Assembly: GCF_964194155.1 (NCBI RefSeq)
Contig: NC_135890.1
Coordinates: forward strand, 38,688,001 to 38,752,000
DNA: 64,000 nt
Origin: Cetorhinus maximus
Taxonomy: Eukaryota
Reading direction: 5' to 3'
The position numbers and the translations under genes were made by a program. This document shows positions 1 through 64,000 of this stretch, piece after piece (the stretch's first letter is position 1; every line of letters starts with the position of its first letter). The notes beneath the pieces are model-generated. The model ran no database searches. It was not told the DNA's origin and saw only the letters and a list, made by a program, of their open reading frames with translations.

Positions 1-760
1 AGAATTTAGTGCAGGTATGTGTGAAGTGATGATATAATTTAAATGGTACTATTTTGAGGGTGTATAAGAGAGGGACATGGGTTTGCATATTCAAAAATCT
101 TCAAGGGTTGCAAGATAAGTTGATAAAGTAGTTAAGAAAGCTTATGGGATCTTTGGCTTTGTAAATAGGGTCATTGAATACAAAAACAAAGTCATTCTAA
201 CCTTAACTGCCTAGGCCTCAGCTGGATCACTGTGTACATTTCTGTGCAACACACTGTAGAAGAATGGCAAGGCGCTGGGGAGAGGGTACAGTGGCGGTTT
301 ACTAAGATTACACTAGGGATAAGGCAGTTCAGTTATGTGGAGAGATTGGAGAAGCTGGGTTTATTCATCTTAAAACAGAGAAGTTAAAGGGAGACCCAAT
401 TCAAATTCTGAGGAGTTTTGATGGAGCAAGGAGGGAAAAAGCTATTTTCTCTGGCAATTTTTTGGGCAAAAAGAGGTTAGAGGTTTAAGATAATTGGCAA
501 AAGATCTAAAGGGGGAATTGAGGACAAATTTCTTCAAGAGGTGTGTTAATGTCTGGAATGCATTACCTGAAAGGGTGGTGGATCAGATTCTCTAAAAAAC
601 TTTTAAAAGACAATTGGACATGCACTTGAAGTGGGCTAATTTTCAGGATTGTGGGGAATAAGCTGGGGTGTTTGAATAAATTGGACAGCTTTTTCAAAAG
701 AGCTGGTACAGCAAGACTGGCCAAATAAGCATCTTCTGTGCTTTAAGTTTCTATGATTCC
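1..760 (+). mobile_element. CR1-clade (HER1-like) LINE 3' fragment, degraded
   Basis: Degenerate CR1 C-terminal motifs (CEV..., ERLEKLGLF, VWNALPERVV) ending in a TTCTATGATT tail. Confidence 0.8.
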
Positions 761-843
761 AGTAGAGTTCTAAGTTTTCGGACTAGTGGATTTTGACTGC
801 AGCTAGTTGGAGCTAAAAAGGATAGCTTCAGTTTTGGCAGATA

Positions 844-1130
844 TTTTTTATTCATTCATGAGAGGTAGGCATCGCTGACAAGGCCTGCATTTACTGCCCA
901 TCTTTAATTGCCCTTAAGCAATTGAGAATGGGCTGTCTTCTTAAACCCTTCAGTCTGTGTGATGTGGGTACACGCACAGTGTTGTTTAGGAGGCAGTTCC
1001 AAGATTTTGACCCAGCGACAATGAAGAACTAGGGAGATATTTCCAAGTTGGCATGATGTGCAACTTGGAGGGGAACCTGCAGGCAGCTAGTGGTGTTCCA
1101 CGTGCCTGTTTCCCTTGTTCTTCTAGCCGA
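844..1130 (-). mobile_element. CR1/L2-group LINE 'family B' 3' end
   Basis: Reverse complement of the 3' tail at 28100-28340 (GGGCAATTA...GATGGGCA...ATGAATGAATAAAA). Confidence 0.75.
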
Positions 1131-4100
1131 AAAACAGCAAGTTATAGAGAATAAGTCCATTAATTGAAGTCAATAATCCACCTAAAAAAAACAATTCTGA
1201 ATTAGACTTTATGGAAATTATACTTTGATAACTGTAGATGTTTAATTTTGATGGCAGAAAGCTTCCTCCAAGTTACTTATGTTTTCCCTGTTTAAACTGC
1301 TCAACAAGTCTTATTCTTGGCTTTGCAATGAAATCCTGTTCAGCAAAATGAAGCGATCTGCAGGCAATTAGCAAACTTTTAGCGTTGAGCAACATAAATA
1401 ATCTGAAGGCTCTTTCACACTGATGAACTTTAGCAAACAATTCATGGCTTTGCAGTGTACATAGTCAAATTTACTTGCACAACAGAATTACCACACCACT
1501 GCTAAGTGGGGAGGAAAAATATCTTCCTATTATTATTCTTTGGAAAAAGGTGGGGGTTCAAGGTAAGTCTTCGCTTCAGCTTTGCTCATTTTGTAGCAAA
1601 GTACAGCCCTCTCAGTGACCACAAGCTGTTGGAATCTGATCCATCACCTTTTCAGGTAATGCATTCCAGGTATTAACAAACCTCTATGAAGAAATTTGTC
1701 CTCAATTTCCCCTTTAATTCTTTTGCATTTGTGGGATGTCCCTCTGCATAAAATGGTTGCTTCATATACCCATATAAATCGCTTGAGAGACACCTTAACA
1801 CGATATAAATGCAGAATTTCTCTCTTCCTTAAAAATCTAAAGTTTTGAAAGAGCACGCTCTTCACAGGAAAGAACAATTCATAATTATTGGTCATTTAGT
1901 GGGTGTTTGCTGAGTCTTTGCTGGCTTGCATAATTTATATCTATTACATCCTTGCCAAAGTTAATGGATCAAATCCTTCCCTTGCAGTTCGAAGTCAAAG
2001 AAATCTTAGCCAAATTACAGGGGCGCATTTTTTTTTTAGTTACATAAAAGGTTGCAAAAATCTTTATTCCTCACCCCCAACCTGGTAACTACCGATCCAG
2101 AAGCTATAGAAACAATTCACAACAATCATATCAAGGAGAAGGGAGTACACATTTCAAAATTTAGCTCAATGCAAACTTTTCCAGCACCATTTTATTACAA
2201 AGTGGTGTGTTTTTTTTCTTTAAAAGGGTACATATAGCACCTCAGCAAAGTTTGTCAAGCAAGCTAAATTTTGCATTCATAAGCAAAAGGCTCCCATCAT
2301 GCAAAAGTTAAAACAAACCAACGTTCAACAAGAGAAACGCACTTGCATATTTGTTTAAATTCTAATCTAATATTTTCAGGTTCCAATGTCAGTATTGATT
2401 GGTACAAAAACAAACAGGCAGTATTTAATTTCCCTACCAGAAAGGGACAAGCAAATATAAAATATACATTTTCTTAAAACAGCAATAGAAAAAGTGTCAT
2501 CTATTTTTACAAGTCTTCACATTAATTAAGACATAATTTCACATTAATATAGACCTATTAGCAAACCAATTTCAACCAGATATAGGAAGTCCTCTTTTAA
2601 CATTGTCCCCTTTAGCATTGTTAGGCTTCAACATCATTAAATTTATGGGGCCTACAATCTCGGTGAGCGTCGCAAGGTCATTTTAGTGTCATTTCCTGAG
2701 AGACCCAATTGGCGCCACTTTGGAGCGGCATCTCTTTGGTCCCCAAGTTGTGGCCTCCCGCTCTCCCCCCACCCCCTTCCCTTACCTCAGAGTTGTGGCC
2801 TCCCCCTAGTCCCTGACTCACTCCCTCAACTCCCTGACTCACTCCCTCACTGAACCTCCTCCACTCTGACTCACCCTCTTGCCACTTCCCTCCCCTGGAC
2901 TTGCGTTCCTATTCAATATTCAGGTCAGATCCAAAGACGAAGCTCCGATGTTGTGGAAATGCAAGTCCCAATGGTGCAAAAACGCCAAGCTGGGGCTACT
3001 ACAATCTATGTTTTTAATAATGACTGTCGAAGCTGCTCCTGCCTCACTGCTCTTCTTCCAAGCCCTTGCACACAGCGAGGGCTCAGGAGAGGGAAGCGGT
3101 GAGCGAGAACATAAAAAAAAACTAGGGTAGGCCAGGGAAAGGGTGGCAGCAGAAAGGAAGAGGCTGCAACGTAGAAGGTCAGGGAGGGGGAGAGGCCACA
3201 ACTTGTCGGGTTGAGGAGTGGGAGAATCTGCAGCGGCCAGGAGGGTCAGGGAAAGGGAGGTTTAAGAAGCAGGATCAGCAGTGAACAGGAAGTACTGTAA
3301 GCAGAAAGCTACGGTTTGCTTTTAAAATAAGTTTAAAAATATGAAAGTTATTTCATTTACCAACACAGGAATTTAACAATGTAAAATATTGCAACTTAGA
3401 AGGTATAATGTTTAATATTTGTTTTTTTCTGATAAGGAAGGCACTACAGAACCAAACTACAGTTTTAACATTGATTGCCATAGAAATCAATCTTTCACTT
3501 AAAGTCGTGATTTTCAGAAAGGCAAACACAACTTTAAGTGAGGACTTCCTGTACTCCAAAACGTGCTTCCGCAAACATGGTTTTTAGTTGCTGAGATGGA
3601 GGTCACATTGCACAAGGTGCTGCTGAAATAGGCTGCTCTCTGTGCCACTCCATTGTAACTACCCCATAGTTCAGCATTGTAACATAACGGGTGCAATTCC
3701 AGGCCACAGCTGACCCTGCATGTGTCACGTCTATGTTGCAAGTGAATATAGGTAATCTCTGTAGCAGTTGGCACACTGCTGTATTTGCCTCTTGCTAATC
3801 CAGACCCTGAGCAGATAGATTCCCATCCCCAAGTACATGCACCAGGGCATACAGAAATTACTCATGGCATCTTCATGAGTGCAGATATGATCAGAAGGCT
3901 AAACTATGCAGTAATGCAAACCCTTGCATATCATGTGCCATATTTTTTATCATTCTTTCTTCACGAGGAAGTTGCTGAATCAAGTAGAGATTAGCTGGGG
4001 GGTACCCCAAAGATGCACTGGGAAATCCCCACCGAAGTTCCCAGATAAGGATAGCAAACTTTGGATGGTTCCAACTGTTTACCGTAATAGTTACTCAAAA

Positions 4101-4391
4101 AGAGTTAAAAGAATTAAAACCACTTTAACTTCTGGGTAACTATAGTATTGACCACCCCCACCCTGAGCCCCCCACAGGGCCCATCCAACTCATCTCTAAC
4201 CCCCCCACAGGACTCCTGCCACCACCTCTAAACACTCCCCCCCACCCCCCCACCCCAGGGACTCCCCAAGTAACTCCCCCATAGGGACAGGATTCCCCAT
4301 CCCACCCCCCCAATAAGACCCCAGATTGCCCTCCCCTCCCTCCAACTACCCACCAGCCACCACCAATCCCTCTGGCTCCCCCATTGACTAC

Positions 4392-5223
4392 TGTTAGGAC
4401 GCGGCAGATGGTGTTTGCCAGGTGGATCAAATCCACAAGGGAAACTTGATCATGCCATCACAACGGTTTTGCAATTTGTATTTATTTCAAGATGTGTGCC
4501 CTGAATTCTGAAGTAATGAGTCCACCAAGACTTGAGATTTTTTTAAAAACTCAAATTAAAATGTCAACAAAAAAGATTTCAAGCACATATATAGGTCAAA
4601 AAATTACTGCTATGATAACTCCTAAAATCCCTAATTAACCTGGCTCCCAGTTACACCCCCTTTAAGGCAACTATCCAAAAATAGATATTTTAGATTTTAA
4701 CCAGATCCCACAAATTAACACAACACCCTGGACAGTGGAATTCAAAGTGGCTTTCTCCAGCTTCGGTTTCAGTAGACAGCCAGCTTAATGCACAACACTT
4801 CACACACTTCTGTTAGGTCTTACAATGCCTTCACCTGACACACAGCCTCATTCTCCTTTATATTCTTATACCCTTCTTAATATGTAAATTCCATTGTTTC
4901 CATATGTCTTTGGAACTTTACCTTTCTTATAATAAAAATCTTCACATGTTGATACTATTCTCATTAACCTCTTGGAAATTCAAATCCCCCTCCATCTAAA
5001 AATGTAAATTCCCTTTACATCTTACATGCCAAGACCCCAACCACGTTTACTCATTAGCATAGTAAAGATACTTCTACACCTTACTTCTTTTGATAACTTC
5101 AACTTGCAATCTGCTTGGCTACAAAATGTAATTAAATCTCACAACAGGCAGAAAAACACAACCCCATTAACCTACTTCACAGTAAACCAGATAAATAACG
5201 AAAATTATTATACTCTCATGACA
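4392..5223 (-). mobile_element. Solo LTR (832 bp)
   Basis: Termini TGTTAGGAC...CATGACA with a 4-bp TSD CTAC (4388-4391 / 5224-5227); homologous to 26151-26989. Strand is tentative, from an AATAAA on the minus strand near 4481. Confidence 0.8.
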
Positions 5224-5249
5224 CTACCCGCAGTGTATGTGCAGATGAT

Positions 5250-6090
5250 AAATGGCTAAAATCCACAGACCCTGAAAATAGATGCAGGGATTACAATGTG
5301 TGATTAACCCAGGACCATCAAATGCAATGCAGTCAATGATGGCAACTTTGTGCTGCCTGGTCATTGCAATGATCTCAGCATCTAGCCACCATTGACCGTG
5401 CTATTAATTTGTAGGACACATCAGCAGGGGCCCATATCAGGACAAGCTAACTTCACTAAAGGACAGCTTGCACTTCAAACAGGAGGTGTATGCAGAAGGT
5501 GCTGGCATTCGTGCAAGTGACTCTGAACTGGTCTCCAAATTTTTCGAAATGGAGGTCACGGTGGTAGGAGGAGGAGGAGGAGAATATCCTGTAACCGGGC
5601 CAGGAGGCTCTTCAGACACATACTCCGAAGACAGTGAGAATTGACAGCCACAGAGGACAACACCAGAAGATAAGCCTCGAGGATCTGGTTGCAGTGTCGC
5701 AAGAGGTTCAATGGTCTTGTAAGAGTGATCATGATCAGTGGATGCATCTTCAAATGCCATATGCTGCCAACTGTGCCATCTCCTCAGCCAATGCTCAATT
5801 CAGCACATCCCCACCATTCACCCACCAACAATCTCTGTCAATCAAGATTCATTTAGCACTGCTTCAAGTTTCACATTCATATCTTGCAGCTAGTGCACAC
5901 TGCTAGCTATTCAACCATGAAAGTTACGGCAAACAATTGTACAACACTCATTGATGCACTTCCCTCTCTCTTGCAGGACAAGGTGACACACTAGAGGCAG
6001 CAAGGGCTAACTGATGAGGGACGAGGATGCCTGCACGTCCTAACCTATGACGAAGACGACACTGGCTATTATTGGGACAGATAAATGCAA
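5250..6090 (+). mobile_element. PIF/Harbinger-derived relic (Myb/SANT-like gene fragments)
   Basis: Degenerate RIWLQCRKRFNGLVR at ~5680-5725 and an acceptor-led ctcttgcag|GACAAGGTG exon at ~5977, paralleling the Myb-like gene at 48810-49400. Confidence 0.6.
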
Positions 6091-6906
6091 TAAAGTATGT
6101 TTCATAACATTTCTTTTCATTTCGTAACATTTGTTCTAGTTTTCCTATTATTTTTGAAGATGAACTATGTAGTTCCACAGATGTCAACAGCTCTCTGGCA
6201 TTTTATCAAGATAGGCTTGGCAGCAAGCACCAACAAGTCATTTTTCCCTAGGCAGGCCTCAATATCCAGTTCAATTCTCTCCTACCACCCACATATTTAA
6301 ACTTGTCGCCAGATACACTCTGGATGGATCCTGACCAATTTTTCACACTCTAGCCTGTGCAGCAACTATTGCATCTACTATCCTGATTAATATCTGCTCA
6401 CTCAGTACACACCAAGAATTGAATATGGGATCTTCTGGTCTTCAAAGGAAATGATAATCTGGTTGGTGTAGATGATTTCAAGTTTGGTTCTCATCTCTCT
6501 CACTAAGTTCAGAGGATTTATGTGGGCTGAGGAATGGAAGAAAGTGATATTGTCAAGTACTTTCTATGATGGTGCATGTTTAACAATTATAATCGAGATA
6601 TTTCTTCTCTGAATGTTTAGATTAACCTTTAGGTTTCAGGAAGCCATTACAATCTCATTTGTCTCAGGCCCATGTCATCACAATCATAATAGTGGCATGA
6701 AAAGTCATATTCGGAAAGAGGAATATTCAGAGTATGTTTTAAGCCATAAAGCCGTAACATTTAGGTCAGCAATTCTTAGCCTTCAACAAACTACATTTAA
6801 TTTACATTATTTCAACAAAGAGAACTTAATCTTTATCAAAACCTGCCCAGTTGTAAAAGTAGCTAATAAATTAACTCATAATTCACTCCTTCAGAACTGA
6901 CACAAT

Positions 6907-8182
6907 GGCCCAGAACTTCCGATCTCTGGATGCTCGCACCCTCCAAGTTACACTACGGGACCCCTTGGAAGTCCTGACACACTGGCTATGTTTGAAGTGC
7001 CTGGGAAGTCTGAACTTCCAATGGGCAATTCCCCTGAGTCTGGATTCAGAGTCAGAGATTTCAGGTGGTTCCGACTTAGCAGAACAGTTACCCAAGAAAA
7101 GTTGGAAGGATTAAAACCAGATCTAACTCCTGGGTAACTGTACTGCTGATCCCCCCAACCCACCCTAACCCCCTCAACCAATTACACGCCACCCCTACTC
7201 TCTCATTCAGTTACACGTCACTCGCCCACCTGCCACCCCTTTCCCCCCTCAGCCACCCGCTTGCCACCCCTTCCTCCACCCCCCAGCCACCCTTACCCCC
7301 CTCCAGCCATCCGCCTGCCACCCCTTTCCCCCTCAGCCACCCGCCTGCCATCCCTTCGCCCCCCAGCCCTTTCCCCCCTCAGCCACCCCTAACCACCCAC
7401 CTGCCACCCGCCAGCCAGCCCTTTCCCCCCTCAGCCAGCCCTTTCCCCCCTCAGCCAGCCCTTTCCCCCCTCAGCCAGCCCTTTCCCCCCTCAGCCAGCC
7501 CTTTCCCCCCTCAGCCAGCCCTTTCCCCCCTCAGCCACCCACCCCTGCCACCCCTTTCCCCGTCAGCCACCCACCCCTGCCACCCCTTTCCCCCCTCAGC
7601 CACCCATCCCTGCCACCCCTTTCCCCCCCAGCCACCCACCCCTGCCACCCCTTTCCCCCCTCAGCCACCCATCCCTGCCACCCCTTTCCCCCCCAGCCAC
7701 CCACCCCTGCCACCCCTTTCCTCCCCAGCCACCCGACCGCCACCCCTTCCCCCCCCCCACCTCAGCCACCCGCTTGCCACCCCTTCCCCCCCTCAGCCAT
7801 CCGCTTGCCACCCCTTCCCCCCCTCAGCCACCCACCTGCCACCCCTTTCCCCCCCAGCCACCCACCTGCTACCCCTTTCCCCCCTCAGCTACCCACCTCT
7901 TTCCCCTCATCCATTTACCTTCCCTCCATAGCTTCTCAAAATTACTTTGGGGCATTTAAACACTGCTTATTGGAATATGGCAGCTAGTGCCATAAAAAGG
8001 GGCATGGCTTTTACAATGATTCTCTCCATTCCCCGCCCTGAGAATTGCTGCACTGAGTGAGTCTGGAAGAACCCGCCATCAGAAGCTGGGCCCAAAAAAA
8101 ATCAGAGAAAGGCAAGTAGGTAACTTGATCTCTGATCGGGGTCGGAAACAGGGATTATGACCCAGATCAGGAGTTCTCGGCC
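6907..8182. mobile_element. Harbinger-type MITE with internal C-rich minisatellite
   Basis: Imperfect TIRs GGCCCAGAACTTCCGATCT / rc GGCCGAGAACTCCTGATCT and a 3-bp TSD AAT on both sides. Confidence 0.75.
7225..7900. repeat. C-rich minisatellite (units ~20 bp CTTTCCCCCCTCAGCCAGCC and ~33 bp CAGCCACCCACCCCTGCCACCCCTTTCCCCCCT)
   Basis: Visible tandem units; the G-rich minus strand has many GGG runs. Confidence 0.9.
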
Positions 8183-9413
8183 AATATATTAAATCCAGTT
8201 GAGCACTTTACAAATTAAAATTGGCTTACTGCAAAAAAGCTTTTAAGTCTGAAGCAAAATCTGAACAAGTTTAAATTTGCTTAGGCAGCACAATGAAGAT
8301 AATTCCAGTTAAGGAGCTAAATTAAATGGAAGCCAAAGATGGGGGAGCACAGAGCTGGCAGAGGATTGTAGGGTTGGAAGAGGTTGCAGAAATTTGGAGG
8401 AGCGAGGCTGCGACAGGATTTGAAAATGCAGGCCCACTGCTAGAAGCTGTCAGGCTATAATGCCTCCTAATTGCATATGATACATTCTCTATCTTACCAG
8501 CCTTTGATGTGGAGTGAAATTTGTAACCGCCACTTAGCAGTACATAATAATCCTCAACCTGGTTTTATTTCTTAATGGAGAAAGTACCCACGGTAAAGCC
8601 AACATTTTGCAACAGAAGGACTGCGACCCTCCATAAGAGACCTCACCCACTTTGTGGAGCCACGTCCTAGCTTTAATGGGGGATGAAGAAGCAGAAAAAA
8701 ACATTCGTATCTCTCTTCTAAGTTCTTTTACCAATTAGTTTAAATCTATGACCTCTCGTTACCAACCCATTTGCCACTTTGGAACCAATGCTCTGAGAAT
8801 TAAAACCATTGTGTTCCTAGCACCAGAGATCAGAGACTCTGCTGAGCCCACTCTTCAAGTATCTGACAACATAACCAGAATAGGTAAGCAGACGCCCATT
8901 AGTTTGGCTCATCCAGTTCCATGACACTTGATCCAACTATTAGAAAATGCACTAGAGACAAAACAAGTAAATTACGCAAAATAAAAGTTGCTCTGTGGTG
9001 TTATGAGAAAAATGCCATTGTAAGTCAATCTGACTATATCTGGAATCAAGTAAGCGAGACAACTAATATAACACCAATCTTTAACAAGGAGCCTAATGAC
9101 AGCTCAGGGAGACTCCAGGTCAGTAGGTTAATGTCTAAAAGCAATTTGAAAAAGGGAATATTTTAACATCTAGGTGCTACAGCAAGGTGGAGATGGAGTG
9201 AATTTATTGGATGGAGGGCTTGCCGAAGAAATTCACTGATTCATAACTTTGTTGAAGAAAGGCAGTGAAAATGTTATGAATGTGTGAATGTGATATTTAT
9301 CAAAAACAACTTGCTAAAAACTAAAGTACAATAAATGCAATAACAAACTTGCATGTATATTGCATCTTTCACATCCTCTGGATATCACAAGATGATGAAT
9401 AGTCAATAAATCA

Positions 9414-11310
9414 CCATAGATTGCGGCATACAAGTCAACGTTTGAAGCCTCCAAAATCTTTCCAAAAATGGGGATCAACATATACACCAAGTGCACAATG
9501 TGAACCACCAGCATGTGTGGACGCCATGTTAAAATGTGTAAAAAACATAACACTGGTAATTCACATTAATGTAGCATGATTTATTTAATAAATTAATTGT
9601 ACAAAGATATCTTTAACCACAATTAAAGCATTACCAAGCTGTTAAATTTATTGTGCTTTGACATCCAATGCAAAGTGCTCTTCGAATTCATTGAGTCAAC
9701 TTTGGCTATAACATCATCATAAGGATCCCACTCTGGATCAGAATCATCCCTCCAGAACAAATCATTTTCTTCTCCATCCATTGAATTGGATAGTCCATAT
9801 TTTTAGCACGATCTGATGACAGCTTGTGCACTAATAGCATTCCGTGATTTGATAATGAAACCACACAAAACATCAAGTGGGGCAGCATGCATATTTTCAT
9901 TCTTTGAGTTGGCTTTTTCTCCATTAACCATCCACCTATACCATTCGGTACGAACATGTTCCTTGAATGACTTGTTGAGGCATGCATCCGAAGGTTGAAC
10001 TACAGACATTAGACCCCTCTCCCTGGTATAACTGCAATGTGGGTGTTATTGCTTTGCACGCACCTCTTGATTTCATCTGCGTGATCAGCACATGTCCCAC
10101 ATTAATAAGCTGCATTCTTTACTGAGGCCTCCGGGACACCTATTCCACACATTCTCAATCCACAACTTCACACCATCCTCATCCATCCAACCACTGTCAC
10201 AGGCATGTACAGAAACTCTTGCAGGGAACTTGATGTACGGCATGGTTTTACATTTGAAAATTACCACAAGCTTTAATTTCATTCTGTCGGCCATGCAGGC
10301 TAGTACCACCATGAATCTTGTCTTCTCATGTCCTGTTGTTTTCACTAGAACTGTTTTCAAACCTTTCTACCATAGATAGGCATATCAAAATTCATGGCCA
10401 CTTCATCCATATTGCCAATGTGACTGAATGGTTACTCATGTTTTTGCCACTGTCTGAACTGCTGGAAACTGGTAATTTTGGCATTGATGTCTTTTGGTAG
10501 TCTCCGCGTGATCTTGGTCTTCGCGAAGCATTAGGCTGTTTTGTTCCGTAAAGCGGCTGCAACAATCAGCTGTTGGTCATCCGCAGTCTTTGCTGGGCTC
10601 ATGGTTTGATTTGGTGCGCTCAAGTGCATATATATGTATTGCATTTCTGGCGAACTGAAGTTCCGCCGAAGGGCCATGAAGGCTCGAAACGTTAACTGAT
10701 TTCTTCTCCGCCGATGCTGCCAGACCTGCTGAGTTTTTCCAGGTAATTCTGTTTTTGTTTTGGATTTCCAGCATCCGCAGTAGCTTTTAGCTTTTTGTTT
10801 TTATCTTCTCAAGATTAAGCCAGTGGCTGATCCCTGTTCTCACAGTGCATTTGGTCTTGGGATCTTCTTCAGGGCAGATTCCTTCATCCATTCTTGCACC
10901 AGTTTTTCACTAACACCAAACTCCCTCGCTGCAGCACTATCATTTGACTCGTTTGCAAATGTTACGACTTTGAGCTTGAAAATTGCTTCGTACTTTGTTC
11001 CTTTTGCTGGAGGACTCATTGCTACTTCAGAACTCGCCATGCCATGTACAGTCTGCTCTGTGCAGGCATGTCTTAAAATCTCATGCATCCTCTTTGTAAC
11101 ACTTGCTTGATCGCAAGTGCCAAATCACAGTATAAGTAAAACATGCATTTCTGGGGGGTATAGCATTTCGCAGCTGAAAATTGGGGGGGCAGTTGTGTGG
11201 GGGGTGGGGGGGGGGGGGGGTGGTCTGGTGGCATTTATATGCTGAATATATTCAAAAGCATGATTTTGGTGCCCATTAAAAGAGGTTGTCTTATAAGCCG
11301 TGATCTATGG
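9414..11310 (-). mobile_element. pogo-superfamily DNA transposon (POGK/Passer-like), transposase pseudogenised
   Basis: Brinker-type HTH KYEAIFKLKVVTFANESNDSAAAREFGVSEKLVQEW (10840-11040) and DDE_1 motifs KTTGHEKTRF.VVLACMAD, GWMDEDGVKLW, SLLMWD, QP.DACLNKSFKEH. Imperfect TIRs CCATAGATTGCGGCATACAAGTCAAC vs rc CCATAGATCACGGCTTATAAGACAAC. Confidence 0.85.
10655..10795 (+). mobile_element. Short Penelope pLTR-derived repeat nested in the pogo transposase
   Basis: Matches the 3' terminus of the Penelope copy at 18500-18604 (GAAACGTTAACTG...GATGCTGCCAGACCTGCTGAGTTTTTCCAGG). Confidence 0.85.
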
Positions 11311-11399
11311 CACTTTTGAAATGCACTCAAATGGAGCAACCAAGTTACACATGTCCAGTTAATCTGCTTTAGGTGATGCTGTTTAAAAAGACAGACTTG

Positions 11400-11850
11400 A
11401 AAAAACTTGCCTTTATATAACACTTTTCACAGCCACCAGATATCTCAAAGTGCTTTACAGCTAATTAAGTACTTTTTGAAGCGTAACTAGCCACCATTGT
11501 AATGTAGGAGGCTCAGCAGCTAATTTGCACAACCAGCTCCCGCAAACAGCACTGTGACAACGATCAGATAATCTGCTTTTGAGAGTTGATTAAGAGATAA
11601 ACCTTGGCCAGGTCAGTGGGAATTCAATTCCCCTGCTGGTCTTCAAAATAGAGTTGTGGGTTCTTGACATTTATCTGAGGGGGCAAACGGGGCCTCAGTT
11701 TAACGTAGCATGGGAACAGAGTACCTCTGACTGTGCAGCACTGCACTGGAAGATCAGCCTTGATGTTTGTGCTCAAGTCCTAGAGTGGGACTTGAACCCA
11801 GAATGTGTGACTCAAGAGTTGAGTGCGCTACCAAGTGAGCCATGGCTGAC
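11400..11850 (-). mobile_element. tRNA-derived DeuSINE-like (SacSINE1-type) element
   Basis: The minus strand starts with a tRNA-like head (TGGCTCACTTGGTAG...GGGTTCAAGTCCCACT), has a central domain, and ends ...TATATAAAGGCAAG. A partial second copy follows at 11860-11990. Confidence 0.75.
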
Positions 11851-12626
11851 ATGGCTTAAGGGATAAATGTTGACCAGTCTACCAAGAGAATTCCCCTAAC
11901 TCAATTTCAGATAGCTCCATGGAATCTTTTACATCCACCTTAGACGCACAGAGCCTTGGTTTAATGTCTCATCCAAAACAAGCATCTCACCAAGGCCATT
12001 TGCTCCGTGCTACACAAGACATAGAACAGGAGGCAAGTTCCTAAGATAGGCTGGAACGTGACTAGATCAGACAGCAAACATGGTTGGGAATGACAAACAT
12101 GGTGCTAAAGAGTTGAATTTTGTGCCCAATTACTCTGCAGAAAAACAAGCCACACTTGTTCATAATTCCAAACTTTAGAAGTCAGGTAACCCAGTAACAG
12201 AACCATTTGTCCTAGTGAATAATTTGCTTGAGAATTCTTAATGAAACCCCTTAAGAGCTTTGAAAACTTATTTGCTAAAGAACACAAGTGTAATCTCCTT
12301 AACCGTATCTCATCACTTAGATTCTTGATACTTAGAATCTTCATTTCTCAGTCCGTACCAACTCAGGGCAACATGATGATTAAACAACCAGGGCTGCAAA
12401 AATTACTTCAGATGGAGTCTAACAATTTTTTTTCAGTAACAATACAACGTCCTCTGGATTGTACTCCGTCTTACTTTAATAACATAACTTAGTATCCCGA
12501 GTGATGGAAAAATGGACTATAAGGACCCTGCATTGTATTAGGAGTACCAATGCCTTAACTGTATACCAATAACTCTTAACTGGGGAAAACAGTAGTCACT
12601 TACTCATTTTTAAAATGTATACTTAC

Positions 12627-12788
12627 AGGGTCCTTTAGCTCTTCGGAATCTCTTATCGAGCATCGAGCAGATTTTCCTGGAATTTCATCACCACATTCAT
12701 TGTCTGATGCGTTGGGAGATTCTACCAGATCAAGTATTTCATCCCGTTTCTGTCCTCTAAATCTTATTTTGTCCAATCGTTTTAGCAT
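12627..12788 (-). CDS. GRAMD4: GRAM domain-containing protein 4, first canonical coding exon (exon spans 12627-12837)
   Basis: Translates MLKRLDKIRFRGQKRDEILDLVESPNASDNECGDEIPGKSARCSIRDSEELKDP, matching from memory the human GRAMD4 N-terminus MLRRLDKIRFRGHKRDDFLDLAESPNASDTECSDEIP...RDSEELRDP (54 aa in both). Acceptor ttctttttatCAG at 12838-12850; phase-0 donor GTAAGT at 12621-12626. The next exon was not found in 1-12600, so it is probably outside the window. Confidence 0.93.
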
Positions 12789-14128
12789 GTTCAACACGGA
12801 GCTCTTTTCCTTCACTTTAACATGATGAATGTTGTTCCTGATAAAAAGAAAGCATAACACCTTTACAAAAAAATATTTTGCTCAGAATCTGAGAATCTTT
12901 AAGCCATCAGCACATGCTATTTAATCATACTTTATGAACAGGTAGCCAACTCCCACAGAAATTAATAAAAGTATAGATGAACCTGAAAGGATTGAAGATT
13001 CCAAGCCAATTCTGCGTCTTAAGACAAAGAGAAAATTATAATTTATCTTCTATTATAGGACATGACACCCACTATACCCATACCTTCACCAATGTACAAT
13101 TATATAATGTCAACTCCAAAGCAAACCATAAAGTTAGTTATTTTGCTATCACTGCACCACATTCTTATTACAAAGAAATTCTGAGAGCTAACAAACTCAA
13201 AAGTCACCCAACTGCTCTCACCGGGACCCAAATGAAAATTGTCATCCTTTTGCAAATAAAATAAAGGTCACAAGTATCACTATAATACCTATATATTTTC
13301 AGTTTCAAAGACAAATAATTAATTATTCAGTTATGTAAAGTACATTTGCTCAGGGCGAGATCAATAGCAGGCCATGTTACAAAACCACAAGTACATTCAA
13401 TAAAAAAACATTATGTGGCCTCCACCCTGAAATAGTAGCTACAGCTAACAAATTATTTTAGGTTTCAAAATAGTTTCATTATGTTCTGCACTGCAAGGTC
13501 CTAAAATAATTAACATAGCAAAACCTGGAACAAACACAAGTTTTCATTCAAATAATCCAACAATATACTGCTAGTCACTGCTAAAAGGGCTTTAATTTTG
13601 ATCTAAATTAGCAACTAAGTAATTAGCTATAATCTACAAAGGACCATAAGCATCTCTTTCCATTAGAGATAATTGGTTAAATAGCTTGAGGGGCATCACT
13701 CCACAAGCATGGGGTAAGGTGAGGAAACAGGCCTCCATGATCTACCACAACAGTGCATTCCTTTCAGTGGCTTTACAAATGATAAACAAAGTGCTGCATG
13801 TCTCACCACCCATTGTCCATTCCCGATGCATCACCACCACCTCACCCTGCTTTTCATCACTTCCATTTAAAATCCATTAATGCACTGATTATTTCAGGTA
13901 ATGTCAATCATCAGTTTGAACCTCATAGTGCCATTACCTCAGTGACATGTCCATTGGCAATTCTATCATGATTTATCTAGTTTAGATTAGGCAGCACCAC
14001 CACCCTCCCCTTCAGTGGCATCTGAAATTCCTGCAGTGGCCTAAACACTTATGCATGGCTTTACCTTTAGAAGTCCTTTGCACTACAGCAAAAGATGGGT
14101 ATCCATCCATGTGCATATATATCAAGTC

Positions 14129-15215
14129 AAGAACATAAGAAATAGGAACAGGAGTATACCATTCGGCCCTTCGAGCCTGCTCCACTATTCAATAAGATCA
14201 TGGCTGATCTTCTCGTGTTTTGATTTCCACATTCCCATCTAACCCCGATATCCTTTGATTCCCTTGCCTAACAAGAATCTATGTACATCTGCCTTAAAAA
14301 TATTCAATGATCCCGCCTCCACCACCTTCTGAGGCAGAGAATTCCAAAGTCACAACTTTCAGAGAAAAAGTTTCCCCTCATCTCTGTCCTAAAAGGGCGA
14401 CCCCTAATTTTAAATCAGTGCCCCCTAGTTCTGGGCTCACCCACAAGAGGAAACATCCCTTTGACGTCCGCCTTGTTAAGGCCATTCAGGATCTTGTATA
14501 CTTCAATCAAATCACCCCTCACTCTTCTAAACTCCAGTGAAAACAAGCCCATTTTGTTCAACCTTCCCTCATCAGACAACCCACTCATTCCAGGTATCAA
14601 TCAAATAAACCTCCTTTGAACCGCCTTCATTGCATTTACATCCTTCCTTAAATAGGGAGACCAAAACTGTATTCGAGGTACGGTCTCACCAATGACCTGT
14701 ATAACTGAAGCATAACATCCTTACTTTTATGTTCAATCCCTCTCGTAATAAAGGACAGCATTCCATTAGCCTTCTTAATTACTTGCTGTACCTGCATACT
14801 AACTTCTTGTGACTCATGTACTGGAACACCTAGATCTCTCTGCACCTCTGAATTATGCAGCCTTTCTCCATTCAAGTAATAATCTGCTTTTTTGTTCTTC
14901 CTTCCAAAGAAAAGGACTTCGCATTTTCCCACATTATACACCATTTGCCAGATCTTTGCCCATCACTCAACCTATCGACATCCATCTGCAACGTCATGTC
15001 CTCTTCACAACATACTTTCCTACCTATCTTTGTGTCATCTGCAAATTTAGCTACCATGTCTTCACTCTCCTCAGCCAAATCATTGATGTAAATCGTAAAA
15101 AGTTGAGGCCCCAATACAGTTGAGGCCCCTGCAAGACTCCACTCGTCACAGCCTGCCAATCAGAAAAAGACCCATTTATGCATACTCTGTTTTCTGCCAG
15201 CCATCCAATCCGCCA
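14129..15215 (-). mobile_element. CR1-clade LINE, 5'-truncated
   Basis: RT motifs LGPQLFTIYINDL, KFADDTKIG, NVGKCEV, VQRDLGV, LYRSLVRPYLEY; 3' tail TTCTTATGTTCTT. Confidence 0.92.
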
Positions 15216-15934
15216 GCAAGGGACTAAGACAAAACCAGCTATTCCGACGATCAATGCTTTTTTTAAAAAAAGTACCTTTTTAAAAAAGTTCTTAGTAACA
15301 CAAATCACATTGACATCAATTTGTCTGCTATAAGCGGTAGGACCGTGCCTACACATGTTGATATTTCACATCGTTCCTCCACCCCAGGCTCATAACGAAA
15401 GCAGAATTAATACAATTATGATTCCATTGACCATTCACTGGGTGCTTCATCCAAAAAGCCATTTTGTGCAATGTGTCTAGACTGTGAATGCCTGCAATTT
15501 ATTCAGCAGTGAGGAGCTCTGCAACCAAGTCCAGTGTTGTCTTATGCTTATATTCATTGGGCATGGAAACTCTTGACCAATCCTCCCTTCTTTACATCAA
15601 AGGACCTAGGGCAATTCTAGCACAATTCCCAGATTGCAACTGAAATCAGTTGATGCAGCACAGATCCCAGGAATTAAATGTGGAACCATATTATAATTCA
15701 ATAAGAACAATTTCTATTTATAGAACACTCCTAACATAGCAAAATATCCCAAGGAGCCTTCCAGAAGTATGAGGCAAAAACAGATTCTGAGCCAAAGGAG
15801 GAGCTATTAGAACGGTGACTAAAGTTATGACAAGGAGGTGCATTTTATAGAGAGAGTCTTAAAAGAGGGTCAGTGTGTTTATCAACTGAGGTGAAAGACA
15901 AAGGTAGAGACGCATTTATAGAGTATTGACTAGT

Positions 15935-16310
15935 CCAAGAAACATCTCAAGACGCTTCGCACAATGACTTTTTGAAATGTGCTCACTGATTATGTCAGTA
16001 AATGCAGCAACCAAATTATGCAAAAGATTCCAAAAACAGCAATGAAATGAAGGCCCAGTTATTTTTTTTGATAGTGTGGTGGTTGAGGCAAAGGTGTTGC
16101 TTGGCGCTCTTCTTGTAAAAGTGTCCTGCAATCTGTAATGTTCACCTGAACAGACAAACAGGGTCTTTATTTAGTATCTCATCTGTAGAGGCTGTCTCTG
16201 ACAACACAGAACTGCCCTTAGTACTGCAGTGGAGAATCTACCCAGGTTGTGTGTTCAAGTCTAGAATAAAGCTTAAACAAAGAACTTTGACTCAGTGCAA
16301 CCGACTGCAC
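15935..16310 (-). mobile_element. DeuSINE-like element, degraded
   Basis: Similar to 11400-11850 (CAGCAACCAAATT...AAACAGCAATG...CACCTGAACAGAC). Confidence 0.6.
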
Positions 16311-16825
16311 CAAACTGGAATAGCTTCATTTAACAATTCAAGGCCCAAACTACTTCAGACTTATTAATGATGCAATGCCTTAAAAAAACTACAAAATTAG
16401 AATTTTAAAAGTATTAATGTTTGGATCCAGCTATTAAAAATTGGCTTTTTTCTCCTCTCATGTGTACAATTTATTATTGATCTTCCTTTTTAATCCTTTG
16501 GACCCCATTTATTTTTGGGCAGGAGGAGCAATAAATAATATACAACAATTTATTAAAATATGTTCCTCACTCTGTGGCAAAGGTGACTAAGAATAGGAGG
16601 TTGTGTGTTAACAGAGGGCAGTTATGCAAATATAATTGCTACATATAATTATTGTTGTGAAGGGTATTAAGCTAATTATTCAAAGTATGCCAAGATAGAT
16701 ACAAAATAGCTCAATTGTAAAGTTGGAATTGTTTAAGGACTTTATTTGAACAAAGTCGCTTCTCTTTTGTTGCAAAAGCGACAAAGCAACTTTTAGAAGG
16801 TGCCAAAAAATAGACAATCGTCCCA

Positions 16826-18604
16826 GAGGCCCGAACAATCCCCATCCACCACTACTCTCCTCCGTCTGGCTGAACTTGTTCTCACACTGAACAATTTCTC
16901 CTTAAACTCCTCTCACTTCCTCCAAATAAAAGGTGTGGCTATGGGTACCCGCATGGGCCCCAGCTATGCCTGTCTCTTTATGGGGTATGTGGAACATTCC
17001 TTGTTCCAGCCCTACTCCAGCCCCCTCCCACAACTCGTTCTCCGGTACATCGATGATTACTTCGGTGCTGCTTCATGCTTTCGTCTGGACCTGGAAAATT
17101 TTATTAATTTTACTTCCAATTTCCACCCCTCCATTATTTTCACATGGTCTATCTCTGACATTTCCCTTCCCTTCCTTGACACCTCTGTCTCAATTTCTAG
17201 TGATAGACTGTCCACCAATGTCCGTTACAAGCCTACCGACTCCCACAGCTACCTCAACGACAGCTCCTCACACCCCGCTTCCTGTAAGGATTCCATCCCA
17301 TTCTCTCAGTTCCTTTGCCTCCTTTGCATCTGTTCTGATGATGCCACTTTCAAAAACAGTTCCTCTGACATGTCCTCCTTCTTCCTTAACCGAGGCTTTC
17401 CACCCACGGTGGTTGACAGGGCCCTCAACCGTGTCCGGCCCATCTCCCGCGCATCCGCCCTCACACCTTCATCTCCCTCCCAGAAACATGATAGGATCCC
17501 CTTTGTCCTCACTTATCACCCCACCAGCCTCCGAATTCAAAGGGTCATCCTCCGCCATTTCTGCCAACTCCAGCATGATGACACCACCAAACACATTTTC
17601 CCTTCACCCCCCCCCCGGCGGCATTCCGTAGGAATCGTTCCCTCCATGACACCCTGGTCCACTCCTCCATCACCCCCTACACCTCAACCCCCTCCCACGG
17701 CACTTTCCCATGCAACCACAGAAGATGCAACACCTGCCCCTTTACTTCCCCTCTCCTCACCGTCCAAGGGCCCAAACACTCATTTCAAGTGAAGCAGCAT
17801 TTCACCTGTACTTCCCTCAACTTAGTTTACTGCATTTGTTGCTCCCAATGCGGTTTCCTCTACACTGGATAGAGGCAGACTGGGTGACCGCTTTGCAGAA
17901 CACCTTCGTTCTGTCCGCAAGCATTACCCAGACCTCCCTGTTGCTTGCCATTTCAACACTCCACCCTGCTCTCATGCCCATATGTCCGTCCTTGGCTTGC
18001 TGCATTGTTCCAGTGAAGCTCAACGCAAACTGGAGGAACAGCACCTCATCTTCCGACTCGGCACTTTACAGCCTTCCGGACTGAATATTGAGTTCAACAA
18101 TTTTAGATCATGAACTCGCTCCTCCATCCCCACCCCCTTTCTGATTTTTCCCCCTCCTTTTTGTTTTTTCCAATAATTTATATAGCTTTTTCTTTTCCCA
18201 CCTATTTCCATTATTTTTAAATGTATTTCCATCCATTTTTTATCTCTACCTTTTAGCCTTTTTCGATTCCTTCACCCCACCCCATCCCCACTAGGGCTAT
18301 CTGTACCTTGCTTGTCCTGCTTTCTACCCTTAATTAGCACATTCCTTTAGATAATATCACCACCTTCAACACCTCTTTGTCCTTTTGTCTGTGACATCTT
18401 TTGGCTATCTCCACCTATCACTGGTCCTCTATCCAGCTCTCTTGTCCCAACCCACCCCCCCACTTAAACCAGCTTATATTTCACCCCTTTTCTATTTTTC
18501 CTTAGTTCTGTTGAAGAGTCATGCGGACTCGAAACGTTAACTGTGCTCCCTTCCACAGATGCTGCCAGACCTGCTGAGTTTTTCCAGGTATTTTTGTTTT
18601 TGTT
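16826..18604 (+). mobile_element. Penelope-like retroelement (5'-truncated RT + GIY-YIG endonuclease + pLTR)
   Basis: RT motifs QIKGVAMGTRMGPSYACLFMG and RYIDD; GIY-YIG region LVYCICCSQCG...RFAEHLRSV...KLEEQHLIFRLGTLQPSGLN; perfect 13-bp TSD GACAATCGTCCCA at 16813-16825 and 18605-18617. Confidence 0.93.
18504..18542 (+). ncRNA. Minimal type-I hammerhead ribozyme motif in the Penelope pLTR
   Basis: AGTT-CTGTTGA-A-GAGTC(ATGCG)GACTC-GAAA-CG-TT-AACT: helix I AGUU/AACU, 5-bp helix II, palindromic ACGU helix III; the core has U at position 6. Confidence 0.6.
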
Positions 18605-20324
18605 GACAATCGTCCCACCTTGGATACCTTAAAAAAAACTGGATGCCAGTTTGGACAGTGCTTCCCATTGACTGTGCAACAGCTCCTCAAGAACTAGTGC
18701 TTTATGCCTCAATTCAATTATGCTTGCTTCTAAATCTCTTTAAATCACACTTTTTTTCCTCATTTATTCTGCTAATCGAATACAAATCATATTTAAACAT
18801 AATTCCTTAGATTGCATCGACTTGCATTTCTGTTTGCACAAATACAGTCAATTAAAACTTGAAATTTATAACATTTCAGACCCATATTTATGAAAGGACT
18901 AAACAATGATAAAAAAAATTCAATCTGCCATAAAACCATTTCTCAAGAAATAAAAGCAACATTCAAAAGACAACCAACTAGCCAGTCTTGGAAGATGCTA
19001 CAGCAGCAGCTGTCAGCTGGTGCATGCCACTGCATGATACAAAGATTATCACAAATCAACACATTTCCTGTGTTCCTTCCACTTGGAGATTTGTCCCAAA
19101 AGTTTTATTATAAGAGCAAGACAAGAACGTTGGGGGTGAGAAATCACACACAAAACAAGGAGACAAATGCACAACAATTGATATGTTGTTTGCATGAATT
19201 AATTAATGAAAATTCTATACTTTCTCATGTTCCATGGGGCTTTGAAGCTTAAATATGTGTAAAAAAGGATTTCTTTTATTTCTTGTGAATTGGTTTTATG
19301 GTGGGTTGAATTGTTTAATCATTGTTTAGTCCGGTCATAACTGTGGATCTGAGATGTTATAGATTTAATGTTTTAAAATAAGATATTTGTGCATACAGTA
19401 ATGCCAATATCATCTAAAGTAGTTTTTAGATTATTAATTGTATCATGTGGCTTTTCCAATATCGGTGAATAGTGAAAGGTTTGGAGATCAAGCTGCAGCA
19501 CTGCATGTGAGGAAATTAGTGTATGTGCAAGGGCAAAACATGGTTGCATTGGGTGCAAATATTTTTCTGCTGTCAAATTTTTAAAATTCAAATTTTGTTT
19601 TTACACACTATTCTAAGCACATTTATACTAAATGTTGTGTTTACAGCAGTATATTGTCCTTATACTGAGTGACTGGGAGACTTTTTTTTAAAAAAGCCAT
19701 GTTACCCCAAAAATTATCAAGTTAGAGGTGCAATACCCCAAAAGCTGACACCGAACCAAAAATGACATGAAGAATACATGTTAATCATCCTTCCTAAAAA
19801 AATAATAAGTTTAAAGTTTGGTTTTTAAACACAATGTCATTGCTTATTTTCCATAAATCTTGTCCTCAAAATGAATCATCTATATTCAGTATTCTGTTTT
19901 TACTTCAGATTTCCAGCATCCATAGTGTCTCGCTTTTGTATCATCTATATTCTCCTTAGTTTTAACCAGATCATTTTATTGTTCTTCCATTTTATGACCT
20001 TAAGAGCTTGTTTTCATTTTTATGAAGATAGATTTAGCTTAGTATGCCTTCAAATGATAAGACAAGTAAGTCATCCTTTCTATTTATACAGTAAAGTAAA
20101 ATACTAAAGCAGCCATAGTAAATAGTTCTGCCTATCTGAATAATATGGTACCTGGTAATGTAGGATGGGGAGAAAAAAAGAAAGCCAAAAGTACAAACAA
20201 TGAAAATCCACATAATCCTTTCCCCCTATGACACACTCTGACCAAGCTCCAAAACGGAATTGAGTGAAGGCGGGGAATCCTGCTTCAATCCATATTTTTC
20301 AATTAAAAATGGGCAGTAATTTTA

Positions 20325-20820
20325 AAAATTCTTTCATGGGCAGCATTTGTTGCACATTCCCAATTGCTTTTGAGAAGGTGGTGGTGAGCTGCCTTCTTGA
20401 ACCGCTGCAGTCCATGTGGTGTAGGTACACCCACAGTGCTGTTGGGGAGGGAGTTCAAGGATTTTGATCCAGAGACAGTGAAGGAACAGGATACAGTTAC
20501 AAGTCAGGATGGTGTGGGGCTTGGAAGGAGCTTGCAGATGGCAGTGTTCCCATGCATCTGCTGCCCTTGTCCTTCAAGGTGGTAAAGGTCACGGGTTTGG
20601 AAGGTGCTATCAAAGGAGCCTTGGTGAGTTGCTGTGCGTCGGTAAACGTTTAGTTCGGTTGTTAGGATGCTGAACAAGTGGACTGCTTTGTCCTGAACGA
20701 TGTCGAGCTTCTTGAGTGTTGTTGGAGCCGCACTCATCCAGACTTGCGCCTTTTAGATGGTGATCAAGCTTTGGGGGGTCAGGAGGTGAGTCACTCATCT
20801 CAGAATTCCCAGCCTCCGGG
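20325..20820 (-). mobile_element. Family-B LINE 3' fragment
   Basis: MSAAPTTLKKLDIVQDKAVHL, homologous to 27854-28045. Confidence 0.85.
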
Positions 20821-21233
20821 AAAATTAATTTTAAAATGTTAGTTCATTTTTAAAAAGCCACTTTACATGCAACATTTAGACTTATTTTTCAATTTGAAAA
20901 CGTACATTGTGAAGTCCTGCCCAGTTTTATAACACAGTACTTGAGAATGCAATGACCACATTAATATTGTTGATACAGTAAAGCAGGCAATGGAACTCAC
21001 ACTTTGGACACTGGCATTCTTTGTTTGTGTATTAAGTTCAGCTGAGCCAAAGATTTCAAATGCAATGCCTGCACGGAGGAGTTTCATGTGATCAGGGCAT
21101 TGACCTCTAGACTTTTTGTAGTTAATTCCTACTTTAAATAAAAAGATACACATGCATATTTCAAAGAAATTAAATGATATATTTAGTCATTTAGATAATT
21201 GAATGGAAAGATCTAGAAAGGTGGCTTATTCGG

Positions 21234-21236
<3 letters not shown>

Positions 21237-21270
<34 letters not shown>
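21237..21270. repeat. (GA)n microsatellite
   Basis: Direct read. Confidence 0.95.
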
Positions 21271-21274
<4 letters not shown>

Positions 21275-22219
21275 AATGGTTCTTTTCGCTTGTCAATCAG
21301 CTACATTCGGGAATCCCAATCATCGGTTACAGTCCAACTACAGAACCTGTAGAGTGCAAGACCAAAGCTACAGTTACGCTGACACACTCACATTGGAAAG
21401 TTGTTTCACGCGTACACTGATGCAAAACGAGCACAAGTTTGGTCCTGGCTGGATTCTGAAATTAAGCCGATGTGAAACCCTCAAGGGAGGTCTCCTCACG
21501 ATGCTTACATTTGACAGCTGCACAGTATAACTGCAGTAAGATATGAAGTCAGAATTAAAAAGTACTCCACTGGCCTGCTAGATCTCTTGGGCACTCTAAA
21601 ATTTGCCACCGGGTTTGTAGAACATTACAAGAAAAGAGACATTCGCGAACAGGTCCTTAAAATTACTGGTAAGTAAAGACTTTCACACGTACATATTAAA
21701 GCAAATATGGAACTCTTTCCTGACAGGCAGAGTAGAATTTGAAAATTACACGTCATACAGGCATTGCCAGCTACACTTCACAGTTTATGTGCCTGTATAA
21801 CTGCAAGATGATACAGACATTTACCAAGACTAATTTAGAACAGCATGGAAACCAAATAAGTCAGTTGCTGGCCTACAACTAATGACTGGAATTCCTGAAT
21901 GTAGCTGATACACAAATTAAATGATCTAAACATTCTTCTTTACTCCCCTCGCCTTATCCTCAACAACTAAATTTCCAGCTCTTTTATCCAATCAGTCCTC
22001 AAAAGACATTGTGCAATTCCTTCTAAATTTACACTTGTATGTTTTCATTTAAAAATGCAAATAGTACTTGAAAAATCAATTGTCTGTTTCTCTCCTTTCC
22101 CAATAAAGATTCTGGATGTAAACAGCTTTCAGCAGGATTTGATCGCATGTATATTAAATGTAATCACAAAATTTAATTCATCATGATTCATCTGTAACAG
22201 GCTCTATTGAATTGCTAAA

Positions 22220-22740
22220 AAAAACCGAAAATGCTGGACATACTCATTTGTGGAAAGAGAAACAGAGTTAATGTTTCAGGATGATGACCTTTCATCAGAA
22301 CTGGGAAAAGTTAATGTATGAGGATTTGAGAAAGGGGTGGGTGGAATAAGGACAGACAGGTCTGTGATAGGGTGGAAGGCAGGGAAGGTTGAATGACAGA
22401 AGAGTTAGTACAAGGCCAAAGCGAGTGGTGATCAGGCAAGAAAAGAAAAAGATTTGCCTAGAGTAGGAGTACTACTGTATGAAAGTGAAAATAAGAGAAA
22501 TACAGAAACATGCAAAGGGAACAAAATGGGGGTTGGGGGGGGGGGGGTGCGGGGGGCAGTCTGGGGAGTGGTGTGGGACAGAGTTTACAGTCTGAAATTG
22601 TTGATATCAACATTGAGTCCAGAAGGTTGTGAAGTGCCTAATCAAAAGATGATTTTGTTTTTGCATTTGTTTTTATTTCAGCATTTTGTTTTTATTTCAG
22701 ATTTCCAGCGCCGCAGTATTCTGCTTTTCATCTCCTGGAT
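22220..22740 (-). mobile_element. Penelope 3'/pLTR fragment with hammerhead motif at 22266-22302
   Basis: The minus strand reads AGTT-CTGATGA-A-AGG..CCT-GAAACATTAACT, with the C-terminal coding relic GTSQPSGLNVDINNFRL upstream on the same strand. Confidence 0.75.
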
Positions 22741-24476
22741 TATTGCCTACCAGTAAAAATTGAAAACTGGTCAGGGGAAATCTGACTGAGATACATGGGT
22801 GTGAAAGGTGCTGAATGCAAGTTCTCTCTTTTTCATAAATATATTCAGAAGTATAAATCTACAAGCTTGGGTCAAATCTTGAAGAGCCCAGAGATTTGAA
22901 TTATGCAATCCTTCACTAAAATATACCGCTATGCTGTATCTAAGACAATGCCAATTATGCATTAAATTTCCAATGAAAACCAAAAAATTTGAACATATTA
23001 CTTTAAAAACTTGATCTTGTTTAATGATGCAGAAAATAAATATCAAGTTGCCACTGAATTGAGAAGTTATCCAATAGGCATACTTAACTAATATACAGAA
23101 ATGATTGATTTCCCCAGTGGTATAACTTTCTTTTTAAAAGCATACTTTGTTGAAAGGAAATTTATTTTTAAATTAGGATTATATTGCAGCTACATGGGCG
23201 ATTTGCAGCAGAGAGTAGAAGAATTATAGTGATATGGGATTGCTGTTAGCATTGTAGCAAAAGGACGGGTTGCTTTGTGGGATGTGCTGAGTGAGGCTAC
23301 AATGGTTTATAGGCACCAAGCATTCATATACCTGTTAATACAAAAGCAAAATACTGCGGGTGCTGGAAACCATATACTGTTAAATTTGTTTCATGTTCTA
23401 TACCCATCAACAAAATTACAATAATGGCAACAAAACTTATGCAACATAACATGAGGGAAGGGAGAGACAGGATGGAGATTTACAGTTTTGTAAATTGAAA
23501 AATTTGTGAAGCACCCTTCAAATTATTGAGAGCATCCAGCATTGCAACCTGTGTACCTGATAAAATATCATTTTTTTTAAAACTATGCAGATTCTTCTAA
23601 GCTTGCTTTTGATTATTTTCACACTTCTCATGGTGTGAATGCTGCTGTACCATGCTAAATGAAAACCTTAGGTCATGCGCTTTTCATACAAGGTACAGAC
23701 CAGAACAGATAATTCACAGCACCTCAGATAACATCTGAAAATAAAAGAAAAATCAGTGCTTCTGGTGATGGGCTCCAACAGAAACATTAAACTATTTTTC
23801 AATTTCAGACTTTTGACCCAAAATTTCCTTTCGGATTTCCAGCATTGATGACATTTTCTAAAATCTAACTTAAATACATGCAACTGTTTTACAAATCACT
23901 TTGTTCTAGTAGTGCACAGGTAAATTAAATCTATAGGCGACACCATTTTGATTTTTTTTTAATTCATACATGGGAAGTGGGTGTTGCTAGCAGAGCTAGC
24001 ATATACTGCACATTCCTAGCTGCAATTGAGAAGATAGTGGTGAGCCATCTTATTGAACGTCTGCAGTCCATGTAGTTCAGGTGCACCCACTGTGCTGTTC
24101 AGGATGGAATTCCAGAATTTTGACCCAGCGATAATGAAGAAATTACAATGTACTTCCAAGTCAGGGTGATGTGTGACTTGGAGGGGAACCTGGGATCAAT
24201 TGTGTCCCACACAGCTGCTGCCTTTGTCATTCTAGACAGTAAAGATCACGGATTTGGGAGGTGCTTTCGAAGAAGCCGTGGCATGTTGCTACAGTGTATT
24301 TTGTGGATGATACACACTGCAGTCATGGTGTGCAGGCAATGGAGAAAATGAATGTCTAAGGTGACAGACAGATCAGATACCAATCAAGCAGGCTGCTCTG
24401 CCTTGGATAGTTTTCAGTTTTTTTTTTAAGTTGTTAGCACTGCACTCATCCAGGCAAATGGAGTGTATTCCATTAT

Positions 24477-26044
24477 TTTTTTTATTTTTTTTTTGTAAAA
24501 ATATACTTTATTCATAAAATATCTTCAATCACATTCCAAACCATTTCAATAACAACATTACAAGGGTACAATCCAGGTTAAACTTTTACAAAATGTATCA
24601 CCAGGTGCATCAGTACAAACAATATTACAATCATTTACAGCCTTTCATTTTGATCTGTACAGCCCGAGGGGCTCTAAACAGTTCCCAGTCTCTCGGTGCG
24701 CTGTGGTAGAAAGGTCTTAGACAGCGACCCTTCCCCATTGCGCCTTTGCGGCAGCTGCCCCAAGCTTTAGTGCGTCCCTCAGCACGTAGTCCTGGACTTT
24801 GGATTGTGCCAGTCCGCAACAATCGGTCGGGGACAACTCTTTGTGCTGGAAGACCAACAAGTTTCGGGCAGACCAAAGCGCCTCTTTCACCGAGTTGATG
24901 ATCCTCCAGCTGCAGTTGATGTTTGTCTCGGTGTGTGTCCCTGGGAACAGCCCGTAGAGCACAGAGTCCTGTGTCACAGAACTGCTCGGGATGAACCTCG
25001 ACAGCAACCACTGCATCTCTCTCCAGACTTTCTTTGCAAAGGCACAATCCACAAGGAGGTGAACAACGGTCTCTTCCCCACCACAGCCACCTCGAGGGCA
25101 ACGTGCAGAGGGGGTGAGCCTCCTGGCGTGTAGGAAGGATCTGACGGGGAGGGCCTTTCTCACCACCAGCCAAGCTACGTCTTGGTGCTTGTTGGAAAGT
25201 TCTGGCGATGAGGCATTCTGCCAAATGACTTTGACAGTCTGCTCGGGGAACCATCCCACACGGTCCACCCTCTCCTTATCCCTCAGGGCCTCTAGGACGT
25301 TACGTGCTGACCACTGCCTGATGGACTTGTGGTCAAAGGTGTTTTTCTGCATAAATTTTTCCACCAGGGACAGGTGGTACGGCACGGTCCAACTACTTGG
25401 AGCGTTCCGCGGCAGCGTGGCCAGACCCATCCTTCGCAACACCGGGGACAGGTAGAACCTCAGCACGTAGTGACACTTGGTGTTTGCGTACTGAGGGTCT
25501 ACGCACCGCTTGATGCAGCCACACACAAAGGTGGCCATCAGTATGAGGGCGATGTTGGGCACGTTTTTTCCCCCTTTATCTAGAGGCTTGTACATCGCGT
25601 CCCTGCGGACACGATCCATTTTCGACCTCCAGATAAAGCGGAAGATGGCTCGAGTGATCGCCATCGCGCAGGAGTCTGGAATGGGCCAGACCTGCGCCAC
25701 GTACAGCAACAGCGAGAGTACCTCACACCTGATGACCAGGTTCTTACCCGCAATGGAGAGGGAGCATCGCTCCCACATGCCCAGTTTCCTTTTCACCATA
25801 GCCACTCGCTCCTTCCAGTTTCTAACGCATGCCCCGGTCCCTCCGAACCATATCCCCAGCACCTTCAGGCCGTCAGCCCTGACAGTGAAGGGGACAAAGG
25901 ATCGGTCAGCCCAGTTCCCAAAGAACATGGCCTCGCTCTTCCCACGATTTACCTTGGCTCCCGAGGCCAGTTCGAACTGGTCGCAGATGTGCATCAGTCT
26001 GCGCACCGACAGCGGATCCGAGCAGAAGACGGCGACGTCGTCCC
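24477..26044 (-). mobile_element. L1/Tx1-clade LINE, 5'-truncated, young
   Basis: Uninterrupted ~440-codon ORF2 C-terminus (DDVAVF...ASGAKVNRGKSEAM; zf-RVT CPRGGCGGEETVVHLLVDC), 3'UTR with AATAAA and poly(A), and a 13-bp TSD TGTATTCCATTAT at 24464-24476 and 26045-26057. Confidence 0.93.
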
Positions 26045-26150
26045 TGTATTCCATTATACTCCTGATTTGTGCTTTGTGGAAAGGCTTTGGGGGTCAGGAG
26101 CTGAGTCACTTGTTGGAGAATGCCCAGCCTGCTCTTATAAATATTTATGT

Positions 26151-26989
26151 TGTTATGACACAGCAGATGGTAAATATCGAGCTGTTCAATCCCAGAGAGA
26201 AACTTGAAACAACTGACACAACTAATTCTCGATTTGTATAAATTTCGAGATGCGTGCCTTGAATTCAGTAGTAATAAGACCAAGTCTTAAAAGGTTTTTA
26301 TAAAACTAGGTTAAACATTAAGAGAAATTATTTTAAATGCATACGTAGATCTACAAATTACTACCATAATAACTTCTAAACCCCCTACTCAATCTAACTC
26401 TCAGTTACATTTTCGTTAAGGCAACAATAAGGCACACAGATTTTAAAAGGCCCAGGTAAAGAAACATGATACCGTAAGCAAGTCTAAATCCAAGTGAGTT
26501 TTCTTAACTTCAGTCCTTGGAAGGCAGCAGCTTGAGGCATAGATGCTGAAGACTTTTCATACTTGTAAGATCTTAGAAATACCTTCCCTTACACACAGCC
26601 CTTGCTGCTTCTTCTTTATATATATCTTCCTCTTTAAATGCAAATACCTGTTGTTTCACTTTGTCTTTGGACTTGATCTCCCTGATAATAAAACCCTCTC
26701 ATGGCACTAAGTTTTACCAGTAATCTTTGGGAAAAATAAACACACAGTTTCAAAACTTCACCTAGTTAAGTGACACTTTTCACCGCTCCTTTGAAAACAA
26801 TTTAGTCTGGTTTATTTCAAAATGCAGATGTTCCCTTGACGCCTATGTTTCTAAACTTCCCCATGTTTATCTTATTAACATTTCAAACCTACCCTCTCTT
26901 CTTAAATCCACACACACAAACACACAATGACTACTCCATTTTACAATAAATTCCAATAACATTATGAGAATTATTATATCTTCTTGACA
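26151..26989 (-). mobile_element. Solo LTR (839 bp)
   Basis: TGTTATGAC...CTTGACA termini, 4-bp TSD ATGT (26147-26150 / 26990-26993); homologous to 4392-5223. Strand is tentative. Confidence 0.82.
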
Positions 26990-27227
26990 ATGTGGTTGGC
27001 CCAAATAGATTTCTGGTCAATATTAAGTTGTTCAATGATGTAATGCCATTGAATATCAAAGGAAGGTGGTCAGAATCTCTCTTGTTGGAGGTGATCATTA
27101 ACTGGCATGTGTGGGTCAGTGTATAAGATCCTGAACGGTCTTGACAAGGTGGACATGGAAAGGATGTTTCCTCTCGTGGGTGAGTCCTGAACAAGGGGGC
27201 ACTGCTTTAAAATTAGGGGGTCGCACT

Positions 27228-28340
27228 CCTTGGCATCAAGGAGCACTAGCAAAACTGGAGTCAATGGGAATCAGAGGGAAAACTCTCCACTGGTTGGAGT
27301 CATACCTTGCACAAAAGGAAGATGGTTGTGGTTGTTGGAAGCCAAACATCTCAGTTCCAGGACATCACTGCAGGAGTTCCTCAGGGTAGTGTCCTAGGCC
27401 CAACCATCTTCAGCCGATTCATCAATGACCTTCCCTCCATCATAAGGTCAGAAGTGGGGATGTTCAGCACCATTTGCAACTCTCCAGGTACTGAAGCAGT
27501 CCATGTCCAAATGCAGCTAGACCTAGACAATATCCAGCCTTGGGCTGACAAATGGCAAGTAACACTAACACCACACAAGTGCCAGGCAATGACCATCTCC
27601 AACAAGAGAGAAACTAACCATCTCCCCATGGCATTCAATGGCATTACCATCACAATCTCCCACTATCAATATCCTAGGGGTTACCATTGGCCAGAAACTG
27701 AACTGGACTAGCCACGTAAATTCTGTGGTTACAAGAGCAGGTCAGGGGCTGGGAAACCTGGGATGAGTAACTCATCTCCTGACTCCCCAAAGCCTGTCCA
27801 CCATCTACAAAAGCACAAGTCAGGAGTGTGATGTAAATTCTCCCCTTGCCTGGATGAGTGCAGCTCCCACAACACTTAAGAAGCTTGACACCATCCAGGA
27901 CAAAGCAGCCCACTTGATTTGCACCGCATCCACAAACACTCACTCCCTCCACCACCGACGCACAGTAGCAATAGTGTGTACCATCTGCAAGATGCACTGC
28001 AGAAACTCACCAAGGCTCCTTAGGCAGCACTTTCCAAACACATGACCACTACCATCTAGAAGGACAAGGACAGCAGATGCATGGGAACGCCACCACCTGG
28101 AAGTTCCCCTCCACGCCACACACCATCCTGACTTGGAAATATATCACCGCTCCTTCACTATCACTGGGTCAAAATCCTGGAACTCCCTCCCTAACAGCAC
28201 TCTGGGTGTACCTACACCACAGGGACTGCAGCGGTTCAAGGCAGCAGCTCACCACCACCTTCTCAAGGGCAATTAGGAATGAGTAATAAATGCTGGCCTC
28301 ACTAGCGACGCCCAGATCCCATCAATGAATTAAAAAAGAT
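27228..28340 (+). mobile_element. Family-B (CR1/L2-group) LINE 3' half
   Basis: RT motif AGVPQGSVLGPTIFSRFINDLP, DLDNIQPWADKWQV, and a 3' tail ending ATGAATTAAAAA. Preceded by a small CR1 piece at 27118-27225. Confidence 0.9.
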
Positions 28341-30284
28341 AAAGCAGCCATTCACCTTGCTATGTGCAAATTGCTGTGATTGTTGCCACACCTCAAAAGT
28401 AGATAATTAGCTGTGAAGCATCAATGTCCAAAGAACATTAAAGGCATTGCATATAGAGAGACTTCCATTTATATAAACAGGAATCGTATTGCCAAATTAA
28501 AAATGGTATTCATCACCTTATTTAGACCAACATTTTTCCCCATTAAATTTAATAATGCAAATACACAGAAAATGAGATGCAAGATAAAATTAAAATAAAT
28601 TATATACAGACATAGAGGCATGGTTTCTGTGTATACAATAAATGAGTGCCTCAACCTTTAATATATTTTTAAAAAGAACCACTGCATATTGAAGAAGGAA
28701 CAAGCCTTAAGAAAATAGCATTGGTGCAAACTTGAAGGAGAAAGAAATAGAGGACAAAGTGCAAGGTGGGAACAGGTAATCAGAGTGGGAAGAGGCTCAT
28801 AAGAATATTAACTCTGGCATAGACCAGTTGGGCCCAGTGACCCGCTTCTGTGCTGTAGATTTTATGTAACCACAATGGAGTAAAACAAAATTATGCAGAA
28901 CCACAAAATGGGGAAGGGAAAGGAAATCTATTCACAGGAATGCATTCATGTTGAGTGAGGAGCTAGGAAAAATGCACTAATTAAAGAACAGTCTGCTGTA
29001 ATTCATTTATAAGTCATTTATAGTTTTTACAAAGAATTCCTTGTTTAGCGACTCATATGTAGCTTGAATGCAAGAAAAAAAAAGTTCCTTTCTTTGTCTC
29101 TTCTTTCCTCCCCAAAAAGCAAAAGGACAATTGAGGAATCAGAGTACAAAAATGTAGGACTGGGAAAAAAATTCTATTTTCTTTTAATTTACCAGTATTT
29201 TTAAATTATGATAATTCAGTTTTATTTTCCAATTTTACTTCCCTTAACTCCTTTGCATAAAGTTTACTCTATTTCTTTAAGGAAAAAATATAACATAGCA
29301 AACAATTTTAATTTGCCTCCTATATATTTCCTTCCTGCTTCTCAACCTTCTCACTATCTCAAACTGCAAGTATGGGAGCTACCAAATTTACTAACTTTCT
29401 GAGAGATTCTGTGCTGAAAGCAGTTTCATCTTCACCCAAGAATATTGAAGTGATTATAAGTACATTTTCCTGCTCTCTGTGACATGGGACAAACACCAAA
29501 AGTATTTAATTCTTGCTGGGGGAAAGAGAAGATACACTACACAAGAAGCAGTGTAAAAATCCTCATCAGATTTTTTTTATTTCCTAAATTTTTAAGTCGG
29601 CACCGCAAATATTCTCAAAAGTTGGTGTTACACATACCATTACAAATTATAAGAGCCATCGTACTAATTAATTCGGAGCCTTGCCAGTAAATTAATTGAC
29701 AGCCAGGGGTAATGCAGTGTGACCACAGGAGTAGGGCCAGAGAGCTATCTAAACGGTACATCCTCTTTTTATACCAAAAACCCCACATTAACCCTTCCTA
29801 ATGACAGATACTCAAATGTAACTGCCTAAAAAAACAGACGAGAGAGGGAAATTGTTGCTTCTTGTGTTGACCAAAAGCCAAAAAGAATGCAGTACCAGGC
29901 ACCATTAATTTGCTCATGTAGCTAATATACTGAAAATTCACAGAACATTCTGGGCTGAAATATTCCAAATCTGATAGGTCAGTAATAATGAAAAGCAAAA
30001 TAATTTTATTTCTGTAAAACAGAAAATGTCCATCTGTATCGTAATTGTACCTTGTGCAGGCACTAAGACAGAGGACAGTCATCGGATTCCAAAAGCCTAT
30101 GAGTTGAGAAACGTGTGTATAAGGATTGACAGATCACAGAGGTCAATCTATCTGGCACCCTATATGGTGCTTTTCTCCATTGGCCATTATAGGTTGACAT
30201 TGAGGGTGTGCTGCACTATCAAGGGTGCCACCTTTCACATGCTATGTTAAAACTGTGGCCCTGTCTGTAATCTTAGGCAGAGTA

Positions 30285-32420
30285 CAACAACAACCTGCAT
30301 AGGCACCTTTAAGTTAATAAAACATCCCAAGACATTCACAAGAGGATTACAAAAGGAAAATAAACTGACATCGACATGAAGCCACATAGAGATATTATAG
30401 CAGATGACCAAAAACTTGGGCAAAGAGGTAGATGTTAAGGAGCAATTTAAGGGGAAAGAAGAGCAAAAGTTTAGGGAGGGAACACCAGAGATTAAGGCCT
30501 TGGCAGCTGAAGACATGGCTATCAATGGTGGAGCAATTAAAATCGCGGATCTGTCAGAATTAGAGGACTGCAACTACCTTGGAGTGTTGTGAAGCTGAGA
30601 TTAGAAAGAGGGAGGGACAAGGCCATGGAGGAATTTGATAAATTTTAAAATCAAGATGTTGCTTAATCAGGAGCCAAAATCAGTGAGCACAGGGGGATTA
30701 CAAATGAATGGGATATGGTGCATGATCAGATACAGGCAATGGAGTTTTGGAAGACATCAGTTTACTGAGGGTAGAGTATGGGAGGCAAATAAAGGGTCAC
30801 ATCTAGAAGTATTAGACATGGATGAGGATTCAGCAGCAGAGAAGCTGAGGCAGAGGCAGGGTTGAGAACTATGAGAACTTATAAAGGTGAAAATACGTGG
30901 TTTTAATGATGGCGTGGACACGTGGTCAGAAGCTCACCACAGAGTCAAAGATGATACCAAGATTGTGAACAGTCTGGTTCAGCCTCACACAGTTTCAAGG
31001 GAGAGGGATGGAGCCAGTAGCTATGCAATGGAGTATGTGGTAAGGACCAAAGACAATGACTTCGACCTTCCCAATATCCAATTGGAGGAAAGTTCTGTTC
31101 ATCCAGTATTGAATGTCAGACAAGCAGCTTGACAACGCAAAGACAGTGGAGAGGTCACGAGGGATGGCAGTGAGGTAGAGCTGGCTGTCATCAATGTACA
31201 TGTGGAAACTGACACGGTTTTTGGATGATGTTGCCAAGGGGCAGTATGTGGATGAGAAATAGGAGGATGCCAGGGATAGACCCGTGGTGTGGGAGTGGGA
31301 AGAGAAACCATTGCAGTCGATTCGCTGACAATGAGTCAACACATAAGAATGGAACCAGACGAGTGCTGTCCCACCAAGCTGAAGGAGATGAATTTCATGA
31401 ACAAGATGAGCTCAGAAAGCACATACAGGGAGGTAGAAGAGAAACCAGAGAAAGATGCAAGTTCAGAGCTAGGGCAGGGGATAGACTTAGAGAAGTTTGG
31501 GCCAGCAGACGAGAGGAAGGGAGAGGCGTAGCAGATGGAGTTGATCAAATGGTCTCAATCTTAGTGACAAAGTAGTCCATGATCATTGAGCACATGTTGT
31601 AGGAGGTGGAAGAGACATGGGACAGGGGTTTAAGACAACAATTTGCAGTAGAGAAATGATGCTGCGAGTCATCTTTGCATTCCAGGATCATCCTGGAATA
31701 GAGCAGTTTTAGCAGACAAGAACAGGATCGAACAGTGTTTTATTTGATCCAATCAGCTCTGCCAGCGAATGGCTAAATCAGTTATCCACCACATTCGCTC
31801 AAGACTGCACCCCTTGGACTTAAGGGAGCAGAGGTGAGGGCCGTGCCAGTGAGAACAGCAAGGGTGAAAGAGAGTAACTGTCTTAATATGGACTAAAGCA
31901 CTGAAGGTGGAAGTGAAGATATGGTTGAGTAGATTGGTAGCTGCAGAAATGTGGTGAATGGAGGGCCAAAGGATAGAGAATTGGGATTTTGAAAGTGCAG
32001 TTGTAAGTGAATTCAGAGAGAGCATTTTCCAGGAACTGATAAATAAGGAAGTAGGGTTGTGAGTGAAAGGGGAATGTGGGTGGTGAGCAATACAAGAGCA
32101 AATAATCAGGGCTGGCCTTATCTGTGATCGATACAATGAGTGTGGAAAAGCCATGTGAGATGGCAAAGTCAAGGGTGTAGCTGTGAATGTGTGTTGGGGA
32201 GTTTAGATAGAGGAAGGTTAAGGAAGGATAGGAGGGCAGTGAACTCAGATGAGAATATGATTTAAGACAGTGGTTGAAATCACCAAGGATGAGAAGTCAC
32301 TTGGTGCAAAGACTGAGGGAGGAAAGTACTAAAGATATCTCAGTGAGAAACTTGGTGTGGTACTTGAGTGTGGGTGTAGGGATTTTAAACGGGCGATGTG
32401 ATAGGTAGAACAAAGTGAGG
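30285..32420 (-). mobile_element. L2-clade LINE, degraded, apparently splitting a DeuSINE-like element (30185-30280 / 32430-32710)
   Basis: SFHMYIDDSQLYL...CLSDIQYWMNRTFLQLDIGKVEVIVFG and APE motif LILGDFNH near 32270-32300; the flanks join into a plus-strand SINE ending GGCACTATATAAATGCAAGTC. Confidence 0.75.
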
Positions 32421-32989
32421 TATTTAAAGATAAAAGATACCATGGCACTATTCAAAAGAAGAGCATGGGAGTTCTCCTGGTATCCTGACCAAAAATTATC
32501 CCTCGAACAACATTAATAGAACAGATGATCTGCTCATTTATTTCATTGGCGTTTGAGAAGCTTGTTGCAGCAGATTGGCATTTCCTACATTACAACAATA
32601 ACTGCACTTCAAAGTACTTCATTGGCTGCAAACCCTACTTCCTTATTTATCTGCACGTTGGGATGAGCTGTCACTATAAGGCACTATATAAATGCAAGTC
32701 TTTCTATTTTCATAAGCTTGATTAAACATTTTACACAAGCTGCTGAATTTTTAAAACCTCATTCTCAACTGCTTAGTAGTATTGCTGCTGAGAAATGATA
32801 ACTCCCTCATCAATGTTGAAAAGTTATACCAGGTTAACAAGAGTAAAGGATACATAACTTAGAGTTGTAGAAGTAAGCAAATTATGAAGATGCTCTTTCA
32901 TAAATGTCACTCTTAATACACAGATTTTTTTCCCCAAATAAGACTCAGGTTTTCACAGTACATTCCAAGGCCTTAACTTCTACCACCGA

Positions 32990-33270
32990 AAATAACAAGG
33001 GCAACTGACAAATGGGAACACCATCACCCACAAATTCCCCTCCAAGTCGCATCCTGAATTGGAATTATAATTGCTGTTCCTTCACTGTCGCTGGGTCAAA
33101 ATCCAGGAACTCCCTCCCAAACAGCATTGTAGGTGTTCCTACATCATATGAAATGCAGCAGTTCAAAAAGGCAGCTCACCACCACCTTCTTAAGGGAAAC
33201 CAGATTTGGGTAATAAATGCTGATCTTGCCAGTGATGACCAAATCCCATGAACTAACTTTAAAAAAAAAT
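32990..33270 (+). mobile_element. Family-B LINE 3' end
   Basis: SFTVAGSKSRNSLPNSIVGVPT...FKKAAHHHLLKGN followed by an A-rich tail. Confidence 0.85.
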
Positions 33271-34329
33271 TACTGAAGATAAATATAAATGTTATTTTTT
33301 CTGTATTCATATATATACAAATTCAATTCAGTAATTTATTGAATAGGGAGGGGTAGACAGTAATGATTAACCAGGGTTACTAAGAATCGTCAAAATTGCA
33401 GCACAGTGGGCCATTTCCCTGTCTTAGCCCATCAACTGGAGCTATCTACTTTTACCCCATTTTCCCAATCTTTCCTTTGCTGACCTTCTATTCAAAACAT
33501 ATTTGCAATTATTTTTTATGTTCTGCCTCAACAGCCACGTGTGGCAACACTCAAATAGGCCTCAGCATGAAAAAAAACATCTTCCTTCTTCCAGTGACAA
33601 CCTTGAGGCTCCGCTTCCTGGTTACTGATTTGCTAACCAGTGAAACAATATTCCACTAAATATCCTCTCAACCCTTTCACTAATCTTAAAAACCTCGAAT
33701 GGATTTCCTCCCCTTTTAAGTTGTTCTAATAAATTTTCACTGCACCCTTTCCTTGGCTTTGCCTATGTCTTATGGGTTGTTCAGAACTATACAACGTTAC
33801 AAGCGTGGCCTCAACTCCTGCACAAATTCGTAAATTGCTGCCTTCTTTTTGGATTACCCTTCAGCTTCAAATGCCGCTGCTTTAACCACAATAAATCTGA
33901 AGGCACAGGTTGCACGAACAAAAAAATTAAAGCAAAAACAAAAATACCTGGGAAAACTCAGCAGGATGCTGTCAGACCTGCTGAGTTTTTCCAGGTATTT
34001 TTGGATTTCCAGCATCCGCAGTTTTTTTGCTTTTTATAAAAAAAAAATTAAAGCAACCATCATTTCATTCATTCACTCGGAAAATAGTCAGTTCAATCCC
34101 CAACAATTCCAATGCATCTTTTATAAGAAACATTGTTCCTCGAAAATTACTTTGGGAGCGCCTTTCAAAGGCACAAACATTCCTTAAACCGTTTGGATCA
34201 TATCAGGGGAGGTGAGGAGAAAGGACCAGGTTAATAATACCCAGCACAGCAAGAGCAGCTTCCGGTTGTCAAGGGGGTTGCATTGGGCCTTGAGGACAAG
34301 GCCAGTCACATCGAGGGATTTCTCATTCA

Positions 34330-35020
34330 CACACACACACACACATAAATAAATAAGCAAAAAGCGAAAGGCTGCCTCCCGGAGCAGCGGGAAACAAAGA
34401 TTTCACCATCACTGACATCCAGCTCAGGCCCGAGCCCCGAGGGTGGAGCAGGGGAGTGGCGCTGCAAGGGAGCCGGAACCCTGGGCCCCGGCACCGACCA
34501 TCCCACCGCCGCCCCGAGTGTGAGAAAGGCCCGATCCGAGAATGACAAAAATCCCTCTCACCCGTAACATAATGAACAAAGAATGGAAGGCACGGCACTC
34601 ACCCGGCTCTGACACGCAAATCACAGCTAACTTTCATTAACACCTGCCGAGCTCCAGCCCGACCCCGCCGCCGCTTCAGCCAATAATGACATGAAACCTT
34701 GAAACCTTCTGCTTGTCCCCGCCGCCCACCTCCCTCCCTTCCTTCCCAGCGTGTGTTTATCCACAACAATAAACAGCCCGACCGCTGCAGGTAAAACAGC
34801 AGCGCCGCCGGCCGCCTACCGACCACAAAACCCGGAGCTGGAATCACAACCGCAGCTGGAGCAACAACCGCAGCTGGAGCCTCCCGTCCAGATTCCCCAC
34901 TTCTCCCCGCCCCTTCCCCGCTCGGGAACCGCTCGCTCCGCCAATCCGTGTTTTCCAACTCACACGCACTTAAAGGGTGAACGGATCTGACAAACTCCCA
35001 GCAGCACGTTCCTATTTAAG
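34330..35020 (-). promoter_or_regulatory. CpG island: probable GRAMD4 promoter and first exon
   Basis: The only clearly non-TE CpG-dense, GC-rich segment in the window. Contains GC-box-like CCCCGCCC (~34905), CCAAT (34941, + strand), an ~18-bp tandem CAACCGCAGCTGGA (~34835-34880) and the splice donor at 34603. Confidence 0.75.
34603..34637 (-). CDS. GRAMD4: Putative coding part of GRAMD4 first exon (MKVSCDLRVRA-G)
   Basis: Strong donor CGG|GTGAGT at 34603/34602 inside the CpG island. The ATG at 34637 gives 35 nt (phase 2), which splices in frame to the 49 stop-free nt preceding the exon-2 ATG. Confidence 0.5.
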
Positions 35021-38000
35021 CAACCCACCAAGATTGAATGGGGGCTAGATATTCGACTGACGTTTTGCTTGGTTTCCTTTCAGGATAAGGAAGTTTGGGA
35101 ACAGATGATACAAAACTAATGGAGGTGGTAGACTGCAAAGCTAAATAGGATCAAGCTACATGAGGATTTGTACTTGTGACTTGTAGATGGGGAGTCAGGA
35201 GGTGACTTCCTTGCCGCAGAACTCCCAGCCTCTGACCTGCTCTTGTAGCCATAACATTGTCACTTGGGTGGCAACTCCACACAAGTGCCAGACAATGACC
35301 ACCTCCAACAAAAAAGACTATCTCCCTTTGACATTCAATGGCGTTACCATTGCTGAATCCCCCACTATCAACATCCTGAAGGTTGCCATTGACCAGAATT
35401 GGACCAGCCATATAAATACTGTGGAGAGCACACCACAAACTGCACATTAAGTGGTAGACACAGTCAAGATAGATCCCATGAATTTTCTCAGCGACCCATT
35501 CAGATATCAGTGATCACTGTAAATCACAAAAATCCTTTAAGCTCTCATCTTTCTCATGAAGAACTTCAGCTCCTCTCCTTCAAGAATATCACCTCTGATT
35601 TCCCTCAAGCCCAACTCAGGCTGGAAGCCCTCTTGATTCTTCTGCCTGCAATGAGTTGTCAGGCAACAGTACTCCAGCTTAAATTGCCCTAATGGCTGTT
35701 CACCAGCCAGTTGCTCAATCTCTTCCCCCAAGACTGCATCTCCTGGTGCTGTCAGGCTGCATTCCATAGTCAGATACTGCACCAGTTCTCCCTCTATCTG
35801 CTCTGAGATGAGCACCACTGTTCCTGGACTTTTCTTTGCCCCAACTACCAGCTTCACTGAACAGACAGCCACATTTCAGCTTCCTTGAGCTGACAACTGC
35901 TCCTCATGGGCATCTCTGAGACCCAACTCCCAGCTGCACTGAGCAATCACTGCTCCAGGGCTTTTCAAGACCAAACTATTCAACAGCACAGAGCTATCAG
36001 TTGCCCCCAAGCTCTTCCTATGCCCCAGCAGAACGGAACTAATGACAGCCCTTCAGCTGCATGGGGCCGACCGTCGTCTTCATCTGCTCCTGACTCCATC
36101 ATGTGGGCTTTCTTTTTGTGCAATATAGACATGCTGCCCGATCCCTGCAGCTCAGGAACCCTGGACCCACTCCTTCAATGCACGACCGCCTCTCTGGAGT
36201 GGATAGTTACCTATTCAACCAATCAGTGGATGCAACTGTGTGTGGAAACCCAGAAAGCAAGCACAGCACACATGTTAGTGATTTTCCCAGCCCAGCCAGC
36301 TCATTATCATTTCCCCACAGGCTGTAAAGTGCCTTGAGATGTTCAAAGGTCATGAAATTCAAGTCTTTCTTTTCAGCGATAGAACAGGGAAATGGGACTG
36401 ATTGGATTGCTCTACAGAGAACTGGCATGGACTTGATGCACTGTGATCCTTCTGTGCTGGAATGACTCAATGATTGCTCTTTTTGTCTTGGAAGTATTTG
36501 TATGTTTGTTAGTTACGTGTAGTTAGTTACAATAGCTGAACGTAAAATGGAGACTTAGTATTCTTTTCGATCATGTTATAAATAAATCACGTCTTTCCAA
36601 ATCAAGACATTCTGGAATGAGCAAAAAGCTTTTAAAATGAAATACAGAAGGGGAAGTCATCTTCCAACAACTCCATGTGCTTTTCAGTCAAGTGCATCAA
36701 ATGTAAATCTATTCACTTAATTGGTCAAATATCAATTTATTTTGCTTTTATCCCACTTCGTATGACTATATCAGCTAAAAAGTAATTCTAAATGGAAATT
36801 TAAATGTTAAGCAGAGTATATCCCCACTGTCGCAGTTTTAATGTGGAACTGTGTGATCTAAGCAATAAATAGAGCTTGTGTAACTTTGGCAAATGAAGGA
36901 AGCGTGACAAAAATTTCTCAAGATGCTTTAGAAAGATAAATTCACAATGATGCTTGTAGGAAATAATACTTCTCAATATTTCCTGAACGTTTATGAAGTA
37001 CACCATTATTATAGTGTATAATTTCCAGGGAATTCTGACTAGAGTGATATATGCCATTACTAGCATCATATCATAATTTTGTATTCTTGCTAAATTAGTT
37101 GAAAATTACTTATAATAGCCCAGCCCGCATCAAAATCAATGGTGATCACAAGATTGCTGAATTAATGCTCCTTTGATTGTCGCTGCTACTTAGACTGTTA
37201 AAGAATGGTGTCAGTGGTTTTGGAACTGTCAAGTGATATTCAAATACTCATTTAGAAATAAACATTAAAAATTGTTCTTTCATCAGCAATCAGATAATTA
37301 AAGAAATTAATACATATGAATGAAGATATCTAAATTGCAAGAAATCTAGCAGTGAGGAAGCTGACAACTCTTCAGTGTCCTTCCTTTACCCAAGTGCTTC
37401 CTCAGAGTTTGTGTCACCATATCCTCAGCTTATGTGCTGGCTGATGCTGACTCTTAACTTAAAATTGGCACTAAGAGAGTGAGCTGAGGAAAACTTTCTT
37501 TGCACAGAGTTCCGAGAACAGAGAACATTTTGCCAAAGGTAATAATTTACATAACTTTTTAAAGGAAGAGTGTGTGACATTTGAAGCAAAGGAACTTACA
37601 GAGCTGTGGAAAGAAAGCAAGGAGTGGAATTAGATTTGATTGCTTCAGTGAAGAATCAGCACTTCTGTGCTGTAAAATTTTAAACCCATTATTTTTTGAA
37701 CTGCAATTAAATATAATAGAATATTAATACAAAATCTAAAATTTGGCAACCATAATTTTCCTGAATTTTTATTGTATATTAGACTGGATACTTGTCTTAA
37801 AAGGGAAAGAAGGTCTCGGGAAGTAAACATACACATTGTTACAAAGGAAAAAATACCAGACATTTTTTTAATGTGGATTTCCCAGCCAGTAATGTGATTT
37901 TCTGGAATCAGGTGGCTCTGTATTGTCCGCAGGCTCGTTTGCAGATGTGACCTCCAATGTTTGCATTGGAATTGTTTAAAGATGTAAGGAAATAGTCTCT

Positions 38001-38604
38001 GGAATTCCATGCCAGCAATAAAATTCAAGCTGAACTCTGTGCCAAAGAATCAAATGGGACTCAAAACATTAACTCTGTTTCTCTCTCCACAGATGCTGCC
38101 AGACCTGCTGAGTTTTCCCAGCACTTTCAGTTTTTACTATATAAAATTCAAGCCATTTGTTTAATCTCAAAGAAATTCCTGATAATTGTTTTTATATTTT
38201 CCATAAAACAGGGAAAAATACTATACTTTTTACTAAAAGTAATTCCAATAAATTACTTACTTCCCTTCAATGGACGTCATTAATAAAAAATATTGTTAAA
38301 GCGAAAGGGAAAGAATACCTTTAAAATAGTCACATAACATTAAATGATTAAAAGAGGGAACGAGCACATGCTAATATTTCTCGATCAGTGTTTTTATCAT
38401 TTCTATTTCCTGTACAAGTCTTTCCATGCATTTCCTAAAGGTAAGAAATAGACTGCTAGTCTGTTGTTAGTCAAGTTGGATGAGTTGGCTGTTGGAATAC
38501 AGGCAGCAACAGCCCATCATTCTCATTCTGAAAGCCACAACCTTCTGAATTGAATGTAATAGTTCTGTCATTGCACCAAGTTAGCAGAAGAAATAACAAA
38601 AAGA

Positions 38605-39190
38605 ACAAAACAAAAACAGAATTACCTGGAAAAACTCAGCAGGTGTGGCAGCATTGGTGGAGAAGAAAACAGTTGACGTTTCGAGTCCTCATGACCCTTC
38701 GGCAGAACTGAAGTATAGTTAGGAGAGAGGTGAAATATAAGCTGGTCTAAGGTGGGGGGCGGGGGGAGAGAGAAGTTGAGGGTGGGGTGGTTGTAGGGAT
38801 AAGCAAGCAGTGATAGGAGCAGATAATCAAAAGATGTCACAGACAAAAGGATCAAAGACGTGTTGAAGGTGGTGATATTATCTAAGAAAAGTGCTAATTA
38901 AGAATGGATGGCAGGATACTCAAGGTACAGCTCTAGTGGGGGTGGGGTGGAAAGACTAACAAAGTTTCAGTTTTAGATTTAAAAATAATGGAAATAGGTG
39001 GGAAAAGAAGAATCTATATAAATTACTGAAAAAAAATGGGAGGGGGAAGAAACGGGGTGGGGATGGGGGGAGGGGGAGTTTAAGATCTAAAGTTGTTGAA
39101 TTCAATGTTCAGCCCGGAAGGCTGTAAAGTGCCTAGTCGGAAGATGAGGTGCTGTTCCTCCAGTTTGCGTTGGGCTTCACTGGAACGAAC
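38605..39190 (-). mobile_element. Penelope 3' end/pLTR
   Basis: Reverse complement of 18010-18600 (EAQRKLEEQHLIFRLGTLQPSGLNIEFNNFRS plus pLTR). Confidence 0.9.
38670..38710 (-). ncRNA. Minimal type-I hammerhead ribozyme motif
   Basis: CAGTT-CTGCCGA-A-GGGTC(ATGAG)GACTC-GAAA-CG-TC-AACTG: perfect 5-bp helix I, GUC cleavage triplet, C at core position 6. Confidence 0.62.
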
Positions 39191-39544
39191 AAAAAGAACT
39201 GATTGACGGAGAAAAAAGGGTTGCACTTATGACCTGATATAACAGAAGCTTAACAGAATTCAATGGAATATAATTTTCCTTTAGTCGTGGTGACTCAGTG
39301 TCTCTTTTCACATATGTGATTTATCAATGTTACAGTACACCCTGCTGGCAGATATAGGGGCTGCGTGCCATTGTTAGGATGCTTTTTAGAATCATTGTGT
39401 TATTGTTTCTCCAGATAAGTTCAATTTCCTTTTGAAAGCCATGATTGTTCTGTTCCATGACACTCTCAGGCAATGCGATTCTAACCGCTAACTGCGTAAA
39501 ATTGTTTCCCTCATGTCGCTTTTCTTCTTTTGCCATTCACTTTA

Positions 39545-40375
39545 ATTTTTTTTTGTTCAGTGGATGTGGGCATCATTGGCTGGGCCAGCATTTATTGCCC
39601 ATCATTAATTGCTCTTGAGAAGGTGGTGGTGAGCTGCCTTCATGAACTGCTGCAGTCCCTGTGGTGTAGGTACACCCAGAGTGCTGTGAGGGAGGGAGTT
39701 CAAGGATTTTGACCAAGGGACAGTGAAGGAGATGTGATATATTTCCAAGTCAGGGTGGTGTGTGGCTTGAAGGGGAACTTCCAGGTGATGGTCTTCCCAT
39801 GTATCTGCTGCCCTGGTCCTTCTAGGTGGTAGCAGTTGTGGGTTTGGAAGGTGGTGTCCAAGGAACCTTGGTGAGTTCCTGCAGTGCATCTTGTAGATGG
39901 TACACACTGCTGCCACTGTGTGTTGGTGGTGGAGGGAGTGAATGTTTGTGGAAGGGGTGCCAATCAAGCAAGTTGCTTTGTGCTGGATGGTGTTGGGGCT
40001 GCACTCATCTCATCATGTGGAGAGTATTCCATCATATTCCTGACTTGTGCCTTGTAGATGGTGGACAGGCTTTAGGGAGTCAGGAGGTGAGTTACTTGTC
40101 AAAGGATGCCTAGCCTCTGACCTGCTCTTGTAGGTACAGTATTTATATGGCTAGTCCAGTTCAGTTTCTGGTCAATGGTAACCCCCAGGATGTTGATAAT
40201 GGGAGATTCAGTAATGGTAATGCCATTGAATGTCAAGGGGTGATGGTTAGATTCTCTCTTGTTGGAAATGGTCATTGCCTGGTACTTGTGTGGTGCAAAT
40301 GTTACTTGCCTCTTATCAGCCCAAACCTGGATGTTGTCCAGGTCTTGCTGCATTTGGACAAGGACTGCTTCAAAT
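39545..40375 (-). mobile_element. Family-B LINE 3' half
   Basis: MQQDLDNIQVWADKRQVTFAPHK...ILGVTIDQKLNWTSHIN...KAAHHHLLKSN. Confidence 0.9.
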
Positions 40376-40394
40376 CAGTGTCCTGTGGCTCTCA

Positions 40395-40760
40395 ATTCTT
40401 CCACCAATAGGAATAGTTTCTCCCTATCTACTCTGCCCAGACCCCTCATGGTTTTGAACACCTCTGTCAAATCTCCTCTCAACCTTCCCTAAGGAGAACA
40501 GCCCCAGCTTCTCCCATGTAAATAAATTACTCATCTCTGGGAGCATTCTTGTAAATCTTTTCTGCACCCTCTCCAATGTCTTCACATCCTTCCTAAAGTA
40601 TGGTGCCCAGAATTGGAAACAATACTCGAGTTGAGGTTGAACCAGTGTTTTATAAAGGTTCAATATAACTTTTTTGCTTTTGTACTCATGCCTCTGTTTA
40701 TAAAGCCCAGGATGCAGAGGCCTTATTAACCACATTCTCAACTTGTCCTGCCACCTTCAA
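40395..40760 (-). mobile_element. CR1 LINE fragment
   Basis: LYKTLVQPQLEYCFQFWAPYFRKDVKTLERVQKRFTRM. Confidence 0.88.
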
Positions 40761-41599
40761 CAAATTCTTGATTTACAATTTCAGACTCTGAGAAGTGGCT
40801 ATGAGTGTCTATCTGAAAGCAAAATCTGAATGCCATAATTATTTGCAAGCTACAGAACACTGTCGGGTAGGGAGGACAAGTGCAAGAAGTAGATAAGAAA
40901 AATAAATTAAAATTATCAAAATTGGCATTCTGTACTGCAGTAATATTCTGACTAATTATGGATGTTCCAGTGTAGATGTTCTTTCAATCATATGGGACAA
41001 AGGCCTAACAAAACACTTTATGGAAAAGTACATCGAGTCTGCATAATCAAAACAGATTCATTAATTTTACTCATACAAAAACAAAAAATGCTGGAAAAAC
41101 TCAACAGGTCTGAAAGTATCTGTGGAGAGAAAGACAGAGTTAACGTTTTGAATCTGTATGACACTTCTTCAGAGCTAAAGGGGTTGTTTCAGATTTCCAG
41201 CATCCGCAGTATTTTGCCTTTATCATTAATTTTACTTTTTTCTCATATGCAGAAGGTATAAACCCATGGATGAATTATATGTATAGTTTATACCTTCCAC
41301 ATACAGGGAAGTTATATATATGCTAATATAACGTATTATTGTTTTGCTGGCCATGGAATAAGGGATTGGTGCATGTTCCAAGTGATATTTTAAGTCATCA
41401 ACATAAACCAGCATTTTGAGTGGAGCATATACTACATTTTGTTTTAATCAGAGGCAATTATTTGGATTCTGTAGTTGAAATATAAATGTATACACAAAAC
41501 AAATGTAGGTAAAATGCACAGTTCGCTATACAGTTACAATGTCATCTAGTTACCCAAGTTAACACTTTTTTGAGTGTGCTTGCCTATTTTTATTCCTCT

Positions 41600-42720
41600 T
41601 CCATTACCAAACACATCTTACCCTCCTCTTTTCGCATTCTGTCGGGACCATTCTCTCTTTGACACCTTGGTCCACTCCTCAGTCAGTACCAACAAGTCCT
41701 CCCCTTCCTACAAAGCTATCCCATGTAAGTGAAAGGGATGCAGGACCTGTTCGTTTACTTCATCCCTTCCCACTGTCCACGGCCACATATGTTCCTTCCA
41801 AGTGAAACAGCAATTTATTTGTACTTCTTTCAATTTAGTATATAGTACTCTATATTGAGGAGACCAAATGCAGATTGGATGTCCCCTTTGAAGAACACCT
41901 TAATTCTGTCCGCAAACATGACCCCAAGCTTCCGGACACCTGTCAATTTTTTAAAATTTGTTCATGGGATGAGTGTTGCTGGCAAAGCCAGCATTCATTG
42001 CCCATCCTTAATTATCCTTGAGAAGGTGGTGGTGAGCTGCCTTCTTGAAGCGCTGCAGTCCATTAAGCACACTACTGTTAGGGAGTTCCAGGATATTGAC
42101 CCAGTGATAGTGAAGGACGGCAATATCTTTCCACATGAGGTGTGTGACTTGGAGGAGAGCTTATGGGTGGTGGTGTTCCCATGCGTCTGCTGCCCTTATC
42201 CTTCTAGGTGGTAGGGGTCGCAGGTTTGGAGGTGCTGTAGAAGCAACCTTGGAGTATTGCTGAAGTGCATTGTGTATGATACACACTGTTACCGCTGTGC
42301 ACTGATGGTAGATGGAGGGCACCAATCAAACAGTTTCGACCCCATTCCTGTTGTGATCTTACTGTGTTTGGACTCCTACACAGTTCCAATGAAGCTCAAC
42401 ATAAGCTTGAGGAACAGCATCTCATCTTTCAAATAGGGATTCTACAGCCTTCCGGAGTCAACAATGGGTTTGATAATTTCAAATCATAACCTCTGACCCC
42501 ATTTTTTTCAGATGGGAGATTTTGGTGATAATTCTGCTTTTCACATTTGGGCCTTCTCTAGACCCATTTTATGTTTCTCTGCTTGTCCCATTACCATCGT
42601 CCCTTTGTCATTTAATCTGTCCTGCCTTCCATCCTATCAGAGACCTTCACTTTTGTTTTCCTCCCTCTCAGCAAGAAAACAAGGAAAAGTTTTATCTGAT
42701 ATACATTTACCCGAATATCC
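41600..42720 (+). mobile_element. Degraded Penelope GIY-YIG region interrupted by a family-B LINE (~41945-42330, minus)
   Basis: Homology to 17630-18110 (FTCTSFNLV, KLEEQHLIFQIGILQPSG) on both sides of a family-B 3' fragment. Confidence 0.75.
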
Positions 42721-43279
42721 TTTCCATGACCTTCATATGTGTAATGATTGTCGAAAATCAATGAACCACAGGAATGTTTAACATTTGATATTTCACGAGC
42801 CAAAAAGATGAGAAAGAGCATGCAGGAATGACATGTCCTGAAATAAATATTTAACTATAGTGCTTGAGACTGGCCTGACCTACAGGATGCTGTATTGAGA
42901 GCAAAGCAGATAGAGTTCTGGTGGGGAGGAAGATCTACAGCTTTTCACTCCTGGACACTCATTTACAGCCCCCAAACCAGGAGATGCACAGCAGAAAATC
43001 CCTGCCCTGTATATGGGATGAGGCTGGATTCATCCCTGCGTGGAAGCAACTGGCTGAAATGTGCTACTTTTCCATAATACCATAGCTCAGACTGGTAACC
43101 ACAGGTAGGATTAAAACATAAATCCATTGTAAAGCCATTGTATTTGGAGATCCATCTTATTTCATGAAATAAAATTCCATGGCCTAGATGTTTTGGCTGG
43201 CAGCACTTTAAAATCAAATGTAACCTGTTGAAAACAAATGGGTTACCACCAAAGTTAAAATAACGAGGGGAAATGAAGA

Positions 43280-43650
43280 AAAGACTTGCATTAAATGGCA
43301 CCTTTCAAAACCTCCAGACATCCTGAAACTTTACAGCCAACAAGTACTTCTGAAGTACAATCATTGTTGTAATGTAGGGAAATGTGGCAGCCAATTTGCA
43401 CACAGAAAGGCCCCACAAAGAGCAATGAGATAATGACCCAATAATTGTTTTCTTATGATGTTGGCTGAGGGATAAATGTTGAGCAGGATGCCAGAAGAAC
43501 TGCCATCTCTATTGAATAATGAGGTAGGATCTTTTATGTCCACCTGAGAGGACAGACTGTATAACATCCCACCTGAGAGGCAGCGTCTTCAACAGTGCAG
43601 CAGTCTTTCACTACTGCACAAAAATGCCATCCTAGATATGTGCTCACGTC
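43280..43650 (-). mobile_element. DeuSINE-like element
   Basis: Similar to 11400-11790 (GCAGCCAATTTGCACACAG...GAGGGATAAATGTTG...GTCCACCTGAGAG). Confidence 0.75.
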
Positions 43651-44944
43651 TCGAGAACGTTTCTTGGTTCCACCTGCTTCTCACTATATGTAAGCTTCTA
43701 TATCCTAGTATTACTTTACTAGCTGTATGACCACTTTAAATGACATCCTATGACCATGGCAGAGATAAATTATCCCATCTTGTCCTTCTTGATCTGTCTG
43801 CTGTCTTTGACATGGTTGACCACACCATCTTCCTCCAACGCCTCTCCACTGTTGCCCACCTGGATGGGAGTGCATTTGCCTAGCTCCATTATTATCTATC
43901 TAACCATAGCCAGAGAATCACCTGCAATGGCTTCTCTTCTTGCTCCAGCACAGTTTCTTGTGGTGTCCCCCAGGGAACTATCTTTGACCCTTTCTTATTT
44001 CTCACCTACATGAAGCCCCTCAGTAACATCATTCAAAAACACATCAGTTTCCATATATTTGTAGCATAAAGGGTTAATGTATGATGTAGATGATGATGTA
44101 CTACTGACATCAGTCAGGCATGCATTAGACGAGAGAGAGAGAGAGAGAGGGGTTGGAATCATGCCTAGGAGCAATATGCCTACTCTGTTTATAAACAGTA
44201 CAAATAAACAGGTGTTAAAGAGATACCATAGGAAGTCTACAGTCTATCTATAAACCAAGTACCAAGCCTAAAGTCCAAGATAAAAGGACCATCTCAGAAC
44301 ATGGTGGCAGCAGTGGAGACAATAATATAAAAAACACATTGGTGTTATCAAAGGAACCACAGAGTGAGGAACAGCTTGAAAGCAGCTCGTAACAAATCGA
44401 CGGAAAAAGGAGGCACACTAGACAGAGGTAACAATGACTGTTCTTGGTGAGCAGTCCCAGCCCCTACCCTGCCCATTTGACAGCCTCGAGGGCCTGCAGA
44501 GAGGCCAGCAGAGGGAGATATGGAAATGCCATTTTCTCTGATATCAAGCAGCATCAGACCTTCACAAAAAGGAGAAAAAGCTTCAAGTCACCTCCTTTCT
44601 ATGCTGTAGCTCCAGTAGCAGATGATGTTCTCCTAAGGCAGGGGATGCAGGAGTCCACTGTGGACTTTGAGTCCATTCTTAAAGCCTTTGAAACTTAATT
44701 TAGCCCAAAGCAAAACTTAGTAATTGAACAACATGTTTTAACCAGCAGTCACAATGATTGAGCTATTTCTAACCAACCTGTAATTGCCTAGCTAATTCTT
44801 GTGGATACGGAGCGCTGATGGACAAGCTAATCCATGATCACATAGTTGTGGGTGTCCAGACTTTCTGCAGACCAAAAATGGCCTTACTTTGGATCAAGTG
44901 GTCCAGTATGCAAGGCCGGCTGAGCTTAGATAATTTAATTAGAC

Positions 44945-45854
44945 TATAATTTGGCATTTAAGGAACATATCTTTTTATTTCTGTTGAATTGTGGATTAAA
45001 ATTACAATGGCTGCAGTTTGAAAGACATGTTCACTGGAACAGGATGAGAGATATATACAATGTTGCAGTCCTGGAACAAAGTGTGCCATGAAAGACAGAA
45101 TGGTGCTGGAAAGGAGTCCTGGGCCAAGTGAGCTGCCTGGCAACAAAGTTTTAATTGGCTCCTGACCAAGTGGCCAGATTTTGTGTGAGAGCAGTGCAGC
45201 AAGAATACCTTCTAGCCTGAAATGAACAAGACCTAAAACCTCTTTCTCCTGTGTGTAGAAGTTTCCAGTAATTCCACAATAATAGCTAGCTGGCTTTTTC
45301 TCTTCATATCTCTATAACTTGCTTTCTCTCTGAAAACCCGTCGAGAGGCAAAGGGGAAAATCACTGTTCGAGACATGGAAAGGCAAGTGCTCAACCAGTG
45401 AACTAAATACTGAAAGTGCTGGAAGACCATCTCATGTCATCAACAAGAACTGAAAGGAATTTGGAAGACATTGATCAAAATCAACCCATTGAATCCTGTA
45501 CTCAAGAATTAGTGCTATTGAACAGCTTTATCCCACCCTTAAAATCTATGCTTTTGTGTGTCTTATGTGTCTTGTATGTGTGTGTTTAGGAATTTAAGAA
45601 GGAGTAGAGTTTAGGCTATAGGGATAGAAATTAACAGTTCACATTTCTTTCTTTTACCACTGGTTAATGACAGTTTGTTCAATAAACAGTTACTTACTTA
45701 TTAAGTTTACAAACCTGGTGCTTGTATTCTGTTAACCTAAATTAAACAGTTAGGTAGAATTGGGACAATCTGGTGGTTTGATCAAACTTTTGTCGCTGCT
45801 CGGGGAACAGTGAGGCTTGAAATTGCAGCGCGCTATCCCCAGTGAGTTGTGACA
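44945..45854 (+). mobile_element. Probable solo LTR nested in Gypsy gag
   Basis: ~910 bp non-coding block between gag relics, with AATAAA at ~45681, ending GTTGTGACA, and AGAC at both junctions. The 5' TG is decayed. Confidence 0.5.
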
Positions 45855-46744
45855 GACACGACTCCAAGGTTTCACATCACTCCGTTGACTGGGTAGGCCC
45901 ACGGGCAGCAGCCACACCCTCCAGAAGGCCCGCCGAAACAGGCGAAAGGGTGGGAAACTCCACACTGGCAGCCATTTTGAGATGCTTGCATTGTGGCGTG
46001 AAAACCCAGTATAGTGCCAGGACTGTATAGCAGGGGACGTGTAATGTTTCCATTGCAGCAAAACTGGACAGTTCAAGTGTTTCTGTAAATCGAACAGTTT
46101 TAATCGTGGTAGAAGAAAAGAAAGTATTTATGAGACATATTCCATCCAAGAAATGGAAAGTCAAGAAAAAGGCAAAATTTCAGTGTTCCGAGAGGAAGTT
46201 GATTGTCTTAATCCAGAATACTGCTCAGCCATTGTGCAAGTTCAAGGCTTCAATACCACCTTTAAAATTGATACTGGGGATACTGTTAACATATCAGCAG
46301 GTGATCTTGACTGGCTTCAGCCAATGACCCTTCATCCATCAGACATCGAATTACAAGGTCCAGGAGGCATAGACCTTCCAATCAAAGGCAGGATCATTGC
46401 TCCTCTTAGCTACAAGGGGGCGACAGATTGTTAATTCCCTCTATGTTCTTCACAATCAACGCACATCCTAATTGAGTGGCAATGTTGGCATACTTGAGGC
46501 ATCCTAGAAAAAAATAGATGATGCCCACCATTTGAACAATTCACTGTCTTTCATGCAATAATGTTCAAACTTTTATTTAGAAGCTGAGGAAGTTTACTCA
46601 GTAGTAAGTTCCATTTTCACAGAGACACCATCCACCAGACCCCCAGTGGAGAACGAAGTTATGAATCTCTCAGTTCTTTATGAAGTAAGAGGTGGTGGAT
46701 ACAGAAGGCACTGCAGCAGATAGTGACCATCGCTGCTGGACTTT

Positions 46745-47085
46745 TTAATTTATTCATTCGATGTGGGTATCACAGGCTAGGCTAGCATTTTATTGTCCAT
46801 CCCTAATTGCCCTTGCTCAGAGGGCATTTGAGAGTCAACCACATTGCTATGTGGTCTGGAGTCAAATGAAGGTCAGACCAGGTAAGAATGCCCTTCCCTA
46901 AAGGGCATTAGATGGGTTTTTACAACAATCAACAATGGCTTCATGGTCATCATTAGACTTTTAATTCCAGATTTTTTATTGAATTCAAATTCTACCAACT
47001 GCTGTGGTAGGATTCGAACCCAGGCAGTACCCTGGGTCTCTTGGTTACCAGTCTGGCAACAATACCACTACGCCATCGCCTTCCC
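46745..47085 (-). mobile_element. tRNA-derived SINE with family-B LINE tail
   Basis: Minus-strand head TGGCGTAGTGG (A box)...GGTTCGAATCC (B box); 3' tail AAGGGCAATTAGGGATGG...GAATGAATAAA. Partial second copy at 61165-61330. Confidence 0.85.
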
Positions 47086-47779
47086 TGAATTGGCTCTTTC
47101 TAGAAAGTGATGAGGAAGAGGTCCTTGCAGCACTGAGTAATCTGTTGGAGGTAGAGGTCCAAGAGGATGATTCGTCTTTCCAGTTGATGGACGCACCTTA
47201 TGAAGTCTCTATTGTCTTTTTAGAGGAATCAGCTGTGTTTCTAATGGCAGAGCAGCATTTAGATCTTTTTTCCACTGAACCTACCAATATATCACCTAGC
47301 CTATTTCCTGTTCTCCATGAAGAATATTCCAGAGAGGATGCTTGCCTGTGTCCATGTCAGAGTCCATAGTGAACCCACTGCTAAAGAGCTGGTACCTTCC
47401 AGGAGTGAAAGTCAAATGACACCCATACTTCAGTCCCAGCTGAAAGTCTTCTTCCCTCCAGAAGCTGCGGCAGGATATTTAGCATTTCTGAAGCTGCAGA
47501 ATCCTGTCCAGCAATCTTGTCTCTGAGTTAATCGTCTACAGGAAAGGCCTCTTATTACAGAAGATGAGGCTGTCTTGTCTCCATATCCTCAGCAGTTCTT
47601 CACATTTCATGGTTGAGCAACCTCACACAGAGTGAAGTGTGACTCTCTTACCACAGCCTACAGAAAATAGATAGTCCTCCTGAAATATCTTCGGGAAATC
47701 ATCTCTTTTTATTTTCCTGACAGTCTTGCAAGAATTTGGTTGTTCTTTCCTTTATCATATAAATTCATTGAGGTCCCGG

Positions 47780-47970
47780 ATTTTCAATGCATCACAGGTA
47801 CATTTTTCATGGCAACGCCTCTACCAATCAGAGTCCACTTGCCAACTAATCAGCGCTCTCTTCTCATACAGTATAAATCGTCGTTTTGCCCCTATATTGG
47901 TATTCTTGTGAAGTGTCTTGATGAGTATAAGATGAGAAGCTTTGACATGTCTCTTTTTCAGCAATACCCT
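47780..47970 (+). mobile_element. Non-autonomous Penelope-like pLTR repeat, second family, with decayed hammerhead motif (47914-47947)
   Basis: Closely matches 61475-61640 (ATGGCAACGCCTCTACCAATCAGAGTCCACTTGCC...TATAAAT...). Confidence 0.65.
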
Positions 47971-48809
47971 AGTTCTGTACGACCAAATGAAAAATTGGAG
48001 TTGAGTAGAATCTGTAGTTGTAAAAAGAGAGTTACAGAAATGCAATGTAAATAATTAGTTAAAGACATAGTTTCATGTTGCTGTTAAAGATTGGATAGTA
48101 TACTTGGGGGCGAGATGTATGTTAACAGATGGGATGTGCAAATGTATGATGTTGACAATGATTTATATCAGTTAGTCATGTGTTAGACTCTCTCTCTTGA
48201 GAAATAGAGAGAGAGAAAGAGAGAGGCTGGAACACCATGCCTAGGAGCAACATGCCTATTCTGTAACCTGTTTAGAAGTAGTACGAGTAAGCAAGTGTTA
48301 AGCAGATACCAGAGTATATCTACAGCCTGTCTACAAACCAATTACCATGCCTAGAGTCCAAGATGGAAGGACCATCTCAGAACAATATACAGTGATGACA
48401 CCCAGCTCTACCTCACCACCACTTCTCTTGATCTCCTACACTATCTTTAAATTCTGAGACTGCTTGTTTAGCATCCAGTAGTGGATAAGCAGAAATTTCC
48501 TCTGATTAAATATTGGGAAGACTGAAGCTATTGGTCAGAATCATCCCAGATTTGCACTAAGTGTGATAGCGGGCAGGAAAAAGGCTGCTTTACCCACCGG
48601 CCGCAATGGCAGCTTTTCACACCGTATCATCCCAATCCCGCCTCATTAATAATGCATTCCCAGGAAACACGCCGTTTCAATGGCGGGTGAGCTCTCATTC
48701 GCCCACCACGCCATCACCTCGCTGCTTCATCACGCCGGGCGCCATATTTAAAGTGCAGCTGCGCGAACATCTCTCAGTGCTTCCAGGCAAGGACTGCTGC
48801 AAAGAGGAC

Positions 48810-50150
48810 ATGGCCCCAAAAGGCAAGAAGACTGCAGCCCCTTGATTCAGTGAGGCATCCCTCGAGCACCTTTTGGATGCAGTGGAGGCCTGCTGTGATG
48901 TCCTCTACCCCTATCTGGCCACGAGAGGGGCAGCAACATCACCAATCCAGCATGGGAGGCGGCAGCACCAGTGGTCAGTGCCAATGCCCTACAAAAGAGG
49001 ACAGCCATCCATTGGTGAAAAAGGATGAATGATCACCCTTCTCACCACTCTCATCTCACACACTCACAAACTCATCACAAATCCACAGGGATCTCACTCA
49101 CTACCAGTTCAAGGGACATCACTCTCTCACACACACCTTCATTGTCCTCATCCCATCCATGGGACTACTCATCACCCACACATGCCAGGCATACTTATCA
49201 TCTGGCCTGGCAGGCGCCCTGCTTACACTTTCTCCATCCCTGTTCATGCAGGACAAGCTGGTACACACAACAGGGAGAGGTCACAGACTGGTGGGGGAAT
49301 GCCTGAAATCAAGGCATTCAATATAGCGATCCAGCTGGCCAGCCACGATCTGGACCAGTCTTGTGCTGACAGTGAGGTTGGCAGTGATCTACCAAGTGAG
49401 GGTCCAGCAGTGCAACATCCATCAGACAACCATACTGTGAGTGATGTGTCCTGTTTCACAGGCCACTGCCATGCACTAATTATCTCTCCTTGCTTTCACA
49501 GGCACATCTGCCAACCAGCCGACAGGGTCCATGACCCAGGGTCTCCAATTAAACTCCGAAGAAATCTCTGAAGAGGAATCTGAAGGCATCTTCATTGAAG
49601 ACCCATCATAGCGCTCAACCACACCCTCCATCAGTGCAGAGGCACACACTTCAGTGGGACCTAGCTATAGAGTAGCCTCAGGATCACAATCTGGTGAACA
49701 TGTTGCACTGTCTGATCGGCAGCAGGTGGCAGCAGGGACTGCCCAGGTCTCTAGCATTCAGAGGACTGCTGGAGGCCAGAAATTTGCTGAGTCCAAGTCA
49801 GATGATGGGCTTCTGGACTCAGTTATGTCTCAGTTGCTGGATCTGCAAAGGCAAGCTTGGGAACATCAGGAAGAGATGTCCGCTGTACTCCTCAGATTGC
49901 AAGGCATGATGGAGGAGTCTGAATCCCCTCTTCTTGTGACCTCAGCAGCTCCAGCTCCACAGGCTAAGGAGGGTGCCACTGCCACACAGCAGGACCCCGA
50001 AAGCAGGCTAAGACCCTCCAGGTCTCAGCCTTCCAGAGGACACCTGCCAAGGTCATCGCAGACAGGGCATAGCTGATAGCAGGCTGCCTCCACCTCCACT
50101 GTGGGAGCACCAAGATATATTGGCAGCATTAAGAAGGTTAAGAAGATGTA
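48810..50150 (+). pseudogene. Harbinger Myb/SANT-like (NAIF1-type) DNA-binding gene, intron-containing, disrupted
   Basis: MAPKGKKTAAP*FSEASLEHLLDAVEA...PAWEA...KRMND; acceptors catgcag|GACAAGCTG (~49252, continuing to ERSQTGGG) and tttcacag (~49501); TATA-like ATATTTAAA at ~48744. Confidence 0.72.
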
Positions 50151-50954
50151 AGTCTTTTGTTACAAACCAAATAAACTAAATTAAGAAGATGTAGTTGCAC
50201 AGCCTGGACACGGGTATCAATCACTTGTACATAATGTTCACTATTGTAAATAAACTCCCAAAAATGTCTCGCTGCCTATGGCTCCTTGTTATGATGAGCA
50301 GTGTTCATGTCACTCAGATGTGAAACCTTGGTTCCTGCACAAGATAAAGGCAGGTGTCTCAGTCCAGGAGCTCTTTCCTGTGCTTTGTGCAGCCTTCAAA
50401 CCAAAGTGATGGCTAGCCTCACACTCACTGGACATATTACTGATGCCTGTATCTCGATGGTGATTGTCATTGCTGCCAGAATGTTGTGGGCAGGCATCAC
50501 AGAGTTCTTTCATTCTCTCTGTGTGCTCTCAGCACCTTTAAGGTGGGGCTGGCCCCCAGCTCATCAAGATCTGTGACCAGTGACGCTGTGCTTCTGAAGG
50601 GGTCAGGTGCTGAAGGCTAACAAAGGATCAGGTACATTTAAAGTTTCACGACTGCGTCTCCATAATATGACCCTGGTCACAGAGCACAAGCGAGCTGCTC
50701 TCGGCTAGACAGGAGTCAGACATTCTTAGAGGCTATGTGAAGATTTATGGAGTGTCCTGACTGCATGTCATCATCATTTTCCTGGAATCGAACAACTGTT
50801 AGGGCCTCTGCTGCATCTCAATGGCAGGAGCATTCTCACAGAGGGTGTATGCGCTGCCAATAGCCAGACTGGAGTCAAACATTCACAGATGCAATGTGAC
50901 GATCTATGGTGTTTCCTCACTGCATGTTGTCACCATCCTCCATGAATCTAGCAG

Positions 50955-52118
50955 CTATGAGGGCCTCCCGAGCGCACCTGCCTTGTCTGGCCAGTGTGAT
51001 GGCCACATTGCCGTCATCGTCATCTTTGAGGACCTCCTCACCCTCATCCCCAGCTCCTCCTCAGTCAGCTCCTCTCCCTGTTGGAGCACCAGGCTGTAAA
51101 GGGCGCAGCAGGTAACGATGATGCGTGACACCCTCTGTGGACTATATTGCATGGCTCAACTGATCAGTCCAGGCACTGGAACCTTATTTTCAGTATCCTG
51201 ATGGTCTGTTCCACCAAGTTGCGAGTTGCAGCATGAGTCTCGTTATACCTTCACTCTGCTGCAGTCTGAGGCCGCCGCACGACTGTCATCAGCCACATCC
51301 TCTGCGGGTAGACCCAAGGAGCCATCCCTGCAGCTTTTGTGGATCCTGGAAGATGTCAGGGGTCTGAGGCTGAATGAGAATGTAGGAGTCATAAACGCTC
51401 CCTGCAAACCGAGCACAGACCTGTGAGATGTGTTTGTGGTGGTTGCACACCAGCTGCACATTCAGCGAATGGAAGCCCTTTCGGTTGACATAGTTGATCG
51501 CTTGTTGCAACTGAGATCTAAGTGCCACCTGAGCGCAGTCAATGGCACCCTGCACCTTGGGAAACCCGAGATCTGGGCAAATCCTGTTGCTCTTGCATCT
51601 TGTCTCTCCTGGTCCCAGGCGAAATGCACAAAGTCGTGTGTCCTCACAAAGATGACATCCGTGATCTCATGGATGTATTTGTGGGTGGCAGCTTGTGATA
51701 TCCAACAGAGGTCACCTGTGGAACCCTGAAAGGAGCCACTGGCATAAAAATTGAGTGCTGCTGTCACCTTCACAGCCACTGACAGTGGATGCCCTCCAAG
51801 TCCCTGTGGCGCCAAATCCTGCAGCAGCTGGCAGATGTGACTGACCAGTTTCCTAGACATGCGCGGACTTCAGAGACGCTGGTTTTCAGTCATCTACAGA
51901 AATGAAAGGCGGCGTCTATAGACCCTGGGTCTAGCTCGCTGCCGACCAACAACAATTCGCTGTGGCTCTTCAGTGGTGTGTGCAGGAGCCCCAGCCGCCC
52001 CTTCTTTCTGAGGGTGCTGCTCCTCCCTCTGCCCAGCCAGACACCTCCATTGCTTTCTTCTCCTTCGTCTCCGCTCTCTGTAAGCCATGAGGCATACAGC
52101 TAGTTCACCAGGCTCCAT
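50955..52118 (-). pseudogene. Harbinger (HARBI1-like) DDE transposase, frameshifted
   Basis: KVTAALNFYASGSFQG..GD, GFP.VQGAIDC, YVNRKGFHSLNVQLVC, GSVYDSYIL, YNETHAATRNLVEQTI.ILK.RF, IIVTCCALYSL. Confidence 0.9.
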
Positions 52119-54524
52119 GCTTCTGATATACTCCTCCCGCAGGATGAAAGAAAGAGACGCGTGGCTTAGCTTGGATGTTCTAAGAACCGTTCTTGGTTAA
52201 GCCTGAAGGCCTCTTAATGTATCCTGGAGAGAGCTGGCCACCACTTGAATGGCCAGAGTTTAGTGCGCTGCATGGCTGCCCGAAACCCCAACTACCTCTA
52301 CCCTACTCCACCTGACTGATTGGTGGGAGCTTCCCCCTCAGACTACATGCTGTGCTCTCAGCTCAGGTGCAGGCATTCTCCTAACCTGCACTGCGGGATG
52401 ATGACATTGCAAGGGGCTGTGAGCACCTCCACCAGTGACTGCTCCATGGCCACCTTTAGCGAGGAGATTGTACAACGTGCCCAGCCATCCAACTGTTCTG
52501 CAGTCCACTAAAATGCTCTGTGCCTGAGGGATGAAAAGCTCTGGAGCACTTGGTGGCACTTTCATGCCTGTGCATTGCTTGAGTGGGGAGAGAAGCTAGA
52601 GGCCCAACTCCAATCATATCAATGCGGCTACAGCTGAACTGTCTCAGCTACAGAGAAATGGTCACTTTGTATAAGGTTTCCCTAATGCATGGCCACTTCC
52701 CTCACCCCCACGTGCTTGTGCACTACCATCAACCGCACTGCAGCCCTTAACCCCCCAACTCACCTCAACTGCAGTGCAGCCCTTGCCCCCCCCTCAAAAC
52801 GAGCTTCAATCGCTATGCAGCCCTTGACTGCCCCCGTCCCCAAATCACCTCAACCACAGGGAAGCCCTCGCCCTGGCACCTAGCTAGCTGGCAAAAAACA
52901 ACTTGCCTGTGCCCTCGCCGAAGTGTGCAGCACCTCAACCTTGAAGTCCAACAGGCGACTCTGGTGAGCACTGCACAACGTTACTGTGCAATCACCTCCG
53001 AGTTCCCCTCGAAATGCAGCCATCAAGTGCATGCCTTATACATGCTGTTGTGAAACACGTTGGCGTGCAATCACACTGACGTGGGGGGTGATTCCGGTGA
53101 ACTGGGTTTATAATGATATGCAGATGTTTATTGCAGTGAGGGTCCTGAAGTCCGACGGCAGGAAATGCAGCCCGACATTAACAGACGATTGCAAACTAGT
53201 TTCACAACATCATGAAGCCGATTTTTGGCCTTCTTGTCATATTGTCTGCTCACGCCACCAAACACACCTGATGCCAGGGGGCACAGAAAATTCCACCCAT
53301 TGTCCTTGGTCTCTGGAACGAACTCATACTGGTGATGGTGTGTTACAGTTCATTCAGATAGTCTGACTTGCTGTGGAAATGTGCGCTTTACATGTGTGCT
53401 ATAGCCTGGAGCTATGGATTTTTCTTTCCATCACATGGCTGACCAGGAATCTCTCCAGCTCTTACCACTTACCATGGACGTGTTGTTGAAAGGATTTGCA
53501 GGTTGATACTCAACCTGTTTGATTGCATTATGAAGGCACCTTCCTTTGCCATCACTTCATGGGGTGGGACTTGAACCTGGAAGTTCTGGCTCAGAGGAAG
53601 GGATGCTACGCACTGATCACAAGACCTCTGGTAATCATAGACACCCACCCCCACCCAAATTATAATACTATATCATATTCATAATATTAGAGTGTTGCAT
53701 GCAAAGAGTATTTTAATAATGTTTTTAAGAACATAGGTATTTACTTGTAGATGTCAGTTCAATGGATGTGCCTTCTTTTCACTGCAGAGTTATCTATCCC
53801 TGTCAGGAGCACAGGGAGCAGGAGCCCAGGGAGAACAGAATGCAGAAATAGTGTTAGGGGAGCAAGGCAAGAGCAGGAGCAATCAGAAAACACACCATGG
53901 TGAAAGCAGAAGCAAGCAGAAAGCAGAGCCCAGAGAAAGCAGAAGCCTGGATTGAGCAGAAACCCGGAAAGAGCAGGAACATGGAGAGAGCAGGAGCATG
54001 GGAGCACAGGAGCATGGCGAGAGTGAGAACCTGGAGACAACAGGAGCAAGGAGAGAGAAGGAACAGAGAGGGAGCAGGTCATGCCTCCGGCCATCGCTTA
54101 CTTGCTTATATGGCACCACAACATCCTGGGCAGTTGGCCATGTCACTCAACTATGGACCAGCCCTGTGTCACAGACACCCTGGAAAGTCTCTGCAGACCC
54201 CAGGAGTCCACTAGCCCCAGCTTGATAACCACTGCTTTAGTCAATTCCACTTCACCAGACAGCTACAAGCTGCAACTAGCTGAACAACCCTTGAATATCC
54301 TGTTTTGTATAGAACCTTTGTCACACTAAGATTATTACCTTGAAGACCTATGGAAATTTTGAGGTACATTACTGTTTTGCAAGTGAATCACTATGGGATA
54401 TTTAAATCATTTGAATTTTGCTTTGACTAATATTAATATTTAATTAACAAAATTCATTATAGCCTGAGATATGGAACAGTTTGTATTTAAACACTGCCTT
54501 TAATATTAAAAAAATCCCCAGGTT

Positions 54525-55130
54525 GCTTCACAGGTGCGTAATCAGGAAAAACAAACAAAAAACGAGATATTGAGATGGGTGACCAAAGATTTGGTCAATG
54601 AAATAGATTTTCAGGATACTCTTTAAAATTAAAAAAAGATGGAGGGGTTTATGGAGGCAGTTCCAGAGTGTGTAACCCAGATGGTTGAATGTACTTTCAC
54701 TAAGAGGAATTTTGGGCGGGGGGTGGGGTGTGGACAGGTGATGCAAAAAATACCAGTGTCAGAAGAATGGAGAGTTATGATGGTAGGTGGAGTGAGGGAT
54801 TGGGGTTGTAAGGCTGCAAAAGGTTACAGAGATAGGGACAGATTAGGCTCTGAAGGGATTTCAACACAAGGATGAAAAGTTTAAATTTGAGGTATTAGGA
54901 GACCAGGAGTCAATGTAGGTCAGGGAGGATAGGAATGATGGGTGAGCAGGTTTTAGTATCAGATAGGACACAAACAAGAATTTTTGGATGATTTCCAGAG
55001 GCACGGATGAATTTTCAGCAGCAGATGGGCTGAGGTAGGGGCAGAGACGGGCGATGTAAAAGATGGAAGCTCGGTTTGAGAATGTAATTTGACCATTAAG
55101 AAAAAAATGCCTGCAAGTTTGTTCAGGGAT
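54525..55130 (-). mobile_element. L2 LINE 3' fragment, old
   Basis: Similar to 30290-30860; LGYTLWNCL motif. Confidence 0.55.
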
Positions 55131-55919
55131 TTAGGCTCTGATCCTGACCCCACATCCAGCCATGTGAGGCCAGCATGCTTACCTCATAGGTTAGATAATT
55201 CTCCATAAATACAAGGGGTCTAAACTGAGCTAGTGCAAAGGCTGAACAGCAATCAACTCTGCACCTACCTTGGCCCTGTTGGTGCTATTTGTCTGATGAG
55301 GGGAGGGGAAACAGATTTTCCACCCCTCACGAGGCAGATTGGAAACACCAGTTTTCCGTGATTTTGCTGATCTCTTTCAGAGCTCTTTTCAGAGACAGAA
55401 AAGCCGTAAAGTTTTTGGATCTGCATAACTTTCAATTAAGGATGTCTTGTGATTCTGCTGGGAAAGGTAAGAAGATGTCAGTTCCGGTAAAAACTTGGAA
55501 AAGAAACCAAAGCAAATAATAGAGGAAATAAACCAGCATCTGGAAAGAACAGCTTAACATTTCGGGTGAAGGTCTTTCATTGAACTGTTCTAACAGAAGC
55601 CCTCCACTTGAAATGTTAACCTGCCTTTCCCTCTTTTCAGATGCTGACTGATTTTCTCTATATTTCCAGTATTTCCCTTTTATAATATGGATTTTCTTTT
55701 AATTGTTTCAACATCATAACACAGTCTATACTGTTACCGGTGGCAACAGGATTGTAGACTATTAGTTTAGTCTACTCACTGTTCAAATAAAAAGTTCAAT
55801 TTGAAGATTACACTATTTAAAAATGTTAAATACAATACACAGAACAATCAAAATATCACAGCAGAGTTACTTGCTTAAACTTGTCTTGCTTATCTTGCTT
55901 AAACAATTGTTCTGTTCAC

Positions 55920-56845
55920 ATAAGAACTTAAGAAACAGGAACAGGAGTAGACCATTCCGCCCCTCGAGCCTTCTCCACCATTCAATAATGTCTTGGCTGA
56001 TCTTCTTTTGTTTCGATTTCCATATTTCCATCTAACCCCGATAACCTTTGATTCCCTTGCCTAACAAGAATCTATCTACCTCCACCTTAAAAGTGTTAAA
56101 TGACCCTGCCTCCACCACTTTCTGAGGCAGAGTTCCAAAGTCATATAACCCTCAGGGAAAAAATTTCTCCTCATCTCTGTCCTAAAAGGGCGACCCCTAA
56201 TTTTAAAACAGTAGCCCCAAGTCCTGGGCTCACCCACAAGAGGAAACATTCTTTCAACATCCACCTTGTCAAGGCTGTTCAGCGTGTTGTATACTTCAAT
56301 CAAATCACCCCTCACTCTCGTAAACTCCAGTGGAAAGAAGTCCAGTCTGTCCAACCTAAGACAACCCACTCATTCCAGGTACCAATTTAGTAAACCTCCT
56401 TTGAACCACCTTCAATGCATTTACATCCTTCCTTAAGTAAGGGGACCAAAACTGCACACAGTATTCGAGGTGCGGTCTCACCAATGCCCTGTGTAACTGA
56501 AGCATAACATTCTTACTTTTATGTTCAATCCCTCTCGTAATAAAGGATAGCATTCCGTTAGCCTTCTTAATTACTTGCTGTACCTGCATACTAACTTCTT
56601 GTGACTCATGTACTAGAACACCTAGATCCCTCTGCACCTCAGAATTATGCAGCCATTCTCCAAATAAGTAATAATCTGCTTTTTTGTTCTGCACATTTTC
56701 ACACATTAAACTCCATTTGCCAGATCTTTGCCCACTCACTCAACCTATCTATATCCAACTGCAACCTCCTCATGTCCTCTTCACAACATACTTTCCTACC
56801 TATCTTTATGTCATCTGCAAATTTAGCTACCATGTCTTCACTCAC
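55920..56845 (-). mobile_element. CR1-clade LINE, same subfamily as 14129-15215
   Basis: VQRDLGVLVHESQEVSMQVQQVIKKANGMLSFITRGIEHKSK...LEYCVQFWSPYLRKDV; long near-identical stretches with the 14 kb copy. Confidence 0.92.
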
Positions 56846-57059
56846 AGTCAGAAAGTTATTAAAATATCTCAATAACCATTATGTATGATATGTAAAATTA
56901 GAATTTGGCAATTTTTTTATTGGAATGGCATGCATGTCAAATATTAATTATGATTGATAAAGATTGTTGGTGGGTGAGTGATAGGTGTGTGGTGCATTGA
57001 GCAGTGTATATGAGGCTAGTGGTGAAGTTGGGAGTATATGGCATTTGAAGGTATATTCT

Positions 57060-57275
57060 CAGACCTTTACCCATTCATCTGAGGTCACTGAGCTTCTTGC
57101 TCCAATGCATCTAAGTCCCCAGGCCTAGATTGCCATTGTCAATTGTCAGTTAGTTCCACTGCCTTCATAATGTTTGTCTGGAGGGCTTCCTGTTCCCCTC
57201 TGGAGAGGTGACATTGCTCCTCCTCTCTGCCTCCCCCACCAAAGCCTCCAGTGCAGCGTCAAAAAATGCCATGTT
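57060..57275 (-). mobile_element. Harbinger Myb/SANT-like exon relic
   Basis: The minus strand translates FFDAALEALVGEAERR...RKPSRQTL*RQW...WSKKLSDLR. Confidence 0.6.
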
Positions 57276-59454
57276 ATGCCATTATCCAGGTGAGAATCAA
57301 TTGCAGAACGACTTCCAGGCCTGTTCAGGCCAGAATGCAGCCCCCTTTTAAAAAGCGCAAGCTGGATTTAAATAGCACAGGCTAGCTTTAAATTCTACAA
57401 GCCTCTCACGATTTCGTAATCCCTGCCTCAGGCGTGCAGCTGCTTAACAGTGTGCTTAGCACTGACAACACATTACAAACACTTATATTAACAGCAGCAC
57501 AAGTTTTGTATGCTGTCTGCATCGGAAGCAACGGGTGCAGAGTAATCCGGTATGGCAATCTCTGTTCTCCATTATAGACCCTGTCCAGGCCAGCACCTCT
57601 GTACTAAATACAATAAGTAATATATCTGCATTCCCTGACCAAAGGCCAAGGAAACTACCTTTTCACAGATATTTATTCCTTTAAAATGTCTGATGTACTT
57701 CTGTGCAGGATCTGCTCAAAGGTTCTGTCAGCTAAGATGTTGAAACAACAAAAAGAAAATCCATATTATAAAAGCGAAATCCTGGAAACATAGAGAAAAT
57801 CAGTCAAATCTGAAAAGGGGAAAAGACAGGTTAACACTTTGGGTGGAGACTTTTGTCAGCACAGTTCAAGGAAGGACCTTCAGCCAAAATGTTAACCTGT
57901 CCTGTTCCAGATGTTGGTTTATTTCCTCTTTTTTCTGCCTTGATTTCAGTTCTAAGTTGTTACAAGAACTGGCATCTTTCTTGGATTCTTGATGGGAACT
58001 GCTTCCCTGTTTTAAAACACACTTGTGCAGAAACAACCATGGAGTACTCATGTACAATAAAATTTCTGCATCACCAAATAACAAAAGCCTTGTGACTCAT
58101 TTGAGTGTTTCCTTTCTCTTGGAACTGTAAGAAAGATTGAAAGATTATTATTGCGCATTAAAGCAATAAATTATAAACCCACACATTTCCTCATCTACAA
58201 AGTATTGTTTTTGGATTCCTTATCAGTGTGGAAGTCTGGATGTTCTGCATGAACAGTCGGTGCAGACACAGCTCCTTTCTTTAAGGCACTTGAGCATATC
58301 AGATGGCAGGAACATCCAGAACTATAGATTGCAAATGAATGCACCTTCAAATGAGCAAATGTCATTCTTTCCAGTTACAGGTCTTGCAGTGCTTTTTGAA
58401 CGAGCCTAAGATTGTTTGAAGACACAAATTGCGATCCTTTGTAAGCTGAAATTCATTATAAATGGACAGAGATTGTGCCAGATCACAGTTTTCCAAAACT
58501 TTGCGTGGCCTTGCAAGCTCTTCTGAAAAAGATTGCTGGAGCCTGCTGAAGGACATCTTATTTTAATGGATCCAGAAAAAAAGCGTTCCTTCAGGTCCTA
58601 AAAATATTCTGACCTGCTTCTGGCACTTTTTTAGCTCCTCCATGGGATCCTTTCCCCTCGCCCCAACAGTCCCACCCAACTCAATGTGAGAAGAGGCCCT
58701 CTCTCACTGGGTTCACACCTGCAATAACCAAGCATTAAAATTAAGCCCAAAACTGAAGCTTTTGGCACACCAAATTTCTATTCTATGCAGTTGTATCAAT
58801 TTATGTTGTCCATGATCTTAATCTCAACTGTGGTGGCTTCAAAGATGTTGACAGTTGTAGAGGTGTTGTCAAAAAAACAGACCAAACAAATCCAGTGCTA
58901 GGAGTCTAATAATGAATGTGCAGTGGCTAAATTTTCTCGCCCCATTGCAGCAGTGAAATTGAATTCAGCCATGCTCTGTGGAGATTGATATGTTGTGCAA
59001 TTGTGAGAGTTTAGGTCCGTGCTCCAGAATATGTGGAAGTCACTGTTTAAATATCCAATAAAACTGCTAGCTAGCTCAAGTACAATTGTTCAATTTTAGG
59101 TTATTCGCCACTAGATGATATGCAAATATAGTTTTGCTTTTATAACCTACCTACTCCCCAACAATAAATGGTAATTTTTAAAAGCATAGAATTGATTCTG
59201 ATTATTAACATATATATAATGATTTGTTCATTATCTTGGGCATGTTGCTGAAAGCTTGCCTAGATATCAAAGTGACGGAGATGCTCTCAAAAACATAAAG
59301 AATTGAACTCAACTATGGGAGTGATCTGTAGTATGGAAACCAAACAAATAAGAAGAAGAGGTATGGAAAAGTTCCAAGAATGTTGCAATAATTACCAGCA
59401 AAAGACAGACAACATGAATTCAGAAGATGATCATCCCACCTCCTTGACCTTTGA

Positions 59455-59890
59455 AAATTCTTGTGATGTGGTATACCTTGATTTCCAAAAAGCATTTGAC
59501 ATAGTCCTGCATGAAAGACTACAATCTGACATTAAAGTGGTTGAGATTCATGGATAAGGTATTACCTCAAGGGGAGGAAACAGCAGATACTATTCAGAGG
59601 AGTTCTGGCTGGATGCGAGACAAGTTAATTGAGGCACTCCAGCGTTTGTTTTTAGCAGCAGTACTGTTTCTAATTGACTTTAACAACTTGGGTTTCAAAG
59701 TTAAATGCAAACAGGTCAAATCTGGTGAAAATACCAAACTCGTCAGTTGAATCTGAAGTAGTAAGTCAGACCTACAAAATAGGTAAGTGGGAAGATGAAA
59801 TTTAACATTGACAAATTAAAACAATGCACATGGGAAGAAAAAATGAGCCTAAGTACATTGCAAATGATGTTGAAGTAACTAACAATGAAA
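59455..59890 (+). mobile_element. Old CR1 RT fragment
   Basis: DVVYLDFQKAFDIVLHERL; WKMKFNIDK..MHMGRKN. Confidence 0.75.
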
Positions 59891-61121
59891 ATGACGAAAA
59901 TGCTGGAATTCCAGTTCTTTCAATATGGAACAGGGTCAACTTTCCTGTCTTCCCTGTACCTGGACACCAGGCAGGCAGACTGCACCCAAAGACCTGCAGT
60001 TACCTGAACCCTGTATACCTGAGTTTAACTCACTATCCCATGCCCACGTGCATGCCTGCCCTCGGGAAAGTCCTTGCTCTTAGAAACTGAGGACAGAAAT
60101 ATAGTAGATCTAAGAGGCCTGCAGCACAGGGAATAGGACTCAGATCCTCTGGTTGCTGTCCAAAATTCTGTACCTGAAAGAAAAAAAAATTACCTTGAAT
60201 AGTCTGTCATTGAATGTATGTCCCGCTCTAATGCTTTGATGACGAGGCTTACTTCTTCTGTGCACCTGGCAAAATGGAAATCCATTTGTAGAAATCCTTG
60301 TGATGAGGTGTAACTTGAACTCCACAAAACATTTGTAGTGTAATGAACACCCAGGGAGCCTGGAATTTCCAGTTCCTGTTGCACTTGAAGATTTAAGTCA
60401 ACCTAACATTTTCTATGTTGAATTTGCTTGTATTCCAGATACACGTAGTTATTTACTGAAAATACACTGGAACACAACCAAGCCTTCTGCTGCCTTAGTT
60501 CAGTAATGCCTTATCTAATAGGGACAGCATTAATTACTAATGCTTTAACAGCAATAGTGGGCGAATAGAAAAAGGAGAAAATGAGCTTATAGAGGATTTA
60601 CAGGCAAACATTAACTAAGTGACATTGGCAGAGTAGAATATGCATTAGGTTAATCTCAAAAGAGAAATGCTAACTGACATCCATCATTTGTTAATTACTG
60701 ACCTACAATCACCTCTATTAATCATCAGCCTTTTTCTATTGCTGTGAAAATAACTTCAGCTATGAATTTCCACACCGCAGGCTCCTTTGAGTCACCAAGG
60801 AATGTTTACACAAACACATTATTATAGCAGCATTTTTACACTGTTGTAGAGCTTTCACAGGTTCTGCATGTGGTTAAAGTTTTCCCATGTGGTAACTCCA
60901 TGATATGATACATACAATTTTTTTTAGTAGGGGTCTTAGGAAGACAGTGCTGCAAGAAGCAGAACTGTGTCACAATTTTCATTACAATGATTATTGGAGC
61001 TCAATAAGACTTGCAGAAATTATACTGAGGTAAGAATAGGCAAGTCAAAGGTTTTCCCTTAGTTTAGTTCAGATTCCTAGTTTACCAAGTAACCTGCATT
61101 AGTGGTTTGGTAGTACAGAAC

Positions 61122-61640
61122 TTGAGTATTGCTGAAAAAAGAGATATGTTGAAGCTTTTCTTTTTTTAATTATTCATTCATGGGATGTGGGCTTCACTGC
61201 CTAGGCCAGTATTTATTGCCCAACCCTAATTGCCCTTGGGTCAGAGGGCATTTAAGAGTCAACCACATTGCTGTGGGTCTGGAGTCACATGTAGGCCAGA
61301 CCAGATTTCCTTTCCTAAAGGGCATTTAAACCTGCTAGCTGAAACAAAATAAGTGACAGCCATTCACTGATTCATTTCTCAGGGCAATGCCTTGACCAAT
61401 CAAGGTCAAGCTGCCTGGTTTAAATTTCAAACAATGCTTGGCAGTTGACTGTCAGTCACCATCACTGGTGCTTTCTCCATGGCAATGCCTCTACCAATCA
61501 GAGTCCACTTGCCAACCAATCAACACTCTCTTCACATATGGTATAAATTATTGCTTTCCACCTATATTGGTATTCTTGTGAAGTGTCCTGAAGAGTGCAA
61601 GATGAAAAGCTTCGACTCGTCTCTTTTTTCAACAATAATC
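61122..61640 (+). mobile_element. Penelope-like non-autonomous repeat with an inverted terminal piece, interrupted by a SINE
   Basis: 61122-61160 (TATTGCTGAAAAAAGAGATATGTTGAAGCTTTTC) is the reverse complement of the 3' end at 61604-61637; CCAAT boxes and TATAAAT lie upstream of the ribozyme motif. Confidence 0.65.
61585..61616 (+). ncRNA. Minimal type-I hammerhead ribozyme motif, second family
   Basis: GTC-CTGAAGA-GT(GCAAG)AT-GAAA-AGCT-TC-GAC: canonical CUGANGA/GAAA core, palindromic AAGCUU helix III, UC cleavage site, helix I GUC/GAC. Confidence 0.65.
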
Positions 61641-61689
61641 TGCATTAGCGAGGTTCAATCAGGCAACAGAAAAGCTTCAATTGGACTTA

Positions 61690-62510
61690 GTCTGGAAAAG
61701 GGGAAATATTGGCCAAGGTTTCCATTCCTGGACAATATCCCAGCAAGCTTGGAAACTATAAAAAGAAACAAAGGCATAAAAAGAAACCAAGAATGAAATT
61801 TGATATTTATCAAGAGAGTTGGAATTCTACAGTGAAGAGGTGATGCTTGCATTGTGCAGAGCTTTGACCAGAGCCCATCTGGAACACTGTTCATCTTGGG
61901 AAACCAAACCTCAAGTGAGATATATTAGCCTTGGAAGGGTATGGCACAGATTAACCAGAATTACACCAAGATTTAAGGAGTTAAAATATCAAGATAGTTG
62001 CACGAACTTAATTTGCATACAATGTCCTCTCTAACCTCTGTTTGCTGCGCAGGGCCAAGTTGTTGCTGTGGAGAATGTTCTGGATTGCTGCACAGCTAGG
62101 AGGAACATTGCTTATATACCCTCAACGTTAGAAGGTCGAGGGATGGTAAAATTGAGGTGCTTAAAATGATAAAGGAGTTCGATAGAAACCTTTTCCTCTG
62201 CTGTGGGAATTCAGACCAAGAGGGCATAAATTTCAAGGTAGATCATTTAGGAATAAAATCAAGAAACATTTTATCACACAAGAGGTAGAGGAAATCTGCT
62301 CCTGAAATGGGCTGTGGATACGAGGTTAATTGAAATTTTCAATAGAAATTGATAGGTTTTTGTTTCAACATTTGTAAGCAGAACTGGGTAAAGATATTGA
62401 GGAATATGGAACAAGAGCAGGTAAATGGAATTGAGGTTTGGATCAACAATTATCTAAGTGTATGACGAACAGGCTTGAGGGGTTTACTTCTGTTCCTGTG
62501 CTCCTTCCTA
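61690..62510 (+). mobile_element. CR1 LINE 3' fragment, degraded
   Basis: EVMLALCRALTRAHLEHC...; 3' region TRGHKF and tail TTCCTATGT. Confidence 0.7.
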
Positions 62511-64000
62511 TGTATAACGTGTCCTATGCAATCTAACAACCCAGAGAAACATGTTATCATTGACATTTGTGAGGAGAGGAAAAACAGTCCATATGTGTTA
62601 CAGTCACATTGTAGTTAATAAAGTTAAATTTCTCCCGTCCAAAAAAATTTATGAGGTCTAAAAATCTGAAAGAGATGAATTGTAAACTTGCAGAGTGTTG
62701 AAGCCAACAGAAATATTTTTCAAGGAGTTCCTGTTCATTAGGTGGAACCATTTCCTTAATAAAACTGTACCCTTGTTAGCGTCTGCATTCAAATGACAAC
62801 AAACAGCAATGTATAGTACAAAAAGGTGACTTTGTATAATATACCTGAAGGATATTCACCTTGGGCTGATATCAGATGTTCCAACATTTTAAATGTATTT
62901 CAAACAAAATATGAAATATAGGCACAATTAAATGAAAACACATCTAAGCTTGAGGGAACTTTGCTTATTGAATACAAAATGTACTGTGGTAAGTCCTCCT
63001 TGGCAAATATAGTATTTCTATCTTGTGAGATCCATGTATTTGTTCTCAGTATTTTCATTGCTCACCTTTGTGTCACTTGTATTTGAACAGTAATAAATTA
63101 ACTGAGGAACAGATGTAACCAATTCCATATGAAGAGACTGTGAACTGGGACTGATAGATGATTCAGTACTTAGCATTGCCTCAGTGACACGATAGTAAGT
63201 ATTTTTTTAAAATTCTAGGTGATAGTAATTAATTTGCCATTACACAAAATAATGTAAAAGTAAAAATAGCATGATTGAGAAGAGAAACAAAACAATGACT
63301 GACAGGATTTTCCCAATTGCTGTACTGCCCTTTCCATATGGTTCCACGCCCAGCAAGACCTCATTCTCTCTCAGCAACAATTTTTTGCAAAAGTATGTCC
63401 GTCCCATCAGCATTACAATTTTAATTTAATAGCACATTTTAACATAACATGCACATCACTTAACATAGGTAGGTGCCCCAAGAAAGATGGGGAAAGGAAG
63501 CAAAATTAGAGGACCTCCTTGGTGAGATCAGCCAAGACCTCAGTTAATGAGTAGGGACATCTGAGACCAAATGTAGCACCTTCCCTCCTGCATTAGCTGA
63601 GGTCAGCTTATTCACACACACCAGTGATTCAACCTGATTCCTTTCTGCTTGGTATTGCTCAGTACTATAACAGACATAGTCACCCACTGAGCAATCAGGG
63701 GAGAACCGCATTACTCTTTAAGAGAAGAAAATTACTTTAACATGTTTCAAATGACAATATATAAAAATAGTACTCATCATAGTGCCCTGACAGCATTTGT
63801 AGCCTCGCTCCTCTTTGTCTCTGCTCCTTAACTGCCTCATGCCTTTTTCTTTTGCTGTCCAGTAAGAGAAAGCCAAAAACAAAATTCTACAAGCAAGCAG
63901 GGCCATTAATTTATTAAAAGCTGCAGTCCTGACATTGTTGGCACTTCTTCCTGTAGGAATTTACCTGGCCTTCACTTAAAATGGCATACTTGAAATCAGG

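What the first reader, a model, noticed from the sequence alone, without database searches (positions are those of the whole stretch)
10659..41176. Penelope pLTR family carries a minimal hammerhead ribozyme with covarying helix II and recurrent non-canonical core
Seen: five copies (10659-10697 +, 18504-18542 +, 22266-22302 -, 38670-38710 -, 41138-41176 -) fit helixI-CUGNNGA-A-helixII-GAAA-CG-UH-helixI. Helix II varies as GAGTC/GACTC, GGGTC/GACTC and GGGCC/GGCTC; the last is a compensatory U-A to C-G change. The otherwise well-preserved copies have CUGUUGA, CUGCCGA or CCGCCGA, while the more decayed ones have canonical CUGAUGA/CUGAAGA. Established: Penelope-like elements carry minimal type-I hammerheads whose palindromic helix III (here ACGU, no loop) suggests dimeric cleavage. 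Inference: a recently active subfamily may propagate with a position-6 core variant, either as a tolerated natural variant or after losing its need for cleavage.
Basis: partly seen in the sequence, partly recalled or inferred. Interest (0 to 1): 0.72.

Follow-up and report, generated by a model that had tools for sequence, protein, structure and literature searches.

The report
Penelope hammerhead lineage that lost A6
A very abundant, recently active jumping-gene family in this genome carries a small self-cutting RNA motif that lost one normally fixed core letter long ago yet kept all the others, so it is likely a slowed-down but still working ribozyme; cutting itself is untested.

Summary
The motifs are real minimal type-I hammerheads in the pseudo-LTRs of a Neptune-like Penelope element. 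The position-6 change is not decay. With one genome-wide pattern, 41,159 motifs lack A6 and 5,088 have it, while only 599 lack G5. A tree of 122 copies is a ladder, A6, then U6, then C6. The youngest subfamily and the intact-ORF full-length copies seen lack A6. After the loss the motif changed as often as its flank (12 of 39 sites), but only at positions 6 and 7, loop II, H17 (U/C) and pair-keeping stem sites. None of the 12 other core and palindrome sites changed (P about 0.006). The motif sits about 30 nt behind a TATA-like box, so it is likely the first 39 nt of the transcript. Best reading (0.55): an attenuated, likely protein-assisted ribozyme still under selection; a dead binding scaffold is the main rival. 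I found no clear cut-site footprint in insertion ends. Natural A6C was known from a phage ribozyme. This scan noted A6C before on another piece of this genome.

The parts
10659..10697 (+). Minimal hammerhead, young C6C7 subfamily with doubly compensated helix II; C at core position 6 (10666), private U4C (10664); predicted cut between 10693 and 10694
10659..10807 (+). Short Penelope copy that starts at the 5' edge of the hammerhead and ends in the tail
   Evidence: 93.5% over 154 nt to the 5' end of full-length copy L172
16824..18604 (+). 5'-truncated, frameshifted Penelope element (RT C-terminal part, Zn-finger linker, GIY-YIG remnants, 3' pLTR)
   Evidence: 85.7% over 1794 nt to L172; ORF pieces 16797-17792, 17582-17872, 17826-18113
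18474..18481 (+). TATA-like box about 30 nt before the hammerhead (predicted pLTR promoter)
   Evidence: sequence; same spacing, -28 to -31, in 12 of 12 subfamily majorities
18504..18542 (+). Minimal hammerhead, U6U7 type from just after the loss of A6; U at core position 6 (18511)
38603..39186 (-). 3' end of a Penelope element: endonuclease end, pLTR, hammerhead, tail
   Evidence: 85.3% over 593 nt to L172
38670..38710 (-). Minimal hammerhead, young C6C7 subfamily; C at core position 6 (38702); near-identical copies on many contigs
22266..22302 (-). Older, decayed hammerhead with canonical A6 and a different, short helix II
41138..41176 (-). Old decayed A6A7 hammerhead in a short copy (41077-41180) with an inverted tail piece at 41184-41221
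38040..38136 (+).
   Evidence: 78.8% over 80 nt, 38057-38136; upstream part read from the sequence
33929..34035 (.). Tail-only inverted pair without the hammerhead

Best explanation
The motif is the minimal hammerhead in the terminal repeat of a Neptune-like Penelope retroelement whose trunk lineage replaced core A6 by U and later C, and it likely still works as a slow ribozyme that is likely helped by the element's own protein. Shown: the identity of the element, the order of subfamilies, the loss of A6 and the continued conservation of the other core bases and of both helices. Inferred: transcription starts at the first base of the motif; copying starts 65-130 nt downstream of the cut site and runs back through it; fast cutting would therefore remove the cap from the ORF message and cut the copying start off the body of the element. 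A weakened core would leave most RNA uncut, while occasional cleavage (as a dimer through the ACGU palindrome, perhaps followed by ligation into a circle) would still be needed often enough to keep the rest of the core fixed.
For: Genome-wide exact counts with one pattern: non-A6 41,159, A6 5,088; G5 changed 599; purine at 17 in non-A6 motifs 125; reversed-pattern controls 0. Tree of 122 copies with positions 6 and 7 masked: a clade of 93 rows holds 91 of 92 non-A6 rows (SH-aLRT 99) and a nested clade of 74 rows is all non-A6 (100). Youngest subfamily C6U7 is 0.8% from its majority (4 copies, two pairs from two insertions); L172 is full-length with a 917-aa ORF; L281 and L291 also have uninterrupted ORFs and C6. 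Across 8 post-loss subfamily majorities 27 of 39 motif sites are invariant against 177 of 248 flank sites, yet the variable sites are 6, 7, four loop II sites, H17 (U/C only) and five stem sites whose states all keep pairing; chance that the 11 sites other than 6 avoid the 12 core and palindrome sites 0.006, or 0.018 for 10 classical sites. Both CpGs in the core region are kept in 8 of 8 majorities. Helix II 99.2% paired in 48 distinct non-A6 variants, 11 with the U-A to C-G change; 9,454 genomic motifs have that compensated form with a pyrimidine at 6. TATA-like box at -28 to -31 in 12 of 12 majorities. 30 of 30 tail-anchored copies run through the cut site. Literature: natural A6C hammerhead cleaves slowly (PMC3088659) and prefers Mn2+ (PMC7151607); the anole Penelope hammerhead cleaves only with the element's protein and uncut RNA is the main template in vitro (PMC11167929).
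Against: No cleavage was measured. A6C slowed one ribozyme to 3.55e-6 per min in 0.3 mM Mg2+ (PMC7151607), CUGA-turn mutants had low activity in a full mutational scan (PMC9901934), and minimal Penelope hammerheads are weak even with A6 (PMC4209133); together this could mean no activity. No clear pile-up of insertion 5' ends at the cut site: 0 of 30, and by eye about 11 of 79 non-indel rows at the site against 0-9 at neighbouring positions. Three insertions carry G17, recalled as non-cleavable, in both of their hammerhead copies, one of them full-length with an intact ORF, so cleavage is probably not needed for each event. Against the 60 nt downstream, which is itself conserved, the core's invariance is weaker (P 0.07 for 12 sites). 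Many loci were picked by motif patterns, which favours intact cores in single copies. In U6U7 forms the predicted monomer fold pairs the core with GAAAC, and the predicted active dimer junction is less stable than the cofold minimum in all 14 forms for which it was computed. Shuffle controls support covariation on two of five measures only, and the one double change is a single evolutionary event.
Confidence: 0.55

Rival explanations
1. The ribozyme died with A6 but its fold is kept as a binding or dimerisation scaffold for the element's RT-endonuclease protein.
For: Cleavage is dispensable for insertion in vitro in the anole element (PMC11167929); Naiad elements thrive without canonical hammerheads (PMC8557442); G17 in both copies of three insertions; no clear cut-site footprint; copy numbers rose after the loss.
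Against: A scaffold need not keep G5, G8, G12 and a U/C-only position 17 through about 0.4 substitutions per site of trunk evolution (110 changes over about 280 flank sites).
Confidence: 0.23
2. The letters are conserved at the DNA level as a core promoter (initiator and downstream elements) and the hammerhead pattern is a slowly fading relic.
For: TATA-like box at fixed distance; the 5' strand of helix I reads like an initiator (consensus recalled, not from a call); 4 of 30 copies begin at -35 to -40, the motif's 5' edge; the downstream 60 nt are also conserved.
Against: Does not predict pair-keeping and compensatory changes in helix II or the wobble at the base of helix I; positions +28 to +32 do not match the recalled downstream promoter element consensus.
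Confidence: 0.1
3. The A6-less copies act only as the substrate half of a dimer and are cut in trans by transcripts of older A6 copies.
For: The ACGU palindrome and helix I strands are shared by all subfamilies from S1 on, and A6 copies remain common (14 of 27 readable copies in 600 kb of unselected DNA).
Against: The enzyme half (C3, U4, G5, G8, A9, helix II, GAAA) would then be free to drift in A6-less lineages; it did not.
Confidence: 0.08
4. Position-6 variants are post-insertion decay.
For: None found.
Against: 89% of pattern-matching motifs are non-A6 against 1.3% for G5; the state follows the tree, 4 changes against 27.2 for shuffled labels; non-A6 copies are the less diverged ones, median 3.1% against 11.0%.
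Confidence: 0.01

Closest known systems
Minimal type-I hammerheads (min-HHR) in pLTRs of metazoan Penelope-like elements (Cervera and De la Pena 2014, PMC4209133)
   Same: Short helix I, extra unpaired base after A9, G10.1-C11.1 pair, palindromic 15.2-16.2 with no loop III, place in both pLTRs, tens of thousands of single copies, families with covariation.
   Different: Core A6 is replaced by U or C in the active lineage. The core variant reported in the parts read is U3-A8 in Schistosoma. Supplementary alignments were not seen and could hold position-6 variants.
Natural A6C hammerhead of phage Bcep176 (PMC3088659, PMC7151607)
   Same: Same core position changed to C; shown there to be slow but active and to favour Mn2+.
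   Different: That is a single phage ribozyme; here it is a minimal dimer-type motif in over 41,000 copies, reached through U6, with C7 or U7 beside it.
Poseidon element PAc of the green anole (PMC11167929)
   Same: Hammerhead in the pLTR, two copying start sites downstream of it (here 3' ends cluster at +63 to +81 and +107 to +130), insertions run through the cut site.
   Different: PAc's ORF starts in stem II; here the ORF ATG lies about 190 nt after the motif's first base, and the protein has the CX2-5CxxC linker of Neptune/Nematis. Position 6 of PAc was not seen in the text read.
Non-LTR retrozymes (PMC7229834; bioRxiv 10.64898/2026.07.22.740005)
   Same: Type-I hammerheads related to Penelope termini.
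   Different: No short tandem arrays of the motif in the window; copies are truncated or inverted ends of an autonomous element.

Membership tests
EN+ Penelope-like element | Single ORF with reverse transcriptase and C-terminal GIY-YIG endonuclease | tested here: met
   917-aa ORF of L172: RVT_1 E 2e-6, GIY-YIG E 4.5e-4, both just under Pfam's cut-offs; DKG, YIDD and YIGET motifs present. The window's own pieces gave no Pfam hit but match L172 at 85.7%.
EN+ Penelope-like element | Partial tandem pLTRs, inverted 5'-truncated partner copy, optional tail | tested here: met
   L172, L281, L291; two clusters of 3' ends
Neptune clade | CX2-5CxxC zinc-finger linker between RT and endonuclease | tested here: met
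   CX4CX2C at residue 783; feature shared with Nematis (PMC8557442 passages)
Neptune clade | RT phylogeny with reference Neptune elements | not tested
   No reference sequences were fetched
Minimal type-I hammerhead | Helix I and helix II with pair-keeping variation | tested here: met
   Inner four pairs of helix I 100% and helix II 99.2% paired in 48 variants
Minimal type-I hammerhead | Palindromic 15.1-16.1 segment without loop III | tested here: met
   ACGU in 12 of 12 subfamily majorities
Minimal type-I hammerhead | Canonical core C3 U4 G5 A6 N7 G8 A9 / G12 A13 A14 / U16.1 H17 | tested here: not met
   A6 is U or C in 8 of 12 majorities; every other core position is met in 12 of 12. Met in full by the 4 older subfamilies.
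Minimal type-I hammerhead | Self-cleavage after H17 (as dimer or with protein) | not testable with these tools
   Only assembled contigs, no raw RNA reads, were offered; indirect DNA tests were inconclusive
Non-LTR retrozyme | Short head-to-tail repeats each with a hammerhead | tested here: not met
   No such array in the window; not tested genome-wide

The most novel reading that the evidence does not exclude
A vertebrate retroelement tuned its own ribozyme down by trading a near-universal core base, first for U and then for C, and has since run on an A6-less hammerhead that cleaves only with its protein or with Mn2+; a core rule thought general is dispensable in the most numerous hammerhead family of this genome, and CUGANGA-based searches miss it.
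Probability: 0.35. Interest if true: 0.8.

Novelty: new variant of a known kind. Interest (0 to 1): 0.6.

Why it matters
Why Penelope elements keep hammerheads is an open question (stated so in PMC8557442). Here is a natural series, A6 to U6 to C6, on one lineage with nearly everything else held constant, which makes the question directly testable with 40-nt RNAs. If these forms cleave, the hammerhead core is more flexible than the textbook consensus and descriptor searches undercount hammerheads: 41,159 of 46,247 well-preserved motifs here would be missed. If they do not cleave, a ribozyme has been kept as a non-catalytic scaffold, which would also be informative.

Tried and rejected
Rfam scan of the window found no hammerhead family match at E up to 1; minimal forms are evidently not covered. 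L051 looked full-length but is a local duplication. A pattern scan of metagenome contigs gave 0 matches. RNA-labelled runs were only assembled contigs of guessed type: no read starts, no splice joints across the putative intron, and position 6 was not reported in either lay; markers of the post-loss S4 type dominate in coded organisms A, C and D, which hints that the loss predates their split but does not show position 6. Cut-site footprint in 5' ends: not found; the tally is by eye on the 100 rows listed of 1,529, about 21 of them small indels, and inversions through helix I blur it; under 1% of 52,043 tail matches can start at the site. No matching test was run on A6 families. Enrichment of cut-site mutants among templates: in one subfamily purine at 17 occurs in 10 events after merging duplications, 4 shared by both copies of an insertion, against 0 of 15 for two control positions (Fisher P 0.017; 4 of 6 against 0 of 4, P 0.08, counting only events with a visible partner); too few to interpret. 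Hypermutation at the two bases flanking the cut: 9 changes each against a flank median of 3 and 90th percentile of 9.7 in 119 copies; not beyond the flank range. An intron ending just after the motif or before the ORF: the AG is lost in younger subfamilies, so rejected as a general feature. Literature searches: 'hammerhead + A6C + catalytic core' 3 papers, 'hammerhead + A6U' 1 unrelated paper, 'hammerhead + Penelope + shark' 4 papers, none on this by listing, listings; none showed a position-6 variant in Penelope hammerheads, but supplements were not read.
Full report
Observation. The five motifs are at the stated places. A relaxed pattern finds four in the window and none in 100 shuffles. Three (10659, 18504, 38670) fold with helices I and II in prediction; 41138 does not, and 22266 has a short broken helix II and a damaged palindrome. 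Rfam has no matching family. The window lies in a 3.99-Gb genome; earlier scan notes call it shark-like, which I did not test.

The element. The 18504 copy ends a frameshifted RT and GIY-YIG remnant. A full-length relative (L172) has hammerheads 3,291 nt apart around a 917-aa ORF with RVT_1 and GIY-YIG matches just under Pfam's cut-offs and a CX4CX2C linker, the mark of Neptune and Nematis elements (PMC8557442, passages). Window pieces match it at 85-94%. The motif lies about 190 nt before the ORF start and 28-31 nt after a TATA-like box in 12 of 12 subfamily majorities, so it is likely the 5' end of the transcript. Among the first 30 tail-anchored copies on contig C1, 3' ends fall mostly at +63 to +81 or +107 to +130 from the cut site, all 30 run back through the cut site, 4 stop at the motif's 5' edge and none at the cut site.

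Position 6 genome-wide. One exact pattern with only position 6 changed gives 5,088 matches with A and 41,159 without; reversed patterns give 0. The same pattern with G5 changed gives 599, and with a purine at 17 in non-A6 motifs 125. The pattern favours young copies: in 600 kb of unselected DNA, 51 hits gave 27 readable cores, 14 A6 and 13 non-A6, with median divergence from the nearest subfamily majority 11.0% and 3.1% (P 0.018; some copies helped build those majorities).

History. From 219 distinct copies, 122 with at least 230 of 300 nt of upstream pLTR went into trees with positions 6 and 7 masked. The tree is a ladder. One clade (SH-aLRT 99) holds 91 of the 92 non-A6 rows plus 2 A6 rows, and a nested clade of 74 rows (100) is all non-A6; 4 label changes against 27.2 for shuffles. 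There is no outgroup; direction is taken from divergence within subfamilies, 10.4% in the oldest A6A7 group, 3.3% in the first U6U7 group, 0.8% in the last C6U7 group. A few G6 copies lie near the transition. The three uninterrupted full ORFs seen beside hammerheads (L172, L281, L291) are all C6; A6 full-length copies were not specifically sought.

Selection after the loss. Successive subfamily majorities after the loss differ at 110 of about 280 flank sites summed over five steps and at 15 motif sites, the same rate per site. But across 8 majorities the 12 variable motif sites are 6, 7, four of five loop II sites, H17 (U or C) and five stem sites that keep pairing; C3, U4, G5, G8, A9, the extra A, G10.1-C11.1, G12, A13, A14 and ACGU never change. 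Chance of avoiding the 12 core and palindrome sites is 0.006; against the conserved downstream 60 nt it is 0.07. In 48 distinct non-A6 variants helix II is 99.2% paired with 11 U-A to C-G rows and 3 U-G intermediates; slid controls give 16-46%. These rows are related, so this is one compensatory event, carried by 9,454 genomic motifs.

What A6 loss does. Read: PMC3088659 (passages) reports a natural A6C phage hammerhead with kobs under 0.1 per min; PMC7151607 (parts 1-2) shows it favours Mn2+ and that A6C cut a second ribozyme to 3.55e-6 per min at 0.3 mM Mg2+; PMC9901934 (passages) finds low activity for CUGA-turn mutants; PMC4209133 (parts 1-2) finds minimal Penelope hammerheads weak even as dimers; PMC11167929 (passages and second half of main text) finds the anole hammerhead active only with the element's protein and cleavage unnecessary for insertion in vitro; PMC8557442 (passages) calls the function unclear; PMC7229834 (passages) shows RtcB can circularise cleaved retrozyme RNA; bioRxiv 10.64898/2026.07.22.740005 (part 1 and passages) uses canonical and minimal descriptors. 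No supplements were read.

Mechanism. Shown: loss of A6 on the trunk, expansion afterwards, continued hammerhead-shaped constraint. Inferred: with the motif at the 5' end of the message and the copying start just downstream of the cut site, fast cleavage would cost cap and template, so a weaker core is tolerated or favoured; residual, likely protein-assisted cleavage keeps the other bases fixed. I give this 0.55, a dead scaffold 0.23, promoter constraint 0.10, trans-substrate 0.08. Results against: no clear cut-site footprint in insertion ends, G17 in both hammerhead copies of three insertions including a full-length one, and predicted folds that sequester the core in U6U7 forms. RNA contigs did not bear on cleavage.

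Novelty. Minimal hammerheads in Penelope pLTRs and a natural A6C are both known. A lineage-wide A6 to U to C series in an active vertebrate element did not appear in my paper searches. Verdict: new variant of a known kind, interest 0.6.

Noticed in passing
L281 (G000:C27:34460001-34468000), L282, L283, L288, L291: Both hammerhead copies of one insertion share a rare core change (G17 in three, A17 in one, A5 in one), so the change was already on the template, arose early in the event, or was spread by conversion; L281 and L291 have uninterrupted ORFs.
   Followed up: partly
motif positions 17 and 1.1, many loci: The two bases flanking the predicted cut site switch repeatedly between subfamilies (U/C and A/G, 9 changes each in 119 copies); could be a footprint of copying across a ligated junction, but lies within the flank range.
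   Followed up: partly
window 18543-18560 and older subfamilies: A branch-like sequence, pyrimidine tract and CAG before a conserved ATG follow the cut site in older subfamilies; the AG becomes CG from subfamily S4 on. The ATG opens a 10-codon upstream ORF in young subfamilies.
   Followed up: partly
window 10654-10659; L259, L274, L278: Several short copies begin at the motif's 5' edge, often with a fold-back, which fits a transcription start there.
   Followed up: partly
window 24717-26093 (-): 458-aa open frame with zf-RVT (E 1e-10) and a weak RVT_1 match: C-terminal part of an L1/Tx1-like LINE.
   Followed up: no
window 7232-7897: C-rich minisatellite with 20- and 32-nt units.
   Followed up: no
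window 51289-52196 (-): Open frames that look like pieces of a Harbinger-type DDE transposase (recognised from memory, not searched).
   Followed up: no
window 10085-11124 (-): Short open frames that look like pieces of a pogo/Tigger-type transposase (recognised from memory, not searched).
   Followed up: no
coded runs X1, X8, X13 on L172:6186-6241: The conserved stretch just after the hammerhead has far higher summed contig depth than the ORF in three other organisms, so the family is abundant in relatives too.
   Followed up: no
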